Assembly (NCBI GenBank): GCA_964590505.1 | Contig: CAZPVV010000001.1 | Coordinates: forward strand, 1-44,727 | DNA: 44,727 bases | From: an uncultured Candidatus Saccharibacteria bacterium | Lineage (GTDB): Bacteria > Patescibacteriota > Minisyncoccia > Phycocordibacterales > Phycocordibacteraceae | Direction of reading: 5' to 3' | Shown here: in pieces, positions 1 through 44,727 of the stretch | Layout: each line of letters opens with the position of its first letter | Numbering within the stretch: the first letter of the stretch is position 1 | The notes under the pieces: generated by a model | Told to the model about the DNA's origin: nothing | Seen by the model: the letters and a program-made list of their open reading frames with translations, nothing else | Databases searched by the model: none | Made by a program: the position numbers and the translations under genes

Positions 1-6
1 AGTGTA

Positions 7-948
7 GTGGAGAAGTACGTTGCAATAATGAATGCAGCAGAGAGGGCAGCAGAGATGGTAAAAGCAAAGCCATCCTTAAGTGAAGAGGTTGAGCATAATA
101 CGAGGGAGAGAGCCGCGAACTTTTTAGTTCGCTTTGCTGAAGGAGTTGACGACGACCTCGGGACTTTGAAAGAGAAGCTAAGTAAAGTTGAAGCAGACAC
201 CGAATTGCTTGTAGCAACAACTCGCACACTTTTTCAGCAAGGTGAAGCAATAGACCTTGTTGAAGGAGTTCGCGTCTCAACGCAAAGTTCAGCTGAATTA
301 GCAGAAGACCCACGAGATATAAAAAGAATAGAATCGCTTCTCATCAGAACTTATAAAGATAAGACAAAGGAATTTCAGGATAGTGTAATTGAATCCTTTC
401 GGAATGCGACGAGCACGCATGAGAGTAAGTTTTATGTCTTGCGTTATAAGGAAGAAATAGCTGCTTTGCTTCGCTTTGATCAGCATCAGGCCGGTGAGAA
501 ATATTTTGGCTCCTTTGTGTCTGACCCAGCCTTTGAGAATGGAAAAGTGGGAGAGGCGTTAATGATCAATGCGATGTCGACCGAGGCTAGAGACTCAATT
601 ATCCTGGCACACTGCAACCCACTCTCTCCTATAACGCAGAAATACATTGAGACAGGATTTGTTGCGACAAAACTAGAGGATTACGCTGGCGTACCCAGCT
701 TCTCCATTAGACTGGATGCAAAAGCAAATACGCAAAGTGAAACAAAATCATGGAAGCCTGAGCGTATTGTGCAGGCAGCGCTTTCGCAAAATAACCCAAA
801 CATACAAGCCTTTAGTGTAAAAAGACCAGAAGAGATTCCTTTTAATTTAGTAAATCAAGGATTTTCGCTCACCCGTTACCTTAAACAGGGAGAACGACTC
901 TACGCTGTGTTTGAACGACTTTCATCTGAAGAGAAGGGTTCTGCGTAG
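7..948 (+). CDS. hypothetical protein; the frame stays open to the window edge, so the 5' end may be missing
   Basis: 313-codon ORF in the track. I recognise no family motif. The 3' end overlaps the convergent gene by 49 nt. Confidence 0.5.
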   Translation: MEKYVAIMNAAERAAEMVKAKPSLSEEVEHNTRERAANFLVRFAEGVDDDLGTLKEKLSKVEADTELLVATTRTLFQQGEAIDLVEGVRVSTQSSAELAEDPRDIKRIESLLIRTYKDKTKEFQDSVIESFRNATSTHESKFYVLRYKEEIAALLRFDQHQAGEKYFGSFVSDPAFENGKVGEALMINAMSTEARDSIILAHCNPLSPITQKYIETGFVATKLEDYAGVPSFSIRLDAKANTQSETKSWKPERIVQAALSQNNPNIQAFSVKRPEEIPFNLVNQGFSLTRYLKQGERLYAVFERLSSEEKGSA

Positions 949-1700
949 TTCCATAAGACATCGAATATTGATCGGTGCGCATTTGTAATGTGTGTATCGT
1001 GGACAATCATTGCTACTGGTTCGGCACAATCAACAACTATGTAGCTGGTTTTTCCGTCATACATCTGGATGATGGTTTTTGAGGGGGCATCTGCGTACTT
1101 TATGAGACGAGAGTCTGTAACCGAGGTGTCGTATGCACTCAACATACTGCGTGTGAAGGGGGTATCCGCCAGAATGCCCTTTTTCTGAATGCCCTTCCGC
1201 TTTCGTTTCTCTAGGTACTCAGTATTGAGATCGCGGTACGATTCATCGATGGCCTTGAGGTCTGCAAAGGTATAAATGACCTCCTTTGCCGAAAGAGTAT
1301 CATTTAGAACCTTTGCGATACCTCCCATCCCTTCAAAGAACTCAATTCCAGGCTTTCCTCCGGCAATGTTATAGGCAGAAGAGAGAGGTCCAAGCGCACC
1401 TTCAAGAGCTGACAGCGCATCTTTTGCTTCGTTTTGCTTTCGTTCAATGATTTCCTTGAGTTTAAGAGGATGCGCCGCAACAAACTCTGCAACTTTGCCT
1501 GCTTCTTCTCGTTTCTCAACAAGGCCCAGCCCAGAAAGCTCGCCCAGCACCTTATACGAGAGCGTTCTAGACACTGCTCCTCTGCGGGCTATGTCACTTG
1601 CACTTGAAGGTCCACTACGAACGAGTGCTTCATAAAGTCGTGCTTGCTCACCACTAAGCCCTGCCTGGATAAGGTGTTGTTCAAAAGAAGATGTGTCCAT
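900..1700 (-). CDS. TrmB-family winged-helix transcriptional regulator
   Basis: The N-terminal LYEALVRSGPSSASDIARRGAVSRTLSYKVLGELSGLGLVEK is a typical TrmB/MarR-like wHTH. The 266-aa length fits TrmB N plus C domains. Confidence 0.75.
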   Translation of the reverse strand: MDTSSFEQHLIQAGLSGEQARLYEALVRSGPSSASDIARRGAVSRTLSYKVLGELSGLGLVEKREEAGKVAEFVAAHPLKLKEIIERKQNEAKDALSALEGALGPLSSAYNIAGGKPGIEFFEGMGGIAKVLNDTLSAKEVIYTFADLKAIDESYRDLNTEYLEKRKRKGIQKKGILADTPFTRSMLSAYDTSVTDSRLIKYADAPSKTIIQMYDGKTSYIVVDCAEPVAMIVHDTHITNAHRSIFDVLWNYAEPFSSDESRSNTA

Positions 1701-1710
1701 AAATTATATT

Positions 1711-1730
1711 TTGTCATAGAATCGTGACAA
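1711..1730. promoter_or_regulatory. perfect inverted repeat TTGTCA-N8-TGACAA just upstream of the TrmB-like start; candidate auto-operator
   Basis: Read directly as ttgtca tagaatcg tgacaa. It sits next to a minus-strand TATAAT box (1703-1708). Confidence 0.4.
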
Positions 1731-1809
1731 AAACAACCTTAAAACCGTGGATTGTCTGTAAATAAAGGCTATTTATGAGACACATCATCGCAATTTATGT
1801 TCCAACACA

Positions 1810-1838
1810 TTGACAGAAGGTGAATACTGGGCTATGCT
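1810..1838 (+). promoter_or_regulatory. sigma70-type promoter TTGACA-17 nt-TATGCT facing the GC-rich island
   Basis: TTGACA at 1810-1815, a 17-nt spacer, TATGCT at 1833-1838. It has the same architecture as other promoters readable in this window. Confidence 0.55.
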
Positions 1839-1844
1839 ATTGGA

Positions 1845-2287
1845 AGTTAGATGGTCATTCAAGGAGGTGTTCAGAAATGTGCTCCCCACCCTCTAGTCCT
1901 GAAAGGGAAGGTACTCGAACCTCTCGCAAGAGCTAAGTCGAGAAAGAGGAGAGAGTGGGGATGAGAAGCGCATTTCTTCACATCTATTTGCCAGAAAGGC
2001 AGTGCGTAGAAGGAAGGTCCGCAAATACCGTCCTTTCTAGGTACTTGGGGCTTATGCCCGACAACCCCTTTCGCCCGTTTTCCTTGTGAGGAGATCGGCT
2101 GGTCACAAAGGACTAACCTCCCTTTGCGACTAGAAATGTCCTCACAACAGAAGAGGAGTCATTTGATAACTGAATAGAAGGGAACCATGAGCGAAGGAGA
2201 GAGCGCTCGTGGTTCCTCCCATGCACCTTTTTGGGTGTGGGGGAGGGATCACCGCTGTGGTGGTTCTGTTAATAGAAGGAGAAGGTT
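1845..2287 (+). promoter_or_regulatory. structured leader RNA of about 440 nt containing three micro-ORFs (19, 42 and 34 codons)
   Basis: No ORF of 60 aa or more before 2209. A long-range helix pairs 1874-1894 with 1950-1976. A 13-bp stem pairs 2181-2193 with 2204-2216. There is a C(GCAA)G loop at 1925-1928. The micro-ORFs are 1877-1936 (SD AAGGAGG), 1961-2089 and 2187-2291. Confidence 0.45.
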
Positions 2288-3350
2288 ATGAACCTTCTAG
2301 TGATCGATGCCCGCTCGCGGGATCTGCGTTGCTGGATGGCCTCGGCCACCCAGTGTTTCCAGACCCGGGCGGTCTGGAAGGCCGAAGCACCATTGGTGCT
2401 TCGGTATGCGGCAGAAATCGGTTCTTTGCACCAACTGGTGCAAAGAACCGATGAGGGGGTGCAAGCCCTCTTCCCAGGACCAGTCTTGGTCCTGGGATCC
2501 TACCAGGCGGTAGGATCTGCTGGGTTCACGGAGACCTCCGTGAACCCGCACCTCCACGGGCTGACACCCGTGGAGGTGTACGGCATCCTTAGCCCCGCTG
2601 CTGCGGGTCTAGTCCGCTTTGGGGAGCCCATAACAGGGGTTCTTCTCAGTGGATTAGTCAAGGCCCGGCTTCTGCCGGGCCAACAAAGCAGCAACTGCCA
2701 GACGGCAGCTGCTGCGCGGGCGGCAGGCCGGCTTCTGCCGAGCCTTCTTCCTGTGGTCACTCTGGCAGAAGGCCAGAGTGACCGGGTCAGAGTATGGAAA
2801 CTCGAGGGGACCGAATGTCTCTTTGAGTTTCCAGAAGAACATCAGCCGGGCTTTGGTCCGGCTGACATCCTCCGCCGTTGGCTGGAGGACGCTGTCGTAC
2901 CCTACGGGGCACGACATGACGCCGGCGGCTACGGCCACGCGGCGCTCATTCTACGGAAGGCGCTTCGTCGCCTTCCGTGGGAGGTTCAAAGAGAGGCACT
3001 CGCCTCTCTTTTCAAGAACTTTCCTACCGAAAGGTGGGAAGAGGTCCATTTCGACGAGGTGGATGAATATTATTCCGCCTGCGACAGGCGGGGGATCTGG
3101 TTCATCGAGCCAGATCCAGAGGATCCCTGTGGGGTCCTCGTCGAGTCCCTTCGCGACGCGGAGGGAAACAGGAGACAGATCCGGCTTCGGCCGAATCTGT
3201 CTCCTGAGACGGAGGGTCTCTTCGTGGAGACCCTCCGTCAGGTTCTCATTGAGTATAAGGAGAACGGTTATGTGAAGTAGGTTGGTTTCCCGAGCGCACG
3301 GTTACGCGCTCGGGACTCCTATTTAGCTCACGACAATGGTGTCGTGAGCT
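2281..3350 (+). other. array of about 28 consecutive, non-repetitive stem-loops (stems 5-16 bp, loops 3-10 nt)
   Basis: Arms read directly. Examples: 2417-2432/2437-2452 (16 bp perfect), 3208-3220/3227-3239 (13 bp), 2549-2560/2567-2578 (12 bp), 2755-2766/2772-2783 (12 bp), 2522-2532/2537-2547 (11 bp). The fuller list is in the findings. Confidence 0.8.
2288..3280 (+). CDS. hypothetical 330-aa protein; coding status uncertain because the whole ORF coincides with the hairpin array
   Basis: SD GAAGGAGAAGG lies 3-4 nt upstream of the ATG. The ORF is long for this GC content. The C-terminal two thirds look protein-like. No motif recognised. Confidence 0.45.
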   Translation: MNLLVIDARSRDLRCWMASATQCFQTRAVWKAEAPLVLRYAAEIGSLHQLVQRTDEGVQALFPGPVLVLGSYQAVGSAGFTETSVNPHLHGLTPVEVYGILSPAAAGLVRFGEPITGVLLSGLVKARLLPGQQSSNCQTAAAARAAGRLLPSLLPVVTLAEGQSDRVRVWKLEGTECLFEFPEEHQPGFGPADILRRWLEDAVVPYGARHDAGGYGHAALILRKALRRLPWEVQREALASLFKNFPTERWEEVHFDEVDEYYSACDRRGIWFIEPDPEDPCGVLVESLRDAEGNRRQIRLRPNLSPETEGLFVETLRQVLIEYKENGYVK

Positions 3351-3366
3351 AACAGGGGGTTCTATC

Positions 3367-3738
3367 ATGGACATCGTTCTGAACCAGGGAGGAGAGGTTG
3401 CGGGTGCCTCCTCCTGGACGACGGGCTTCAAAGCCTACACCCGTTGCCGACCCGCTTTCTTCAGCGAGGAGCAAGTGCTCGCGCACGCGCTCAAACTGGA
3501 GGAAGAATGGGGGAGCAGGCACGCGCTCGCTTGGCTCGAACGGTGGTTCGACCGGCAGCGGTGCCTTGGGCAAGGACCCCGTTCTTGCCCACTCCAATGG
3601 GCTCGCGACAAACGTCGTGGGCCCATAGAGTTCTTACGCACTTCCTGTGTTTGCACATCCCTGCATCACTCTGACGGAGAAGAAATCTCTCTCCTCGGCC
3701 GTCATGCTGGTGCACGGGTTTGCGAACATAGGAGGTAA
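3367..3738 (+). CDS. hypothetical 123-aa protein
   Basis: SD-like AGGGGG lies 8 nt upstream. The stop is 2 nt before the next start. Several overlapping alternative frames in this GC-rich stretch make the call tentative. Confidence 0.4.
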   Translation: MDIVLNQGGEVAGASSWTTGFKAYTRCRPAFFSEEQVLAHALKLEEEWGSRHALAWLERWFDRQRCLGQGPRSCPLQWARDKRRGPIEFLRTSCVCTSLHHSDGEEISLLGRHAGARVCEHRR

Positions 3739-3740
3739 CA

Positions 3741-3923
3741 ATGTCGCAAAAGGTCTTCTGCCTGCTCACCATGGCCGTCGTTCTGCTGCTCTTCGCAACG
3801 TTCATGGCTTACGCGAGCTACCACGACTTCGGGAAGCTCGTCCCCCAGGCCATCTTCACCGTCGGCGCATTCGTCGTTGGTGCGGTGGCCGCCGTGGGGT
3901 TCATCTTCGTGAAGGAGGAATAA
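3741..3923 (+). CDS. small membrane protein, 60 aa, two predicted TM helices
   Basis: SD TAGGAGG lies 6 nt upstream. There are two hydrophobic segments (LLTMAVVLLLFATFMAYA and FTVGAFVVGAVAAVGFIF). A terminator follows. Confidence 0.6.
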   Translation: MSQKVFCLLTMAVVLLLFATFMAYASYHDFGKLVPQAIFTVGAFVVGAVAAVGFIFVKEE

Positions 3924-3935
3924 TCATGAAGAAGA

Positions 3936-3966
3936 ACAAAAACGCCCGCTTCGGTGGGCGTTTTTC
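3936..3966. terminator. bidirectional intrinsic terminator with a C(UUCG)G-capped stem
   Basis: aaaaacgcccgc ttcg gtgggcgttttt, flanked by an A-run and a T-run. It serves the island operon and the convergent gene that ends at 3985. Confidence 0.7.
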
Positions 3967-3984
3967 TATATTCAGATACCAAAC

Positions 3985-4788
3985 TCAATTCTCAACCCCA
4001 TACTCCCTATAGAAATCCTCTATCGGCGCAGACGCACGAAGCGGAAGCATGAGCGGTTCGGTCATGATGCTCGTGAGTGGTGCATCAGGCGGAAGAGTCT
4101 TTAAGCGTTCTGTAAGAACAGACGCTAGTTCTTTATTTAGTGTTCCGTCACTAGTGAGGAACTGACCCCAGAGCATGGTTCCTTTCTGCCAGGACTCTTC
4201 TTCTGTATTAGGTACAAGATGGTCTGTAAAACTAGCAGGGTAGAGTGCGCGGTACTCCTTACGGTTATATAGCCATGAGTTACCCGTCATAGTCGTCACA
4301 TCTGGGTGCTCAGCTTTCAGTGTGCGAACAGCATCAGCAATCTCAGAACGTCGTTGTAGAACCTTATCACTTTGTAGGGGGCCAGTTGGTCCATACTCTG
4401 CATTCACAAAATGCATCTGCGCCACTTTGGTATCAGGATCAAAGGTACAACTAGAACACCCAAAACGGTGTCCTTCTTGATAGGGAATAAGATCGGTGCG
4501 GGTCTCTTTCAAATACTTCTCATACGCAATCTCAAGAAAGTTATCTCTCGTTAAGTCAGGATGCTTTACATACGTGTCTTGCGCACGATCAAATCGGTGT
4601 ATGTTCTGGTGGATCATTGGTGCATAACTCTCGGACGCCATAACGAGTGACGTTTGGTTTCGCTCGGCCATCACCTCCGCAACGCTCAGCTGAAACGCAA
4701 AGAAGTCTTTCTCAATAGGAATCTCTTCTCGTGGTGTCCACCCCTCTTTAGAAAGAGCTTCAGCAGGTTTTGTGGGCATTCTCTCCAT
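3985..4788 (-). CDS. hypothetical protein, 267 aa
   Basis: Clean ORF. A TATACT box lies 8 nt upstream of the ATG on the minus strand, which looks leaderless. No family recognised. Confidence 0.6.
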   Translation of the reverse strand: MERMPTKPAEALSKEGWTPREEIPIEKDFFAFQLSVAEVMAERNQTSLVMASESYAPMIHQNIHRFDRAQDTYVKHPDLTRDNFLEIAYEKYLKETRTDLIPYQEGHRFGCSSCTFDPDTKVAQMHFVNAEYGPTGPLQSDKVLQRRSEIADAVRTLKAEHPDVTTMTGNSWLYNRKEYRALYPASFTDHLVPNTEEESWQKGTMLWGQFLTSDGTLNKELASVLTERLKTLPPDAPLTSIMTEPLMLPLRASAPIEDFYREYGVEN

Positions 4789-4804
4789 TGCCCCTCAGTA
4801 TAAA

Positions 4805-4840
4805 GCAAAAGCGCCCCCTATGTTGGAGGGCGCTTTTGCA
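4805..4840 (-). terminator. intrinsic terminator downstream of hup
   Basis: GC stem gcgccc/gggcgc, followed on the minus strand by a T-run. Confidence 0.5.
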
Positions 4841-4856
4841 AAAGAAACGTAAACGA

Positions 4857-5129
4857 CTACTTCACTGCGTCCTTAAGTGCCTTTGCAGCACGGAACTTAG
4901 GAGTACGTGTTGCGGCAATCTTGATGGTCTCTCCAGTGCGAGGGTTGCGACCAGTGCGAGCTGGGCGAGCCTTTGCGCTAAAGATACCAAGTCCTGCGAT
5001 GGAAACTTCGTCACCTGACTTAAGTCCACCAGTAATGCAGTCAATGATGGTCTCAACTGCGCGATCTGCATCAGCGCGTGTGCCACCGAGCACATCCTGC
5101 ACCTTTGCTACGATATCTGCTTTGTTCAT
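4857..5129 (-). CDS. hup: HU-family DNA-binding protein
   Basis: 90 aa. MNKADIV..., the GLGIFSAKARPARTGRNPRTGETIKI arm, and the PKFRAAKALKDAV tail are canonical HU. Confidence 0.9.
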   Translation of the reverse strand: MNKADIVAKVQDVLGGTRADADRAVETIIDCITGGLKSGDEVSIAGLGIFSAKARPARTGRNPRTGETIKIAATRTPKFRAAKALKDAVK

Positions 5130-5177
5130 GAGGGAGCGTTTAGGGTTAAGAACACCCTGCGTGAGGGTATGTTAAAA

Positions 5178-5205
5178 AGTATAGGAAATGCGCCATATTA
5201 TGCAA
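5178..5205 (-). promoter_or_regulatory. hup promoter TTGCAT-16 nt-TATACT (minus strand)
   Basis: Read on the reverse complement; it lies about 50 nt upstream of the hup ATG. Confidence 0.5.
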
Positions 5206-5239
5206 TAGGGTAGGAAATGGGTGGGGATAGCCCATATTT

Positions 5240-5268
5240 TTGACAAAATATTCTCAAAGTGTTATATT
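5240..5268 (+). promoter_or_regulatory. orphan plus-strand promoter TTGACA-17 nt-TATATT
   Basis: Near-consensus boxes, with both neighbouring genes on the opposite strand. Confidence 0.5.
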
Positions 5269-5274
5269 TTGTTC

Positions 5275-5393
5275 AGCACTGAAAACACAGTAGCCGTCCC
5301 GCAAGGGATCTGAGCTTAACATCCACGTGAAGTTCTACTTTTTTACTCTTTCAAATTAAAGAAAACCCGCGCACTCTAGCGCGGGTTTTCTTT
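5275..5393 (+). ncRNA. candidate small RNA of about 115 nt (promoter to terminator, no ORF)
   Basis: The interval is bounded by the 5240 promoter and the 5366-5385 terminator stem plus T-run. It contains a CCC(GCAA)GGG hairpin at 5298-5307. No start codon with an SD. Confidence 0.35.
5361..5393. terminator. bidirectional intrinsic terminator
   Basis: aaaacccgcgc actcta gcgcgggtttt, with T-runs on both strands. It lies downstream of rny on the minus strand. Confidence 0.75.
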
Positions 5394-5404
5394 ATCTCCT
5401 TAAT

Positions 5405-6913
5405 CTAGCGAGCAAACTCAACAACTCTGTTCTCGCGGATGATATTTACCTTGATTTCTCCAGGATACTTCAGTTCCTCCTGCACGCGGATAGCTATATC
5501 TTTAGCCATTTTGTGCATCGCAAGGTCGGTAACTTTGCCCGGATTCACAAAGATTCTAATCTCGCGTCCAGCCGAAATGGCGAAGCTCTTCTCTACACCA
5601 GGGAAGGACGCGGCAATGCGCTCAAGATCACCCAAACGCTCAAGATACCGCTCCACCGTATCGCGACGAGCACCGGGGCGCCCTGCAGATATTGCGTCCG
5701 CCACCTGAACGATCATTGACTCCGGTGTTTCATACGGATACTCCTCATGGTGCGACTGCATGGCCTGAGTAATACGCGGATCAACGCCGTATTTCTCTAG
5801 AATGCGGCGACCAATCTCAACGTGCGTACCCTGAACGTCGTGGTCAACGGCCTTGCCGATGTCGTGAAGGAGTGCGCCGGCGCGTGCAATGTCTGGGTCG
5901 GCTCCGAGTTCCTCTGCAAGCATGCCTGCGATGTGTGCCATCTCAATAGAATGCTGAAGTACGTTCTGTCCGTAGCTGGTACGGAAGTACAGGCGTCCAA
6001 GAAGAGACACCAAGCGCGGATCAAGTCCCACCACACCAACTTCGTATGCAGCTTCCTCACCCTTTTGCTTCATCATGTCGGTGACTTCTTGTTTGGTCTT
6101 CTCAACCGTCTCTTCAATCTTCGCTGGCTGAATGCGTCCGTCCTCAATCAACTTCTCAAGCGCCATCTTGGCGATGTGTCGTCGTAGTGGATCAAAGGAA
6201 GAGAGGGTAATACGATCAGGTGCGTCATCAATGATGACGTCTACACCAGTCGCGCGCTCAAAGGTCTTGATGTTGCGTCCTTCTTTGCCGATGATCTTTC
6301 CCTTAATCTCCTCAGAAGGAATAGAAACAGAAAGTGTCATCACATCAGCGTTTACGGGAGACGCCATGCGATGAATGACGGAAAGCAAAATAGAGCGTGC
6401 TTTTCCTTCAAGCTGTTTCTTGCCGTGTGCATCAAGTTTTTGTGCACGCGTCAAAAGGGCGTTCTCGTACGCTTTCTCCAAATCTTTCATAAGAAGCGCA
6501 CGACCTTCTTCTTCCGTCATATGCGCAAGTTGTGAAAGTTCTTGTCTGCGTTCACGAAGCAGGTTCTCTGCTTCTTTGCGCATGTTGCCCGCTTCAGTCT
6601 CTCGCGCTTTCACATCGTCAGCCTCTTCGCTGATGTTGCGTTCACGCTCATCAAGAAACGCTTCGCGCTTGGCGAGTCGCTCTTCTCGCTCACGAAGTGG
6701 ATCAAGGCGTTCCTCTTCAATCTCTTCAGCTTCAGCCCGAGCATTCTCCACAATTTGGTCTGCCCGCTCCTTTGCTTCAAGAAGTTTGCGCTTCACCTCA
6801 AGCTCCAAAGACCCTCTCTGACCAAGTGCGATGAGCAAACGAAGCACGTAGCCGAGTGCAATTCCCGCCATACCACTTGCTGCAAGCAGTATGAGTACTA
6901 GTTTTATAGACAT
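5405..6913 (-). CDS. rny: ribonuclease Y
   Basis: N-terminal TM, coiled coil, KH domain (GKEGRNIK) and HD domain (LLHDIGK). I trimmed the track ORF start (6979) to the Met that precedes the TM helix. Confidence 0.9.
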   Translation of the reverse strand: MSIKLVLILLAASGMAGIALGYVLRLLIALGQRGSLELEVKRKLLEAKERADQIVENARAEAEEIEEERLDPLREREERLAKREAFLDERERNISEEADDVKARETEAGNMRKEAENLLRERRQELSQLAHMTEEEGRALLMKDLEKAYENALLTRAQKLDAHGKKQLEGKARSILLSVIHRMASPVNADVMTLSVSIPSEEIKGKIIGKEGRNIKTFERATGVDVIIDDAPDRITLSSFDPLRRHIAKMALEKLIEDGRIQPAKIEETVEKTKQEVTDMMKQKGEEAAYEVGVVGLDPRLVSLLGRLYFRTSYGQNVLQHSIEMAHIAGMLAEELGADPDIARAGALLHDIGKAVDHDVQGTHVEIGRRILEKYGVDPRITQAMQSHHEEYPYETPESMIVQVADAISAGRPGARRDTVERYLERLGDLERIAASFPGVEKSFAISAGREIRIFVNPGKVTDLAMHKMAKDIAIRVQEELKYPGEIKVNIIRENRVVEFAR

Positions 6914-7027
6914 ACACGTTTCAAGCCGTCTCTGGGCATTCGTGTCCAGAGCGGAAAATAAATTCAAATAAAGACCCAAACTCCTGAGTCAAAATCGTAC
7001 CTTAGTAGAGGTGGGGAGTAAATGAAC

Positions 7028-7058
7028 GAAAAACCGCCCCTAGTGCGGGGCGGTTTTT
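7028..7058 (-). terminator. intrinsic terminator downstream of clpP
   Basis: aaaaaccgcccc tagtg cggggcggttttt. Confidence 0.7.
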
Positions 7059-7670
7059 CTACTTTGACTTGTATACCTGGTCGATGAGTCCGTACTTCTT
7101 TGCCTCTTCGGCAGTCATAAAGAAGTCGCGGTCAACATCCTTTTCAACCTTGGCAAGAGTTTGCCCTGAGGCTTTTGCGAGGATGCGGTTCAAACGGTCT
7201 CGCGTTGCAAGAATGTGGCGTGCGGTGATTTCAATGTCCGCAGCCTGACCCTGCACACCACCCCATGGCTGGTGGATCATGACTTCAGCGTTTGGAAGTG
7301 CGAAGCGCTTTCCTTTGGCGCCTGACGCAAGAATGACTGAGCCCATGGATGCCGCCATTCCCACACACACGGTGGCCACCTGTGGCTTCACGTGGTTCAT
7401 GGTGTCTACAATGGCAAGTCCCGCAGAGACCGAACCTCCAGGGCTGTTCACGTAGAGGAAGATGTCCTTCTTTGGGTCCTCTGCCTCAAGAAACAGAAGC
7501 TGAGCAACCACCAAGTTTGCGGTGTCGTCGTCAACGCCCCCAGAAAGGAACACAATACGCTCACGCAGAAGACGGGAATAAATGTCATATGCACGCTCAC
7601 CAAACTGTGACTTTTCAATCACCATAGGAACGAGCATGCTTGATTCGGGGAATTTATTTGGGTGTGCCAT
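7059..7670 (-). CDS. clpP: ATP-dependent Clp protease proteolytic subunit
   Basis: The GMAASMGS (catalytic Ser) and MIHQPWGG motifs, at 203 aa. Confidence 0.95.
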
Positions 7671-7713
7671 AGTCTGCCTATAGTATCAAAACGAGCGCAT
7701 CCGCCAACTGTGG

Positions 7714-7914
7714 CTAGTATCGCTGACTTTCTATCTGTTCCTGGAGAAGTCGCTCCTCATTAATACGCTCACCCCACGCATAGAGTGCTCCGGTCACAAT
7801 CATGCCGAGCATAACTATAATCACCACAATCGTGCCCCAGGATGCGTTTCGTGCTGCGGCGTCCTGCACTTGTTGAACGCGCTCTGCGTGTTCGGGGAGA
7901 AGTATCGGTTCCAT
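7714..7914 (-). CDS. small single-TM membrane protein (66 aa)
   Basis: I trimmed the track ORF (to 7992) because its 5' part runs through the ppa terminator hairpin. A TATACT box lies 6 nt upstream of this ATG. Confidence 0.4.
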   Translation of the reverse strand: MEPILLPEHAERVQQVQDAAARNASWGTIVVIIVMLGMIVTGALYAWGERINEERLLQEQIESQRY

Positions 7915-7956
7915 AGGGAAAGTATAACGCAGACGGATGTGTTCCACACCAAAAGT

Positions 7957-7981
7957 AAAAGGCCCCATGGTGGGGCCTTTT
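7957..7981 (-). terminator. intrinsic terminator downstream of ppa
   Basis: aaaaggcccca tgg tggggcctttt. Confidence 0.7.
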
Positions 7982-7995
7982 ACGTGGAGCACAAA

Positions 7996-8514
7996 CTACT
8001 TCTTTTCTTGATAGAGCGCTACGGCGCGAGTGAATGCAGCTTCTGCCGCATCCCGGCCTTCAAACTCTCCAACCGTCACTTCCTTCTTTTGGATCTGCTT
8101 GTAGGTTGCGAAGAAGTGGGAAATCTCCTTGAGAACGTGTGGGTTTACGTCTCCCATGTCCTTCACCTCCGCAAAGCGAGGATCATCAACAGGAACGGCA
8201 ATGACTTTCTCATCAGCCTCACCCCCATCAATCATGTGCATGATGGCGACGGGACGAGCGCGCACGAGAATACCTGGCTGAAGAGGGTAGGTGGTAAGGA
8301 GCACTACATCAAGGGCGTCTCCGTCGTCCCACAGAGTCTGTGGAACAAACCCGTAATCAAACGGATAATCTTGAGCTGAGTGCATCACACGGTCAAGAGC
8401 GATGATGCCCGTCTCCTTATCAATCTCGTACTTATTCTTGGAGCCTTTGTTGATTTCAACAATAACGTTCATTTCGTCCTTCGTTCCAGGAGCGATATCG
8501 TGTAGCAAGTTCAT
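7996..8514 (-). CDS. ppa: inorganic pyrophosphatase (family I)
   Basis: YPFDYGFVPQT and DGDALDVV motifs, at 172 aa. Confidence 0.95.
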   Translation of the reverse strand: MNLLHDIAPGTKDEMNVIVEINKGSKNKYEIDKETGIIALDRVMHSAQDYPFDYGFVPQTLWDDGDALDVVLLTTYPLQPGILVRARPVAIMHMIDGGEADEKVIAVPVDDPRFAEVKDMGDVNPHVLKEISHFFATYKQIQKKEVTVGEFEGRDAAEAAFTRAVALYQEKK

Positions 8515-8526
8515 ACGGGAATTGTA

Positions 8527-9930
8527 CTACGCGGTGTCACGAGCCTCCTCGTTTTCTGCAACAGGACCATCCTCACCAAGCGTGGTTTCGTCTTCAACGG
8601 TAAGGGTGTTGTCGGTCTCTCCCTCCTCGGTCGTGATAACGGAGTCGGTTTCACCCTCATCAAGTCCAATCTCCTTTGCAGGATCATTCTCAAGGGCTTC
8701 CTCAGCTTCTTCAAGAGCGATCTCCTCTTCAGAGATACGTACTTCGCCTGGTTTAGGAACTGCGGTAACAGAAACCTCGTCACCATTGCTCTCAGCAACA
8801 GCCTCACCTCCCACTGACTTGATATCAATGTTCCAGCCGGTAAGTTTTGCAGCAAGACGTACGTTCTGACCACCGCGTCCAATCGCAAGAGACTGCTGAT
8901 CTTCAGACACCGTTACGAGTGCACGGTGCTCAGCTTCATCGAGCTCTACCTCAAGCACGGTTGCAGGAGAAAGCGCTTCCTTGATGAATGCAGACTGGTC
9001 TTCAGACCACTCAATGATGTCAATGCGCTCGCCACCAAGTGCCCCCATAACGGTAGACACGCGCACACCACGCTGGCCAACGAGTGAACCAACTGGATCA
9101 ACATGTGGATCGGTTGAAGCAATTGCAATCTTGGTGCGACTTCCAGGCTCGCGGGCAAGACCCTTCACCTCAATAGCGCCACTTGCAAGTTCGGGAGCCT
9201 CCATTTCAAACAGCTTCACGAGGAAACGTGGATGACTGCGTGAAAGACGCAGGTATACTCCGCGGAACCCTTCATCAACGGCGTAGAGATACGCCTGAAT
9301 GCGCTCGCCATTGCGGTATCGCTCTCCAGGAATCTGCTCCTCGTACGGAATGATGCCGGTAGCACGTCCAAGATCAATGAAGATTGCACCACGCTCAACG
9401 CGCTGTACGAGACCTGAAACAATTTCTCCCTTCTTGTGTCCAAACTCTTCCAAGATAGAAAGCTTCTCAGCTTCGCGAATCTTTTGGATCACCACTTGCT
9501 TTGCCGTTTGTGCGGCAATGCGACCGAAGTCGTCCTGTGGCTCAAGAGGGAAGACGATTTCTCCAGAGAGTTCTGCGTCACGCTTGATGCGCTTGGCGTC
9601 CTCTATAAGGATGTGCTTCTCCGAATCAAAGCGAGGGAGTTCGCCCTCAGGCACCTCCTCGTGCTCGTGATGTGGGTGTGGCTCAGGGATTTCCTCATCA
9701 GGTTCAGGAAAACGAACCATTGAGTCGTCCACAATAGTCTTCACCTGCTCAAAGGTCATGGTGCCTGTATTCATATCAAGCTTCGCGTGCACGATTTGTC
9801 CACGCTTTCCATACTCCTTCTTATATGCGGTGGCCATAGCAGACTCAATAGCCTCTATCATGGTCGCCTTTGAAATACCGCGCTCCTCAAACTCTCCGAG
9901 CACTAGATTGATTGTTTTTAGATCCAACAT
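8527..9930 (-). CDS. nusA: transcription termination/antitermination factor NusA with an acidic C-terminal tail
   Basis: N-terminal domain, S1 domain, two KH domains (GRGGQNVRLAAKLTGW), then a Glu/Asp-rich tail. Confidence 0.9.
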   Translation of the reverse strand: MLDLKTINLVLGEFEERGISKATMIEAIESAMATAYKKEYGKRGQIVHAKLDMNTGTMTFEQVKTIVDDSMVRFPEPDEEIPEPHPHHEHEEVPEGELPRFDSEKHILIEDAKRIKRDAELSGEIVFPLEPQDDFGRIAAQTAKQVVIQKIREAEKLSILEEFGHKKGEIVSGLVQRVERGAIFIDLGRATGIIPYEEQIPGERYRNGERIQAYLYAVDEGFRGVYLRLSRSHPRFLVKLFEMEAPELASGAIEVKGLAREPGSRTKIAIASTDPHVDPVGSLVGQRGVRVSTVMGALGGERIDIIEWSEDQSAFIKEALSPATVLEVELDEAEHRALVTVSEDQQSLAIGRGGQNVRLAAKLTGWNIDIKSVGGEAVAESNGDEVSVTAVPKPGEVRISEEEIALEEAEEALENDPAKEIGLDEGETDSVITTEEGETDNTLTVEDETTLGEDGPVAENEEARDTA

Positions 9931-9963
9931 ACCAGCCGTTATTTAGTTGTGCGCACATTTTCT

Positions 9964-9990
9964 TAAAAAGAAAGGTCCGCGGGAGCGGAC
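9964..9990 (-). terminator. terminator-like hairpin plus U-tract inside the nusA 5' leader (candidate attenuator)
   Basis: On the minus strand it reads gtccgc tccc gcggac followed by ctttcttttt, 35-60 nt upstream of the nusA ATG. There is no upstream co-directional gene for it to terminate. Confidence 0.45.
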
Positions 9991-10014
9991 ATTTCAGATA
10001 ACCAAAGGGTACCA

Positions 10015-10081
10015 TACCTATATATAGTGTCAACGAAAGGGTGTATGAGTCGTGCACGCTCCTCATACACATATATAGGTA
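10015..10081. repeat. composite inverted repeat in the nusA/pilB divergent region
   Basis: The outer arms are tacctatatat / atatataggta (11 bp). The inner stem is gtgtatgag / ctcatacac (9 bp). Confidence 0.6.
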
Positions 10082-10119
10082 CGAATGAAAGGCATGCTCT
10101 GCGTTATACTTGAGAAAGC

Positions 10120-11871
10120 ATGCAAGTTTCAGAGAGGGAACTAAAAGAATTCATTATTGATTCCGGTCTTGTTGCCCGGAAGGATGTTGATGCTGCAGAA
10201 GCAACCGGCAAGGAGCGGAACCAGTCGGTGGGTGACATTCTCGTGTCACAAGGCTCTCTCTCCGAAGACGCACTCCGCCGCATTAAGGCATACGTGCTCG
10301 GTATCCCGTTCGTTAACCTCAAAGACAAGAAGATACCGTTTGAGATTCTCTCCCTCATCCCGGAGCCAATCGCCCGCACGCACAACATCATTGCTTTCAA
10401 GAAGGATGGCGGCTCGCTTGAGGTAGCGATGCTTGATACGGAGGATATGCCGTCCATTGACTCCATGAAGAAGAAGACGGGACTTAAGATTCTTCCTCGC
10501 TTGACCGACGACGAGTCCATCAAGCACGTATTGCTCCAGTACCAGAAGTCACTCAAAGAAGAGTTTGGTGACCTGATTGCGGGGGAAGCAGGCAAGCTCG
10601 CACTTGTGAAAGAGATTGCAGGAGACGATGCGTCTCAAGAGGACCTGAAGAAAATGGCAGAGGATCTGCCGATTGTACGCATTGTAGACACGCTTCTGCG
10701 TCACGCTATTTTGCAGGACGCGTCTGATATTCATATTGAGCCTGCAGAGCACGAAGTTATCGTGCGCTATCGCATTGACGGTATCCTGCACGACGCCATG
10801 ACGCTTCCGAAGAATGCGAGTGCTGGTATTACGGCGCGCATCAAAGTGCTTGCAAACCTCAAGCTTGATGAGAAGCGTCTTCCACAAGACGGCCGATTCA
10901 AGATGGAGACCGAACGCGACAAAGTGTCGTTCCGTGTGTCACTCCTTCCGGTCTACTACGGAGAGAAAGTGGTTATGCGTCTGCTTCGCGAAACAGGGGA
11001 GGGCTTCACCCTTGAAGTACTTGGTTTTCATGGAGAGAATCTTGAGCGTATTCATCACGCAACCAAACAAACAACGGGAATTATTTTGGTATCGGGCCCT
11101 ACCGGTTCTGGAAAGACGACCACGCTCTATACGATCCTGGATATTCTGAATACGCCTGACGTAAACATTTCAACGATTGAAGACCCGATTGAGTATCAGA
11201 TGAAGCGCGTGAACCAGACACAAGTGAATCCAACAATAGGATTCACGTTTGCAAACGGTCTTCGTGCACTTCTGCGTCAGGACCCCAACATCATCATGGT
11301 GGGGGAGATTCGCGATAGCGAGACTGCGGCGCTCGCGATTAACGCGGCACTCACCGGACACATTGTGCTCTCAACTATTCACACCAACTCAGCAACGGGC
11401 GCTATTCCCCGTCTTATTGATATGGGTGTGGAGCCATTTCTCTTGGTGTCTACGCTTCGGGCTGTGGTGGGTCAACGACTGGTTCGTCGTTTGTGTGAAG
11501 ACAAGGAGCAATACGGCTTAGACAAAGTTGAACGCAACAAAGTGGCTCCGGACGAGCACTTTATGGCCGCACTTGGCGCCCTTACCGAGGAGAAACTGGT
11601 GAAGGCGGGAACCAAAGTAGACGCACTTCCTTTTTATAGACCAAAGGCGGGAGGTGATTGTGAGGAAGGATACAAAGGACGTATGGGTATACACGAAGTA
11701 CTTACGGTCTCTCCTGCAATTCGTGAACTTATTCTCCATGGCGCTTCGGGCGATCAGATAGAAGCACAAGCACGCAAAGAAGGCATGCTCACGATGCTTG
11801 AGGACGGAATCTATAAAGCATCCCGTGGCATTACGTCACTTGAAGAAGTGTTACGTTCAGTCTCGGAGTAA
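10120..11871 (+). CDS. pilB: type IV pilus assembly ATPase (GspE/PilB family)
   Basis: T2SSE N-terminal domain, Walker A GPTGSGKTTT, and a tetracysteine-region remnant, at 583 aa. Confidence 0.9.
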   Translation: MQVSERELKEFIIDSGLVARKDVDAAEATGKERNQSVGDILVSQGSLSEDALRRIKAYVLGIPFVNLKDKKIPFEILSLIPEPIARTHNIIAFKKDGGSLEVAMLDTEDMPSIDSMKKKTGLKILPRLTDDESIKHVLLQYQKSLKEEFGDLIAGEAGKLALVKEIAGDDASQEDLKKMAEDLPIVRIVDTLLRHAILQDASDIHIEPAEHEVIVRYRIDGILHDAMTLPKNASAGITARIKVLANLKLDEKRLPQDGRFKMETERDKVSFRVSLLPVYYGEKVVMRLLRETGEGFTLEVLGFHGENLERIHHATKQTTGIILVSGPTGSGKTTTLYTILDILNTPDVNISTIEDPIEYQMKRVNQTQVNPTIGFTFANGLRALLRQDPNIIMVGEIRDSETAALAINAALTGHIVLSTIHTNSATGAIPRLIDMGVEPFLLVSTLRAVVGQRLVRRLCEDKEQYGLDKVERNKVAPDEHFMAALGALTEEKLVKAGTKVDALPFYRPKAGGDCEEGYKGRMGIHEVLTVSPAIRELILHGASGDQIEAQARKEGMLTMLEDGIYKASRGITSLEEVLRSVSE

Positions 11872-11894
11872 CTCTGCGTGCTAAACTTTTTGCA

Positions 11895-13109
11895 ATGAAG
11901 TTTCGCGCGAATGTAAGAAAGGAAGACGGAACACAAGAAGAGCGCATCATTGATGCGGCAACACGCTTTGCGGTGTACGAGCAGGTTGAGAAAGAGGGAG
12001 GAGCAGTGACCGCGATTGAAGAAGCAGGTGGCGGAATTGATCTATCCAAGTTCACGAGCTTCCAGATTGGTTCAGGGGTGAAGATGCAGGAACGTATTAC
12101 GTTCACGAAGAACCTCGCCGCCATGCTCTCCGCCGGGCTTACGCTTTCTCGTGCGCTTTCGGTGATTGAACGCCAGACGACCAACAAAGCACTCAAAAAG
12201 ATTGTTATTGATTTACAGGAGCAGGTGAAGCAGGGAAGCTCATTCCATGAAGCGCTGGCGCTCCACATGAACGTGTTCTCAAAACTCTTTATTGCAATGA
12301 CCAAAGCGGGCGAGGAATCGGGCACCCTCTCTGACGCGCTTGCTACCGTTGCTCGCCAGATGGATCGCTCCTTCACGCTCCAGAAGAAGATCCAGGGAGC
12401 AATGATTTATCCTGCGGTGATTCTTGTGGCCATTGTCATCATTGGTGTGCTCATGCTCATGTTTGTGGTGCCGACACTCTCTGCAACCTTTGCGTCTCTT
12501 AATGTGGAGCTTCCGATGGCGACCAAGATCATTATCGCGGTCTCCAATTTTATGAAGGACAACGTCATTGCGACACTCTTTGTGCTCTTTGCCGTCATCG
12601 GGGGCGGCGTAGCGTTTATTAAGTCAAAGCCTGGAAGTGCACTCGTATTGTGGGCCGCACTGCGCATCCCGGTCATTGGTGAACTGGTTCGCGAGACGAT
12701 GAGTGCTCGCGCCGCACGCGCACTCTCGTCACTCCTTTCCTCTGGTGTTGAGATGTTGACGGCTATTTCTATCGCGCAAGAAGTTGTGGGGGCAAAGATG
12801 TTTGCGGACGTGCTTGAAGAGGCAGGGGTACGTGTGAAGAAAGGAGAACCTCTTTCTACCGCGTTTGCGAATCATCCTAAACTCTACCCAGTGTTTGTGG
12901 CCGACATGATTGCAGTTGGAGAAGAGACAGGAAAAGTGTCCGACATGTTGGGACAAGTCGCGCAGTACTACGAAGTTGATGTGGAAGATCGCACCAAAGA
13001 CCTCTCAACTATCATCGAGCCAGTGCTCATGCTCTTCATCGGTTTGTTTGTGGGAGTGTTCGCGGTCTCTATGATGGCACCGATCTACTCACTCTCCTCA
13101 AAGATCTAA
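11895..13109 (+). CDS. pilC: type IV pilus platform protein (GspF/PilC family)
   Basis: Two T2SSF repeats and three TM segments, at 404 aa. Confidence 0.9.
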   Translation: MKFRANVRKEDGTQEERIIDAATRFAVYEQVEKEGGAVTAIEEAGGGIDLSKFTSFQIGSGVKMQERITFTKNLAAMLSAGLTLSRALSVIERQTTNKALKKIVIDLQEQVKQGSSFHEALALHMNVFSKLFIAMTKAGEESGTLSDALATVARQMDRSFTLQKKIQGAMIYPAVILVAIVIIGVLMLMFVVPTLSATFASLNVELPMATKIIIAVSNFMKDNVIATLFVLFAVIGGGVAFIKSKPGSALVLWAALRIPVIGELVRETMSARAARALSSLLSSGVEMLTAISIAQEVVGAKMFADVLEEAGVRVKKGEPLSTAFANHPKLYPVFVADMIAVGEETGKVSDMLGQVAQYYEVDVEDRTKDLSTIIEPVLMLFIGLFVGVFAVSMMAPIYSLSSKI

Positions 13110-13135
13110 GGAGTCGTGCGTTATCATACGAAGTA

Positions 13136-14851
13136 ATGATGCGTCCGGTACGTGGAACCTCTTTAATCGATGTGGTGATCGGTTCGTTTCTGGTGCTCGT
13201 CGTGTTCCTTTCACTCTTTGGACTCTTGCGCGCGTCCCTTTTGGTGTCATCCATTGCAAAAGCACGCGCCGCAGCAACGTCTGTTGCTACAAGTCAGTTG
13301 GAGATGGTGCGCTCACTTGACTATGACGCTGTTGGAACGGTGGGCGGTATTCCTGCGGGGAGCATCCCACAAAACAGCACCACGGTTCTTGATGGATACA
13401 CCTTCAATGTTCGTACCTTTATAGGATATGTGGATGACGCGGCAGATGGTATTGGTGGATCTGATGTAACTGGTATTACCACCGACTATAAACAGGCGAA
13501 GGTCTCCGTTACGTACACGCTGAATAACAAAGCAAGAGAGGTGGCGCTCATTACAAACATCGTGCCACCCGGTCTTGAAACCACGAACGGTGGTGGAACA
13601 TTGAAGATTGATGTGGTGGGAGCAACAGGAGCTCCCGTTGCAGGAGCGACGGTTCGCGTGGTGAATACGAGTATCAGTCCGTCGGTAGATGTGACCACAT
13701 TTTCAAGCGCGCTCGGGGCGGTGTATCTTCCGGGAGCGCTTCCATCCTCTGAGTATCAGGTGACGGTCTCCAAGAGTGGATACTCAAGCGCACAAACATA
13801 CGCACGTGACGCAACGAATCAAAACCCAACTCCTGGATACCTAACGGTGGTGAAAGACCAAACGACAACAGGCACCTTTGCGATTGATACTCTTGCTTCG
13901 TTGGTTGTGCGTACATTCTCCCCAATTGAATCAGCCACCACAACGGATACGTTTGCTGATAGCTCGCTCATCGTGAGTACCGCAAACACGAGTGTGTCAG
14001 GTGGGTCGTTGGTATTAAGCGGAGCACCGGGAACGTATCCAGCAAGTGGCACTGCTCGTGCTGCCGTTGTGTCCCCAACGTATCTTGTGTCATGGGGACA
14101 CATAGATGCACACACGACACTCCCAGCACTCACGAGTGCGTCCGTGCAAGTGGTTGATGCGGCAGGCACTCTTATTCCGGATACCGACCTTCCTGGAAAC
14201 AGTGCGGGCTTCACTACATTCCCTGTTTCACTAACTGCGCTTTCAACAACAACGTATCCAACACTTGCCCTTAAGGCATCTGTCGGCACCGCTGATCCAT
14301 TGGTTACACCAAGCGTGAACGACTGGGCGATAGGGTATACACGCGGACCCGTGCCCCTTCCGAACATTGCGTTTACGGTTGAGGGCGCAAAGACTATTGG
14401 TTCCACAGGAGCAGGAGCAGCAATTTATAAAACGAGTGAGTCCTCAACAACGGGAGCTCCTGCAAGCGTGACATTACCGCTTGAGTGGGATGTGTATGCG
14501 TTTACGCTTGCTAGTCACGATGTCGTTGATGCATGTGGTGCGCCACCGTTTACTTTGGCGCCGGGAGTAACGAGCGACAATCGACTGATACTTTCCGCTC
14601 GTACTACCAACGCAATTTTGATTACCGTGAAGGACAACGCTGGAGTGGTGGTGCCGGGGGCAAGTGTCACACTCTCGCGTACCGGTTTCACTCAAACGGA
14701 AACGACCAGTGTCTGTGGCAGTGCATACTTCGGTGGGGTAACAAGTGCAAACGATTACACCGTCACCATCTCAAAGACGGGATACACTACAGAGGTCTAC
14801 ACGAATGTGCCGGTGTCAGGCCACATCTTCTATGGAACATCCTTTGATTAA
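13136..14851 (+). CDS. large pilin-like protein (571 aa) with a non-canonical prepilin N-terminus and repeated carboxypeptidase-regulatory-like beta domains
   Basis: The N-terminus is MMRPVRG/TSLIDVVIGSFLVLVVF (Asp at +5 instead of Glu). Repeated ...GATV.V.N...T....G.Y.L..L....Y.VTVSK.GY modules. Confidence 0.6.
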   Translation: MMRPVRGTSLIDVVIGSFLVLVVFLSLFGLLRASLLVSSIAKARAAATSVATSQLEMVRSLDYDAVGTVGGIPAGSIPQNSTTVLDGYTFNVRTFIGYVDDAADGIGGSDVTGITTDYKQAKVSVTYTLNNKAREVALITNIVPPGLETTNGGGTLKIDVVGATGAPVAGATVRVVNTSISPSVDVTTFSSALGAVYLPGALPSSEYQVTVSKSGYSSAQTYARDATNQNPTPGYLTVVKDQTTTGTFAIDTLASLVVRTFSPIESATTTDTFADSSLIVSTANTSVSGGSLVLSGAPGTYPASGTARAAVVSPTYLVSWGHIDAHTTLPALTSASVQVVDAAGTLIPDTDLPGNSAGFTTFPVSLTALSTTTYPTLALKASVGTADPLVTPSVNDWAIGYTRGPVPLPNIAFTVEGAKTIGSTGAGAAIYKTSESSTTGAPASVTLPLEWDVYAFTLASHDVVDACGAPPFTLAPGVTSDNRLILSARTTNAILITVKDNAGVVVPGASVTLSRTGFTQTETTSVCGSAYFGGVTSANDYTVTISKTGYTTEVYTNVPVSGHIFYGTSFD

Positions 14852-15428
14852 ACGCGGGTTTACCCTTGCTGAGATGCTGGTCGTCATTGCTATGACGGGA
14901 GTCATTGGACTTGCGATGCAATACGCCATTCAGTATTTCTATAGGGCGAATGCCTACGTGCTCCAGGGAACAGCGGCAATTAACAGTGCGCGTAATGGTG
15001 TGACGGAAACAACGTCAAACCTGCGCGAAGCAACGTATGGGGACGATGGATCGTACCCTGTATCAAATGCTGACGTGACCTCCATTACGTACTACTCAGA
15101 CGTTGATAAAGATGGAGGTGTGGAGCGGGTGCGTACCTATCTCATTGGACAGACGCTCTATCGCACGGTGACGAACGCAGGAGGTAACCCACCAAGCTAT
15201 ACCGGACAGACTCCTGCAACGACCACACTTGCAACCTATGTGAGTAACGGTGCCACACCAATCTTCCGCTACTACGACAATGCGGGAGTAGAACTGACGG
15301 GCACGATTAATCTCGCAAACATTTCCTCAATAGGGATGACCCTTATGGTAGACATCAACCCACTGCGTGCGCCTGACATCTACACCCTTACACAAAGCGC
15401 TACACTACGTAATGTCGGAAGCGAGTAA
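14832..15428 (+). CDS. type IV prepilin-type protein (198 aa)
   Basis: Canonical KRG/FTLAEMLVVIAMTGVIGL cleavage/methylation motif. I trimmed the track start; the gene overlaps the upstream one by 20 nt. Confidence 0.8.
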   Translation: MEHPLIKRGFTLAEMLVVIAMTGVIGLAMQYAIQYFYRANAYVLQGTAAINSARNGVTETTSNLREATYGDDGSYPVSNADVTSITYYSDVDKDGGVERVRTYLIGQTLYRTVTNAGGNPPSYTGQTPATTTLATYVSNGATPIFRYYDNAGVELTGTINLANISSIGMTLMVDINPLRAPDIYTLTQSATLRNVGSE

Positions 15429-15429
15429 T

Positions 15430-16857
15430 ATGAAAACTATGCACAAAGCGCCACGTGGATACCTCATGCTTCTGGCAATTGTGTTTGGTGCGGTATTTCT
15501 CCTCGTGCTTGGTGGACTTGCAAGTTACATTCTCTCGCAGAACCGAATGCAAACAAAAACAACAGGTGATGCAAAAGCATTCGCTATAGCAGAGGCTGGT
15601 CTTAGCTACTACCACTGGTACCTGCAACACAACCCGGGTGACATCACGCACGGCACCGGAGCACCAGGCCCGTATGTCATTCCCTATAACGATCCAGAAG
15701 GAGGAGTGGTGGGGAACATGAGTCTTAATATTGTGGGGAACACGGCGTGTGGCGAAACCACATCAATTGATATTCGTTCAACCGGAACCGTGACGGATGG
15801 TTCAGGCGGAAGTCGCACGGTCGTTGGGCGGTATGCGCAACCAACGGTCGCAACCTACGCATACGTATTGAACGACTCAGTGTGGGCAGGGTCAGATAGA
15901 ACCATCAATGGTCCGTATCATTCCAATGGTGGAATTCGTATGGACGGTACCGCAAATGCGCCCGTAACCAGCTCACTCACGTCGTGGCTCTGTACGTCAT
16001 CATTCGGTTGCTCACCGAACCAAACGAAAGATGGTGTCTGGGGAGCAGGTCCCAACCAAACTCTCTGGAGTTACCCAACACCACAAATTGATTTTGCAGG
16101 TATCGCCGCTGACTTCACCGCACTTAAGACACTCGCCCAAGCAGAAGGACTGTATCTGCCACGTTACAGTTCAGGAAACAGTAACGGTGCTGCGTATTGG
16201 AAGGGATATCACCTTATCTTTAATGCTAACGGAACGGTGACGGTGCGCAGAGTAACGTCAACGACGCAACTTAATGTCACGCCGGTTAACTCTTCGGACC
16301 CGTCATGGGATCGTACCCTCATCCAAAACGAAACTAATTTTAATACGTATGCGATATCCACTGCCTGTGGGCTCATCTTTGTTGAAGACAATGTATGGGT
16401 AGAGGGAACGATTCCGAGCAAGGTGACACTGGTTGCGGCGAATGTAACGACAACGGGTGTTGAAGCAAACGCTTATATAAAAGGAAACATAGCGTATGGA
16501 ACGACTGATGGTACGGACGGTCTTACCCTTATCGCAGAACACAACGTGTTGGTGACTCCCGACTCGCCAACCAACATGACCCTCAATGGTATCTTCATCG
16601 CACAAGGAGGCGCCTTTGGTCGTAATCTCTACAGCTGCTCAGGCTCGTATGAACCAAAAGGTACGCTCACTATTTTGGGCACGACCGTTTCAAATAAACG
16701 AACAGGAACACGGTGGACGAATGGATGTGGAGGAGGAGATGATGCGGGGTACCAAACACGAGTGGACGCGTTTGATCGAAAGCTTGCAACTGACCCGCCA
16801 CCTTTCACACCTATTGTTTCCTCAGACTACGAGTTCGTTGATTGGCGCGAGGAGTAG
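15430..16857 (+). CDS. PilX-like / minor-pilin-like protein (475 aa)
   Basis: N-terminal PRG/YLMLLAIVFGAVFLLVLGG hydrophobic segment. The ATG lies 2 nt after the upstream stop. Confidence 0.6.
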   Translation: MKTMHKAPRGYLMLLAIVFGAVFLLVLGGLASYILSQNRMQTKTTGDAKAFAIAEAGLSYYHWYLQHNPGDITHGTGAPGPYVIPYNDPEGGVVGNMSLNIVGNTACGETTSIDIRSTGTVTDGSGGSRTVVGRYAQPTVATYAYVLNDSVWAGSDRTINGPYHSNGGIRMDGTANAPVTSSLTSWLCTSSFGCSPNQTKDGVWGAGPNQTLWSYPTPQIDFAGIAADFTALKTLAQAEGLYLPRYSSGNSNGAAYWKGYHLIFNANGTVTVRRVTSTTQLNVTPVNSSDPSWDRTLIQNETNFNTYAISTACGLIFVEDNVWVEGTIPSKVTLVAANVTTTGVEANAYIKGNIAYGTTDGTDGLTLIAEHNVLVTPDSPTNMTLNGIFIAQGGAFGRNLYSCSGSYEPKGTLTILGTTVSNKRTGTRWTNGCGGGDDAGYQTRVDAFDRKLATDPPPFTPIVSSDYEFVDWREE

Positions 16858-16932
16858 TTGACCCTATGTTTGTAATTGGTACCGTACCAGTAGAGCCGGT
16901 ACGAAACCGGTTTGTACACAGGGAGAAGGGTG

Positions 16933-17346
16933 ATGACGTTGCAAGAGACTGCGCAAGGCAAGCCCCTCCCACACACGTTCGTGGACGGGCTTCGAGCTGA
17001 AATTTTGGAACGGTTTGAGCACTATTCTGGTTTTGAACATGTGCTGTGGACTAGGCGAGACATCATGTGTCCGGAAGGTCCCCAGTCAGAGGAGAGGCTT
17101 CCGAATGCTCGAGCACTGTCCCTCTATGCTCGTGATGCGCGTGGGCAGCACCGTTTTATGGCTGAATCGGGTCGGTGGTTTCGTACTCGGCTCATCGTAC
17201 GAGGTGTCTGCCACTACGACACACTCAAGTTGTCTCTCCACAACGACGAGTGGATGCTACCACCAGGGCTGATCGACCGCAAATTCTACGATCGGTGGGT
17301 ATGGTGCACGCAACTTGAGTTGGAGAAATACCTACGCACGGTGTAG
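16933..17346 (+). CDS. hypothetical protein (137 aa), SD-led orphan cassette
   Basis: SD GGGAGAAGGGTG lies directly upstream. GC is about 58% on a hand-counted line. It has its own terminator. No family recognised. Confidence 0.55.
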   Translation: MTLQETAQGKPLPHTFVDGLRAEILERFEHYSGFEHVLWTRRDIMCPEGPQSEERLPNARALSLYARDARGQHRFMAESGRWFRTRLIVRGVCHYDTLKLSLHNDEWMLPPGLIDRKFYDRWVWCTQLELEKYLRTV

Positions 17347-17350
17347 GAAG

Positions 17351-17381
17351 ACGGGCGGCCCTCAAAAGGGTCGCCCGTTTC
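17351..17381 (+). terminator. intrinsic terminator (11-bp stem with one G-U)
   Basis: acgggcggccc tcaaaa gggtcgcccgt, then tttcg. Confidence 0.65.
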
Positions 17382-17399
17382 GCGTGCTATCCTTTTTTT

Positions 17400-18137
17400 A
17401 TGATTGTTGCCGCCAACTGGAAAGCCTATGTAGATAGTCCGGAGAAGGCTAAGAAGCTCTATGCTGCAGCAAAGCGCTTAGCAGACAAAGCGACTATTGT
17501 GCTGTGTATGCCCACCCCTTACCTCGGCCTTTTTGCTGGAGGTCCAAAGAGTCGTGTCCTCCTTGGTGCTGAGGATGTGTCGGTTGTAACGGGTGGCGCA
17601 GAAACAGGTGAAGTTACCGCATCTATGTTGCAGAGTCTTGGGGTGTCACACGTTATTGTCGGACACTCCGAGCGACGAGCGCGCGGAGAAAGTGACGCAG
17701 TGGTGCTTGAAAAAGTACAACGCGTTCTCGCACACAAGATGACTCCAATTGTGTGTGTGGGGGAGCGAGAGCGTGATCCTGATGCAACCTACCTTGCGGG
17801 AGTGCGTGCACAATTGGCGGCTGTATTTGCACCACTGTCACAAAAGGATCGTTTGAATGTGGTAGTTGCGTATGAGCCTATTTGGGCAATTGGGAAAACG
17901 GCCGCTGAATCAATCCAGCCACACGACTTGGCGGAGATGGTGCTCTATATTCGCAAAGTTCTTGGTGACTATTTGCCGGGCAAAAGTGCACAAAAGATTT
18001 CTATATTGTATGGCGGATCAGCAGAGCCCGGCAACGCGCGCGACCTTGCAGGGGGAAGTGGTGTGGATGGATTTCTCGTTGGGCACGCAAGTGTTGATCC
18101 GAGTATATTTGCCGCACTCGTAAAGGCAATTTCCTAA
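17400..18137 (+). CDS. tpiA: triosephosphate isomerase
   Basis: AANWK, VGHSERR and AYEPIWAIGTG-like (AYEPIWAIGKT) motifs. Confidence 0.95.
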   Translation: MIVAANWKAYVDSPEKAKKLYAAAKRLADKATIVLCMPTPYLGLFAGGPKSRVLLGAEDVSVVTGGAETGEVTASMLQSLGVSHVIVGHSERRARGESDAVVLEKVQRVLAHKMTPIVCVGERERDPDATYLAGVRAQLAAVFAPLSQKDRLNVVVAYEPIWAIGKTAAESIQPHDLAEMVLYIRKVLGDYLPGKSAQKISILYGGSAEPGNARDLAGGSGVDGFLVGHASVDPSIFAALVKAIS

Positions 18138-18142
18138 CGCTC

Positions 18143-19312
18143 ATGAAAACTGTTCGTGACATACCGGTTTTAAAAAACGTTCCGGTCATGGTGCGTGCGG
18201 CACTTAACGTTCCGCTTGAAGGCGGAAAAGTTGCCAACTCATTTCGCTTGCGACAAGCACTTCCCACCATTGCGTACCTTCAAAGCAAAGGGGCACGCGT
18301 TATTTTGGTTGGTCACATTGGTGACAAAGGAACCGAAACACTTCTGCCCGTTGCTGACGCGCTACGGGAGTTCATTCCGCGACTCGCGTTTTGTCCGTCA
18401 ACCACAGGCCCTGAAGCACGGAGTGCAATTCGTGCACTAGAGAGCGGTCAGGTGCTCATGCTCGAGAATGTGCGTCGTCATAAAGGAGAGGTTGCCAACG
18501 ATGAAGTGTTTGCTGCTGAGTTAGCTGAGCTTGCGGATGTGTTTGTTGAGGACTCCTTTGATGTGTGTCATCGCCCTCACGCGTCGGTCGTGGGTGTTCC
18601 AAAGTTCCTTCCTTCATATATGGGTCTTTTGGTTGAAACTGAAGTGAAGGAGTTGTCACGAGCACTAAAGCCTAAGCGTCCGTCGCTTGCGATTATTGGC
18701 GGCGCAAAGTTTTCAACGAAGGAACCAGTTATTGCAAAGTTGCTTAAAAGTTATGATCGCGTATTTGTGGGTGGAGCGCTTGCGAATGATTTCTTGAAAG
18801 CAAAAGGATTTCCTGTTGAAGCGTCACTGGTATCAGATGTTGATCCTCAAGCAATGCAGGCGCTCCTTAAGAATCCTCGTCTTATTCTTCCGGTAGATGA
18901 AGTGTATGCAATGCCAGGAGAGTCAGTATCAAAAGCAAAAACGGGCATGCTTGATGGGAAGGCACCACTTGAAGCAGTACTTGATAGTGGACCAAAGACG
19001 AGTGAGGTTCTTGGAGAGTTGGTACGAAAATCAAAGACCGTGTTGTGGAACGGACCACTCGGGAACTACGAACACGGATACACCGAAGGGACCGAGCGAC
19101 TTGCGCGAGCGATTGCAGGAAGCGGCACGTATTCCATTCTTGGAGGAGGCGACACTATTGCAGCTGTAGAGAAGCTTGGTATCACCGGACACTTCTCATT
19201 TGTTTCAACAGGAGGAGGTGCGATGTTGGACTTTATCGCAAAGGGAAACTTGCCAGGGCTTGAAGTGCTTGGCTATCGCCCGCAGGCGTCACGAATCTTT
19301 TTTGCAAACTGA
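18143..19312 (+). CDS. pgk: phosphoglycerate kinase
   Basis: VRAALNVPL, ILVGHIG, WNGPLG and STGGGA motifs, at 389 aa. Confidence 0.95.
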   Translation: MKTVRDIPVLKNVPVMVRAALNVPLEGGKVANSFRLRQALPTIAYLQSKGARVILVGHIGDKGTETLLPVADALREFIPRLAFCPSTTGPEARSAIRALESGQVLMLENVRRHKGEVANDEVFAAELAELADVFVEDSFDVCHRPHASVVGVPKFLPSYMGLLVETEVKELSRALKPKRPSLAIIGGAKFSTKEPVIAKLLKSYDRVFVGGALANDFLKAKGFPVEASLVSDVDPQAMQALLKNPRLILPVDEVYAMPGESVSKAKTGMLDGKAPLEAVLDSGPKTSEVLGELVRKSKTVLWNGPLGNYEHGYTEGTERLARAIAGSGTYSILGGGDTIAAVEKLGITGHFSFVSTGGGAMLDFIAKGNLPGLEVLGYRPQASRIFFAN

Positions 19313-19692
19313 TCCATCTCTTCTCCGTTGTACGTACCCACCCCAAACCACTCACGGAACCCGTCACCGATGAAACGGGGAATGACGTGTACGTGCGCGT
19401 GGTCGGCGACCATCTGACCAGCTGCAGGATCATTATTCATGATCACATTAATGCCGTCCGCTTTGACGGCTTTTTTAATGGCGGTCGCAAGCTTTTTCGT
19501 AACCAGCATAAGTTTTGCAAATAACTCGTCGGGCGTGTCGTAGATGTTTTTGTACGGCTTCTTGGGTATCACCAAAACGTGGCCCTTGTTAATGGGATGA
19601 ATATCAAGAATGGCGATGACGTCATCGTCTTCGTACACTTTTGAAGAAGGGATTTTTCCCTTAATGATTTGGGTGAAAATACTGTCGGACAT
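19273..19692 (-). CDS. HIT-family nucleotide hydrolase
   Basis: Histidine triad HAHVHVIPR, at 139 aa. It overlaps the pgk 3' end by 40 nt (convergent). Confidence 0.9.
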   Translation of the reverse strand: MSDSIFTQIIKGKIPSSKVYEDDDVIAILDIHPINKGHVLVIPKKPYKNIYDTPDELFAKLMLVTKKLATAIKKAVKADGINVIMNNDPAAGQMVADHAHVHVIPRFIGDGFREWFGVGTYNGEEMDQFAKKIRDACGR

Positions 19693-19738
19693 AGCTACAG
19701 CATACTCTACCTACTGACTCTGATACAATCCTCACACT

Positions 19739-21466
19739 ATGACTGGTGTTCCGGACGATATACGAGAGGCATTACGCTCCTTTGACGATTTCACCGCAGG
19801 CCTTCTTGCTCGCCGTGGTATCACGACGCACGAAGAGGCCGAAGCGTTTCTCTCACCCTCCTACGAAAAGCATCTCGGGGACCCGATGAAGATACTCAAC
19901 ATGCCTAAGGCAGCGGAGCGTATTGCGAAAGCGATAAGTACGGGCGAGCGTATCGCCGTGTGGAGTGATTACGATTGTGATGGTATCCCGGGAGGCGTTC
20001 TGTTCCACGACTTTCTGAAGAAGGCGAATGCGAACTTTGTGAACTACATTCCACACCGTCACGAAGAGGGGTTTGGACTAAACACGAAAGGTATTGATGA
20101 GTTACACCAGGATGGGGTCACTCTCATGATCACGATTGATTGCGGGATTGCAGACATTGAAGGTGTCGCGTATGCATCGTCTCTTGGCATTGATGTCATT
20201 GTTACCGACCACCACCTGCCGGGAGTGCTTCCGCCAGCGTATGCAATTGTTGATCCCAAACAGGAAGGTGAAACAAATGAGTTCCGTGATTTTTGTGGAG
20301 CCGGCCTTGCCTGGAAACTCGTGTGTGCCGTTTTGCAGGTCGGGTTTACCGGAAGAGAGAACATTCCTGTTGGATGGGAGAAGTGGTTGCTTGATATGGC
20401 AGGACTCGCCACCATTGCGGACATGGTTCCGCTTGTGGGAGAGAATCGCGTCATCGCGCGCTATGGATTATTGGTGATGAGAAAGTCTCCACGCCTTGGA
20501 CTGCAGATGTTGTGCAAGGTGGCGCGGGTGAATCAACGGTTCATAACAGAAGACGATGTTGGTTTCATGATTGCGCCTCGCGTGAACGCAGCGTCTCGGA
20601 TGGGTAACCCGCGTGACGCGTTTCGTCTCTTTACGACAACGGACGAAGTGGAGGCCGAAGCACTTGCCAAAGAACTTGAGCGCATCAATCGCTCACGACG
20701 AGCGTCTGCTGCCGCAATTACGCGCGCGGTACATGAGCGACTCGCAGAGCGAAAAGCAGAGGGGAAAGAAGTGCCCGGAGTTATTGCAATGGGAGATCCT
20801 GAGTGGCGACCCGGACTCCTAGGACTGGTGGCAAACACCATTGCAGAAGAGTATGAGCGCCCGGTATTTTTGTGGGGACGAGAGGGAACACTAAATGCGA
20901 AGGGTTCCTGTAGAGCGGGGAGGAAAGGTATGAATGTAGTGAAGCTCATGGAGCATGCAGAGAATACCTTTAAGGAGTTCGGCGGCCATGCAGCGTCCGG
21001 AGGGTTTACGCTACTAGAAGACGCAGTGTTTTCGTTTGAAGAGAAGATGAACGAAGCGTTGTTGCATGTGGTTCATCAGGGAGACGAGAAGGGGGAACAG
21101 GTTGTTGATGCAGAGGTCCACCCACATCAGGCTGACAAGAGACTACTTTCTTCGCTGGAGAAGTTTGCACCATTCGGAATGGGTAACCCGCGTCCCATAT
21201 TTATGTTTCGTGACGTCATGGTGACCGACGTGTCACACTTTGGAAAGTCTGAGGAGCATTTGCGTATACACGTTGCACGAGACCGAGATGGGTTTTCTAT
21301 TGAGACGATTGAAGCCATTTCATTTTTTGCAAAGCGAGAACTAGGAAAGGGTATGGAACGACTTGCAAGTGGAAGTACGGCAACTATTTATGCAAACCTA
21401 GAGCGCGATCAGTTTAAGAAAGGAACACCGGTGCGGTTACGAATGGTTGCTATTTCGCAGATGTGA
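19739..21466 (+). CDS. recJ: single-stranded-DNA-specific exonuclease RecJ
   Basis: DHH motifs (DYDCDG, TDHH) and DHHA1 (GGHAASGG), at 575 aa. Confidence 0.9.
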   Translation: MTGVPDDIREALRSFDDFTAGLLARRGITTHEEAEAFLSPSYEKHLGDPMKILNMPKAAERIAKAISTGERIAVWSDYDCDGIPGGVLFHDFLKKANANFVNYIPHRHEEGFGLNTKGIDELHQDGVTLMITIDCGIADIEGVAYASSLGIDVIVTDHHLPGVLPPAYAIVDPKQEGETNEFRDFCGAGLAWKLVCAVLQVGFTGRENIPVGWEKWLLDMAGLATIADMVPLVGENRVIARYGLLVMRKSPRLGLQMLCKVARVNQRFITEDDVGFMIAPRVNAASRMGNPRDAFRLFTTTDEVEAEALAKELERINRSRRASAAAITRAVHERLAERKAEGKEVPGVIAMGDPEWRPGLLGLVANTIAEEYERPVFLWGREGTLNAKGSCRAGRKGMNVVKLMEHAENTFKEFGGHAASGGFTLLEDAVFSFEEKMNEALLHVVHQGDEKGEQVVDAEVHPHQADKRLLSSLEKFAPFGMGNPRPIFMFRDVMVTDVSHFGKSEEHLRIHVARDRDGFSIETIEAISFFAKRELGKGMERLASGSTATIYANLERDQFKKGTPVRLRMVAISQM

Positions 21467-21513
21467 GGTATACTTCGCTAGTTCAATCATTTGTTTTTTT
21501 TGGAGGGAAGTTC

Positions 21514-21924
21514 ATGGTCAAAAGACCTCTCGAGGTCATCAAGGCGGAGTTGAAGATAGACTTCAACTCCCTGGACTGGCTGGCGGTTGCGTTAGAGTCA
21601 GCCGAACCCTTTAAGGGGGAGAACTGCAACGATAAGCAGCCGGGCTATGTTCCAGTTGTTCCGGCGTCGCAGGACGTGCTTCTCCTTCGAGGAGCGCTAC
21701 AACAACGCCGTGACCTGCGCCGGCAACTAGTCAACAACGGAGAGAAGAGGCAAAACGACGCTTCTATCCGGGCCCTAGAAGGGCTGCTCTGGAACTCGAT
21801 GCTCCACGCTATTGGGGATCGAGAAATTCATGGTGAGATGAAGCTCTGCAACATCGCAGGGCAAGTCTTTATCTCGGTCGCGAAGCCGCGCCGAATTAAG
21901 CCATCGTCCAGAGCGACGACGTGA
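21514..21924 (+). CDS. hypothetical protein (136 aa), SD-led orphan cassette
   Basis: SD TGGAGGGAAG lies 4 nt upstream of the ATG. I trimmed the track start. A GC-rich terminator follows. Confidence 0.5.
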   Translation: MVKRPLEVIKAELKIDFNSLDWLAVALESAEPFKGENCNDKQPGYVPVVPASQDVLLLRGALQQRRDLRRQLVNNGEKRQNDASIRALEGLLWNSMLHAIGDREIHGEMKLCNIAGQVFISVAKPRRIKPSSRATT

Positions 21925-21930
21925 ACAGTG

Positions 21931-21964
21931 AGGGGCTGGCGCCATGCGCCGGCCCCTTTGTTGT
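21931..21964 (+). terminator. intrinsic terminator
   Basis: aggggctggcg ccatg cgccggcccct, then tttgttgtt. Confidence 0.65.
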
Positions 21965-21977
21965 TATACTTGCAACT

Positions 21978-22403
21978 ATGCACTACACCCTTTATGCCGA
22001 TGGCGGAGCACGCGGGAACCCAGGGCCTGCCGGGGCGGGGGCGGTTGTTTTTGATACGATAGGGAAGCGCGTTGTAGAGGTGTCAGATTATCTTGGTATT
22101 GCGACCAACAACATTGCCGAGTACGAAGCGGTGCTTCGTGGACTTACTGCCCTCAAAGACGAGTTTGCGGAAGGGTTCTTTGATCATGTTCCTCTCACCA
22201 TAAAGATGGATAGCAAGTTGGTTATTGAGCAGTTGAAAGGAGGATACAAGGTGAAGCACCCTAACCTCGTTCCTCGATACCTCGAAGTAAAAAATATTAT
22301 CGCGCGGCACTTTCCGCATGTAATGTTTGTGCATGTGCCACGGGACGATAATGCAGATGCCGATCTCTTGGCTAATCGTGCGATGGATAAAGCACGAAGG
22401 TGA
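21978..22403 (+). CDS. rnhA: ribonuclease HI
   Basis: YADGGARGNPGPAGAGAV, NNIAEYEA and the DNADAD catalytic pattern. A TATACT box lies 7 nt upstream (looks leaderless). I trimmed the track start. Confidence 0.85.
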   Translation: MHYTLYADGGARGNPGPAGAGAVVFDTIGKRVVEVSDYLGIATNNIAEYEAVLRGLTALKDEFAEGFFDHVPLTIKMDSKLVIEQLKGGYKVKHPNLVPRYLEVKNIIARHFPHVMFVHVPRDDNADADLLANRAMDKARR

Positions 22404-23884
22404 TCATGGCGGGATTATATTTTTTCGCAGCAGTAATTGGTTTCATGAGCGGTATTGTATGCCGCTCTTTTGTTTTTCTATCTTGGCCTTCACTCCTGTT
22501 TCTTGGACTTATAGGTTTTGTTGGGGCGCTCTCATACCTTCGCTGGAGACGCACTGTGTATGTACTAGTTGCCATATTTTGCATCAGTGCGTCACTTGGA
22601 ATATTGCGTGCATCCTTCGTTTCTCACCCAAGCGCACACCTCATGCAAAGTCTCAATTCAGAAGTACAGGTGACGGGAAAGGTGCTTGGCAGTGCTGACA
22701 TCCGAGAATCAAATCAACGCATCACCATAGAGACTATGGATGGTGATCGGCTTCTCGTTGTTGCGTCTCTTTCTACTCAAGTGCGACATGGGGAGAGTGT
22801 GAAAGCTGTGGGAATACTTGAAGCTCCACAACCATTTGATGCTGATGGCGAACGAGTATTTAGATACGATAGGTATCTTGCAAAGGATGGTGTGTTTGGA
22901 ATTCTTAAAGATGCTCATGTTGAGATTGCTGGGGCACGAAGAGGACTTATTGATCACGTGCTTGGATTCTGTACGGACTTAAAAGATCGGTTTATTGAGG
23001 GTCTGCAAAACGCACTACCAGAACCACACGCTTCTCTTGCGGGCGGGATGTTGTTTGGGGGGAAACAAGGATTAGGGAAGGAGCTTATGAATGCGTTTAC
23101 TGCCGTTGGTCTCGTGCATATTGTGGTGCTCTCTGGGTATAACATCATGATCATCGCCGAAGCAATTCTTCGCCTGTTAAGTTTTCTTCCCCGTCGCACC
23201 GCACTTATTGTCTCGGCGCTCGGCATTGTGTTGTTTGTCATCACTGCAGGAGCAGGGTCGGCTGCGGTGCGTGCAGGAATTATGGCGTGTATCGCGCTTT
23301 TTGCGCGAGTAACAGGAAGAACGTATGACGCACTTCGGGCGCTTGGCGTTGCGGTTGTGTTCATGTTGCTTTTGAATCCGCTACTTCTTGCATTTGATCC
23401 CGGATTACAACTCTCCATTGCAGCGACGCTCGGACTTATCTTAGGTGCGCCACTTGTTGAGTCGCGGTTGTTGTTTGTAAAGCATCTGTTCTTGCGAGAG
23501 ATTGTTGCAACGACAATCGCTGCGCAAGTATTTGTTCTTCCTTTGTTGTTGTACCAAACCGGCAACCTGTCAATTCTTGCGCTCCCCGCAAACGTGCTCG
23601 TCTTGCCGTTTGTACCTCTTGCAATGGCGCTCTCTTTTGTTGGGGGAGCTGTAGGAATATTGCTCCCGTGGCTTGCCCCTCTTGTTGCACTTCCGTCATA
23701 CGTAGTGCTTGGATACATTGTGCTACTGACGGAGTTCTTTGCAGGACTTCCATTTGCAAAAGTCATAACTCCCACTTTTCCTTTTTCATTCGTGATAGGT
23801 ATGTACACGCTTCTCGGTGTGGCGGTTTGGAAATTAAAACAAACATCCCTGCACGAGAGTCGTGCAGGGATGTTTGGTGCATAA
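22400..23884 (+). CDS. comEC: ComEC/Rec2 DNA-uptake channel protein lacking the beta-lactamase-fold domain
   Basis: DUF4131-like N-terminus plus a polytopic competence domain (GLVHIVVLSGYNI). The GTG at 22400 overlaps the rnhA stop; there is an alternative ATG at 22406. Confidence 0.8.
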   Translation: MIMAGLYFFAAVIGFMSGIVCRSFVFLSWPSLLFLGLIGFVGALSYLRWRRTVYVLVAIFCISASLGILRASFVSHPSAHLMQSLNSEVQVTGKVLGSADIRESNQRITIETMDGDRLLVVASLSTQVRHGESVKAVGILEAPQPFDADGERVFRYDRYLAKDGVFGILKDAHVEIAGARRGLIDHVLGFCTDLKDRFIEGLQNALPEPHASLAGGMLFGGKQGLGKELMNAFTAVGLVHIVVLSGYNIMIIAEAILRLLSFLPRRTALIVSALGIVLFVITAGAGSAAVRAGIMACIALFARVTGRTYDALRALGVAVVFMLLLNPLLLAFDPGLQLSIAATLGLILGAPLVESRLLFVKHLFLREIVATTIAAQVFVLPLLLYQTGNLSILALPANVLVLPFVPLAMALSFVGGAVGILLPWLAPLVALPSYVVLGYIVLLTEFFAGLPFAKVITPTFPFSFVIGMYTLLGVAVWKLKQTSLHESRAGMFGA

Positions 23885-23887
23885 AAG

Positions 23888-24481
23888 TTATACCAACTCT
23901 TCAAGGAGGCGCCGCTCGGGAACTGACCAGTTCACGTTATCAAGGAATGCATCAACGTAGTTCTTCTTGTCAGCAGGAACGTAGTCAACCATGAACGCGT
24001 GTTCCCACAGATCAATTGCAAGAAGAATGGGAAGACCGGACAGTTGCCCAACTTCGTGGTCTCCAACAAACACGGTATGCAGCGTTCGTGCGGATGGGTC
24101 GTAGTAGACAACGACCCATCCGACTCCTCGCGTGCCGGCTACCTCTTTAAGGTGCGCGATGAATCCATCCCAGCTTCCATACTTCTCTAGTGCCGAACCA
24201 ACGAGTGGTTTGTCGTCTTGGGGAGCTGTGGCGCCTCCTTCAAACTGTTCAAAGTAGTATTCGTGCATGCGCATGCCGTCAAATTCAAAGGCAAACCTAC
24301 GGCGCAGTTCTGCCATGAGGTACGCATTCTCCTCAGCGTTTTCTTTAAGAGAGGCAAGCTTCTCTCGGATAAGGTTTACGTGCTTCACGTAGCCCTGATA
24401 GAGGCCAAGATGTACCTCCATTTGCTTGGCTGACAGGCCTTTGAGGTTGGGGATGTTGAATGATCGAGCGACGTATTCCAT
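23888..24481 (-). CDS. sodA: Fe/Mn superoxide dismutase
   Basis: DLWEHAF, plus His ligands in the HLGLYQGYVKH region. I trimmed the track start to the Met directly after a TATATAT box. Confidence 0.9.
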   Translation of the reverse strand: MEYVARSFNIPNLKGLSAKQMEVHLGLYQGYVKHVNLIREKLASLKENAEENAYLMAELRRRFAFEFDGMRMHEYYFEQFEGGATAPQDDKPLVGSALEKYGSWDGFIAHLKEVAGTRGVGWVVVYYDPSARTLHTVFVGDHEVGQLSGLPILLAIDLWEHAFMVDYVPADKKNYVDAFLDNVNWSVPERRLLEELV

Positions 24482-24534
24482 ATATATAAAAACTACGAGT
24501 AGTGGAGCCAAGTATACCGCCTGTAGTAGGGTAC

Positions 24535-24562
24535 TTGCATAATATACAGGTTATGTTATAGT
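24535..24562 (+). promoter_or_regulatory. promoter TTGCAT-16 nt-TATAGT
   Basis: Read directly, upstream of the 90-aa orphan ORF. Confidence 0.5.
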
Positions 24563-24594
24563 ATATTACCGTAAACAACGGTGGGGAGTGAGTT

Positions 24595-24867
24595 ATGAAT
24601 CTTGCCAGCTGGGATGAATTCAGCGACAAGAACAAAGAGACAGCGACTGCCGTTAAGGCACACGCCGCCCATCTGTACCAGGAGGGCGCCGACAAGGCTC
24701 GACTGGATCCGAGATTGCAGGAGCTTTCTGAGATTCTTCGTCCGCTTCCGGCCGAGACCCTCCAATTGATTGGGTTGACGCCGGACTTCACGCCTGCCGA
24801 GTTGGTGGTGACCATTTTCACCATCGGCGGCCAAATGATCTTACGACTGGAACGTGGGGGCCACTAA
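24595..24867 (+). CDS. hypothetical protein (90 aa), SD-led orphan cassette
   Basis: SD GGTGGGGAG lies upstream. The stop codon sits in the loop of a 9-bp hairpin (24852-24877). Confidence 0.5.
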   Translation: MNLASWDEFSDKNKETATAVKAHAAHLYQEGADKARLDPRLQELSEILRPLPAETLQLIGLTPDFTPAELVVTIFTIGGQMILRLERGGH

Positions 24868-24893
24868 GCCCCCACGTGCCGGCCACACAACGA

Positions 24894-25622
24894 CTATCCT
24901 TCTTGGGTGGTCGTTTCGTCTTTTGTCTCAGCCTCCATCATCGCAATAGATTTTTGAAGCTCTTCAACACAGTCAGTTGCAACAGCCCAGTCTCGTATAA
25001 GATCGCGGTTCTGAATTGCTTGTAGCGAAAAGACAACAGGCTTTGCGTTAGCTGTACCTTCTTCAAGATTAGAGGAGAGGTCCCATGCAATCGGAGGGGC
25101 GTAACGGGTAATCTCTTGTGCATCAGTTAGTAACTTGCTAAATGACGCGATTGAACTAAGAAGAGCGTCGTGCACGCGACGTCGTTCAGAGTCTGCCATG
25201 ATAAATTTATCCGCCTCTTCCTCTTGCGCATAGTACGCAGACTTCATGAGGTGGAATTTAACAACGGTTCCAACATAACGTCTGGTCCATCCGCGGATAC
25301 TGCGAACTTGTCCTTCAAGCAGTTTTGAAATTCTCTCAATCTCTTCGTCAGGTTCTTCTTCCTGCAAATGTTGGATTGCCTCATTTGCAGCAAGATTCAG
25401 AGAGTGAATAGTCGGGATGCGACCTTCGCGGTACTTGTGGATCATTTCTTTGTTATCCAACCGCTCAAGAGTCTGATGCATTACACCAATCACTTGGTCC
25501 TTCTCTTCTGGCGTATGGATAACGCCAACTTCTTGCTGACAAATCTTTTTGAAATCTGAAAGCACCATCTCAGTAGGTTCGTGTCTTGGAGATTCGGGAT
25601 TTTGAGGAGGCCTCTCAGTCAT
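24894..25622 (-). CDS. hypothetical protein (242 aa)
   Basis: Clean ORF, no SD, with a TATATA box 8 nt upstream. No family recognised. Confidence 0.6.
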   Translation of the reverse strand: MTERPPQNPESPRHEPTEMVLSDFKKICQQEVGVIHTPEEKDQVIGVMHQTLERLDNKEMIHKYREGRIPTIHSLNLAANEAIQHLQEEEPDEEIERISKLLEGQVRSIRGWTRRYVGTVVKFHLMKSAYYAQEEEADKFIMADSERRRVHDALLSSIASFSKLLTDAQEITRYAPPIAWDLSSNLEEGTANAKPVVFSLQAIQNRDLIRDWAVATDCVEELQKSIAMMEAETKDETTTQEG

Positions 25623-25642
25623 GGGGGTAGTATATAACCATA
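25623..25642. promoter_or_regulatory. 20-bp divergent intergenic region with one palindromic TATATA box shared by both flanking genes
   Basis: gggggtagTATATAaccata. The box is 6 nt from the + strand ATG and 8 nt from the - strand ATG. Confidence 0.45.
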
Positions 25643-26491
25643 ATGAATAAGCGCATCCTTCTACTCATGCTCCTATCCGGGCTTATTTTGAACGCAGTGG
25701 TATGGACTGTGCTGTTCTATAAGGAACAGCACGTACTCGCTGTAACGTTCTTGAATGTTGGTCAAGGCGACGCCATTTTGCTTGAGACGCCATCGGGGAA
25801 ACAGATACTTGTTGATGGGGGTCCTGACCGTTCCGTGCTTCGGGAACTGCCTAAAATTATTGGCCCGTTAGATAAGTCTCTTGATCTGGTTGTGGAAACA
25901 CACCCAGACAAGGACCACATAGCGGGTCTGGTTGATGTATTTGCGCGGTATCAGGTGGGGGCTTTCTTGAGTCCCGGTATCCCAAACGATACGTCGTATA
26001 CCACCTCATTGGTTCGTGCTAGTGAAAGCGAACCGGGAGTGGTGCGTGTGGAAGCTCGTAGAGGTATGCGTATACATTTAGGGAACGGGGCGTATGCTGA
26101 CGTGCTTTATCCTGACCGCGAGGTTGACGGGGTTGAGACAAATACCGGATCTGTGGTTTTACAGGTGGTGTATGGAGACACAGAATTCATGCTCACTGGA
26201 GACGCACCGACAAATATTGAGCGTTGGCTCGTTTCACTTGATGGGGACGCGCTCCAAAGCGACGTACTTAAGGCAGGGCACCACGGGTCGCGCACATCAA
26301 CAGACCAGACGTGGCTAGAAAAAGTTAATCCGGCCTATGTAGTTATTTCAGCAGGGCTCAATAACTCATATGGGCACCCACATGCGGAGGTTGTAGAGCG
26401 CATCCAAAGTTTCGGGACAACGCTTCTTTCAACAACCAATGGTAGCGTTAGATTCATAACTGATGGAAAGAATCTTCAGGTCACTAAATGA
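25643..26491 (+). CDS. membrane-anchored metallo-beta-lactamase-fold protein corresponding to the ComEC C-terminal domain
   Basis: N-terminal TM, HPDKDHIAG (HxHxDH-type) and GHHGS motifs, and LNVGQGDAILLE, which is typical of the ComEC MBL domain. Confidence 0.75.
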   Translation: MNKRILLLMLLSGLILNAVVWTVLFYKEQHVLAVTFLNVGQGDAILLETPSGKQILVDGGPDRSVLRELPKIIGPLDKSLDLVVETHPDKDHIAGLVDVFARYQVGAFLSPGIPNDTSYTTSLVRASESEPGVVRVEARRGMRIHLGNGAYADVLYPDREVDGVETNTGSVVLQVVYGDTEFMLTGDAPTNIERWLVSLDGDALQSDVLKAGHHGSRTSTDQTWLEKVNPAYVVISAGLNNSYGHPHAEVVERIQSFGTTLLSTTNGSVRFITDGKNLQVTK

Positions 26492-26519
26492 AAAACCGCC
26501 CAGGGGCGGGCGGTTTTTC
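26491..26519. terminator. bidirectional intrinsic terminator
   Basis: aaaaaccgccc aggggc gggcggttttt. Confidence 0.75.
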
Positions 26520-26528
26520 GAGTGGTCC

Positions 26529-26774
26529 TTACTTGAGGACTCCTGCCTTTTTGAGGGTATCAAAGGCGCCATTCTTGCGGATGGTGCGTAGGCCCTTGGT
26601 AGAGACGTCTACCAAGACGGTCTTGTTGAGTTCAGGCACAAAAATGTGGCGCTTCTGAAGGTTTGCCTGACGGCGGACCTTTCCGGTTGGGTTGAACTGA
26701 GTAGCACGCGTCCGGTTAGAGTACCGTCCGCCTACTTGTGTGGTCTTTCCTGTTACTGCGCAGCTTCGTGCCAT
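26529..26774 (-). CDS. rpmB: 50S ribosomal protein L28
   Basis: MARSCAVTGKTTQVGGRYSNRTRATQ... is a canonical L28 N-terminus. I trimmed the 143-aa track ORF to 81 aa. Confidence 0.9.
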   Translation of the reverse strand: MARSCAVTGKTTQVGGRYSNRTRATQFNPTGKVRRQANLQKRHIFVPELNKTVLVDVSTKGLRTIRKNGAFDTLKKAGVLK

Positions 26775-26807
26775 AGTTGGTGGATGGTACCATAGCGGTA
26801 CACCTCT

Positions 26808-27449
26808 ATGCAACCTGATATGCTCCTGATGAGCTTCACCATCATCGTTCTCATCTTTTCCATAATTATCCATGAAGTAGCGCATGGATGGGCGGCGCTT
26901 GCTCTTGGGGACCGCACCGCCAAGGATGCGGGTCGTCTGACCCTTAACCCCGTTCCTCATATAGACCCGATTGGGTCTGTTTTGATCCCCGCAACCCTCG
27001 TTCTTTTGCAGTCTGGTTTCATGTTTGGGTGGGCAAAGCCGGTGCCCTATAACCCCTATAACCTCAAGAATCAGCGATGGGGTGAGGCTATTGTTGCGAT
27101 TGCAGGAGTTGCAACAAACCTGCTTATTGCCGTTCTGTTCGCCATCATTGCACGCGTTGCGTTTGGGGCCGGCGAACAGGTGTTTGCTGAGTTGGCCGCG
27201 TCAGTGTGTCTCGTAAACCTGTTTCTTGGAATCTTCAACCTGATTCCAATTCCGCCACTTGATGGGTTTGGTGTGTTGCGGGGGATTCTTCCACTATCGC
27301 TTGGGCTTCGTTTGCGGGAGTTTGAAGAGAAGATCCAGGCAGGAGGGATTATTTCACTGTTGGTGATTTTGTTCCTGTTTACTCAGTTCCTGTCAGCTCC
27401 GTTTTATAAGTTGGTGACGTGGGTGTTTATGTCGTTGCTTGGACAATAG
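26808..27449 (+). CDS. site-2 protease family (M50) membrane metalloprotease
   Basis: HEVAHG zinc motif in the first TM, NLIPIPPLDG motif, polytopic. Confidence 0.85.
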   Translation: MQPDMLLMSFTIIVLIFSIIIHEVAHGWAALALGDRTAKDAGRLTLNPVPHIDPIGSVLIPATLVLLQSGFMFGWAKPVPYNPYNLKNQRWGEAIVAIAGVATNLLIAVLFAIIARVAFGAGEQVFAELAASVCLVNLFLGIFNLIPIPPLDGFGVLRGILPLSLGLRLREFEEKIQAGGIISLLVILFLFTQFLSAPFYKLVTWVFMSLLGQ

Positions 27450-27452
27450 TTT

Positions 27453-27872
27453 ATGGAAGAGCGACCGAAGGTTGGGGTAGGGGTGGTCGTCGTTAAGGAT
27501 GGAAAGATTCTGATAGGAGAGAGGCTGATGAGCCACGGGGCAGGAACATGGATGATTCCTGGAGGGCACCTGGAGTTCGGAGAAACCTTTGAGGAGTGCG
27601 CAATGAGGGAGGTGTTTGAGGAAACGGGACTTACCGATATTGAAATCACAGAGCTCATTCGCGTTGGAAACGACCGAATCTACGATAAACATTTCGTGAC
27701 TATTGGAATGGTCGCCACATGGAAGTCAGGCGAGCCGAAAGTCACGGAGCCGGGCAAGTCAGAGAATTGGAAGTGGATTGATCCGAAGGAATTGCCGGAG
27801 AACATATTCCTTCCAAGCAAGTGGTGCGTTGAGAACTGGCTAGCCGGAAAGATTTATATGGAGAATCTCTAG
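27453..27872 (+). CDS. Nudix hydrolase
   Basis: Nudix box GGHLEFGETFEECAMREVFEETGL. Confidence 0.9.
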   Translation: MEERPKVGVGVVVVKDGKILIGERLMSHGAGTWMIPGGHLEFGETFEECAMREVFEETGLTDIEITELIRVGNDRIYDKHFVTIGMVATWKSGEPKVTEPGKSENWKWIDPKELPENIFLPSKWCVENWLAGKIYMENL

Positions 27873-27884
27873 TATGATGGGCGA

Positions 27885-28145
27885 ATGGCATCAAATAAAT
27901 CTCCTAGGGTATTTATAGAGTTAGTTGGTTGGGCCGGAGCGCTACTCATTATTGGTGCGTACGTGTTGTATGGATACGGGGTTATCCCTGCAACAGGGAA
28001 AGAGTTTCAATTACTGAACCTGTTTGGTTCTCTAGGTCTTATTGTTGCTTCTATATATAAGAAGGCGTGGCCTGCGACTGCTGTGTTTGTTACGTGGGGA
28101 TTTCTGTCTATCTATACGCTCTACGTACTGTTTCAGACGATTTAG
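27885..28145 (+). CDS. small 3-TM membrane protein (86 aa)
   Basis: Three hydrophobic helices. No family assigned. Confidence 0.55.
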   Translation: MASNKSPRVFIELVGWAGALLIIGAYVLYGYGVIPATGKEFQLLNLFGSLGLIVASIYKKAWPATAVFVTWGFLSIYTLYVLFQTI

Positions 28146-28573
28146 ACTTCAACCTTTTTCTTTCTGTGTAGTAGTGCGAACTGAAGCAGAAGGAATGCAA
28201 AGCTAAGGCCAACAAAGAGATTGACGAGTGGGGCGGTCACAACGTTTCGTTCCGGTGTAAACATTTCTGGAGTTGTTGCAGGAGAAATAAGAATTAGAAG
28301 AAGTGGAAGTGGTGCAGCAAAGAGTGCAAATTTTGTCCATGCCACGAAGATGTTTCGGGAAACAAAAATGAGTGCGAAGAAGAGGATAGGTAAAAGTCTG
28401 GTTCCATAGAATAAAGGAATACCAATACCAAAGAGAGTGGATTGGGCACAGCTTCTTCCGCCACCTTGGTCGCAGAGACTAACTAATTCTGGGTTGTTGA
28501 TTAGAACGAAACCAAGGCAAATAGCACCAAGAGAAAGTGCAAACAACAACCCAGCAATTAGTCGGTGATTCAT
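28142..28573 (-). CDS. 4-TM membrane protein (143 aa), translationally coupled to the upstream hydrolase gene
   Basis: ATGA start/stop overlap with the hydrolase gene at 28570-28573. Hydrophobic throughout. Confidence 0.6.
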   Translation of the reverse strand: MNHRLIAGLLFALSLGAICLGFVLINNPELVSLCDQGGGRSCAQSTLFGIGIPLFYGTRLLPILFFALIFVSRNIFVAWTKFALFAAPLPLLLILISPATTPEMFTPERNVVTAPLVNLFVGLSFAFLLLQFALLHRKKKVEV

Positions 28574-31446
28574 GGATACTGTTCTATTAGTATACGCAGG
28601 TGACTGGTCATATTGAGTATTGCTTCAGCTTGTGACTGGGTAATACTTTTTACCCCGCCAGGAGTTCTATTTAGTGATGCTTGCCAACGCTTTATCACAA
28701 AGTCCTCAACTTCCCTTAGATTCTTTAGCAACTTTTCCTTGAACTCCGCAATATCGCTTGGTGTGGAGGACTTTGGTCCTTCTGATATCTTTGCAGAAAG
28801 ACTGCTAAACATATTGAGGAGTCTATCTTTTACCTCTTGAGCCATACTCATGGCGACTATGGAAGACTTTATGAGACTAATATATGCAACAGGATCTTGA
28901 ATGGATTCTGGCTCTGTAATAGTTGTGTCGGTTATGCTGTCGCCGTTGGTATCGAGCGCTAACGATGAAGAAATATCTTCATCATGAATTGAAAGCTCTG
29001 CCAGCGTTGAAGATGTAACGGGAATATCGGCGTAGGTGGTTACTTCTTCAACTGACTCTCCATCAACAAGGGCAACTTCAAATGTGAACGTGCCCGTATC
29101 GTATCCATCAAGCTTGATGGTGTAGTCACCATCAGCAGGAAGCCCAATGTATTTACCTTCACCAAACTCCTCGTAGTAACTACCAGGAATCTCTTCGTCT
29201 TTTAGTAAGAAATCAGAACCTGGTGTGGTGTTAGCAACCATACCAGTTCTCCTTCCGTGCGAGTCAAACACTTCAAGAGACACTGGAGAAAGAACACGAA
29301 GACGTAAACGCTTTCCGTCTGATGAATCAGGAAGATCATTGGATACAAAAGAAGGGAGAGGAGTAGATGTAGCGTTAGTTGCGATACGAGTAAAGAGATC
29401 TTGAAACTCGGGCGCTTCGGTGATGTTGCCGTGGTCGTATTTAGTCCCACCGGCAACGCCTATACTTGGAAGGTCTAGGAAGAACGAGCTCCCGGATGAT
29501 TGATTTATTTCACTCTCCGTCACAACCGTCTCGTCCCCATCACTCGTCCAATTCATCAAATGAGTCAGAATTGTAATAGGAGCGCATGTTGAACCAATGA
29601 GACAAACAGTCTTGGTTTTCTCTACATACTGAATACCGCTAGGCGTTTCAATACCCCAGCCAGCAATCTGAATAACCTCAACCCCTGGCGGCGGAGTCCA
29701 TGCATCAAGAGAGGTGTGCACGTTCTGAGCGTTCTGTATGAGCGTTGCAGAAAGAACCTCTGGTTGCTCAATGTCAGCGCGAGCAGGCATAGCTCTTCCG
29801 CTCAGGTTGGTGATAAAGCGAGTAAACTCCTGTGCCGTGTCTACAAGGTTGTCTCCCATTCCGGATGTAGTTTTAAGTTTCGGAGCTAGTGTGAGATCTA
29901 TGACTGGTTCAGCAACACGATCAAAGTACGTTGTTGAAGGGAGAAGGGCATGAGCTCCCGGCATATTCTTGGTGAGAGCTCGTGCATTCGCTTTGGAAAG
30001 CAATAGTCCTCCCCAGTCTGGAATGTTTTGGAAGTCACCATGCAGTAGAGCGGCTGCTGCAAGTGGAGTACCTAGCTGAGGTGTATCAATCAGGACAACT
30101 TTATCAACCAAGTGAGAAAGACCGTCACGTTCTAGCTTCTGCATAAGTGCTTTGGCAACCAAACCTCCGTTTGAGTGACCAACAATTGTTACCTTTCCAG
30201 TCTTTGATTGTGCAGCGAGTGTCACAACCTCATCTTTGAGATATTTACGGCCTGTATTGTATTGCACGCCGTCCTCTACAACTGATTGAGGACCCACTCG
30301 CCAGTCATAAGGGAAGGCAACAAATGCAGACATGCCACCGGAAGACACAAGTCCTTGCAGTTGTGCAAAGAACGTACGATAGAAATCAACGGAGAAACCA
30401 AGGAAATTTACGTTTGCTATAACTCCATCTGACTTTGTGTACACTGCCGAACGACTTTGCCCCGCAGTATTCATTTCAAGTGACATCACACCACTCTGTA
30501 GCAGACTTCCTGGTTCCCAACGCTTTGTCTCAAATCCAAGAACATTCTCGTAGAGTCGACTTCCCTTGATACCGGGAAGAAATAGAACGCTAGATACTCC
30601 GTTGAGGTCTGTTCCAACTGGGTCAACGGATATTGGTTCAGTGGAGGCTAATGTTTGATTGCCTGCTTCATCAATAACAAGGGCAGTGTATTTAAGCGAA
30701 AATACCTCTGAAGGAAGTGAGCCGTCAGTGGTTGTTGTGTATACCTGCACAGGCAGATCAGTAAACGGTCCGACCGTGAGGGTCTCCAATTGTTCAACGT
30801 AGTGACTTCCTGTTATTTGAAGACTTTCAAGAACGGCCCCATCTTCAGCTAGTGCAAGTTGGTGTATCTCGTATATTTTTGCGTTAGTTCCAACATCGGT
30901 CATTGAGCCCGTAAGTTTGATAACGTCAGCGTCTCGTAGACGCTCGCTACTCACTTTTTCTACATGCGAGAAGGTGAGTGTCGGGGGAACGTTATCAACT
31001 AAGACCTGGGCAGTGGAGGTACTCTCGTTACCCGCCACATCACGCACCGTGGCATAGATGGTGCGAAGACCATTAGGAGTTCCTGTTGCAACATAAAACT
31101 TGGTGCGGTTACCAAATGAAACATTCCCAACTACAGGTGGGTGTCCGATGAGAACATCTGGTGTTGGGATACCAAGTTCCTGTAGAAAGACTGTTGCGAC
31201 GGGCGTTTCTGTCTCCCCACCTATATATACGTTTACCGAGAAGTTGTCTCCATCCTTAAGTGAGGTTTGGAATATGCCACTTCCTTCTCCGCCATAACGG
31301 TGAGGCAGGTGTTCAAACGTAAACGAGCGAATATAGGGTGGTGTGACGTCTGGTTCTTCCGCAGACACAACAGAAGGTGAGCCACTAAAACTGGCTATAA
31401 GGGAGAGCCCTAGAAGTGAGGTGCTAAGCACCAAGCCTCTTCTCAT
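28570..31446 (-). CDS. large secreted alpha/beta-hydrolase (lipase/esterase-like) with N-terminal Ig-like domains
   Basis: Signal peptide MRRGLVLSTSLLGLSLIASFSGSPSVVSA and a GxSxG nucleophile elbow, VGHSNGG. I trimmed the track start (31548) to the Met before the signal peptide. Confidence 0.7.
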   Translation of the reverse strand: MRRGLVLSTSLLGLSLIASFSGSPSVVSAEEPDVTPPYIRSFTFEHLPHRYGGEGSGIFQTSLKDGDNFSVNVYIGGETETPVATVFLQELGIPTPDVLIGHPPVVGNVSFGNRTKFYVATGTPNGLRTIYATVRDVAGNESTSTAQVLVDNVPPTLTFSHVEKVSSERLRDADVIKLTGSMTDVGTNAKIYEIHQLALAEDGAVLESLQITGSHYVEQLETLTVGPFTDLPVQVYTTTTDGSLPSEVFSLKYTALVIDEAGNQTLASTEPISVDPVGTDLNGVSSVLFLPGIKGSRLYENVLGFETKRWEPGSLLQSGVMSLEMNTAGQSRSAVYTKSDGVIANVNFLGFSVDFYRTFFAQLQGLVSSGGMSAFVAFPYDWRVGPQSVVEDGVQYNTGRKYLKDEVVTLAAQSKTGKVTIVGHSNGGLVAKALMQKLERDGLSHLVDKVVLIDTPQLGTPLAAAALLHGDFQNIPDWGGLLLSKANARALTKNMPGAHALLPSTTYFDRVAEPVIDLTLAPKLKTTSGMGDNLVDTAQEFTRFITNLSGRAMPARADIEQPEVLSATLIQNAQNVHTSLDAWTPPPGVEVIQIAGWGIETPSGIQYVEKTKTVCLIGSTCAPITILTHLMNWTSDGDETVVTESEINQSSGSSFFLDLPSIGVAGGTKYDHGNITEAPEFQDLFTRIATNATSTPLPSFVSNDLPDSSDGKRLRLRVLSPVSLEVFDSHGRRTGMVANTTPGSDFLLKDEEIPGSYYEEFGEGKYIGLPADGDYTIKLDGYDTGTFTFEVALVDGESVEEVTTYADIPVTSSTLAELSIHDEDISSSLALDTNGDSITDTTITEPESIQDPVAYISLIKSSIVAMSMAQEVKDRLLNMFSSLSAKISEGPKSSTPSDIAEFKEKLLKNLREVEDFVIKRWQASLNRTPGGVKSITQSQAEAILNMTSHLRILIEQYP

Positions 31447-31490
31447 ACCAAAACCATAGCATTCATAATGGGTGGGAGCGACCGTCCTAG

Positions 31491-31519
31491 TTGCATAAAT
31501 TAACCAGCTCCTATATATT
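31491..31519 (+). promoter_or_regulatory. rpsL promoter TTGCAT-17 nt-TATATT
   Basis: Read directly. Confidence 0.55.
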
Positions 31520-31555
31520 GTCCTCAGCTCCCACGGGGGAGTTTTCATTTACGAA

Positions 31556-31963
31556 ATGGCCACAATAAATCAACTCGCAAAGAAGCCTCGCAAGGACAAA
31601 GCCCGAAAGACCAAGGTCGTGGCTCTTGGACGTGGATTTAACACGCTTAAGAACCGCCCAACCTTCTATTCGGCTCCCTTTAAGCGCGGTGTGTGTACTA
31701 AAGTGACCACAAAGACCCCCCGCAAACCTAACTCAGCTATTCGTAAGATTGCCCGTGTTCGCCTCACCAACGGTATGGAGGTTACTGCCTACATCCCGGG
31801 AGAGGGACACAACCTCCAGGAGCACTCAGTGGTACTCCTTCGTGGTGGACGTGTGAAGGATATTGGTGTGCAGTACACCGTGGTTCGCGGAAAGCTTGAT
31901 ACCGCCGGTATTGATAAGCGCCGCCGTGGTCGTTCTCGTTATGGAGCTAAGAAGCCCAAATAA
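31556..31963 (+). CDS. rpsL: 30S ribosomal protein S12
   Basis: MATINQL..., [22 protein letters not shown]. Confidence 0.97.
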
Positions 31964-31971
31964 TCTTTCAT

Positions 31972-32442
31972 ATGCGCCGACCAATCAAAAATAAGCCTGT
32001 CCGCCGTCCGGACATTCAATACAAGTCAGAGGCTATCTCTCGCTTCATCAACACCGTCATGCTTGATGGTAAGAAGGACACTGCCCGTGCTGTGGTGTAC
32101 GACGCTCTTGATCTGATCTCAAAGCAGGAGGGAAACCCAGATCCCCTTGAGACATTTGAGACCGCAATCCGAAACGTTGCTCCTCTTATGGAAGTTCGCT
32201 CACGTCGCGTTGGTGGTGCTAACTACCAGGTGCCTCGCGAAGTTCCCCAGCAGCGCCGTGTGTCTCTTGCATACCGATGGCTTATCAACGCAGCTCGCGC
32301 TCGCAAAGGAAAGCCTATGGCCCAAAAGCTTGCTGACGAGATCATGCTCGCGGTGAAGAACGAAGGAACGGCAATCAAGAAGAAGGACGACATGCACCGC
32401 ATGGCTGAAGCCAACAAAGCATTCGCACACTTCGCTTGGTAA
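31972..32442 (+). CDS. rpsG: 30S ribosomal protein S7
   Basis: FINTVMLDGKK, EVRSRRVGGANYQVP. Confidence 0.97.
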   Translation: MRRPIKNKPVRRPDIQYKSEAISRFINTVMLDGKKDTARAVVYDALDLISKQEGNPDPLETFETAIRNVAPLMEVRSRRVGGANYQVPREVPQQRRVSLAYRWLINAARARKGKPMAQKLADEIMLAVKNEGTAIKKKDDMHRMAEANKAFAHFAW

Positions 32443-32465
32443 TTTAGAGTTTGATAAAAGGAAGA

Positions 32466-32499
32466 ACGGCGGCCCGATGAGGGTCGCCGTCTTTCGTTT
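32466..32499. terminator. intrinsic terminator (10-bp stem with one G-U), shared by rpsG and the convergent 91-aa gene
   Basis: acggcggccc gatga gggtcgccgt, then ctttcgttt. The arms are nearly identical to the terminator at 17351. Confidence 0.65.
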
Positions 32500-32505
32500 G
32501 GATGC

Positions 32506-32781
32506 TTAGCGTAGGCCAGGTGCTATCTCGTGCAGATTGATGAATCCAGCACGAGCAAGGTCTGCGTGCCCGTCACACATCCAGATTTCCTCAGTATCTG
32601 GGTTGAACACAAAGGTGAAGGGCAAGTCTAGATATTCGACCTTGGCATAAAGCACGTGATAGCTGTCTCGCGAAACGCGAATGAACACGGACCGCATAGC
32701 GTTGTAGAGGCGCGGGTCCTGTACGAGACTGAATTCAAAAGCATCCAGAACGATCTCAAGTAGAGATCTGGGCCTTTCCAT
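32506..32781 (-). CDS. hypothetical protein (91 aa), SD-led orphan
   Basis: SD GGGAGGGAA lies 5 nt upstream of the ATG (minus strand). I trimmed the track start. Confidence 0.5.
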   Translation of the reverse strand: MERPRSLLEIVLDAFEFSLVQDPRLYNAMRSVFIRVSRDSYHVLYAKVEYLDLPFTFVFNPDTEEIWMCDGHADLARAGFINLHEIAPGLR

Positions 32782-32918
32782 TACATTCCCTCCCGAACCC
32801 AAACTACCACTCCTACACTAAAGGGCAAAGCTTCTAGGCAATTCGCGAACAAAGGTATATGGTTGTCCTCGGACTGTGCGATAGTGCGCGGTTCTTCATA
32901 ACCTATGAGGTCGAAACG

Positions 32919-33770
32919 ATGGACGGATCACCCGAGATCACGGAGTCGTCGGGCGTCTCGCTCGACTTCTCCAAGCTATTCTCCAAGAAGACGTTCTTGA
33001 TCGGCGCAACGTGCCAGGTCAATATTGCCTTTGCGGGCATGCACGAAGAGCCCAAAAGCGATTCCAGGCTCGCGAACCAAGTGCTGTATGGTGAGCGAGT
33101 TCAGGTGTTGCTGTCGGCGCCCGGTTGGGTTCGTGTTCGTGCTCTGCACGACATGTACGTTGGCTGGGTGGATGAAAACTATCTCAGCACCAACTGCTTC
33201 ACGCCGACTCGCAGGGTCTTTGTCGCGAGAACTCCGGTTCGCCGGAAGCCTGACGACAAAGTCACCGCGGATGCGCTCCTGGGCATGAACTCCCTAGTGC
33301 GCATTGTGGAAGAACGTGGCTGCTTCGCACTTGCTGATGGGCTTGGCTGGGTTCCTGCCCGGCATCTCATGCCTGTTGGCGAGTTTGAACGCGATCACGC
33401 ACTCATCGCCCGGCGCTTTGTTGGTCTGGCCTATGGCTGGGGCGAACGTAGCGCGTACGGCGGTGACTGTTCTGCTGTCGTGCAACACGCGATTCGCGCT
33501 ACGGGACGAAAGTTTCCGCGCGACGCCAAAGATCAGGAGAAAGTTCGCGATGCCCATCGCGTTCAATCTGAACCTGATGGCAGCTACCGCTTCATGTACG
33601 GCGACGTCGTGTTCTGGAAAGGGCATGTTGGCATCGTGCTTGATCGTGGGCAGTTCCTTCACGCGGCCGGCGACGACACCAACATGACGGTTATTGAAGA
33701 CCTTTCCAAGGTCATTGAAACCCGTCGTCGTCACGGCTATGGTGAGGTAACGTCGGTTCTTCGGCTCTGA
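32919..33770 (+). CDS. NlpC/P60 (C40) peptidase with an N-terminal SH3b-like domain and no obvious signal peptide
   Basis: SH3b-like LYGERVQVLLSAPGWVRV...GWV. Catalytic Cys context GGDCSAVV, and His in KGHVGIVL. Confidence 0.75.
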   Translation: MDGSPEITESSGVSLDFSKLFSKKTFLIGATCQVNIAFAGMHEEPKSDSRLANQVLYGERVQVLLSAPGWVRVRALHDMYVGWVDENYLSTNCFTPTRRVFVARTPVRRKPDDKVTADALLGMNSLVRIVEERGCFALADGLGWVPARHLMPVGEFERDHALIARRFVGLAYGWGERSAYGGDCSAVVQHAIRATGRKFPRDAKDQEKVRDAHRVQSEPDGSYRFMYGDVVFWKGHVGIVLDRGQFLHAAGDDTNMTVIEDLSKVIETRRRHGYGEVTSVLRL

Positions 33771-33794
33771 TTCTACACTCGCCTATAAAGGTGC

Positions 33795-33824
33795 AAAGGC
33801 GCGGACCCAACATCCGCGCCTTTT
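33795..33824 (+). terminator. intrinsic terminator
   Basis: aaaggcgcgga cccaaca tccgcgcctttt. Confidence 0.7.
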
Positions 33825-33883
33825 CATATATTCCTTGAGGCGTATACTCCTTTTGGTACTAACTGGTCACAAGGGGAAACACC

Positions 33884-34111
33884 ATGACCACTGGTCAAAA
33901 AGGGGGCTTCGCGTCCATGAACCCGGAGCTTCAGCGTGCAATCGCACGAAAGGGTGGTGCTTCGGTCCCGGCCGAGAAGCGCTCCTTCTCGCAGAATCGC
34001 ACTCTGGCTGCCGAAGCCGGCCGCAAGGGAGGGCTCGTGCGGCACCGAAAATCCGAAGCTCCTCGCCCCCAAAACGACTTCGGTGGCGGGGAAGGTCTCG
34101 GGAGCAAGTAA
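33884..34111 (+). CDS. KGG-repeat general stress protein (75 aa)
   Basis: GFASMNPELQRAIARKGG and AAEAGRKGG repeats, typical of the stress-induced KGG motif family. Confidence 0.75.
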   Translation: MTTGQKGGFASMNPELQRAIARKGGASVPAEKRSFSQNRTLAAEAGRKGGLVRHRKSEAPRPQNDFGGGEGLGSK

Positions 34112-34133
34112 CGCCAGCACCTTCTGTTCTAGG

Positions 34134-34175
34134 CTGCCGCGTCTCCACTTTGAGGCGCGGCAGTCTTTCTTGCCT
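34134..34175 (+). terminator. intrinsic terminator
   Basis: ctgccgcg ... cgcggcag (8 bp), then a T-rich run. Confidence 0.6.
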
Positions 34176-34240
34176 TTTCTGCCGTAAAAACGTATCTTAC
34201 AGGTAACGCCCTTGCGGCTTTTATTTTTATTTCTGGCTCT

Positions 34241-36388
34241 ATGCAACGCGATTATCCACTAGAAAAAGTGCGCAACTTCGGTATCGTCGCCCACGTCGAC
34301 GCGGGAAAAACAACCACCTCTGAGCGTGTGCTCTATTACACTGGCTCCCAACACAAAATTGGAGAGGTGCATGAGGGAGAAACCACCACAGACTGGATGG
34401 AACAGGAGCGTGAGCGCGGTATCACTATTACTGCCGCCGCTATTACCTGTTTCTGGACCCGCACCAGCGAGGCCGACAAGAAGGACATGGCGAAGAAGTT
34501 CCGCTTCAACGTTATTGATACCCCAGGACACATTGACTTCACCGCCGAGGTGAAGCGCTCTATGCGTGTGCTTGATGGTGCTGTTGTCGTGTTTGACGGT
34601 GTTGCAGGAGTGGAGCCGCAATCAGAAACAAACTGGCGCTACGCTGACGAAGCTGGCGTGCCACGCATTTGTTTCATCAACAAACTAGACCGTACTGGCG
34701 CGTCTTTTGAGGACTCATACAAGTCCATACTTGACCGTCTTTCAAAGAAGGCAGTGCGCATGCAGATTCCCATTGGCGCTGAAGGAGATTTTGAGGGAGT
34801 CGTAGATCTTCTTGAAATGAAGTCATACACCTTTGCTGGAAAGATGGGTGACGAGGTGATTCCTGGAGAGATTCCAGCGCACCTTATGGACGACGCGAAG
34901 ATGTACCGCGCAGAGCTCCTTGAGCGCATTGTGGAGCACGATGAGGCCCAGATGACCGCATTCTTTGAAGGCAACGAGCCATCTATTGATGAGCTTAAGG
35001 CAACGCTTCGTAAAGCCGTTATCGCAAACGAAATCTTCCCGGTGTACACGGGTTCAGCACTCAAGAACAAAGGTGTGCAGATTGTGCTTGATGCCGTTGT
35101 TGACTACCTTCCGTCACCGCTAGACCTTCCTCCAGTGAAGGGTATTAACCCAAAGACCGGTGAGGAGATTGAGCGCGCAGCGTCTGATAACGAGCCGTTC
35201 ACCGCGCTTGCCTTCAAACTTCAGACCGACCCATTCGTGGGAGCTCTTACCTTCTTCCGCGTATATGCCGGAAGCGTAACTGCTGGTTCCTACGTGTACA
35301 ACGCAAACTCAGGCACTAAGGAGCGTGTCGGACGTATCGTTCGCCTTCAGGCTGATAAGCGTGAGGAAGTGGAGCAGGTATTTACCGGAGAGATCGCCGC
35401 TATGGTGGGACTCAAAGACACCAAGACCTCACACACACTCTGTGACGAAGCGAATCCAATCATTCTGGAGACCATTAAGTTCCCAGAGCCTGTGGTTTCT
35501 CTTCGCATTGAGCCTGCGACCAAGGCTGACCAGGAGAAGATGGGTATGGCACTCAAGAAGTTGTCTGACGAAGACCCAACCTTCAAGGTGTCTACCGACG
35601 ATGAGACCAATGAAACCATTATCGCGGGTATGGGTGAGCTTCACCTTGAGATTTTGGTTGACCGTATGAAGCGTGAATTCGGCGTTACTGCAAATGTGGG
35701 CAAGCCACAGGTGGCATACCGTGAGACCATTCTCGGTTCTGCTGACGCTGAAGGTAAGTACATCAAGCAGACGGGAGGTAAAGGTCAGTACGGCCACGTG
35801 AAGATTAAGTTGAAGCACCTAGAGCCAGTTGATCCAGAGGCAAAGGTTGCTAAGAACGTTACCCGTGAAGAGCACTTTGAGTTCATCAACAACATCAAGG
35901 GAGGTGCTATTCCTGGTGAGTACATTGGTGCAGTTGAGAAGGGTATGCGTGAGTCACTCTCTCGCGGTATCCTCGCTGGCTACCCAATCGTTGACGTGTC
36001 CGTTGATCTCTATGACGGTTCGTACCACGATGTGGACTCCAGTGAAATCGCCTACAAGATCGCGGCATCTATGGCCTTCCAGGAAGCAGCAGCCAAAGCA
36101 AAGCCGGTTATTCTTGAGCCTATTATGCGCGTTGAGGTTGTTATCCCTGAGCAGTTCATGGGTGACATCACGGGCTCACTCTCAGGAAAGCGCGGAGCTA
36201 TTGAGAGCATGGAGGAGCGTGGTATGAACAAGGTGGTTAACGCCAAGGTGCCACTTTCTGAAATGTTCGGCTACACCACCACCCTTCGTTCTATGACGGA
36301 AGGACGTGGAAGCATGACGATGGAGTTTGATCACTACGAAGTGGTTCCATCAAACGTGGCGACTGAGATTATTGCGTCTCGCAAATAA
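34241..36388 (+). CDS. fusA: elongation factor G
   Basis: AHVDAGKTTT, DTPGHIDF, NKLDR, at 715 aa. Confidence 0.97.
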   Translation: MQRDYPLEKVRNFGIVAHVDAGKTTTSERVLYYTGSQHKIGEVHEGETTTDWMEQERERGITITAAAITCFWTRTSEADKKDMAKKFRFNVIDTPGHIDFTAEVKRSMRVLDGAVVVFDGVAGVEPQSETNWRYADEAGVPRICFINKLDRTGASFEDSYKSILDRLSKKAVRMQIPIGAEGDFEGVVDLLEMKSYTFAGKMGDEVIPGEIPAHLMDDAKMYRAELLERIVEHDEAQMTAFFEGNEPSIDELKATLRKAVIANEIFPVYTGSALKNKGVQIVLDAVVDYLPSPLDLPPVKGINPKTGEEIERAASDNEPFTALAFKLQTDPFVGALTFFRVYAGSVTAGSYVYNANSGTKERVGRIVRLQADKREEVEQVFTGEIAAMVGLKDTKTSHTLCDEANPIILETIKFPEPVVSLRIEPATKADQEKMGMALKKLSDEDPTFKVSTDDETNETIIAGMGELHLEILVDRMKREFGVTANVGKPQVAYRETILGSADAEGKYIKQTGGKGQYGHVKIKLKHLEPVDPEAKVAKNVTREEHFEFINNIKGGAIPGEYIGAVEKGMRESLSRGILAGYPIVDVSVDLYDGSYHDVDSSEIAYKIAASMAFQEAAAKAKPVILEPIMRVEVVIPEQFMGDITGSLSGKRGAIESMEERGMNKVVNAKVPLSEMFGYTTTLRSMTEGRGSMTMEFDHYEVVPSNVATEIIASRK

Positions 36389-36407
36389 GATCAGTGCGTC
36401 GTGTACA

Positions 36408-36434
36408 CAAAACCGCCCTTGATGGGCGGTTTTG
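36408..36434 (+). terminator. intrinsic terminator
   Basis: aaaaccgccc ttgat gggcggtttt. Confidence 0.75.
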
Positions 36435-36492
36435 TTGTATGTGGTGACACTTCTATCCCGTCTGTACGTCTTCTGTGATATCGTTTGACTCT

Positions 36493-37026
36493 ATGAACTG
36501 GAAACTATCTGTTGGTATTGTTGCAGTCGTTATTCTCGGTGGTGTTGGGGTGTGGTGGCTATCAAGTCAGCCAAAACCGCCCGTGACGCCTGATCAGATC
36601 ATCAAAGAGGCTAAGAACACTCCTATCCCGGTTGGCGCGCGTGCGATTGATGCGTTTGCCTTTGTGGACGAGAGTGGGGTATACCTCAAGTCCTCATTCA
36701 GCACTTCAACGGTGAAAATACCTGACGCTGACCCGGATACCTTCCGCGCCGTGACCTCCTTTACGGAGTATTCTGACCAGGCAGTTCTTGATTTCTGTAA
36801 GGGGCCCGGCACCTACAGCGTGTACGCCGATAAGAAAAAGACCTATTTCTTCCAGTTTTGGATGACCCCAACCTTCTCCAAAACCAAGATTGAGGTCATA
36901 AAGACCTTGAATGCTGACGCGGTTGCCCCTACGGGAGCTCATTCCTTCACGGATGGGGTAGCAACACTCAAGCTCGGCTACACGTTTGCCACTACAACCT
37001 GTGAATTCAACCTAGAATCGCTGTAG
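36493..37026 (+). CDS. hypothetical membrane-anchored/secreted protein (177 aa) inserted between fusA and tuf
   Basis: N-terminal TM segment WKLSVGIVAVVILGGVGVWWL. I trimmed the track start. No confident family. Confidence 0.55.
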   Translation: MNWKLSVGIVAVVILGGVGVWWLSSQPKPPVTPDQIIKEAKNTPIPVGARAIDAFAFVDESGVYLKSSFSTSTVKIPDADPDTFRAVTSFTEYSDQAVLDFCKGPGTYSVYADKKKTYFFQFWMTPTFSKTKIEVIKTLNADAVAPTGAHSFTDGVATLKLGYTFATTTCEFNLESL

Positions 37027-37227
37027 GTTCTTGACCTCGCCCAAACTAGCGTGTACCTTAGTACATAACGCGAGATACGGCGCTCTTTTCAATGTTCCCT
37101 TTCTACAGAGAGGGTGGAACTGGTAGAAGTCGCTGCGCGGGTATACCGCCAACGCCTTGGTCGCCTGCCTAAAGCAGGCAGGCGCGGCGGCAAGTTAACA
37201 ACTTAGCTACCAGTAATTTTAGAACGT

Positions 37228-38430
37228 ATGGCAGATGCATTTGATCGCAGCAAGCCGCACATGAACGTGGGCACCATCGGCCACGTTGACCACGGCAAAA
37301 CGACGCTTACTGCGTCTATCTTGAACGTTCTTAACCTGAACGCAGCAGCAGGCTACAAGGCCCGCGCTGAGAAGGTTGAGAACATTGACAACGCTCCAGA
37401 GGAAAAGGCGCGTGGTATTACCATTGCCCTTCACCACTCAGAGTACGAGTCACCAAACCGTCACTACGCACACATTGATGCGCCAGGACACGCAGACTAC
37501 ATCAAGAACATGATCACCGGTGCTGCCCAGATGGATGGCGCAGTACTTGTGGTTGCAGCAACTGACGGCGCAATGCCTCAGACCCGTGAACACATCCTTC
37601 TTGCAAAGCAGGTGGGTGTGCCTAAGCTCATCGTCTTCCTCAACAAGGTGGACATGGTGGACGATAAGGACATGGTGGACCTCGTTGAAGAGGAAATCCG
37701 TGAACTTTTGACCAAGCAGGGCTTTGATGGAGCTACAACTCCGGTCATCAAGGGATCAGGTCTTAAGGCGCTTGAGGCGACCAGCGCAGACGACGAGTGG
37801 GCTCTTAAGGTGAAGGAACTCGTGGACACTATGGACACGTACTTCCCACAGCCTGAGCGTGATCTTGATAAGCCATTCCTTATGCCTATTGAGGACATCT
37901 TCTCAATTGAAGGACGCGGAACGGTTATCACGGGACGTATTGAGCGCGGCATCATCAAGGTTGGTGAGGAAGTTGAGATTGTCGGCCTTCAGCCAACAAC
38001 CAAGACGACCGTTACCGGTATTGAGATGTTCAACAAGCAGCTTCAGGAGGGTCAGGCCGGCGACAACGCAGGAATCCTTCTTCGTGGTACGAAGAAAGAG
38101 GACGTGCATCGCGGTCAGGTTCTTGCGAAGACTGGTTCCGTAACTCCTCACACTGAGTTTGAGGCAGAGGTATACATCCTTTCTAAGGATGAGGGTGGTC
38201 GTCACACACCATTCTTCTCTGGCTACAAGCCTCAGTTCTACGTCCGTACAACAGACGTGACAGGTGAGGTAACCCTTCCAGAAGGAAAGGAAATGGTTAT
38301 GCCAGGCGACACTGTTACCTTCAAGGTAAAGCTTACGGCGCCTATCGCACTTGAGGAAAACTTCCGTTTCTCCGTTCGTGAGGGTGGCAAGACCGTCGGT
38401 GCTGGTGTGGTGACGAAGATCGTCGCGTAA
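37228..38430 (+). CDS. tuf: elongation factor Tu
   Basis: [22 protein letters not shown], at 400 aa. Confidence 0.98.
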
Positions 38431-38443
38431 GTCTCTTACTCGT

Positions 38444-38800
38444 ATGGCTACCACCGCGAAGAAGACAACGAAAAAGGAGGCACTCCCTGCCGGCGAGTCA
38501 AAGCTTCGCATTCGTGTGCGTGCCTACGAGCACAAGATCCTTGACCTCTCGGTTAAGCAGATCATGGACACGGCGAACCGCTTTGACGCCACGATTGTGG
38601 GCCCTGTGCCACTCCCAACGGAAATTAAGCGTTGGACCGTGAACCGCTCAACGTTCGTCCACAAGGACGCACGTGAGCAGTTTGAAATGCGCATCCACAA
38701 GCGTCTCATTGATATCATCTCGCCAAACCCCAAGGTTATTGAGGCTCTCACGAACCTCTCTCTTCCTTCCGGAGTGACGATTGATGTGAAGATGATCTAA
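38444..38800 (+). CDS. rpsJ: 30S ribosomal protein S10 with a Lys-rich N-terminal extension
   Basis: LRIRVRAYEHKILD..., TVNRSTFVHKDAREQFEMRIHKRLIDI. Confidence 0.95.
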   Translation: MATTAKKTTKKEALPAGESKLRIRVRAYEHKILDLSVKQIMDTANRFDATIVGPVPLPTEIKRWTVNRSTFVHKDAREQFEMRIHKRLIDIISPNPKVIEALTNLSLPSGVTIDVKMI

Positions 38801-38811
38801 GCGAAGAACGT

Positions 38812-38839
38812 AAAACCGCCCCAGAGATGGGGCGGTTTT
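38812..38839 (+). terminator. intrinsic terminator directly after rpsJ
   Basis: aaaaccgcccc agagat ggggcggtttt. Confidence 0.75.
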
Positions 38840-38898
38840 GCTATTTGACACAATTGTCTTTGTATGTATAATATTTGGGAAATTAATAGGAGGGCTGA

Positions 38899-39147
38899 AT
38901 GCTTTGGTTCTTGCGCTGGGTTTGGTCACGACCCTTTGAGTTGGCCGAGTTTTTTCAGATCAAGGAGGAACTGAAGGCCGAAGTTACGGTTACGATCAAC
39001 GGGATTCCGGCTCACGAGTGGGCCCGGCTTCTCAAGGACGAGGCCTATGAGAAGACTATCCAGTTGATGGATCGTCTGGAAGAGCTGAGGCACAGCTTGG
39101 GGCCTATTTCCGAACTTGAGAAGGAGGTCTTCAGCTTCTTTGGCTGA
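38899..39147 (+). CDS. hypothetical protein (82 aa), SD-led orphan cassette between rpsJ and rplC
   Basis: SD TAGGAGGG lies 5 nt upstream of the ATG. A terminator follows. Confidence 0.5.
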   Translation: MLWFLRWVWSRPFELAEFFQIKEELKAEVTVTINGIPAHEWARLLKDEAYEKTIQLMDRLEELRHSLGPISELEKEVFSFFG

Positions 39148-39170
39148 GAAGAGTCAGCAGAAGCACTTTC

Positions 39171-39203
39171 GGGCGCCCGGACTTCGGTTCGGGCGCCCTT
39201 TGT
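39171..39203 (+). terminator. intrinsic terminator (9-bp GC stem; the loop contains CUUCGG)
   Basis: gggcgcccg gacttcggtt cgggcgccc, then tttgtatgt. Confidence 0.65.
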
Positions 39204-39527
39204 ATGTAGAGAGCCCGGCGCGTAGAGTGCGCCGGGCCCGTAGTTCCACGAGTGCGACAAGCGCTACTCGTGAGATTCTGGATCACCTCCCTTCATGCTG
39301 CGTAATCGTTCCCCGCACCCACTCCCGCCTGGGAGGTAACACCGATATACGTTGCATGGTATGTCTCCATCACCACCAGAAGCGTGGCCCCTTTAGGCTA
39401 GCACACGATCATTTGCATTTCCTAGTAACACCCTGTATAGTGCCCGAATCGCCATGTACAGGTTAAGCCTGGACCAAGGGCCGAGAGTCGTTTGACCTCG
39501 CGCTACTTGCTGGCGCGATTTACTTTT

Positions 39528-40145
39528 ATGAAATTCATCCTTGCTCGCAAAGAGCGCATGACCCAGATCTGGGGAGAGGACGGCCGTGTTATGGTCGGTA
39601 CTTTGCTTAAGACTAGCCCACTTGTGGTAACACAGGTGAAAACTCCTGATTCTAAGGATGGGTATGCTGCCGTGCAGGTTGGGTTTGAAGAGCAGAAAGT
39701 ATCGCGCGTAAACAAAGCAGAGCTTGGACACACCAAGGGTAAAGGGTACAAGGTGGTACAGGAGTTCCGTACCGACGACGCTGCTACCTACGAAGTAGGG
39801 AAGGAGATCGGTCTTGATACCTTTGCGGTTGGTGACGCGGTTACCGTTGTCGGCACCACCAAAGGAAAGGGATTCCAGGGAGTCGTGAAGCGTCACGGCT
39901 TCCACGGAGGACGCCGTTCACACGGTCAGAAGCACTCTGAGCGTGAGGCTGGTTCTATCGGAGGAGGAGGACGCGCCGGTGGTCGCGTTATCAAGGGTAT
40001 GCGCATGGCCGGCCGTATGGGTGGCGACCGCGTTACCGTTTCAGGTCTACAGGTGCTTCATATTGATGCTGCTAAAGGCGAGATCATTATTTCAGGAGCT
40101 GTTCCCGGAGCAAAGGGAACACTTCTTGAGGTCGTCTCAAAATAA
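39528..40145 (+). CDS. rplC: 50S ribosomal protein L3
   Basis: MKFILARKERMTQIW..., FQGVVKRHGFHGG. I trimmed the track TTG start. Confidence 0.95.
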   Translation: MKFILARKERMTQIWGEDGRVMVGTLLKTSPLVVTQVKTPDSKDGYAAVQVGFEEQKVSRVNKAELGHTKGKGYKVVQEFRTDDAATYEVGKEIGLDTFAVGDAVTVVGTTKGKGFQGVVKRHGFHGGRRSHGQKHSEREAGSIGGGGRAGGRVIKGMRMAGRMGGDRVTVSGLQVLHIDAAKGEIIISGAVPGAKGTLLEVVSK

Positions 40146-40156
40146 TTATTTGACCT

Positions 40157-40912
40157 ATGGCAACTTCAACCAAGACAACTCCCGCAAAGAAAGCTCCTGC
40201 TAAGAAAGCAGTAGCGGAGAAGGCTCCTAAGAAGGTAAACGCAACACTTGAAGCGTCAGTCTTTTCTATGGGTGGCAAGGATACGGGAACTATCCAGCTT
40301 CCTGCTGAGCTCTTTGGAGTTGCTTGGAACGCTGACCTCGTACACCAGGTGGTGGTTGGTATGCAGGCAAACGCGCGTCCAGCCGTTGCGCACACGAAGT
40401 TCCGTGGAGAGGTTCGTGGTGGTGGTAAGAAGCCATGGAAGCAAAAGGGAACGGGACGCGCGCGTCACGGTTCACGTCGCTCTCCTATCTGGAAAGGTGG
40501 AGGTGTAACCCACGGTCCACGTGCTGAGAAGGACTACTCCGTAAAGATCAACAAAAAGATGCGTGCATCTGCACTCATGTCCGTACTTTCTAAGAAGTGG
40601 AAGGATGGTGAGATCATCTTTGTTGATACCCTCGCGTTTGCAGCTCCTTCAACCAAGGACGCTAAGGCAGCACTCGTCGCAATTGCAACAGCAAGCGACA
40701 CCCGCGAGCTCGTCACCAAGCGCAAGAATGCAGCCGTCATCGCACTGTCTTCAAAGAATGTTGCAACCGAGAAGTCTCTTCGCAACATGAGCAACTACAC
40801 GCTTGAGGAGATGCGTAACCTAAACCCAGTAGACCTGGTAACCAAGAAGTACTTGGTTATTGAAAACCCTACGGAGGCTTTCAAGGTGCTTCAGGCACGT
40901 CTGGCCAAATAA
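40157..40912 (+). CDS. rplD: 50S ribosomal protein L4 with a Lys/Ala-rich N-terminal extension
   Basis: KPWKQKGTGRARHGSRRSPIWKGGGVTHGP. Confidence 0.95.
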   Translation: MATSTKTTPAKKAPAKKAVAEKAPKKVNATLEASVFSMGGKDTGTIQLPAELFGVAWNADLVHQVVVGMQANARPAVAHTKFRGEVRGGGKKPWKQKGTGRARHGSRRSPIWKGGGVTHGPRAEKDYSVKINKKMRASALMSVLSKKWKDGEIIFVDTLAFAAPSTKDAKAALVAIATASDTRELVTKRKNAAVIALSSKNVATEKSLRNMSNYTLEEMRNLNPVDLVTKKYLVIENPTEAFKVLQARLAK

Positions 40913-40923
40913 TATACTGACTT

Positions 40924-41280
40924 ATGGCACTCTTTTCACGAAAACCATCACGTAGCGCTCCTGGCAAAGGCGCCCCTAAGAAGCAGGTAAAGGACGACGG
41001 ACGCCTTGCGTACGTGCTGAAGCGCCCATGGCTCTCTGAGAAGGCACTTCTTGGAACCGAGAACGGCGTCTACGTCTTTGAGATTCCAGCGGGTGCTACC
41101 AAGACCGATGTGGCTCTTGCGGTAGAGAAGTTCTACAAAGTAAAGCCTCGTCAGATTCGTGTTGCACACCTGCCTGCAAAGAAGATCTCGTTGCGCACCC
41201 GTCGCGGTGTAGGGGTTCGTGCACGACGCCACAAGGCATATGTGTACCTTAAGAAGGGTGACACCATTCAGTTCGCATAA
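40924..41280 (+). CDS. rplW: 50S ribosomal protein L23 with an N-terminal extension
   Basis: LKRPWLSEKA..., YVFEIPAGATKTDVALAVEKFYKVKP. Confidence 0.92.
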   Translation: MALFSRKPSRSAPGKGAPKKQVKDDGRLAYVLKRPWLSEKALLGTENGVYVFEIPAGATKTDVALAVEKFYKVKPRQIRVAHLPAKKISLRTRRGVGVRARRHKAYVYLKKGDTIQFA

Positions 41281-41285
41281 CGATT

Positions 41286-42128
41286 ATGAAAACATACAAG
41301 CCAACATCTCCGAGCCGTCGCAACATGACGACGCTCCCATACAAAAAGCTTCTCTCTGGCGACAAGCCAATGAAGAGCCTTTTGTCTACCAAGAAGGATC
41401 GTGCCGGTCGCAACAATGCAGGTCGCATCACCGTTCGCCACCAGGGTGGAGGACACAAGCGTCGTCTACGCAACGTTGACTTTACCTACGCCAAGAAGGA
41501 CATCCCTGCAAAGGTTGAGACCATTGAGTATGATCCATACCGCACTGGTTTCATTGCTCGCGTGGTGTTCGCAGATGGAGAGCGCCGTTACGTGCTTGCA
41601 CCTAAGGATGTAAAGGTAGGAGATACCTTCATCGTGTCGGAAGAGGCACCTATTAAGCCAGGCAACCGCACTTCTCTTGGTCGCATTCCTTCAGGTACCT
41701 TCGTATACAACGTTGAGCTTAAGGTTGGTGCAGGTGCTCGTCTTGCACGCTCTGCAGGTAACTATGCTGAGGTGGTAGCGCACGACGCTGGATACACACA
41801 GCTGAAGCTTCCTTCAACAGAGATTCGTAAAGTGTCTGACCTTTGTTTCGCTTCTATTGGCGCCGTTGGAAACGAGAACAGCCGTTTGGTGAAGTATGGA
41901 AAGGCTGGTCGCTCACGTTGGAAGGGTATTCGCCCAACTGTTCGTGGTACTGCGATGAACCCGGTTGATCACCCACACGGAGGTGGTGAAGGACGTCAGG
42001 GCAGGGGTCTCCGTCGTGCCAAGAGCATGTGGGGCAAGCCAACCGGCAAGGGTCAGAAGACTCGTACGCCGAAGAAGTATTCAAACGTCTTCATTGTTTC
42101 TCGCCGAAAGGTTGGAAAGAAGCGATAA
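41286..42128 (+). CDS. rplB: 50S ribosomal protein L2
   Basis: GRNNAGRITVRHQGGGHKR, MNPVDHPHGGGEGR. Confidence 0.97.
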   Translation: MKTYKPTSPSRRNMTTLPYKKLLSGDKPMKSLLSTKKDRAGRNNAGRITVRHQGGGHKRRLRNVDFTYAKKDIPAKVETIEYDPYRTGFIARVVFADGERRYVLAPKDVKVGDTFIVSEEAPIKPGNRTSLGRIPSGTFVYNVELKVGAGARLARSAGNYAEVVAHDAGYTQLKLPSTEIRKVSDLCFASIGAVGNENSRLVKYGKAGRSRWKGIRPTVRGTAMNPVDHPHGGGEGRQGRGLRRAKSMWGKPTGKGQKTRTPKKYSNVFIVSRRKVGKKR

Positions 42129-42137
42129 GAATAAAAC

Positions 42138-42164
42138 AAAAGGCCCTCGTCATGAGGGCCTTTT
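42138..42164. terminator. bidirectional intrinsic terminator
   Basis: aaaaggccctc gtcat gagggcctttt. Confidence 0.75.
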
Positions 42165-42167
42165 GTT

Positions 42168-42971
42168 TTACTTGTACTCAGCCGTCAAAATATCCCCCAA
42201 CTCACTCATCGGTATCTCCACCATCTGTACGCCAAGCGCGTATGGACCAACCTGGTACGGTGGGAAGATAAGTACGAAGGTGTCGTCCTTAAGAGCGAAG
42301 TTCTGGAAACTGTCTGCAATAGGCAGTGTGCCGCTCTCTATGTACTCAATGTTTGCTTCGCCACCACTTGCTTTTGCTATAGACACCGCAAGCTTTGCCC
42401 GCGCAATCTCGCTCAAGCGTTCAAGATAGGGGCCCTGGAACAAGTCATCAAGGTGTACCCCTGCTCCGGTCTTTGTGTTGAAGGTGAAGGTGCGGAAGTA
42501 TCCATTGGGGTGCGCGCCAAGGGTATCTTCGTAGATGGTGTAGACGTAGGTGATGGTGGTGGGACTGGTGCTGGTTTCAAAATCAATATCAAGGCTGTAT
42601 TTGCGACCTTGATCAAGGCCCATCATGCTGATGTCTTCGGCCGTAAAGGCGTCAAAACCACTTCGTTCCTTAAAAGCCTCTATTTGGGTCTCTGCAAAGG
42701 ACTTCATAAGATATACCGCCGCTTGGTCAGCTTCTACTCCCGCAGTAGCGAGGAGAGGAGTTTGGGCCGGATACGACGCTTGTGCGTCGTAGTACTGGCC
42801 GTTGTCAGTCAGGGTTTTCTTTTCGTAGGTCCCTGGAGTTCCGGGAGTCTCCCCAACAGGACTTACCACCTTTGGTTCATGTGTGGCCATGTACCAGAGC
42901 AGAAGGCCAATAACGATAATGCCAAGGAGCACGGCGCCAATGAGAGCTTTTTGTTTTTCAGCGGTATCCAT
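42168..42971 (-). CDS. membrane-anchored DUF3298/DUF4163-type (RsiV/PdaC C-terminal-like) protein
   Basis: N-terminal TM. YSLDIDFE...TYVYTIYEDTLGAHPNGYFRTFTFN and FPPYQVGPYALG are typical of that fold family. Confidence 0.65.
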   Translation of the reverse strand: MDTAEKQKALIGAVLLGIIVIGLLLWYMATHEPKVVSPVGETPGTPGTYEKKTLTDNGQYYDAQASYPAQTPLLATAGVEADQAAVYLMKSFAETQIEAFKERSGFDAFTAEDISMMGLDQGRKYSLDIDFETSTSPTTITYVYTIYEDTLGAHPNGYFRTFTFNTKTGAGVHLDDLFQGPYLERLSEIARAKLAVSIAKASGGEANIEYIESGTLPIADSFQNFALKDDTFVLIFPPYQVGPYALGVQMVEIPMSELGDILTAEYK

Positions 42972-42976
42972 AGGGC

Positions 42977-43333
42977 TTAAGTATACTCCTTATACGCTTC
43001 TGCTTCTCCGACGAGTTTCTTTGCTTCGTCCTCGGTGAGATCAAGGGCAATGCGAAGCATATGTATACATTCCTCAAACGTTAAGTTTCGGGGCGCCTCT
43101 TCAGGAATACCAAACTTAAGGAAGCGGATGTGATCAAGTGCGCCCTGGATAATCCCGGACTTATAGAGATCTACTCTATCTAGGCCCTCAATAAGGCCAT
43201 CAAGTTCGTCCTGAGTCATTTCAGACTCGGGCTTTTCTACAAAAGCTCGCAACTGGGGCATCACCGTTTCAAGCGACCAGAGGTAATCTTCTTTTGAATG
43301 GTTGAAGCCTGAAGGGCCATTTTCTATGCTCAT
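42977..43333 (-). CDS. hypothetical protein (118 aa)
   Basis: I trimmed the track TTG start to the ATG that lies 7 nt downstream of a TATACT box. The stop is 5 nt before the next gene. Confidence 0.5.
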   Translation of the reverse strand: MSIENGPSGFNHSKEDYLWSLETVMPQLRAFVEKPESEMTQDELDGLIEGLDRVDLYKSGIIQGALDHIRFLKFGIPEEAPRNLTFEECIHMLRIALDLTEDEAKKLVGEAEAYKEYT

Positions 43334-43367
43334 AGACCCCAGTATACCCCCTCTAAAGTCCAAAAGT

Positions 43368-43396
43368 TTGACACTTTACGCCATTTCCTATAGATT
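43368..43396 (+). promoter_or_regulatory. rpsS promoter TTGACA-17 nt-TAGATT
   Basis: Read directly. Confidence 0.45.
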
Positions 43397-43429
43397 TCAT
43401 CTATCCCGCTTCGCGGGCTTTTCATTCGC

Positions 43430-43774
43430 ATGTCCCGATCACTCAAGAAAGGTCCCTACGTGGACGCCAAGCTATTGAAGAAAATAGCAGACAAGAAGCC
43501 GAGCTCTGCCGGCGTCGTAAAGACGTGGGCGCGCAACAGCCAGATTGCCCCTGAATTTGTCGGGTTTACTTTTGGCGTTCATAACGGCAAGAGCCACGTC
43601 GATGTCCTTGTTACTGAGGATATGGTCGGACACCGCCTTGGAGAGTTCTCGCCAACCAAGAAGTTCATCCGTCACGGAGGAAAGATGCAGAAGGAGCTTG
43701 AGCAGAAGCGTAAAGAAGCTGAAATTACTGCCGCTAAAGCTGCTAAGGCCGCACCTGCTGCAAAGAAGAAATAA
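43430..43774 (+). CDS. rpsS: 30S ribosomal protein S19 with a Lys/Ala-rich C-terminal extension
   Basis: [12 protein letters not shown]..., [18 protein letters not shown]. Confidence 0.96.
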
Positions 43775-43777
43775 TAT

Positions 43778-44101
43778 ATGAAAGCAGAACTCGCTAGCCA
43801 CAATCAGCCACCTCGTAAGGTCCGTCTTGTAACGGAGATGGTGAAAGGCAAATCAGTTGCGCAGGCTGAGGCTGCGCTTGCGTTTCTTCCAAAGCGCGCC
43901 GCACTTCCTATTTTGAAGTTGATTCAGTCAGCAGTCGCAAACGCCAAAGCAAAAGGTGAGGATCCTGCAAACCTCAAGATCGCAAACATTGAGGTAAACA
44001 GTGCCGGTATGACCGTGCGCTACATGCCTCGCGCTATGGGTCGTGCAGCTCCCATTCGCCGCCGTAAGTCTAATGTGAAAGTGACGCTCGCTTCTTCGTA
44101 A
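43778..44101 (+). CDS. rplV: 50S ribosomal protein L22
   Basis: PRKVRLV..., MPRAMGRAAPIRRRKSNVKVTL. Confidence 0.93.
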   Translation: MKAELASHNQPPRKVRLVTEMVKGKSVAQAEAALAFLPKRAALPILKLIQSAVANAKAKGEDPANLKIANIEVNSAGMTVRYMPRAMGRAAPIRRRKSNVKVTLASS

Positions 44102-44105
44102 TTTT

Positions 44106-44727
44106 ATGACACACACCGTACATCCATACGCACACCGGCTCGGCATTATTCGCGATTGGCGAAGTCGCTGGTTCGCTGCTGATAAAAAGACCTTCCGCGA
44201 GAACATCCTTGTTGATGAGACGATTCGCGCATACCTCAAGAAGCGCTTGAAGGGCATGCACGTATCTGAGGTAGATATTGAGCGCACCCAGAACGAGGTT
44301 CGCGTTATCGTGCACACCGCGCGTCCCGGTCTTGTTATCGGTCGCTCAGGAGAGAACGCGACTAAGCTTCGCACCGAGCTCGGCAAAGCAGTACGCAAAG
44401 TAGCGCCTCTACATAACCGCAAAGTGATGTTGGACATCATGGAGATTCGTCAGCCTGAGACCAGTGCAGCGGTTGTTGCACAGATGGTTGCTGAGGGTCT
44501 TGAGAAGCGCATGCCGTTTCGTCGTGTGTTGAAGTCAACCATTGAGAAGGTGATGGCGACACGTGACGTAATTGGTGTTCGTATCGTACTCTCCGGTCGT
44601 CTTGGAGGCGCTGATATGAGCCGAACGGAGCAGTTGAAGAAGGGACGTATTCCTCTTCAGACCTTCCGCGCAAACATTGACTACACTCAGTACGAGGCAA
44701 AGCTTCCGTACGGTGTGATCGGTATCA
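44106..44727 (+). CDS. rpsC: 30S ribosomal protein S3, 3'-truncated by the window edge (absent from the ORF track because it has no stop)
   Basis: My own translation gives MTHTVHPYAHRLGIIRDWRSRWFA..., then a KH-like VIVHTARPGLVIGRSGENATKL. Confidence 0.9.
   Translation, partial: MTHTVHPYAHRLGIIRDWRSRWFAADKKTFRENILVDETIRAYLKKRLKGMHVSEVDIERTQNEVRVIVHTARPGLVIGRSGENATKLRTELGKAVRKVAPLHNRKVMLDIMEIRQPETSAAVVAQMVAEGLEKRMPFRRVLKSTIEKVMATRDVIGVRIVLSGRLGGADMSRTEQLKKGRIPLQTFRANIDYTQYEAKLPYGVIGI

Follow-up and report, generated by a model that had tools for sequence, protein, structure and literature searches.

A TrmB-linked operon of Patescibacteria with a predicted near-continuous chain of hairpins over its reading frames

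Is a GC-rich block in a Patescibacteria/CPR genome a foreign insertion, a structured RNA or a protein-coding operon, and what keeps its composition apart from that of its neighbors? Positions 1810-3966 of the window, the whole 44,727-nt stretch of DNA analyzed here, which comes from an ultra-small (Paceibacterota/CPR) bacterium, raise this question. A first-pass annotation had described them as a self-contained island. In our reading they form one transcription unit with a consensus-like promoter, a 440-nt leader, three ORFs and a terminator (Table 1), the transcript ends being taken from consensus matches only.

Layout of the transcription unit and its genes

Most of the proposed layout was recovered. 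The promoter scored 10/12, the bidirectional terminator claimed at 3936-3966 was found as a slightly shorter hairpin, and the coordinates and lengths of the three ORFs (330, 123 and 60 aa), the spacing between the ORF2 stop (3736-3738) and the ORF3 ATG, and the two hairpins separating ORF1 from ORF2 were all reproduced. The composition needed correction. The mean GC contents of 1845-3966, 2288-3923 and the remaining window were 57.5%, 59.7% and 50.4%, respectively, with a peak of 62% in 400-nt windows; the 65-72% reported before holds for single lines of sequence but not as a regional mean. The increase does not start at the promoter, as had been supposed, but downstream of it, at approximately 2000-2200. 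An AGGAG-type motif was present in 2 of the 34 large ORFs in the window, one of them ORF1, and the contrast drawn earlier between strong SD use here and the core genes thus holds. In many core genes of the window, a -10-like box lies immediately upstream of the ATG.

Table 1. Features of the operon and of the adjoining regulator gene (positions in the window; ".", no strand assigned)
Feature	Position	Strand	Basis or remark
TrmB-like HTH regulator gene, 266 aa, divergent from the operon	900..1700	-	PF01978
Palindrome TTTTGTCA-N8-TGACAAAA, operator-like, over the trmB promoter	1709..1732	.	Inverted repeat
Sigma-70-type promoter TTGACA-17-TATGCT	1810..1838	+	Score 10/12; putative transcription
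Structured 5' leader, ~440 nt	1845..2287	+	Folding z -2.4 to -5.3; no Rfam match, no conserved ORF
ORF1 SD AAGGAG, 6 nt upstream of ATG	2276..2281	+	Sequence reading
ORF1, 330 aa, unnamed CPR protein family	2288..3280	+	Homologues, AF2 model, 11 perfect hairpins
ORF1 N-domain, conserved, codons 1-190	2288..2857	+	C-terminal remainder strain-variable
Intercistronic hairpin pair, 3288-3315 and 3323-3352	3288..3352	+	Perfect stems, 10 and 13 bp
ORF2, 123 codons, doubtful gene; structured RNA, product ~70 aa at most	3367..3738	+	
ORF3 SD AGGAGG, within the final ORF2 codons	3730..3735	+	Sequence reading
ORF3, 60 aa, real gene for a small membrane protein with two hydrophobic segments	3741..3923	+	Purifying selection
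Bidirectional intrinsic terminator, hairpin with A-run, GC stem and T-run	3938..3965	.	Common to convergent 267-aa gene

Judged by its homologues and its predicted structure, ORF1 is a real gene. No named family had been recognized for any of the three products, and none was found: ORF1-3 had no Pfam, NCBIfam, PADLOC or meaningful PHROG match, tblastn of phage and plasmid collections gave no match, and the viral-contig scan was empty. However, ORF1 belongs to an unnamed family of at least 186 clusters at 50% identity with conserved motifs. Structure prediction, which had been proposed for the products, gave a beta-rich N-domain of approximately 190 aa with an AF2 pLDDT of 92.5, and the model had no fold match in PDB or BFVD. 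The conserved polar residues of this domain are D7, R11, R39, Y72, S77, N136, E161, Q163, S164, E184 and H185. The C-terminal part cannot be aligned in the close relative L013 and differs between near-identical strains. An SD was present in 9 of the 9 family genes inspected. Family genes frequently occur on short contigs, and one of them (L006) is alone on a 1794-nt circular or tandem unit.

Of the three coupled ORFs proposed, ORF1 and ORF3 are supported as genes. Relatives of ORF2 were near-identical copies only. In L013 three 1-nt indels disrupt its frame beyond approximately codon 70, one of these indels making the hairpin 3567-3591 perfect, and the first 70 codons show 11 synonymous and 13 non-synonymous changes. 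Because of these indels and of a start region that is predicted to be base-paired, we believe that ORF2 is doubtful as a full-length gene. Compared with L013, ORF3 has 0 indels and 23 synonymous and 12 non-synonymous codon changes; codon position 3 takes 27 of the 44 substitutions, and GC3 is 0.85. No ORF3 homologue was seen at the other loci examined. By this substitution pattern, ORF3 is a real gene for a 2-TM peptide under purifying selection, and the small membrane protein proposed before is retained. The two intercistronic hairpins are 100% identical in L013 despite diverged flanking sequence, and the terminator hairpin is also conserved there.

Folding of the operon RNA

The first-pass annotation missed what we consider the main point, a near-continuous chain of hairpins across the unit with 11 perfect stems inside ORF1. 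The operon RNA is predicted to form approximately 57 local hairpins that cover almost the whole unit and are laid over the reading frames; 29 of the 57 hairpin loops are tetraloops, and 71% of the bases are paired. When a perfect hairpin is defined by a stem of at least 9 and a loop of at most 10, the 44.7-kb window has 31, of which 14 lie within 2357-3965 (13 in 2357-3352 plus the terminator). The stems inside ORF1 are 9-17 bp long and both arms are translated, that is, they are coding palindromes, perfect inverted repeats in a translated ORF. Apart from two similar hairpins of 17 nt (2665 and 2728), the direct-repeat search returned chance matches only. A Rickettsia-type palindromic or REP-like repeat family was rejected because the hairpins are unrelated in sequence.

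Randomized controls showed that the folding is far stronger than expected. In sliding windows compared with dinucleotide shuffles, z ranged from -2 to -12.6 along 1876-3900 and was approximately 0 in the flanks. In synonymous-codon shuffles, the native MFE of the ORF1 mRNA was -586 vs -376 kcal/mol, 56% more stable (z -17.2), so its energy lies well below randomized controls along the coding region, as in GORS. By the same method, the z values of ORF2, rny and the other host genes, including TrmB and the 267-aa gene, were -7.9, -4.6 and -2.3 to +1.9, respectively, and 14 of 14 family genes tested were over-structured (z -3.4 to -17.2). The GC3 of family genes was 0.61-0.87 vs 0.34-0.59 in the adjoining trmB genes. 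MFE values of -0.52 to -0.59 kcal/mol per nt were obtained. Selected hairpins explain the GC excess better than foreign origin does, since all homologous loci show it and the trmB gene beside it stays host-like in composition.

Helices are also conserved. In one subclade of 5 genes, 35 local helices are shared, with compensatory changes; 83% of cells were paired vs 36-45% in slid controls, and 54 pairs had changed on both sides vs 12-23 in slid and 28.7 in shuffled controls (0/500). The folding energies of the plus and minus strands were -1164.6 and -1050.8 kcal/mol, respectively, with 74 G-U pairs on the plus strand vs 39 on the minus strand, and plus-strand substitutions led to G-U in 40 cases vs A-C in 23. 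This wobble-pair asymmetry favors the sense RNA, and part of the advantage could come from G+T skew.

The base pairs in ORF1 show a codon-phase bias. The predicted accessibility of the ORF1 start window ranks at the 96th percentile of the transcript, and 3737-3757, at the ORF3 start, is predicted to be the most accessible 21-nt stretch of all. The right arms of the hairpins tend toward poorly conserved residues, copying a conserved left arm, and among the imperfect, G-U-containing helices of the island arm complementarity ranges from 73% to 94%. The structured tract runs from promoter to terminator in the window and matches the transcription unit at other loci too, where the leaders are 0.1-2.3 kb long, structured and mutually unalignable. 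Hairpin positions are only partly conserved in distant homologues, a drift that is easier to reconcile with selection on foldedness as such than with selection on one defined architecture. Selection appears to act on the dense RNA structure as well as on the protein code, which is unusual in a bacterial gene. That many stems of 9-17 bp are perfect in WC pairing is not needed for selection on RNA and hints at a DNA-level generator, for example, template switching.

The TrmB-linked cassette and its relatives

The island had been described as a self-contained insertion bounded at 1845. This boundary does not hold, because in 7 loci the TrmB-like neighbor forms part of one conserved cassette with the operon. 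Its HTH domain matches PF01978 with E 6e-11 and 42.5 bits (Pfam cut-off 25.6), and the gene itself is host-like, with a GC3 of 0.43 and no excess structure (z +0.4 in synonymous shuffles). The family gene is divergent from a TrmB-like gene in 7 loci of several CPR lineages; orthologues occupy the same divergent position in L001, L003, L005, L011, L012 and L021, and no adjacent TrmB gene was found in L004 and L020. The operator-like palindrome, a clear one, sits on the trmB promoter approximately 80 bp from the operon promoter and overlaps a promoter-like site of the minus strand (1730-1703). In 5 of 6 loci, TGTCA-N8/9-TGACA is found at the corresponding location, and TTGACA-17-TAnnnT sites point toward the family gene in L003, L005, L011 and L012. 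Comparison of the neighborhoods, as had been suggested, found the TrmB divergence kept in 7 loci; the other associated genes vary from locus to locus.

An accessory character of the block is supported in so far as L022, in which hup and the 267-aa gene are 92% identical to those of the window, lacks it at this position, carrying HigB and ImmA/IrrE-like genes there instead. Homology ends at window position 3991, just outside the terminator, and the break covers everything left of it rather than the island alone. No other part of L022 has a match in the window, which means that the two do not have the left flank in common, and the break may reflect either a rearrangement or a larger variable block. 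Misassembly was rejected for the right side, which three independent assemblies reproduced at 100% identity over 2222-4586. In L004 the family gene lies in a 9-kb GC-rich, over-structured phage-like block that also encodes a DEAH/HA2 helicase, a VWA protein and a PHROG-family protein; as the hyper-structure spreads over this whole region, the property may be one of a mobile-element lineage and not of the operon itself. The same helicase adjoins the family gene in L007, an AAA_33/Zeta-like kinase does so in L012, and PIN toxins lie near it in L018, L020 and L021.

Searches against known classes agreed with the earlier statement that integrase, transposase, flanking direct repeats and tRNA are missing. 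Pfam, NCBIfam and PHROG profiles gave no match, and hence no integrase, transposase or relaxase, for ORF1-3 or the flanking 267-aa ORF, ARAGORN found 0 tRNA/tmRNA genes in the window, and the direct repeats were short and chance-like, none of them flanking the block. PADLOC-DB v2 gave no match for ORF1-3 and the 267-aa ORF. Rfam gave 0 matches at gathering thresholds in the whole window and 0 in 8 related loci; at E up to 10 over 1700-4100, it returned only terminator look-alikes and chance miRNA matches far below threshold. Two classes of RNA genome were considered and rejected. The locus is chromosomal DNA between trmB and hup with no replicase, viral protein or fold match, unlike an RNA virus genome, and the window copy is linear in the chromosome with local hairpins rather than a rod, unlike an Obelisk or viroid-like RNA.

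Explanations and known counterparts

The explanation that we favor, with confidence about evenly divided between acceptance and doubt, is that the operon is part of a TrmB-linked CPR cassette whose sense transcript is selected to fold into hairpins. What was first supposed, an uncharacterized module that has a promoter and a terminator to itself and centers on RNA structure, is supported. The unit at 1810-3966 would be a single transcription unit of a cassette that is patchily present in Patescibacteria/CPR genomes and that comprises the TrmB-like regulator with its palindromic operator, divergent from an operon with conserved ORF1, here followed by ORF3. The GC-rich island would then be the compositional footprint of RNA structure. 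The transcript would have been selected for near-continuous short stable hairpins over the reading frames, leaving open only the ribosome-binding windows of ORF1 and ORF3, which carry strong SDs in a genome that hardly uses SD. With approximately 70% of bases paired and few single-stranded A/U-rich stretches, such an RNA should be a poor substrate for single-strand-specific endoribonucleases, either housekeeping enzymes, for example, RNase Y, or a conflict-related RNase, and the message would therefore be long-lived. SD-anchored ribosomes would have to unwind the hairpins, and TrmB may gate transcription of the operon. Our best guess is that the operon yields a nuclease-resistant, SD-dependent message of an accessory cassette. 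Within this explanation and with the same divided confidence, the ORF1 product would be a cytoplasmic protein whose N-domain has no known fold and whose C-terminal part changes fast. Variation of the C-terminus and of the accessory ORFs, and a close relative that lacks the block at this site, suggest that its role lies in conflict or is accessory and is not a housekeeping one.

We consider it unlikely that the block is an accessory or defense-type module that moves horizontally, its GC, SD and hairpins being inherited from a GC-rich, hairpin-rich CPR mobile element or phage lineage. In such a case, the TrmB cassette would derive from that element by transfer or domestication, and ORF1, its enzymatic N-domain conserved and its sensor-like C-domain variable, would form a conflict system with the 2-TM peptide. 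The missing block and the HigB and ImmA/IrrE-like genes in L022, the ORF1 C-terminus swapped between near-identical strains, the over-structured block of L004 with a helicase shared with L007, the kinase of L012, the nearby PIN toxins, the frequent short contigs and an SD use foreign to this genome all agree with it. However, integrase, transposase, tRNA and flanking direct repeats are missing, ORF1-3 match nothing in PADLOC/PHROG, phage and plasmid collections or viral contigs, and a host-like trmB next to an operon that is GC-rich in every lineage argues for maintained selection over recent import; a difference in composition alone cannot yield z -17 against synonymous shuffles. It is very unlikely, in our opinion, that the family gene and its hairpin-packed RNA are the core of a semi-autonomous, RNA-centered CPR element, in which the N-domain protein packages, copies or mobilizes its own transcript, L006 is the free form and the TrmB-linked copies are integrated or domesticated. 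The structure would there serve an RNA replicon through nuclease evasion, compaction and blocking of duplex formation with the complement. An artefact, either a chimeric assembly or a non-coding GC-rich stretch with ORF1 as a chance frame, is almost certainly the wrong answer: high GC does yield long chance ORFs on both strands, such as a 385-aa antisense ORF in L003, but the identical sequence in three other assemblies, the size of the family with its conserved motifs, the confident AF2 model and the codon-phase bias of the pairs speak against it.

The structure itself could also be read in two other ways. We consider it quite unlikely that the RNA is the functional product, that is, that it serves as a scaffold, is packaged or exported, or is a template bound or acted on by the ORF1 protein, in a ribonucleoprotein whose mRNA is at the same time structural RNA. 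The low MFE per nt, covarying helices, structure that continues through the leader, the intercistronic region and the doubtful ORF2, intercistronic hairpins conserved amid diverging neighbors and an L013 indel that perfects a hairpin while breaking the ORF2 frame are consistent with this, and the conserved polar residues of the N-domain are as expected of a nucleic-acid enzyme or binder; the empty Rfam searches, the unalignable leaders and the drifting hairpin positions are not. The RNA folding would be a by-product if template switching, quasi-palindrome correction, hairpin-directed conversion or a like mutational process made the palindromes and preserved their perfection at a highly transcribed or fragile locus, or if the palindromes acted as DNA cruciforms or ssDNA hairpins. 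Thirteen perfect WC stems in approximately 1 kb, of a perfection that RNA function does not need, right arms that copy conserved left arms into poorly conserved residues, and the fast evolution of the gene point this way. Yet the tract is bounded by promoter and terminator and tracks the transcription unit elsewhere, G-U pairs and the direction of substitution favor the sense strand, the start sites are kept open, and the process would have to be specific to one gene family across many lineages. We regard a DNA-level origin as distinctly improbable.

If the explanation that we favor is true, RNA (or ssDNA) folding constrains the sequence of a bacterial protein-coding operon no less than the encoded protein does, and the folding effect is conserved across a whole gene family in several CPR lineages. 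It makes testable how far codon degeneracy can serve as a second, structural code, and what a fully folded message gains in stability, nuclease evasion or controlled translation. The family is moderately large, has a confident fold without a PDB or BFVD relative and is tied to a dedicated regulator, and the biology of the CPR organisms that bear it is largely unknown. GC-rich islands in such genomes should be checked for dual coding before they are called horizontal transfer or non-coding RNA.

Pervasive local structure through coding sequence occurs in the GORS of positive-strand RNA viruses and in the folded genomes of ssRNA phages. Similarly, the operon is predicted to fold far more stably than sequence-order controls and to display its start sites in loops, and its order of a larger protein, a small ORF and a small membrane protein loosely resembles that of maturation, coat and lysis genes. 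In contrast, it lies in chromosomal DNA, has a promoter and a terminator, and lacks a replicase and any BFVD, PHROG or phage match. The typical GORS excess is several-fold below the approximately 56% of the operon.

The closest parallel within genes is found in hairworm mitochondria, where coding palindromes with stems up to 284 bp occur across the whole organelle genome and their perfection is the argument for an active conversion mechanism (PMC6649704). Like them, the operon has perfect inverted repeats in functional coding genes with both arms translated, no sequence family, positions gained and lost among relatives and a codon-phase bias that exploits degeneracy; unlike them, its stems are 9-17 bp, confined to one bacterial operon and gene family, and the region is GC-enriched. 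Perfect repeats only, the signature of Nematomorpha-type active conversion, were not what we found, since there are many imperfect G-U helices, with 74 G-U pairs and covariation. The G-U-tolerant covarying helices and the sense-strand bias, which set the operon apart from the hairworm palindromes, point to selection at the RNA level. As far as they are described through citation in PMC6649704, the Rickettsia palindromic elements are selfish palindromes inserted in frame in genes, copies of one repeat family that decay over time. Hairpin-forming sequence is tolerated within ORFs in both cases, but the operon hairpins are unrelated in sequence and both arms lie over family-conserved residues, in contrast to the elements as cited there.

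The operon resembles the GOLLD, ROOL, OLE, HEARO and raiA RNAs in being GC-rich, strongly folded, surrounded by a lower-GC genome and equipped with a promoter and a terminator of its own; unlike these, its RNA is probably translated, and it is a simple string of hairpins rather than a conserved multi-junction architecture. The known targets of TrmB are genes of sugar transport and metabolism. The regulator described here resembles known TrmB systems in its PF01978 domain, in the palindromic operator-like site in a common intergenic region and in the divergence kept in 7 loci, and differs from them in that its divergent candidate target is an unnamed protein family. Against PADLOC-DB v2, the TrmB-like protein showed weak HTH similarity to CasR/Csa3, with E 8e-4 or worse.

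Layout of the unit and its hairpin chain

The promoter, the ORFs, the two intercistronic hairpins and the terminator of the first-pass annotation were confirmed on the window sequence, and their coordinates are listed in the table. The GC content was 57.5% over 1845-3966 and 59.7% over 2288-3923, with a peak of 62% in a 400-nt window, compared with 50.4% in the other 42.6 kb. The GC values of 65-72% claimed earlier hold for single sequence lines but not for the island as a whole, and the rise in GC, although real, begins near 2000-2200 and not at the promoter. The absence of tRNA genes from the window was borne out. The three products, for which no recognised family had been claimed, had no match in Pfam, NCBIfam or PADLOC, and PHROG gave a marginal match for ORF3 only.

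Features of the unit, with examples of stretches that contain -10-like boxes of core genes in the window
Feature	Position	Strand	Remark
Promoter, consensus-like TTGACA-17-TATGCT	1810-1838	+	consensus match
Leader	between promoter and ORF1		440 nt
ORF1	2288-3280	+	330 codons
Hairpin between ORF1 and ORF2	3288-3315
Hairpin between ORF1 and ORF2	3323-3352
ORF2	3367-3738	+	123 codons
ORF3	3741-3923	+	60 codons; AGGAGG within final ORF2 codons
Intrinsic terminator, bidirectional	3938-3965		stem
Core-gene -10-like box	10100-10122
Core-gene -10-like box	13116-13138
Core-gene -10-like box	17380-17402
Core-gene -10-like box	19719-19741
Core-gene -10-like box	24894-25645

What had been missed is a chain of hairpins laid over the reading frames. 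With a stem of at least 9 and a loop of at most 10, the 44.7-kb window holds 31 perfect hairpins, and 14 of them lie within 2357-3965. ORF1 alone accounts for eleven of these, frequently back to back, and their stems reach 17 bp. Folding z scores against dinucleotide shuffles (150-nt windows) ranged from -2 to -12.6 over 1876-3900 and were about 0 in the flanking genes, namely the divergent TrmB-like regulator gene (trmB) and the convergent 267-aa gene. In its predicted fold, the 2122-nt unit forms 57 hairpin loops (29 tetraloops), with 71% of its bases paired. A REP/RPE-type repeat family was ruled out because the island hairpins are not copies of each other. The sole sign of sequence-related hairpins is a near-identical small pair inside ORF1, CCGGCTTCTGCCGGGCC (2665-2681) and CCGGCTTCTGCCGAGCC (2728-2744), 63 nt apart. 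In the window, an 8-bp hairpin presents the ORF1 ATG in its loop, but the other loci do not conserve this arrangement, so a hairpin conserved at this start codon was also rejected.

The ORF1 protein family and the status of ORF2 and ORF3

ORF1 is a member of a genuine protein family that lacks both a name and a fold match. A database search returned four distant homologues (30-35% identity), which share with ORF1 the N-terminal motifs VIDARSR, PxLVxGxYQAxSSxG, NSNxxTAxA, EGQSD and EEH. When 1.84 billion representatives were searched with a profile, at least 186 clusters were found (169 at E <=1e-10), all with an N-domain of about 190 aa and with C-terminal parts unlike each other; the profile search of a word-indexed database yielded only 4 proteins. 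The larger family alignments contain no conserved stretch of 7-10 residues. The AlphaFold2 model of the ORF1 N-domain (pLDDT 92.5, pTM 0.89) consists mainly of beta strands and one long helix. A known family or fold was rejected: 120 family members had no Pfam domain, NCBIfam, PADLOC and PHROGs were negative, no PDB sequence matched the family profile, and Foldseek with the full-length protein and the N-domain found nothing in PDB (best E 0.2-0.7, TM <0.22) or BFVD. Toprim (EGxxD), RuvC/RNase H-like (D7 on strand 1), serine recombinase (ARS motif) and double-psi barrel folds, all considered as candidates, had no fold match and were unsupported, and S10 is not conserved in the wider family. The near-invariant polar residues D7, R11, R39, Y72, S77, N136, E161, Q163, S164, E184 and H185 look like a candidate active or binding site. 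Its distant homologues, its confident structural model and the codon phases preferred by its base pairs mark ORF1 as a genuine gene, and a large non-coding RNA with a spurious ORF1 was ruled out. Very often the family genes lie on short contigs of 1-5 kb (L002, L006-L008, L010, L013-L019), which would fit strain heterogeneity, or poor assembly of the surrounding GC-rich palindromic DNA.

The other two ORFs were compared with L013, a 1048-bp contig from a close relative. L013 matches the window at about 97% identity across the 267-aa gene, and both intercistronic hairpins are unchanged (100% identity). ORF3 had no indels; 23 codon changes were synonymous and 12 non-synonymous, and of the 44 substitutions, 27 fell at third positions. 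It is a real gene, encoding a small protein with two hydrophobic segments. The ORF2 frame is broken in L013 after about codon 70 by three 1-nt insertions, one of which makes the imperfect hairpin 3567-3591 perfect. The first 70 codons showed 11 synonymous and 13 non-synonymous changes, and the database search found no ORF2 homologues beyond near-identical copies. Therefore, ORF2 was treated as a probable structured RNA, with a short product at most. The three coupled ORFs described earlier are thus cut to two supported genes, ORF1 and ORF3. Neither ORF2 nor ORF3 had homologues in the other loci at E 1e-4. A conserved leader RNA or leader peptide was ruled out, as the leaders are not alignable between loci; TTCAAGGAG is common to the leaders of the window and of L005, a Saccharibacteria locus, and is not in the other loci.

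Selection on structure and the start sites

The native ORF1 had a folding energy of -586 kcal/mol, compared with -376 ± 12 kcal/mol in synonymous-codon shuffles, which leave both protein and codon usage unchanged (z -17.2). In the same test, the z scores of ORF2, ORF3, trmB and the 267-aa gene were -7.9, -2.7, +0.4 and +0.2, respectively. All 14 family genes whose DNA was retrieved, including those from Berkelbacteria, Parcubacteria and Saccharibacteria MAGs, were over-structured (z -3.4 to -17.2); host genes of the family loci gave -2.3 to +1.9, and rny of the window gave -4.6. GC3 was 0.61-0.87 in the eight family genes measured and 0.34-0.59 in the adjoining trmB genes. These results indicate that pervasive selected local structure and raised GC track the gene family and its transcription unit.

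The hairpins overlie conserved residues, typically with a conserved motif as one arm and a variable stretch grown complementary as the other. By codon phase, the base pairs were divided 41%, 35% and 24%, favouring the phases that use third positions, as expected if hairpins were fitted onto a translated frame. Hairpin positions drift among distant homologues but coincide within a subclade. In a subclade of five genes (46-69% protein identity), 83% of the cells of 35 local helices were paired, compared with 36-45% for slid partners, and 54 pairs had changed on both sides, compared with 12-23 for slid partners and 28.7 ± 3.6 in shuffles (0 of 500 reached 54), with the structure derived from the same alignment of only five sequences on which it was tested. 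These sequence comparisons indicate that the structure is selected and is more than a matter of composition.

Strong SD sequences had been reported for the unit and not for core genes, and the distinction proved stronger than stated, since an AGGAG-type motif is present in only 2 of the 34 large window ORFs, ORF1 among them. Most core genes lack an SD, and many of them have a -10-like TAnnnT box 6-10 nt before the start codon, as in leaderless mRNAs, which suggests that leaderless or SD-independent initiation is widespread in this genome. The unit thus has SD-led open start sites in a genome that seldom uses SD. The most accessible 21-mer of the predicted transcript is 3737-3757, at the start of ORF3; the predicted accessibility of the start sites of ORF1 and ORF2 was at the 96th and only the 67th percentile, respectively.

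Recurrence, variability and interpretation of the cassette

In seven loci (the window, L001, L003, L005, L011, L012 and L021), a divergent TrmB-like gene precedes the family gene, and the TrmB proteins of these loci are 24-46% identical in full-length alignments. In 5 of 6 loci, the trmB promoter carries a palindrome, TGTCA-N8/9-TGACA, and in 5 loci a strong promoter-like site, TTGACA-17-TAnnnT, faces the family gene. Between loci, neither the leaders (0.1-2.3 kb) nor the ORFs surrounding the family gene are conserved; the long leader of L012 includes a GIY-YIG ORF (1613-1909, minus strand). These findings show that several CPR lineages possess a TrmB-linked cassette of this kind. The organism of the window is itself most likely one of the CPR/Patescibacteria, as its HU protein clusters with proteins labelled Candidatus Paceibacterota. 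Upstream of trmB, an ORF (window 7-948, weak GNAT-like matches) is homologous to the C-terminus of a 1049-aa protein at the equivalent position in L005 (1184-4333; 28% identity, E 7e-40), so the conserved block may be three genes long in some lineages.

The locus varies at strain level. The 3' third of ORF1 (window 3060-3287 versus L013 1-246) is unalignable, whereas the flanking DNA is 97-100% identical, which suggests that the C-terminal part is replaced in a cassette-like way or evolves very fast. In L022 (JAHZTO010014112.1), a relative whose hup and 267-aa gene are 92% identical to those of the window, homology ends at window 3991, precisely where the 267-aa gene ends, and nothing else matches the window. 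In place of the island, L022 1235-10240 carries a 176-aa ORF, HTH_3/Peptidase_M78 (ImmA/IrrE-like), a HigB-like toxin, DUF2188 and others. These unrelated genes mark the site as a variable-gene hotspot, and together with the divergence of the ORF1 C-terminus, the break indicates that the block is variable between relatives. The island is lacking at this site in L022, but the variable segment is larger than 1845-3966 and also takes in trmB and everything to its left.

We consider it about an even chance that the operon is a structured, selected, TrmB-linked cassette in which the hairpin chain would shield the message from single-strand-specific RNases and make translation depend on SD anchoring, TrmB would gate expression, and the role would be accessory or conflict-type. 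The descriptive side of this reading stands on far firmer ground than the functional side. The only analogue found in the literature search was the coding palindromes of hairworm mitochondria (PMC6649704). The island is likewise dual-coded, but its helices are imperfect and covarying, so it falls outside that class; it shares dual coding with GORS too, but is not an RNA virus and is no member of that class. The searches brought up no described family, RNA class, defence system or fold to which the operon would belong.

We regard it as unlikely that the operon is instead a defence-like module, or a fragment from a mobile-element lineage rich in GC and hairpins. L004 (JALVSO010000027.1, Parcubacteria) has no trmB, and its family gene ends a 9-kb block (1-9000) of 50-70% GC versus 34-45% in adjacent host DNA, over-structured throughout (folding z down to -10). 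Its large genes, all on one strand, encode a VWA protein, a phrog_23674 protein, a 247-aa membrane protein, a 1050-aa DEAH/HA2 helicase (synonymous-shuffle z -15.2), a 279-aa protein and the family protein, and the block looks like a phage- or element-derived region of hairpin-rich style. The family gene of L007 adjoins the same helicase, and downstream of the family gene in L012 is an AAA_33/Zeta-toxin-like kinase gene (4836-5633), itself strongly over-structured (synonymous-shuffle z -11.5). The first and last 96 nt of L006 1-1890 (VAPK010886548.1) are identical, as for a circular path at k=97, which implies a 1794-nt circular or tandem unit. Apart from the family gene (104-1449), this unit contains just a terminator-like hairpin (1490-1516) and an AT-rich spacer; a T-arm-like motif in the spacer, GGTTCGACTCCGG, is not a tRNA or tmRNA by ARAGORN and Rfam. 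Among the short family contigs, only L006 has such a terminal overlap. A phage or plasmid origin was rejected, as tblastn against phage and plasmid collections and an IMG/VR scan were negative.

Improbable, in our view, is a dual role in which the transcript is itself a product, as a bifunctional RNA or an RNP; the treatment of ORF2 as RNA would suit it. Rfam matched no RNA family in the island at gathering or permissive thresholds, nor in the related loci. We give slightly less credence still to palindromes that arise by a process in the DNA alone and have no function as RNA. A generating step in the DNA, such as the template switching discussed for the hairworm palindromes (PMC6649704), nevertheless accounts better for the many perfect Watson-Crick stems. 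The plus strand of the unit folds at -1164.6 kcal/mol with 74 G-U pairs and the minus strand at -1050.8 kcal/mol with 39; stem substitutions between the window and L013 went to plus-strand wobble in 40 cases and to minus-strand wobble in 23; and the structured tract coincides with the transcription unit in the window and other loci. Strand energies, wobble bias, tract extent and open ribosome-binding windows thus favour a sense-RNA structure. A mutational source in DNA and retention at the RNA level are compatible, and the two explanations can be combined. An artefact is hardly credible: window 2222-4586 was recovered at 100% identity in three independent public assemblies, so the right-hand junction did not arise in assembly.

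Outside the unit, a candidate small RNA without an Rfam match is located between hup and rny (5240-5398, plus strand). A promoter-like site, TTGACA...TATATT, is followed there by a strongly folded stretch of about 127 nt (MFE -45.2, z -7.6; window z -8.3), with a 16-bp terminator hairpin (5357-5394) at its end.

Follow-up and report, generated by a model that had tools for sequence, protein, structure and literature searches.

In the window (the whole 44.7-kb stretch of DNA analysed here), the sense strand of one transcription unit is, by computed folding, packed with short local hairpins to a degree well beyond what composition or codon content permits. The unit adjoins a divergent TrmB-like gene, and gene X, which encodes a 330-aa protein of an unannotated family, is its one universal component. 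In general, the coding sequences of bacteria are regarded as tolerant of modest, local RNA structure only. The sequence-only reading of this DNA knew of no described element with such an architecture. This still holds for bacteria, where no described system explains a hairpin-packed X message recurring at the matching gene in every relative examined, but analogues exist outside bacteria, in hairworm mitochondria and in the GORS of RNA viruses. On balance, and with some reservation, we favor a reading in which the sense transcript is selected to fold pervasively, a cellular parallel to viral GORS, with the perfect stems probably derived from template switching.

The hairpin array (2281..3352, + strand), as described by hairpin scans and folding, has 17 perfect stems, 8-17 bp long, along with imperfect ones. 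When exact matches were scanned for (stems of >=8 bp, loops of 2-12 nt), these 17 perfect hairpins compared with about 30 of at least 8 bp in the remaining 42 kb of the window, or ~0.7 per kb. The dense hairpins of the sequence-only reading were therefore recovered at essentially the positions it gave, several of them 1 bp longer, and the stem count that it proposed as a check agrees with it. Examples are a perfect 17-bp stem (2417-2433/2436-2452) and a perfect 13-bp stem (3208-3220/3227-3239), both on the + strand in the exact-match scan. An 8-bp hairpin (2280-2287/2291-2298, + strand; AGAAGGTT ATG AACCTTCT) presents the start codon ATG as its triloop and overlaps the end of the Shine-Dalgarno sequence. 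Two hairpins of 10 bp and 13 bp lie 3' of the stop codon (3288..3352, + strand; hairpin scan), with no convincing T-run after either. As for an array of intrinsic terminators or attenuators, no hairpin in 2281-3352 has a convincing T-tract on the + strand. The perfect hairpins outside this interval are mostly isolated and terminator-like.

Sorted by mismatches, 2281-3352 holds 11 perfect, 7 one-mismatch and 5 two-mismatch stems, against a background of 0.3, 0.6 and 3.1 per kb, respectively. UUCG and GNRA loops, which had been pointed out earlier, are present but few. The arms are unique in sequence, one two-copy direct repeat of 17 nt (2665 and 2728) being the exception, and no tandem repeats or arrays were found in 1700-4100; the earlier view that this is not a repeat family, CRISPR, REP, or attC array was correct. 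At gathering thresholds, no Rfam 15 family matched anywhere in the window. In 1700-4050, searching by E value (E <=1) gave weak sub-threshold matches only, mostly of terminator type at 3852-3969, with two at 2794-2871.

With the pairing span limited to 60 nt, ~70% of the bases are paired in the predicted fold. The local minimum free energy of the X coding sequence is -581 kcal/mol, compared with -337 +/- 12 kcal/mol for dinucleotide shuffles (z -19.9), -356 +/- 13 kcal/mol for synonymous-codon shuffles (z -17.1), and -335 +/- 11 kcal/mol for codon-permutation shuffles (z -22.4). Shuffled controls, another of the checks proposed beforehand, thus place the message at z -17 to -22 whichever of the three is used. 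MFED, the gap in minimum free energy between a sequence and its shuffles, computed on unconstrained 350-nt fragments for 8 regions, is 46% in the hairpin array and 5-9% in two control stretches of the window. Five consecutive 300-nt bins at z <= -6.5 occur only at 2101-3600 within the 44.7-kb window, in agreement with the earlier impression that its core genes show nothing comparable.

The array is not, as it had first appeared, an isolated curiosity of ~1 kb. The whole over-folded, G+C-enriched unit (~2100..3900, + strand; from G+C, folding z, and MFED) includes the leader, X, and downstream open reading frames (ORFs), and homologous TrmB-linked loci in other CPR lineages share the trait. Within 2100..3900, G+C is 0.54-0.63 versus 0.43-0.50 in the flanks, z per bin ranges from -6 to -16, and MFED is 43%. 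The folded stretch spans from inside the leader to the terminator.

Judging from the reading frame and its relatives, 2288-3280 is a genuine protein-coding gene. Gene X (2288..3280, + strand) is the 330-codon ORF with a good Shine-Dalgarno sequence (AGGAG) that the sequence-only reading had noted, and it also belongs to a conserved protein family, with homologs at 27-37% identity. The family counts at least 186 cluster representatives at an E value of 1e-3 or better, all of them from CPR genomes or unassigned metagenomic contigs, and has the conserved motifs VIDARSR, YQA.SSAGF, NSN..TA, EGQSD, and EEHR. No relative of the window's gene above 40% protein identity was found in the protein database, GTDB genomes, or JGI metagenomes, the best being at ~37%. 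An N-terminal domain of ~190 aa is conserved in the family, and its AlphaFold2 model has a pLDDT of 92 and a pTM of 0.89. Protein X had no match in Pfam, NCBIfam, PHROGs, PADLOC, or PDB sequences, and Foldseek returned nothing at E <=0.001 for the full-length model against PDB and BFVD or for the N-domain model against PDB. According to these models, the fold of the N-terminal domain is apparently new.

It is very improbable that the locus is a large structured non-coding RNA whose 330-codon frame is fortuitous. Extreme folding and the lack of an annotated protein family would suit such an RNA, as would the raised G+C, which resembles that of structural RNA genes in AT-rich genomes. This candidate was rejected because translated homologs with conserved motifs exist in at least 186 clusters and the protein model is confident (pLDDT 92); in addition, conserved residues are maintained in hairpin arms, Rfam gives no match, and hairpin positions differ between orthologs.

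Pairing is carried by codon choice and less constrained residues, and the conserved residues of X are kept. GC3 of gene X is 0.65, versus 0.38-0.50 in neighboring genes. Hairpin arms overlie conserved motifs such as GQSD (right arm of 2755-2783) and GSY (left arm of 2496-2517), and the family consensus is matched at 23 of 30 conserved columns inside arms versus 23 of 43 outside. Hairpins that force non-consensus residues were thus not observed. A translationally inert mRNA with a uniformly occluded ribosome binding site was rejected, as the opening energies of the loci range from 0.6 to 23 kcal/mol and are mostly control-like. At the X start of the window, opening -15..+6 would cost 5.6 kcal/mol, much as in control genes. 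With a ribosome binding site about as open as in ordinary genes, the protein should still be makeable.

Upstream of the unit and divergent from it lies a gene for a TrmB-like HTH regulator (900..1700, - strand; Pfam TrmB, E 6e-11), which has background G+C and no excess folding. A TrmB-like gene has the same divergent placement upstream of X in L001, L005, L007, L014, L016, L018, and L019. Directly 5' of the TrmB start codon, the palindrome TTGTCA-N8-TGACAA (1711..1732, no strand assigned) is a candidate operator and bidirectional promoter element. The exact form TTGTCA-N7-9-TGACAA is present in one copy each in the window and in L001, L002, L007, L013, L014, L016, and L019, and with one mismatch in L005 and L018; by our own estimate, chance would give ~0.03 matches in the 185 kb searched. 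Wherever a TrmB gene is called, the palindrome lies at most ~100 nt upstream of its start. From this sequence arrangement, we infer that TrmB may bind the palindrome. A sigma-70-like promoter candidate for the leader and X (TTGACA-17-TATGCT; 1810..1838, + strand) has 10 of 12 matches in a consensus scan, and a similarly placed TTGACA...TATACT is kept between L002 and L016.

The leader contains a conserved segment (2091..2174, + strand) of nested stems with a CTAACC loop and then GAAATGTC, which can be aligned with L007 5339-5422 and L004 26-185. Some of its pairs are preserved via changes on both sides, and a looser version is present in L002 and L016. The leader motif comprises two classes that MAFFT misaligned. 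No Rfam match was found for the segment.

Downstream of X, the ORF list gives a putative 123-aa ORF within the over-folded unit (3367..3738, + strand), which has no family match and no homolog in the other loci and a G+C of 0.63-0.65 at codon positions 1 and 3, and a putative 60-aa hydrophobic ORF (3741..3923, + strand; GC3 0.87), whose sole PHROG match is marginal (E 0.008). A bidirectional hairpin resembling an intrinsic terminator (3938..3965; AAAAACGCCC-N8-GGGCGTTTTT) closes the unit. It is the only terminator-looking hairpin of the unit, and in the Rfam E-value search it drew weak terminator-type matches only. Housekeeping genes such as those for RNase Y and HU flank the locus, which is chromosomal. 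In L006 and L009, the folded unit includes an HrpA-like DEAH RNA helicase gene. A PADLOC search for defense systems found nothing for X and only the Csx15 gene adjoining X in L001.

Several of these features might suggest a mobile cassette of foreign, G+C-rich DNA, derived for instance from an element with a single-stranded DNA or RNA phase in its life cycle and exchanged into a hot spot beside the TrmB gene, so that composition and hairpins would reflect the biology of the donor or element rather than selection in the resident genome. G+C exceeds that of the flanks by 10-25 points in every locus, all genes of the unit lie on one strand, and the accessory genes vary from locus to locus (Csx15, HrpA-like helicase, small ORFs). 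In L002 and L016, the flanks are 76-92% identical yet the X proteins only 30%, and each X is nearer to the X of other loci. We nevertheless regard this origin as improbable, as no island has an integrase, transposase, Rep/relaxase, or capsid gene, the X family is absent from IMG/VR contigs, and TrmB gene, palindrome, leader, and X stand in the same arrangement across lineages. Composition could be put down to a foreign donor, but the z of -17 against synonymous shuffles could not. A prophage or viral origin was likewise rejected, with no locus in IMG/VR and no PHROG match for X or most of its neighbors.

The over-folding is a trait of the locus and not of the source contig. All 14 homologous loci tested, which come from three or more CPR lineages, are richer in G+C across X, the leader, and the downstream small ORFs than in their flanks, and nearly all of the 14 are strongly over-folded. 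Raised G+C with a z of about -4 to -15 over X and its neighbors was found in L001, L002, L004, L005, L006, L007, L009, L012, L014, L015, L016, L018, and L019; the flanks have z near 0, and over-folding is weaker in L013. In L014, the genome has 30% G+C and X 41-46%, with z down to -15. An assembly or amplification artifact, such as chimeric inverted joins, is barely credible, as the hairpins are in frame within a conserved protein and independent assemblies (JGI, ENA, NCBI, and Logan) contain the trait.

Individual hairpins are gained and lost, and their density and the raised G+C are maintained. L006 and L008 are 73% identical; 45% of their predicted pairs are common to both, with 16-17 compensatory changes versus 7-8 expected. 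L003 and L009 (67%), and the helicase genes of L006 and L009 (69%), share <20% of predicted pairs, which is null-like, with no compensatory excess, yet the partners are equally folded. In the leaders of L002 and L016, the three largest indels (92, 36, and 23 nt) are whole hairpin modules. Of the search for homologs proposed at the outset, the first part succeeded, as homologs at 27-37% identity were found, but single hairpins are not kept between orthologs. Consequently, the covariation test that had been suggested would mostly fail, even though the trait is real.

The sequence-only reading had argued for selection on + strand RNA structure from ~9 G-U pairs against 1 A-C. This argument did not survive recounting, and the count was dropped as a strand test because the numbers are small and mostly compositional. 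Single mismatches in strong stems of 2100-3965 are 1 G-T versus 4 A-C, and a 10-bp-arm scan of 2281-3352 gave 6 G-T versus 4 A-C. G-U pairs number 29 in the fold of the + strand versus 10, compared with 42 versus 28 in shuffles, which is about compositional. In its place, we used a test of sense-minus-antisense folding energy with controls. In each of the 14 homologous loci, the stability of the sense strand over the antisense strand exceeds what dinucleotide shuffles give (z -1.2 to -7.4, mean -3.6), and 12 control genes in sense orientation have a mean z of +0.4. The excess of the window itself is modest (z -2.2). The strand claim thus stands on other grounds than those first given, although G-T wobbles stabilize single-stranded DNA hairpins too, so that RNA is not strictly proven by the strand bias.

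These observations bear on a serious but rather unlikely alternative, that of coding palindromes arising purely at the DNA level. Mutation or conversion would make and keep perfect inverted repeats, through template switching in replication, hairpin-primed repair, or conversion of cruciforms or single-stranded-DNA hairpins, and RNA folding would be a functionless by-product, as proposed for the mitochondrial genes of hairworms. Stems in the window are overwhelmingly of the perfect Watson-Crick kind (11 / 7 / 5), and the mismatches of strong stems show no G-T bias; the few G-U and some A-C in its strongest stems fit DNA-templated palindromes better than long-term selection at the RNA level. Hairpins are gained and lost fast, and big leader indels are entire hairpins. 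The same argument from the binary identity of repeats has been made for hairworm mitochondria (PMC6649704), and perfecting by template switching is described in bacteria (PMC5941160). However, generic replication or repair should act genome-wide, and the trait is limited to one unit in 44.7 kb and recurs at the homologous unit in 13 or more further assemblies that span several CPR lineages. The rise in G+C, third codon positions included, is not predicted, nor is the sense-strand advantage, found in 14 of 14 loci and not in controls. Furthermore, stems are imperfect in most other loci.

Under the favored explanation, the sense RNA would be under selection for pervasive local folding, and the unusually perfect stems of the window would likely stem from hairpin-templated (template-switch) mutation. 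Such mutation could turn near-palindromes into perfect ones and insert whole hairpin modules, products that selection would then retain. By analogy, the most likely generic purpose would be a compact transcript with little single-stranded RNA, which might withstand single-strand-specific nucleases and base-pairing RNA-guided effectors and be long-lived. A more specific version, which we put forward only tentatively, is a CPR operon of TrmB-like gene, palindrome, leader, and hypervariable X whose transcript is armored by hairpins. The folding would let this rapidly evolving, probably conflict-related gene stay expressible or persist while single-stranded RNA is attacked or during dormancy, or else would make the RNA compact enough for its own product to bind, store, or export it, with template switching as the mutational engine and the RNA fold, beside the protein, as a selected phenotype over >2 kb. 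Toxin RNases, RNA-targeting CRISPR, and Abi systems are examples of such attack.

The X message is predicted to be 43-46% more stable than shuffles, about twice the value of the most structured RNA virus genomes on record, and the trait is kept at the same locus across several candidate phyla despite hairpin turnover. If selected, this would be the first cellular mRNA that we have found described with operon-scale folding kept for its own sake, and a tractable system for the role of pervasive RNA structure, be it in stability, in shielding from RNases or RNA-guided immunity, or in the pacing of translation. If mutational, it would reveal a locus-specific process that generates palindromes in bacteria. 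Either way, it shows the reach of the degeneracy of the genetic code, and it flags an uncharacterized X family and a conserved regulatory architecture for study in little-known organisms.

Among bacterial elements, REP/BIME, MITEs, Rickettsia palindromic elements (RPE), attC sites, and CRISPR resemble the array in their short stem-loops, some of which are intragenic (RPE) or arrayed (attC, CRISPR), but they are families of related sequences, unlike the arms of the X array, each of which is unique. The unit of the window has no transposase, integrase, or cas gene. Large ornate non-coding RNAs of bacteria listed in Rfam, such as GOLLD, ROOL, OLE, and HEARO, are likewise long, G+C-enriched, highly structured transcripts, often from uncultivated bacteria. 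They have architectures detectable by covariance models and no conserved protein, in contrast to the X unit, which is protein-coding and has no Rfam match. In bacterial genomes, template switching maintains perfect short inverted repeats (PMC5941160), and its conversion of quasi-palindromes into perfect ones plausibly accounts for the excess of perfect stems in the window. That effect is a mild genome-wide enrichment, mostly intergenic, and yields neither ~16 perfect hairpins per kb in one gene nor a trait specific to one locus.

Outside bacteria, the mitochondria of hairworms (Nematomorpha) contain coding palindromes, perfect inverted repeats in protein genes (PMC6649704). There too, many perfect inverted repeats lie in functional coding genes, with both arms encoding conserved protein; the repeats are dynamically gained and lost, and template switching or conversion is discussed as their source. 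Their favored phase pairs codon position 1 with 3 and 2 with 2, a phase found in 8 of the 15 perfect stems of at least 7 bp within the X coding sequence. Repeat identity is binary (perfect or absent) in hairworms; perfect stems prevail in the window (11/7/5), and imperfect ones dominate in most other loci, unlike the window. Hairworm repeats reach 284 bp and occur throughout the mitochondrial genome, whereas the arms of the X array are 7-17 bp and wall to wall, and the X trait belongs to one unit only, with raised G+C and a sense-strand bias, and is kept across bacterial lineages.

The other analogue is GORS, the pervasive genome folding of RNA viruses, the most structured of which reach an MFED of 7-24% (PMC7642675). 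GORS concerns a viral genome and the X message is a chromosomal bacterial mRNA, with the trait limited to one operon, an MFED of 27-46% in X units, and many stems that are perfect palindromes of 10-17 bp. In viruses, the trait is linked to persistence or escape from host sensing, and the benefit proposed there, evasion of vertebrate innate sensing, cannot apply as such to the X unit. In both cases, consecutive favored stem-loops, hundreds of them in GORS, run through the coding sequence and appear as an excess of folding energy over shuffles. In both, pairings are poorly kept among relatives and the overall level is maintained, so that folding, rather than particular structures, seems to matter.

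Gene X (2288-3280, + strand), a real gene from a conserved protein family without annotation, belongs to a TrmB-linked unit. In all lineages examined, the over-folding of the sense strand of this unit is both specific and extraordinary. In the window, a perfect inverted-repeat scan of the whole sequence (stem of at least 8 bp, loop of 2 to 12 nt), with 2100-3500 also read directly, gave 17 perfect hairpins within 2280-3352 and about 30, scattered, in the other 42 kb; a second, independent repeat finder was concordant. About 70% of the bases of the array were paired when folded with a 60-nt pairing span. The local fold of the X coding sequence reached -581 kcal/mol, against -337 ± 12 for dinucleotide shuffles, -356 ± 13 for synonymous-codon shuffles (which preserve protein and codon usage) and -335 ± 11 kcal/mol for codon permutations, 17 to 22 standard deviations below the three shuffle types. 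The minimum free energy difference from shuffles (MFED), computed as for RNA viruses on unconstrained 350-nt fragments, was 46% for gene X, 43% for 2100-3900 and 5-9% in two ordinary stretches of the window. Across the whole-window folding scan, a run of bins with z <= -6.5 occurred only at 2101-3600, the remaining outliers being single terminator-like hairpins. The hairpin arms are unique sequences without a tandem array, and no Rfam family matched the region. The sole direct repeat of the unit has two copies, the hairpin CCGGCTTCTGCCGGGCC (2665-2681) and a near-copy 63 nt apart (2728-2744), which flank the hairpin at 2688-2715 and encode ARLLPGQ and GRLLPSL. Since hairpin count, shuffles, window scan, and repeat and Rfam searches agree, the sequence-only reading, which had described unique stem-loops outside any repeat family and, by eye, nothing comparable in core genes of the window, is confirmed, the 17 perfect stems lying at essentially the positions it had listed. 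Although housekeeping genes are present, searches of window 1-44727 yielded neither tRNA nor tmRNA, nor any Rfam family.

The comparison set consisted of 14 distinct homologous X loci fetched (handles L001 to L019). In nearly all of them, L013 being weak, the stretch made up of leader, X and small downstream ORFs exceeds the flanks in G+C content by 10-25 points and has local-folding z of about -4 to -15, with flanking genes near 0. The clearest contrast is L014 (genome 30% G+C, X 41-46%, z as low as -15); in L018 and L019, long flanks are flat and the 2-3 kb around X conspicuous. MFED was also computed for four other loci and came to 27-36%. An artefact can practically be dismissed as the source of this folding. 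In the window, GC3 is 0.65 for X and 0.38-0.50 for neighbouring genes, hence amino-acid composition does not account for the raised G+C; the highest GC3 of the unit (0.87) belongs to a hydrophobic 60-codon putative ORF (3741-3923) just 5' of the terminator. Such a compositional step might also mark a foreign G+C-rich cassette, an origin that we regard as unlikely.

Homologs of the 330-aa product share 27-37% identity with it, and no relative closer than about 37% was found in the collections searched. Among 1.84 billion cluster representatives searched with a profile, 186 matched at E <=1e-3 and 92 at <=1e-30; genome records carrying the family are from Berkelbacteria, Parcubacteria and Saccharibacteria, and source annotations are "hypothetical" or none. 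Invariant or near-invariant residues of the first ~190 positions are D7, R11, R39, Y72, A74, S77, G79, S135-N136, E161-G-Q-S-D165 and E184-H185. The AlphaFold2 model of the N-terminal domain (window 2288-2887; pLDDT 92, pTM 0.89) consists mainly of beta strands. Pfam, NCBIfam, PHROG and PADLOC contain no model for the family, the PDB contains no sequence relative, and Foldseek found no PDB match for the domain model at E <=0.001 and none in PDB or BFVD for the full-length model. The modelled domain may represent a new fold, and its invariant polar residues are enzyme-like. Homologs, conserved residues and a confident domain model show that the 330-codon frame noted from the sequence alone is a real gene, and a non-coding RNA with an ORF arising by chance is very hard to sustain.

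The protein does not visibly pay a price for the hairpins, the family consensus residue being kept in 23 of 30 conserved columns inside hairpin arms and 23 of 43 outside. Typically, one arm of a stem encodes a conserved motif (GQSD, GSY) and its partner lies in a variable segment; the hairpin at 2357-2379 falls within an insertion relative to homologs. The commonest pairing phase, in 8 of 15 stems, sets codon position 1 against 3 and 2 against 2. No consistent occlusion of ribosome-binding regions is seen (0.6 to 23 kcal/mol to open them, mostly control-like), so the message seems built for translation.

Conservation of individual pairs was evaluated in three ortholog pairs, all from loci other than the window. 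Between L006 and L008 (73% nucleotide identity), 45% of predicted pairs are common to both, and compensatory double changes (16-17 vs a null of 7-8) are twice the null. Between L003 and L009, and between the L006 and L009 helicase genes (67-69% identity), fewer than 20% of pairs are common and counts match the null, yet both partners are equally folded. Individual hairpins thus come and go, and their density persists. Turnover with maintained folding is the behaviour described for GORS, the pervasive genome-scale folding of RNA viruses (PMC7642675). At a larger scale, L002 (1-2597) and L016 (3990-6060) are 76-92% identical along a ~1-kb leader, the first ~15 and last ~32 nt of X and the downstream flank, whereas their X proteins are just 30% identical and each nearer the X of other loci. 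X therefore acts like a cassette, either exchanged or hypervariable, set between conserved flanks.

Whether the folding belongs to RNA or DNA was approached through strand, position and stem composition. The over-folded stretch extends from within the predicted leader as far as the terminator, staying inside the predicted transcription unit, and has an elevated G+C, a trait of structural RNA genes in AT-rich genomes; both points favour the sense RNA. So does the composition-controlled energy test: the sense strand is stabler than the antisense beyond its own dinucleotide-shuffle null in 14/14 loci (z from -1.2 to -7.4, mean -3.6; window -2.2), against a mean of +0.4 (range -0.4 to +1.6) for 12 ordinary window genes in sense orientation. 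Such an excess is not predicted by a process that generates palindromes symmetrically in DNA. A purely DNA-level process is nonetheless the alternative to be taken most seriously, although we doubt it, because in the window perfect stems outnumber those with one and two mismatches (11/7/5; background 0.3/0.6/3.1 per kb), G-U pairs are nearly absent from strong stems, and, where the leaders of L002 and L016 (76% identical) are compared, their three longest indels are whole hairpin modules of 92, 36 and 23 nt (alignment A4 of these leaders, columns 263-354, 417-452 and 521-543), the longest comprising three consecutive perfect hairpins. These features suggest that the hairpins originate at the DNA level, a signature also treated in work on bacterial template switching (PMC5941160) and on coding palindromes of hairworm mitochondria (PMC6649704). 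The G-U over A-C excess of about 9 to 1 earlier read as selection on RNA did not hold: single mismatches inside strong window stems are 1 G-T and 4 A-C, a 10-bp-arm scan of the array gives 6 and 4, and the G-U excess in predicted folds is close to that expected from composition. In most other loci stems are imperfect, which is the expectation if selection acting on point mutations maintains the structures.

Upstream of X, a TrmB-like regulator gene is divergent in the window, L001, L005, L007, L014, L016, L018 and L019, with a GNAT-like gene beyond it in four loci; in the window, the GNAT-like (7-948, +) and TrmB-like (900-1700, -) ORFs converge and their 3' ends overlap by 49 nt (900-948). 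Each of ten loci has a single copy of a palindrome, TTGTCA-N7-9-TGACAA, immediately 5' of the TrmB start wherever a TrmB gene is called. The palindrome is exact in eight loci (window 1711-1732; L001 4212, L002 82, L007 4967, L013 949, L014 5763, L016 4075, L019 6100), has one mismatch in two (L005 3600, L018 6230), and is probably the operator of the regulator and a bidirectional -35 element. A sigma-70-like promoter candidate for the leader lies at 1810-1838, L002 and L016 conserve a counterpart in a similar place, and a predicted bidirectional terminator (3938-3965) closes the unit. Within the leader, a nested stem round a CTAACC-loop hairpin, followed by GAAATGTC, is found at window 2091-2174, L007 5339-5422 and L004 26-185, and more loosely in L002 (~540-610) and L016 (~4430-4500). 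Some of its pairs are kept despite changes on both sides, it has no Rfam match, and we consider it a candidate cis-regulatory RNA motif. Three lineages share a different, tagged palindrome 5' of X, GTC-ATTCCnGn-loop-nCnGGAAT (L002 271-290, 931-951, 956-975; L005 4655-4674; L014 5690-5709, 6961-6980), which in L014 stands on both sides of X in inverted orientation. The window lacks this palindrome, which may represent a REP-like element, a recombination site or an operator. In L016 (3395-3796) and likewise in L017, the TrmB gene and the X leader are separated by a gene of the 23S-rRNA-intervening-sequence/bAvd family. bAvd is a four-helix-bundle accessory protein of diversity-generating retroelements; no reverse transcriptase gene was called in the fetched stretch.

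X is the sole gene shared by all units compared. Accessories differ between loci: an HrpA/HrpB-like DEAH RNA helicase gene, itself over-folded, lies inside the over-folded unit of L006 (823-3975) and L009 (3044-4138), a bona fide CRISPR-associated Csx15 gene lies 3' of X in L001 (7222-7608; 85.8 bits vs the NCBIfam cut-off of 35), and the others are unconserved small ORFs. The divergence of X between conserved flanks, the helicase in two loci and Csx15 in one are compatible with a conflict-related role. On balance, we lean towards an explanation in which selection would drive pervasive local folding of the sense transcript and template-switch events would supply the perfect stems. The benefit, more tentatively, may be that the RNA of a fast-evolving gene is protected, made long-lived or compacted.

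A full-text literature search, covering a minority of subscription-journal papers, brought up no description of a bacterial mRNA that is hyper-folded in one specific operon across lineages, and the unit fails the defining test of each of the repeat and Rfam families. We rate it as a form of a known phenomenon, pervasive coding-region RNA structure, notable for its effect size, for a trait conserved without conservation of its parts, and for a wholly uncharacterised protein. Its behaviour resembles that of GORS and of the coding palindromes of Nematomorpha, but it belongs to neither, since it is not a viral genome, its trait is not genome-wide, its arms are short and densely packed, and its folding is strand-biased.

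Follow-up and report, generated by a model that had tools for sequence, protein, structure and literature searches.

A conserved, folded 5' leader that probably gates the translation of varying downstream genes in Saccharibacteria-like CPR genomes

In the genome of an uncultured Candidatus Saccharibacteria bacterium, about 440 nt (1845-2287) separate a promoter from the first sizeable gene behind it, and the locus raises the question of what so long a stretch might do, given that no plus-strand ORF of at least 60 codons starts in it before position 2209, as had been pointed out earlier and holds in the ORF list. The window, meaning the whole stretch of 44,727 nucleotides that was analysed, is contig 1 of a 587-kb genome (75 contigs, 89% complete), a size in keeping with a CPR bacterium, in which the leader is flanked by a TrmB-family winged-helix regulator of 266 aa on the minus strand (900-1700; Pfam TrmB, E 6e-11) and by a 330-aa ORF on the plus strand (2288-3280), hereafter called X. 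A sequence-only reading of this DNA had proposed either a regulatory leader, working by attenuation or uORF control, or an independent structured RNA. The analysis presented here supports this in part, favouring the regulatory leader and uORF control over attenuation and a stand-alone RNA: the conserved ORF and the terminator/antiterminator that would characterize a leader-peptide attenuator were not found and, as regards a stand-alone small RNA, the promoter is present but no terminator precedes the SD and AUG. At a probability of roughly 60%, the region of about 1845-2220 (some 370 nt) is a conserved, folded, cis-acting 5' leader of an uncatalogued family that gates translation, and it probably decides whether the genes behind it are translated.

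The stretch is no assembly artefact, since 100% matches from three wastewater DNA studies (2015, 2019, 2023) bridge both ends of the leader. More precisely, contigs of these studies match 1601-4100 without differences in the pieces listed, and they join the regulator to the leader (1653-2136) as well as the leader to the gene (2117-2552 and 2009-2966). None of the runs listed as holding the stretch is on record as RNA; one run that we guess to be RNA yielded no more than one contig, of 230 nt, which covers 2441-2670 with 3 differences and speaks neither for nor against expression.

The promoter placed by the sequence-only reading ahead of the leader is of the sigma-70 type and reads TTGACA-17-TATGCT on the plus strand (1810-1838; 10/12 consensus matches). 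Ten of the 11 leaders have a perfect TTGACA, a spacer of 16-18 nt and a good -10 box in the corresponding position, the exception being the second copy in genome G225 (G225b). The transcription start, the 3' end of the RNA and the translation of its upstream ORF are putative assignments made from the DNA sequence. Further upstream, a palindrome with perfect 8-bp arms, TTTTGTCA-N8-TGACAAAA (1709-1732), covers the core promoter from which the TrmB-like gene is divergently transcribed, where it overlaps a minus-strand TTGTCA-16-TATAAT promoter. A TGTCA-N8/9-TGACA palindrome also occurs in L013, L047 and L049, and partially in L022, and the palindrome is likely the operator. Besides, a second upstream motif (1746-1756), with the sequence TGTGGATAAC in relatives and a degenerate version here (CGTGGATTGTC), has invariant GTGGAT columns in a four-way alignment and is present in L047 too; it may resemble a DnaA box. 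The other end of the operon is marked by a terminator hairpin that has a T run on either side (3938-3965), detected by the inverted-repeat and terminator scans.

Searches with nhmmer, BLAST and two covariance models brought together 10-11 related leaders in Saccharibacteria-like CPR genomes. With nhmmer, a homologous stretch was detected at 5055-5422 of L013 (E 1.3e-7), a contig labelled uncultured Candidatus Saccharibacteria that is the closest named relative of the locus, and there, too, the stretch lies between homologues of TrmB and of the 330-aa protein. A BLAST search of 1800-2290 against 259 family genomes gave matches at E <= 0.01 in 7 genomes, our own included, the long ones being confined to G225 (75% identity over 284 nt) and G233 (67%, 366 nt). 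The covariance model R1, built on the best-conserved 95 nt, matched 3 of 151 genomes of the genus, again with our own among them, and added G015 as well as the second copy in G225. After rebuilding, model R2 matched 7 of the 151 genomes in a sample drawn from the order (our own included; G368, G057, G391 and G336 are clear) and 3 of 151 sampled across the class, where the matches were our own genome, G368 and the newly added G532. One order match, G352, was discarded as a false positive, as it lies inside a GGACATAAAGGACAT repeat and is devoid of the other motifs, and G345 is considered a doubtful variant because it has only the promoter and the tail motif in common with the family; both were left out of the covariation counts. 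Our own genome holds a single copy of the leader, and G225 holds two, one of them without a TrmB neighbour. No convincing R1 or nhmmer match was obtained near 10 further TrmB paralogue loci, no match was detected upstream of the X genes of other CPR phyla (L006-L012), and the exact leader pattern had no match in viral contigs. On the strength of sequence comparison, the leader family is thus real and sparse, extending over many genera.

The RNA is predicted to fold better than chance. For the 443-nt stretch on the plus strand, the minimum free energy (MFE) is -176.8 kcal/mol, compared to -141.8 +/- 5.85 for 100 dinucleotide shuffles, none of which folds as well (z -5.98); the opposite strand of the stretch also folds better than chance, with z -4.35. 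RNAalifold applied to four full leaders gave 87 pairs, of which 37 show compensatory changes. An RNA read from the plus strand fits the many G-U pairs, such as GU:3 at pair 19-51 of the domain B count and UG:3 at pair 53-75 of the domain A count, which would turn into A-C mismatches if the opposite strand were read. The conservation of pairing in homologues, put forward earlier as a check on the fold, was found to hold, with many compensatory changes.

Two co-varying domains can be delineated on the plus strand. The first, domain A (1869-1981), consists of a helix P1 (1869-1894/1950-1981) around an inner hairpin with a GCAA loop. The helices drawn there by the sequence-only reading can all be found in the letters, namely 1874-1882 (GAAATGTGC) with 1968-1976 (GCGCATTTC), which makes 9 bp with one G-U, 1884-1889 (CCCCAC) with 1955-1960 (GTGGGG), 1891-1894 (CTCT) with 1950-1953 (AGAG), and the stem 1914-1918 (CTCGA) with 1938-1942 (TCGAG). 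The hairpin placed at 1921-1932 does have its GCAA loop but not the extent given to it, as the stem counts just 3 bp (1923-1925/1930-1932). A purine run, GAAAGAGGAGAGAG (1942-1955), corresponds mostly to the 3' strand of P1. A MAFFT alignment of seven of the eleven leaders (the window, L021, L022, L028, L013, L047 and L049) retains both this long-range helix and the inner CTCGA/TCGAG hairpin. In it, both sides have changed in 22 of the 33 pairs of domain A, counts that are somewhat inflated by the structure having been predicted from the very alignment in which they were made. The other four leaders (L048, L050, L027 and L052) were omitted because they are divergent and their domain A could not be aligned by MAFFT. 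In domain A, 85.7% of the cells are paired, compared to 38-53% with each 3' partner displaced by 1-3 columns, and over both domains such slid-partner controls yield 1-7 double-sided pairs. None of 500 shuffles reaches the observed values, a control that overstates significance since the leader sequences are related. Ahead of P1, the alignments reveal a 5' motif, GUYMWUUSARGGAG (also given as GUUCAUUSARGGAG; 1854-1868), whose GGAG is paired by RNAalifold with CUCC at 2216-2219, where covariation is impossible.

Domain B, recovered by both covariance models, is a 64-nt hairpin (2084-2147) made of an outer helix (2084-2095/2136-2147) and two inner ones (2099-2104/2128-2133 and 2106-2111/2121-2126), with a conserved internal loop in which CGG stands opposite AA, and a hairpin loop that holds UAACC. 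Stems previously proposed at 2082-2089/2103-2111 and 2139-2143/2153-2157 can be drawn, but the comparative data favour this single hairpin instead. Both sides have changed in 15 of its 24 pairs and 91.7% of the cells are paired, compared to 40-49% with slid partners, none of 500 shuffles reaching these values; the count covers six leaders in an alignment fitted to the model, and is somewhat inflated for that reason. A K-turn in the internal loop was considered and rejected, its sequence not fitting the G-A/A-G pattern, and the same holds for a pseudoknot joining the UAACC loop to GUGGUU, which lies in the 3' arm of the start-site hairpin described below; for this pseudoknot, by eye, 6 bp can be formed in the first G225 copy (G225a) and 3-5 bp or none elsewhere. 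The middle part that separates the two domains (1982-2082) is less conserved, with the exception of CCGCAAA (2021-2027) and CCGUUUUC (2075-2082), and its pairing in the four-sequence fold is not kept in the seven-sequence consensus. Behind domain B follows an unpaired tail, AUUUGAUAACUGAAUAG (2161-2177), whose family consensus UUUGAAAACUGAAUA is matched as a regular expression in 10 of 11 leaders, the eleventh, L048, having the close variant TTTGACAATTGAAGG. Other conserved elements that are unpaired or lie in loops comprise GSUAAG, AAAGAGGAGAGAG, the AUCGG/GAAAU internal loop and the UAACC loop. In terms of what is expected from a riboswitch, these domains provide a conserved, aptamer-like structure with covariation (22/33 and 15/24 pairs).

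Directly behind the tail lies what appears to be an expression platform (2177-2218, plus strand), in which an SD-like GAAGGGAA and the AUG at 2187 are enclosed in a hairpin of 13-nt arms that are 92% complementary (2181-2193/2204-2216), closed by a conserved UUCCUC (2213-2218). Local MFE folds of 10 leaders place the start codon within a stem seven times, and six of these seven stems have a 3' arm that enters UUCCUC; the arms differ from leader to leader with the pairing kept (GGGAACC/GGUUCC, GGAUAA/UUAUUCC, GGAGUA/UAAUUCC). No start-site hairpin of this kind is seen in L047, L048 and L052, the remaining three of the ten. In these predicted folds the start codon is hidden in the way expected from the expression platform of a riboswitch. 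There is no convincing terminator: scanning of 1845-2287 gave as its sole candidate a weak 5-bp site at 2208-2223. The AUG opens a 34-codon upstream ORF (2187-2291, plus strand) whose TGA (2289-2291) overlaps the ATG of X (2288-2290) in an AUGA arrangement, and uORF control, one of the two modes of action first suggested, suits this ORF well, given the AUG in 9/11 leaders, the hairpin in 7/10 and the stop codon overlapping the main start. In those nine leaders, the AUG comes with a purine-rich SD 10-30 nt past the tail. The uORF peptide is not conserved, and in L021 and L013 the ORF beginning at this AUG is longer and extends into the first gene. Finally, the inverted-repeat scan uncovered an 8-bp hairpin, AGAAGGTT-ATG-AACCTTCT (2280-2298, plus strand), whose loop is the start codon of X, and which may force translational coupling.

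A gated start followed by translational coupling is proposed because the tail, the hairpin over SD and AUG, the AUGA overlap and the start-codon hairpin display the usual geometry for it, and this is how these features may work. By default, the leader would fold with its first start site, the AUG at 2187, closed. A signal acting on the upstream domains, be it a ligand, a protein or another RNA, would free this AUG, so that ribosomes could translate the 34-codon uORF and reach the AUGA overlap; by melting the 8-bp hairpin that holds the start of X, these ribosomes would then allow the cargo genes to be translated by coupling. In addition, the divergent TrmB-family regulator probably contributes transcriptional control via the palindrome at 1709-1732.

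The genes around the leader are partly constant and partly variable. On the upstream side, 7 of 11 loci have a TrmB homologue in the same place and orientation and share the order of a large GNAT protein, the TrmB-like regulator on the other strand, the promoter and the leader; the C-terminal GNAT fold of the large protein was recognized with a profile against PDB 3c26_A (E 1.3e-5), and paralogues of TrmB were found in 34 of the 151 genomes of the genus. On the downstream side, X, the first real cargo gene of the window, belongs to an unnamed protein family of 199 representative clusters for which homologues were found. No match was obtained for it in Pfam, PHROG, PADLOC, NCBIfam or a PDB-sequence profile search, nor in a Pfam search with 38 family members, and a protein search in viral contigs confirmed 0 loci. 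The cargo consists of X-family genes in three loci, those of the window, L013 and L047. In G225a and G233 it is a phrog_23674 protein along with a VWA protein and an ATPase of the MoxR type (Pfam bpMoxR, E 2.4e-13), and in the remaining loci it is small ORFs of no known family. The downstream genes accordingly share no metabolic or transport theme, and such cargo, differing between loci, is unusual for a metabolite riboswitch and counts against the proposal. In the window, the X mRNA is extremely rich in hairpins, with an MFE of -682.6 kcal/mol over 1073 nt of the cargo and a z of -16.7 in a 400-nt piece, and 1600-4100 contains 8 terminator-like sites compared to 2.4 +/- 1.4 expected, four of them on the plus strand inside the operon; in L047, the cargo is unstructured (z 0.0) though the leader is kept. 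The locus is regarded as chromosomal rather than freely mobile, since L047 shares rny and a homologue of 7059-7670 with the neighbourhood of the window. The G015 copy of the leader adjoins an rve transposase on a GC-rich 45-kb contig. A levivirus-like origin of the island, a thought prompted by a structured RNA followed by 330-aa, 123-aa and 60-aa membrane ORFs, was rejected: there are no Pfam or PHROG matches to coat or maturation proteins, X homologues are located on CPR DNA contigs, and the island is held by DNA runs.

Several other explanations have to be weighed against a translation-gating leader. The micro-ORFs at 1877 (19 codons) and 1961 (42 codons) exist as listed in the sequence-only reading, as does the 34-codon one, and AAGGAGG is read at 1861-1867, 9 nt ahead of the ATG at 1877, which would suit peptides of an attenuation leader. 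Yet an AUG at the corresponding place is found in 4 of 11 leaders for either ORF, the peptides being unrelated each time, G225a carries ACG in place of the ATG at 1877, and a 1-nt indel shifts the frame of that ORF between the window and G233. Since both ORFs lie inside co-varying helices, they are best seen as by-products of the fold, and what was taken as a perfect SD belongs to the conserved 5' motif, the family having no conserved start codon behind it. Classical attenuation moreover lacks a conserved leader peptide and a convincing terminator in 1845-2287, let alone a terminator/antiterminator pair, so that this explanation is scarcely credible. It is likewise highly improbable that the conservation is one of DNA, i.e. 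of operators, of the DnaA-box-like site or of a site at which a mobile island attaches or integrates, with no RNA structure needed. The upstream palindrome and TGTGGATAAC are conserved, the cargo is variable, and the transposase beside the G015 copy would be in keeping with such an island; but the leader itself contains none of these DNA motifs, which are found upstream of its promoter, DNA that binds proteins would not be expected to show compensatory changes that preserve pairing, G-U pairs among them, and the neighbours common to L047 and the window speak against a freely moving element.

Two alternatives accept the RNA and assign it another role. In one of them, which we consider fairly unlikely, the RNA is an independent trans-acting or protein-binding ncRNA, for instance one that acts as a sponge and captures a protein or the 16S 3' end through its repeated GAGGAGAGAG-type purine motifs. 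In line with this, the leader is better conserved than anything downstream and its cargo varies, one of the two copies in G225 has no TrmB neighbour, and the hexamers GAGGAG, GGAGAG and AGGAGG occur 41 times over the 11 leaders compared to 9.7 expected (in related sequences, which are not independent counts) and 6 times in the window compared to 1.4 expected, with 0 of 300 shuffles as high. The leader has, however, no terminator of its own and is followed in 9 of 11 cases by the SD and AUG past the tail; the purine motif is missing from L013 and L048, and in the window it is largely base-paired within P1. The other alternative, unlikely in our view and compatible with translational gating, is a processive antitermination RNA acting in the manner of put or EAR and allowing the polymerase to read through the hairpins of the cargo. 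The position at the head of an operon, directly behind a strong promoter, would be appropriate for this, and so would the near-continuous stable hairpins of the window cargo and the excess of terminator-like sites in 1600-4100. Against it stand the lack of any match to an antitermination RNA in Rfam and the case of L047, which keeps the leader ahead of an unstructured cargo.

Comparison with catalogued RNAs agrees with the earlier failure to place this leader in a known family. With Rfam 15, the whole 44,727-base window has 0 matches at the gathering score, and permissive filters over 1700-4100 gave 18 matches at E values up to 10, all far below gathering. The sole one inside 1845-2287 is mir-2068, at 17.9 bits compared to a gathering score of 99, and the best ones, near 3935-3969, fall on the operon terminator. 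On eight related loci, the only Rfam match is a tRNA. RNase P, tmRNA, SRP RNA and 6S RNA, considered on account of their motifs, were dismissed, having no Rfam match, and the suggestive GAAGGAAGGTCC stretch is not conserved in L013. No description of the RNA was found in the literature searched, outside which lay most subscription-journal papers and supplementary files, nor in the riboswitch passages of PMC11665869.

The interest of a translation-gating leader lies in the organisms in which it occurs. The CPR (Patescibacteria) have tiny genomes, and almost nothing was found in print on their gene regulation. A leader of about 370 nt with two co-varying domains is large among known bacterial leaders, and this one is placed beside a dedicated regulator and ahead of swappable genes of obscure function. 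If its signal were found, it would offer a first handle on a regulatory circuit in CPR and help to clarify what X and the MoxR-VWA genes do; for the few Saccharibacteria that can be cultivated, it could also be used as a native switch of expression. If, on the other hand, the long leader proved to be no more than decoration around a translation-start hairpin, the catalogue of RNA motifs would gain only modestly from it. A bolder proposal, which we put forward tentatively and regard as doubtful, is that of a new class of large sensor RNA peculiar to Saccharibacteria-like CPR, forming together with the TrmB regulator and the GNAT protein a conserved control module with swappable cargo, which would sense a cellular or infection signal and open translation, and possibly confer hairpin resistance on the polymerase. 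The cargo includes conflict-system-like MoxR-VWA genes and the X family; in many cases it is rich in GC, and its mRNA hyper-structured.

Known systems resemble the leader in part. The sponge RNAs of the CsrB/RsmZ type carry GGA motifs in hairpin loops, and the leader is akin to them in the purine-rich, SD-like motifs repeated along the RNA, but its motif is GAGGAGAGAG, several copies of which are paired, two of its eleven members miss it, and it ends without a terminator of its own. The RNAs put, from phage HK022, and EAR, from Bacillus, are processive antitermination RNAs; like them, the leader heads an operon whose transcript holds many stable hairpins, but, apart from matching nothing in Rfam, it is much larger and carries a translation-start hairpin that put and EAR do not need. 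Translationally coupled uORFs are closer in that the 34-codon ORF ends in ATGA and the main start lies in the loop of an 8-bp hairpin which a ribosome could melt; they differ in that, here, the start site alone is conserved and the peptide is not. With respect to riboswitch-type leaders, the present one differs by its absence from Rfam, its size (about 330-440 nt in two domains) and a cargo that changes (MoxR/VWA, X family, others) rather than belonging to one pathway; it is like them in being an element set between a constitutive-looking promoter and the first ORF and, as in those that sequester the SD, in having a long, co-varying domain directly upstream of a ribosome-binding site held by an anti-SD-like UUCCUC.

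The first cargo gene behind the leader, the 330-aa ORF X (window 2288-3280, + strand), is, despite its hairpin density, a real protein gene with homologues. Its product defines an unnamed family, comprising 199 representative clusters (E <= 0.001) in a library of 1.84 billion proteins and also carried by the related loci L006-L013 and L047. The N-terminal domain of X, of about 190 aa, displays the motifs VIDARSR, GSYQAxSSAGF, NSNxxTA, EGQSD, and FPEEH. None of the 38 family members scanned contains a Pfam domain and no PDB sequence matches X.

Regarding the mRNA, perfect short hairpins follow one another in a nearly unbroken series over window 2288-3360. The window has 43 perfect stems of at least 8 bp; 18 fall into the 2-4 kb bins, 16 of these 18 being located at 2280-3352. 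The X region reaches an MFE of -682.6 kcal/mol over 1073 nt, and a 400-nt piece of it yields a z of -16.7 compared to shuffles. In the same line, excess structure was detected in the mRNA of X genes from other CPR phyla (z -5.9, -6.5, -9.9, -6.9, and -3.0), the X gene of L047, another locus with the leader, being devoid of it (z 0.0); housekeeping control genes give z values of -1 to -2. Besides, a 1050-aa DEAH/HA2 helicase adjoins the X gene in Parcubacteria-type loci (L012:823-3975; L007:3044-4135), an adjacency that is suggestive because the X mRNA is so structured. Further downstream, window 3367-3923, ahead of the terminator at 3938-3965, contains two ORFs of 123 and 60 aa, each preceded by an SD and neither with a credible family match, the shorter probably encoding a membrane peptide; this region also folds far more stably than shuffles (z -14.4).

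Upstream of X, a second hairpin is possible at window 2209-2227/2234-2252, whose arms are 74% complementary. Since 2209-2216 also belong to the hairpin at the start site (2181-2193/2204-2216), as part of its 3' arm, the two structures are mutually exclusive, and the second could represent an 'open' form.

On the divergent side, the promoter of the TrmB-like regulator gene is covered by the palindrome TTTTGTCA-N8-TGACAAAA, close to which lies a TGTGGATAAC motif, presumably DnaA box-like (both within window 1709-1756). Both are kept in several related loci, the window copy of TGTGGATAAC being degenerate. In addition, a large protein (window 7-948; homologues at L013:1038-4187 and elsewhere) precedes the TrmB-like gene in all seven syntenic loci; it measures 608-1049 aa where complete and ends C-terminally in a GNAT acetyltransferase fold, outside which no matches were obtained.

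Finally, the leader occurs in other settings. In L027 (G015 contig 34, 45.5 kb), it adjoins an rve transposase, a LAGLIDADG-like ORF, and a class II ribonucleotide reductase; this contig is GC-rich (0.55-0.74) inside a low-GC genome bin, and may be a mobile element or mis-binned. In genomes G225 and G233, the same leader lies upstream of an AAA ATPase of the MoxR type (Pfam bpMoxR) together with a VWA protein (L021:7956-10505; L022:3032-5622), for which PADLOC returned no match; the pairing of a MoxR ATPase with a VWA protein is familiar in predicted conflict systems.

Follow-up and report, generated by a model that had tools for sequence, protein, structure and literature searches.

Gene content of the locus

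The window, i.e., the whole analysed stretch of 44,727 nt, corresponds to contig 1 of a MAG of 587 kb, an ultra-small genome of the Parcubacteria (CPR; "Kaiserbacteria"-like). Accessory inserts break up its str/S10 ribosomal block (Table 1). Ten small orphan ORFs had been described in the first-pass annotation as GC-elevated and led by strong SD motifs. Nine of the ten SD-ATG pairs were recovered, with ORFs of 60-330 codons, five of them preceded by strong SDs (2288, 3741, 21514, 32781 on the minus strand, and 38899) and four by weaker G-runs (3367, 16933, 24595 and 33884); the ORF at 1877 is not credible as a gene, being of 19 codons within a 590-nt ORF-free stretch. O2 and a TrmB-like regulator on the minus strand (900-1700) are divergently oriented. 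For rnhA, the listed ORF beginning at GTG 21921 extends upstream beyond the true start.

Table 1. Features of the window and the signals at their starts
Feature	Coordinates	Strand	Description
Micro-ORF	1877..1936	+	AAGGAGG before it; in GC-rich ORF-free stretch 1701-2287
O2	2288..3280	+	330-aa ORFan; GC 0.60; SD AGAAGGAGAAGG
O3	3367..3738	+	123 aa; GC 0.60; weak SD AGGGGG, 7 nt spacing
O4	3741..3923	+	60 aa; membrane-like; GC3 0.85; SD TAGGAGG at 5 nt
Core-composition gene	3985..4788	-	TATACT 8 nt 5' of ATG; leaderless type
pilB start	10105..10122	+	TATACT, 9 nt, ATG; no SD
O5	16933..17346	+	137-aa ORFan; GGGAGAAGGGTG before ATG; insert upstream of tpiA
recJ start	19724..19741	+	TACAAT -10 box, 9 nt, ATG; leaderless type, no SD
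O6 cassette	21447..21958	+	Promoter TTGCTA-16-TATACT (21447-21474); ~33-nt leader; GGAGGG 21502-21507; ORF 21514-21924, 136 aa; terminator 21930-21958
rnhA start	21965..21980	+	TATACT, 7 nt, true ATG 21978; box in 72/72 orthologs
O7	24595..24867	+	90-aa ORFan; GGTGGGGAG 6 nt 5' of ATG
str/S10 ribosomal block	31556..44726	+	rpsL, rpsG, fusA, tuf, rpsJ, rplC-D-W-B, rpsS, rplV, rpsC
O8	32506..32781	-	91-aa ORFan; GGGAGGG 6 nt 5' of ATG; in rpsG-fusA insert
O9 cassette	33821..34174	+	Promoter-like TTTTCA-16-TATACT (33821-33848); AAGGGG; KGG-repeat stress protein ORF 33884-34111; terminator-like hairpin 34159-34174
O10 cassette	38845..39198	+	Perfect TTGACA-16-TATAAT (38845-38872); TAGGAGG; ORF 38899-39147, 82 aa; terminator 39171-39198; between rpsJ and rplC
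Lineage-specific gene	42977..43333	-	TATACT 7 nt 5' of ATG

Start signals of the core genes

The core genes listed in the first-pass annotation as SD-less indeed carry no GGAGG/AGGAG/GGAG-type motif at 3-12 nt spacing at any of their starts, none of the str/S10 block genes having an SD, and the -10 boxes quoted for recJ, rnhA, 4788(-) and 43333(-) were confirmed, with pilB added to them. The one case called ambiguous there, the GGGGGAG before rpsL, was rejected as an SD, since its distance to the ATG is 15 nt and it makes up the 3' arm of a hairpin with a T-run after it.

The same picture was obtained genome-wide: at 285 unambiguous starts, G is depleted from -13 to -4 and a T(-12) A(-11) T(-7) signal is present. 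GGAGG/AGGAG precedes 1.2-1.8% of the core starts of this genome, i.e., SD use at background level (2.2-3.4% at random or internal ATGs), while TANNNT at a spacing of 4-9 nt is found at 33.7% of its starts versus 4.5-6.6% in the background; the E. coli control gave 25% for SD 5-mers, 71% for SD 4-mers and 5% for TANNNT. Among 418 orthologous core starts of the relatives, a single one had an SD 5-mer and 275 (66%) had TANNNT, kept 4-9 nt before the ATG in 61/72 recJ orthologs, in 59/60 for tpiA and in all those of rnhA. Such -10 boxes immediately 5' of the core ATGs imply that the core mRNAs are mostly leaderless.

The absence of an SD is not confined to the core, however. Several lineage-specific genes whose GC is ordinary or low (36493, 43333(-), 25622(-) and 28573(-)) have none, and a leaderless-type -10 box stands before all of these except 36493; thus, as the gene at 42977..43333 illustrates, accessory genes can be leaderless too. 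Nor is every GC-rich orphan SD-led, as had been claimed: the GC-rich NlpC/P60 gene (32859) is preceded only by AAAGG.

The SD-led ORFs as a class

Outside confident genes, a non-overlapping ORF of 60 aa or more starts at 33 of the 90 ATGs with GGAGG/AGGAG, versus 392/2915 without it (p=5e-8); for the 114 variable gaps taken from 93 related loci, the figures are 52/103 and 666/3160 (p=1e-10). The SD-ATG spacing is mostly 5-8 nt in this genome and falls within this range in 43 of the 52 SD-led ORFs of the relatives' gaps. The unbiased 5-mer scan was topped by GGAGG (8.5x) and AGGAG (6.7x), with no enrichment of GGAUA, the cognate of the mutated 16S tail discussed below. Terminators follow 18/33 SD-led ORFs (55%), as compared with 10/600 random windows. 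The dichotomy was also observed in two anti-SD-bearing Patescibacteria, G241 (21/32 with SD against 10.8%, p=1e-12) and G560 (6/20 against 8%), so that the existence of two gene classes is supported.

It might be argued that these motifs are G-rich stretches of GC-rich non-coding or pseudogenised DNA standing by chance before spurious ORFs and selected by the reader. Random ORFs are longer and G-runs more frequent in GC-rich DNA, the 1877 case is such a 19-codon ORF, the listed SDs include several weak ones (AGGGGG, AAGGGG), and the genome-wide lists, made with a home-made gene caller, surely include some spurious SD-led ORFs, a part of them junk-like with strongly negative hexamer scores. However, the 5-8 nt spacing peak is limited to the ATGs of long ORFs, those of short ORFs being flat, and the enrichments in this genome and its relatives, the terminators, the homologs found for O2, O5, O6 and O9, and the purifying selection on O5/O6 largely refute chance as the explanation of the whole class, leaving it exceedingly improbable.

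Many SD-led ORFs are small, often membrane-like and of rapid turnover; most are ORFans missing at the same slots in close relatives, where the syntenic slots are occupied by different ORFs in each, and a Pfam domain was assigned to only 4 of 55. The GC elevation noted for the orphans was confirmed in this genome (GC3 0.638 vs 0.504 in core genes, p=1e-10), and their composition is atypical also in the hexamer score, which is close to 0 as compared with 0.38 for the core, but the SD-led ORFs of the relatives are not consistently GC-richer than their host genomes. The SD frequency drops from 6% to 0.5% as the native hexamer score rises.

Conservation of the cassettes and their leaders

Syntenic orthologs of O5 and O6 were found in the same slot in close relatives. 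The O5 ortholog is 84% identical, with dN/dS of 0.16 and a leader invariant over 20 nt; O6 gave dN/dS values of 0.19-0.24, and its leader has hardly changed at dS up to 1.6, the promoter and leader of both being nearly invariant at dS 0.5-1.6. The conservation of the motif in orthologous cassettes suggests that the leader still has some role, but the whole O6 leader is conserved beyond GGAGGG, so selection on the SD is inseparable from that on the promoter and leader. The patchily distributed TrmB and O2 form a module that recurs, with AGGAG at 5-6 nt spacing, in two further lineages, L026 and G151; the SD is retained in all three, including the anti-SD-less G151, where the O2 homolog has a native GC of 0.39 and AGGAG 6 nt from the ATG. 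In the L052/L060/L066 family, the SD is kept while the flanks have diverged. Accessory families shared between genomes are few, and the test of SD conservation comprises about six of them.

The 16S rRNA tail

Every 16S rRNA recovered from the same genus or order ends in ...GGAACAUAUCC... in place of ...GGAUCACCUCC: CACCUCC was found at 0/11 of these 3' ends, and no conserved CCUCC element occurs downstream of the 16S gene within the stretch of up to 1.5 kb searched in the genus and order relatives. Among Patescibacteria with the 16S 3' anchor retained, the anti-SD is present in 0/4 of the same order, 5/11 of the same class and 178/242 (~74%) overall. The MAG has no 16S gene, so the loss is attributed to this very genome from its relatives, as probable. 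Within coding sequences, internal GGAGG/AGGAG is weakly avoided (O/E 0.88, z -4.6); the corresponding O/E is 0.50 for G241, which bears an anti-SD, and 0.52 for E. coli. The genome of the window has no prfB frameshift site, and no uL1 was found in it. The anti-SD loss has been published for a uL1-lacking Parcubacteria subgroup (Tsurumaki et al. 2022, RNA 28:1041; PMC9297842), which the present lineage resembles in the 16S ends without CCUCC(U), in uL1 and in its Parcubacteria/Paceibacteria affiliation; the part of that report considered here covers rRNA and r-protein losses only and does not describe SD-retaining genes, leaderless dominance or SD-led cassettes.

Since the tail ...GGAACAUAUCC... 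is unable to pair with GGAGG, the motif would have no canonical SD/anti-SD action. A trans-acting mimic of the anti-SD, such as an RNA-binding protein or a small RNA whose loop reads CCUCCU, might gate the flexible genes, GGAGG then being a control site and not an RBS; the motif is canonical and unmatched to the mutated tail, and the mild avoidance in coding sequences persists, as would be expected of it. However, 13 genomes of the same genus show no conserved CCUCCU element up to 1.5 kb from pth, no convincing sRNA emerged when the non-coding CCUCC sites of this genome were scanned (a uvrA leader hairpin was the best candidate), and the Rfam search of the window had no match, which makes such a reader quite improbable. 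The pth gene of this genome lies at a contig end.

Origin of the SD-led genes

A recent acquisition from an SD-using, higher-GC donor (a host or mobile element) had been proposed for the orphans and finds weak support. Searches of O2, O5 and O6 against 5.8 billion proteins, and of O3 against 1.84 billion cluster representatives (~15 billion proteins), returned a handful of homologs, all of them metagenome proteins, and nothing close to the queries beyond the same clade; the four homolog contigs fetched (for O2, O5 and O6) were CPR-like or same-clade. Phage families (including the PHROG signal), mobility genes and flanking repeats were not found. A recent import from a high-GC, non-CPR donor is not supported.

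In a broader form, the SDs would be uneroded, non-functional relics of acquisitions from a host bacterium, phage or anti-SD-bearing CPR, with the apparent conservation due to short residence or repeated acquisition. The atypical composition, the same-genus slots filled by other ORFs, the patchiness of TrmB and O2, and the fall in SD frequency as codon usage turns native agree with such decay; the L015 homolog of the NlpC/P60 gene has AGGAGG in place of the AAAGG of the window, and the anti-SD-bearing majority of the sampled phylum offers possible donors. These arguments are opposed by the searches, by the vertical inheritance of O5/O6 at dN/dS of ~0.2, with leader change far below the synonymous rate, and by the retained AGGAG of the compositionally native O2 homolog in G151, so that this origin is considered unlikely. 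The other proposal, a separately regulated translational class, would fit better than recent import.

Comparison with known systems

Leaderless and SD-led initiation are mixed in the GeneMarkS-2 'group C' genomes (e.g., Actinobacteria, Deinococcus-Thermus), which keep the 16S anti-SD and in which many core genes use an SD, especially inside operons. They are alike in the -10 box directly 5' of the start in a large gene fraction and in a second, SD-bearing gene set; here, in contrast, the operon-internal core genes are SD-less, the genes with an SD are essentially those of the flexible genome, and the anti-SD has been lost, as judged from the relatives' 16S. The Bacteroidia (Flavobacterium johnsoniae) likewise have mostly SD-less genes with a small minority bearing strong SDs, but in them the CCUCC tail is kept and ribosomal proteins sequester it, leaderless genes do not predominate, and the few genes with an SD are conserved regulatory cases, e.g., rpsU; in the present lineage the tail is lost (relatives' 16S), the genes would be mostly leaderless, and the minority consists of ORFan cassettes. 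The cassettes O6, O9 and O10 resemble phage 'morons', i.e., autonomous promoter-ORF-terminator units between conserved genes, in being self-contained, placed between conserved syntenic genes and unlike their neighbours in composition; they differ in residing in a cellular chromosome, also inside ribosomal protein operons, with neither a prophage context nor a PHROG signal found.

A probable two-tier genome

The most plausible account, and a rather probable one, is a two-tier architecture of an anti-SD-less Parcubacteria genome. The first tier would be the conserved core (ribosomal proteins, EF-G/Tu, pili, glycolysis, recJ and rnhA), transcribed from -10 boxes 6-9 nt 5' of the ATG into leaderless mRNAs, its operon-internal genes being initiated without any SD. 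The second tier would be a flexible pool of small, mostly ORFan genes in variable slots between the core genes, several of them autonomous units in which a promoter is followed by a leader of 20-35 nt, bearing a canonical GGAGG-type motif 5-8 nt 5' of the ATG, and then by the ORF and a terminator. The leader may still act on these leadered mRNAs, in initiation or control, through a reader other than the 16S tail, such a present function of the motif being suggested by sequence conservation. The absence of the anti-SD, of which the first-pass annotation was unaware, turns the SD-led class from a merely regulated into a paradoxical one. Since the architecture is common to anti-SD-bearing Patescibacteria, the SD would belong to the design of CPR flexible-genome cassettes and would not be a mark of recent import.

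Assembly and Gene Calling

The source organism is a bacterium of the CPR/Patescibacteria. Its assembly comprises 587 kb in 75 contigs (GC 0.50, completeness 89%, code 11), of which the window is the 44.7-kb contig C1, carrying pilB/pilC, tpiA-pgk, recJ-rnhA and the block of str/S10 ribosomal genes. An alternative genetic code was rejected, since all core genes are clean under code 11, and the window gave no match in scans against Rfam or for tRNA genes. Genes were called genome-wide with a home-made hexamer model (700 genes, 570 of them confident), and the start statistics were taken from 285 unambiguous starts, that is, the first start codon of an ORF with no nearby alternative. The relatives were represented by 93 loci; 80 of them were recJ loci, and the other 13 were str/S10 loci from the same genus. 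The positions of the features are collected in the table below.

Positions and layout of the features (window coordinates unless another contig or related locus is named)
Feature	Position	Strand	Description
TrmB/O2 module	900-3923		Leaderless TrmB-like regulator divergent from SD-led O2-family ORFan
ORF-free stretch	1701-2287		590 nt, GC-rich, separates the TrmB and O2 genes
O2	2288-3280		SD-led orphan ORF
O3	3367-3738		SD-led orphan ORF
O4	3741-3923		SD-led orphan ORF
O5	16933-17346		SD-led orphan ORF
O6	21514-21924		TTGCTA-16-TATACT, 33-nt leader with GGAGGG, ORF, 13-bp terminator
O7	24595-24867		SD-led orphan ORF
rpsL leader element	31526-31555		CUCCC/GGGAG hairpin and T-run, 12 nt before the rpsL ATG
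Accessory insert, str/S10	32443-34240
O8	32506-32781	-	SD-led orphan ORF
O9	33884-34111		Promoter-leader-ORF-terminator layout similar to O6 and O10
Accessory insert, str/S10	36475-37026
Accessory insert, str/S10	38801-39527
O10	38899-39147		Perfect TTGACA-16-TATAAT, ~20-nt leader with TAGGAGG, ORF, 12-bp terminator
Accessory insert, str/S10	42168-43363
Gene with copies in relatives	42168-42971		40-46% identity to copies in the three nearest relatives
TrmB/O2 module, related locus	L026 7407-12000		As in the window
TrmB/O2 module, related locus	L028 397-3433		As in the window
prfB	C10:~2013-2879		SPF motif, single open frame, short N-terminus; tRNA gene directly upstream
uvrA leader	C20:2470-2521		TATAAT promoter, short leader with a hairpin (CCUGCC/GGGCAGG) that displays a CCUCCA loop just before the ATG

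Start Sites of the Core Genes

The first-pass annotation had set core genes without a Shine-Dalgarno (SD) motif, many with a -10-like box close to the ATG, against SD-led, GC-rich orphan ORFs. For the core genes this was borne out: no GGAGG-type motif lies at a usable distance in the 30 nt upstream of any that it listed, the boxes are present as quoted, and genome-wide the core use of the SD 5-mers GGAGG/AGGAG does not rise above background.

Frequency of start-associated motifs (GGAGG/AGGAG at 3-12 nt and TANNNT at 4-9 nt before the start)
Set	GGAGG/AGGAG	TANNNT
This genome, unambiguous starts	1.8%	33.7%
This genome, random or internal ATGs	2.2-3.4%	4.5-6.6%
E. coli, 65 annotated starts, same script	25% (SD 4-mers, 71%)	5%
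Relatives, 418 orthologous core starts	1 start	275 starts (66%)

E. coli was taken as the positive control because the CPR genomes that bear the anti-SD rarely use SD in their core genes (5.6% of core starts with the 5-mers in G241 and 1.9% in G560, the two Patescibacteria genomes compared). Across the 285 unambiguous starts G is depleted at -13 to -4, T(-12), A(-11) and T(-7) are prominent, and T is favoured at -1, a base pattern that reads as the signature of a -10 box which would put the transcription start at the start codon. A -10 box about 6-9 nt before the starts occurs far above background, as is characteristic of a leaderless-dominated genome, and the leaderless-type architecture appears conserved gene by gene, because the box is kept at the orthologs of rnhA (72/72), tpiA (59/60) and recJ (61/72). 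A hairpin with a T-run is visible before rpsL in the same-genus relatives too, which suggests that this leader element is a terminator or attenuator rather than an SD.

SD-Led ORFs Outside the Core Genes

Nine of the ten SD-ATG pairs listed in the first-pass annotation do open ORFs of 60-330 codons; the exception is the ORF proposed at 1877, which has only 19 codons and falls in the 590-nt ORF-free stretch. To avoid the selection bias of such a list, every ATG outside confident genes was scored genome-wide. Among the ATGs behind GGAGG/AGGAG, 33/90 begin a non-overlapping ORF of 60 aa or longer, vs 392/2915 of those without SD (p=5e-8), and the spacing of the SD-led ORFs clusters at 5-8 nt. Their elevated GC was likewise confirmed (GC3 0.638±0.118 vs 0.504±0.064 in core genes, p=1e-10), with a GC3 of 0.518 in the SD-less ORFs of the same regions; their hexamer score is near zero, and a hairpin with T-run follows 18/33 of them vs 10/600 random windows. 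The same holds in the relatives, where the search covered the 114 variable gaps, 107 kb in all, that separate core genes in the 93 loci: 52/103 SD-preceded vs 666/3160 other ATGs open a long ORF (p=1e-10), and the spacing is 5-8 nt in 43/52, being flat for ATGs that open short ORFs only. With an unbiased enrichment of 5-mers upstream of the gap ORFs, GGAGG (8.5x) and AGGAG (6.7x) were the top two. It is hardly credible, given such counts, that the motif stands before these ORFs by chance.

In the two anti-SD-bearing genomes, G241 (loci L124-L133) and G560 (loci L115-L123), SD-preceded ATGs outside confident genes also open long ORFs (21/32 vs 10.8%, p=1e-12, and 6/20 vs 8%, p=0.0045, respectively), and the anti-SD there appears to serve mainly accessory ORFs. 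Internal GGAGG/AGGAG in coding sequence, compared with synonymous-codon shuffles, has an observed-to-expected ratio of 0.50 in G241 and 0.52 in E. coli vs 0.88 here; the avoidance in G241 is as strong as in E. coli, and therefore its ribosome reads the SD.

The 16S rRNA Tail and the Loss of the Anti-SD in Relatives

No 16S gene was found in the MAG. In 7/7 same-genus genomes with the end recovered, the 16S 3' end reads ...GCUGCUCGUGGAACAUAUCCAAU..., following the pattern GGA(A/U)CAU(A/U)UCC, vs ...GGAUCACCUCCUUA in E. coli, and the tails differ again in four further families of the order, likewise without CCUCC. The possibility that an insertion at the 3' end of the rRNA had displaced the anti-SD was rejected, since no conserved CCUCC occurs within 1.5 kb downstream of the relatives' 16S genes, where two genus members are without a single copy. 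In a phylum sample of 401 genomes, the 16S 3' anchor was located in 242, and CACCUCC follows at the expected distance in 178/242, with 0/4 in the same order and 5/11 in the same class. The 1.1-Mb Patescibacteria genome G548 of this sample contains 37 copies of the anchor AGTCGTAACAAGG, 26 of them followed by CACCTCC, which suggests either that the 16S 3' end gave rise to a dispersed repeat or that the assembly is odd in this respect.

In the textbook account, bacterial initiation proceeds through SD/anti-SD pairing. The orphan class possesses one half of it, the GGAGG-type motif 5-9 nt before the start, while the complementary 16S CCUCC is missing from the genus and order relatives. From the tails of these relatives we infer that the anti-SD is probably missing in this genome too and that canonical pairing would be excluded. 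A co-evolved SD matching the mutated 16S tail (GGAUA/UUGGA) was rejected, there being no enrichment upstream of the gap ORFs; these motif statistics rule out a pairing of the leader motif with that tail. Two weaker read-outs agree with the anti-SD loss, namely the low avoidance of internal SD 5-mers and the missing programmed +1 frameshift site in prfB of this genome, the latter being weak evidence on anti-SD function because many bacteria have no such site.

The loss of the anti-SD in Parcubacteria is already published: Tsurumaki et al. 2022 (PMC9297842) found one subgroup to be without the motif, and this subgroup overlaps with the Parcubacteria that have no uL1. This overlapping trait was found here as well, as uL1 (PF00687) had no match in the whole assembly, in comparison with 14/14 matching control genomes, and is likely absent, the MAG being 89% complete. 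The situation differs from the SD-independent initiation of the Bacteroidia type, in which the anti-SD is retained but unused, whereas in the relatives of this genome the anti-SD sequence itself is replaced.

Families, Leaders and Origin of the Cassettes

Several window orphans (O6, O9 and O10) are, judging by their layout, predicted autonomous units, and the leaderless rnhA promoter lies directly 3' of the O6 terminator. Among the window orphans only O9, a KGG stress-repeat protein, has a Pfam domain, as does a neighbouring SH3+NlpC/P60 gene; over the 55 SD-led ORFs of the window and relatives, a domain of any kind was assigned to 4. O3 gave two small matches and repeat matches, and it shares a motif of ~30-40 residues with giant repetitive proteins of the representative protein library (20 stretches matched in a protein of 3883 aa, and 8 in one of 2572 aa).

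As its first alternative, the first-pass annotation had proposed that the cassettes were imported recently from a donor of higher GC that uses SD, for example a host. The atypical composition and patchy distribution agree with it, these orphans being absent from the syntenic slots of 13 same-genus genomes and 80 wider relatives; the variable slots rpsG/fusA, fusA/tuf, rpsJ/rplC, rplB/rpsS and recJ/rnhA are filled in relatives by other, often SD-led, ORFs. Import nevertheless fails on four points. Close homologs in a donor lineage were found for none of O2, O3, O5 and O6, 185,579 species genomes gave no relative when searched with O2, and the homolog-carrying contigs fetched are CPR-like or of the same clade. 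O5 and O6 match same-clade orthologs only, full-length and in the same slots of short metagenome contigs (84-85% and 54% identity), and are vertically inherited under purifying selection (dN/dS 0.16 for O5 and 0.19-0.24 for O6). Finally, the GC excess of SD-led ORFs is not consistent in the relatives.

No integrase, transposase, mobility or clear phage signal was detected with Pfam and PHROGs in the 55 SD-led ORFs. A phage origin was rejected, with PHROG matches limited to a few members, one such family being a kinase, consistent with the one histidine-kinase member that Pfam gave. A MITE-like vehicle or shared flanking repeats were rejected by comparison of the non-coding regions, whose only repeats (~80 nt, ~80% identity) are probably tRNA genes.

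The TrmB/O2 module recurs in three distant lineages, with an ORFan of 306-549 aa, and is patchy, TrmB being present in 2/40 same-genus genomes. Among 5.8 billion proteins, O2 has four distant matches of at most 35% identity. The homolog on a soil metagenome contig is divergent from a TrmB-like regulator in a cluster of GC-rich SD-led ORFs, with the leader AGAAGGAGAUGGU-AUG vs AGAAGGAGAAGGUUAUG in the window at 34% protein identity. The homolog in G151, from another family of the same anti-SD-less order, is TrmB-paired, carries AGGAG at a spacing of 6 nt from its ATG, and is native by its GC of 0.39.

As few accessory families are shared between genomes, the conservation of the SD was followed in a small set of them. 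In the recJ/rnhA-slot family L052/L060/L066, GGGAGG is kept with 10/18 flanking positions differing, and in other accessory-family pairs GGAGG and GGGGG are kept or interconverted. The O5 leader has 20 nt invariant at dS 0.62, beside a hairpin that varies by compensatory substitutions; the 47-nt promoter-leader of O6 has 2-3 differences at dS ~1.6, a conservation not confined to the SD hexamer. The NlpC/P60 gene, with AAAGG here and AGGAGG in L015, shows apparent decay. That the motif is purely a decaying relic is considered rather unlikely.

A Proposed Two-Tier Architecture and Its Significance

The best-supported reading, favoured with some reserve, is a two-tier architecture in which the leader would have some function. 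The first tier would be the conserved leaderless or SD-less core, and the second a fast-turnover flexible gene pool of leadered, SD-bearing, often self-terminated cassettes; the design may be common to Patescibacteria and would persist here though the 16S of the lineage cannot pair with the motif. The separate translational class of the first-pass annotation is a better description than import. Tentatively, in anti-SD-less Parcubacteria the conserved GGAGG leader of the cassettes could have a reader other than the 16S tail, be it a protein, a different part of the rRNA or an RNA acting in trans, and might constitute a dedicated expression channel for fast-evolving accessory genes apart from the leaderless core. 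Against a trans-acting RNA mimicking the anti-SD, none was found near pth in 13 same-genus genomes, the own pth lying at a contig end, or in a scan of the non-coding regions of this genome. That the leader motif is itself the target of an sRNA or a protein is improbable, more so than the relic.

The accessory inserts that break up the str and S10 operons include two genes on the minus strand, placed between rplB and rpsS. Behind both rpsG and rpsJ there is a terminator and, therefore, the downstream ribosomal genes need their own promoters; the autonomous cassettes inside these operons bear on how they are transcribed. In such genomes, gene callers that depend on RBS models will place starts wrongly or overlook genes, and the SD/SD-less split provides a simple sequence marker by which the core and flexible genes of CPR MAGs can be told apart. 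A lineage that has given up the anti-SD and yet carries a canonical, apparently selected SD specifically on its flexible genes would have either a new way of reading the motif or a horizontal influx of genes so rapid that a dead signal can still be seen.
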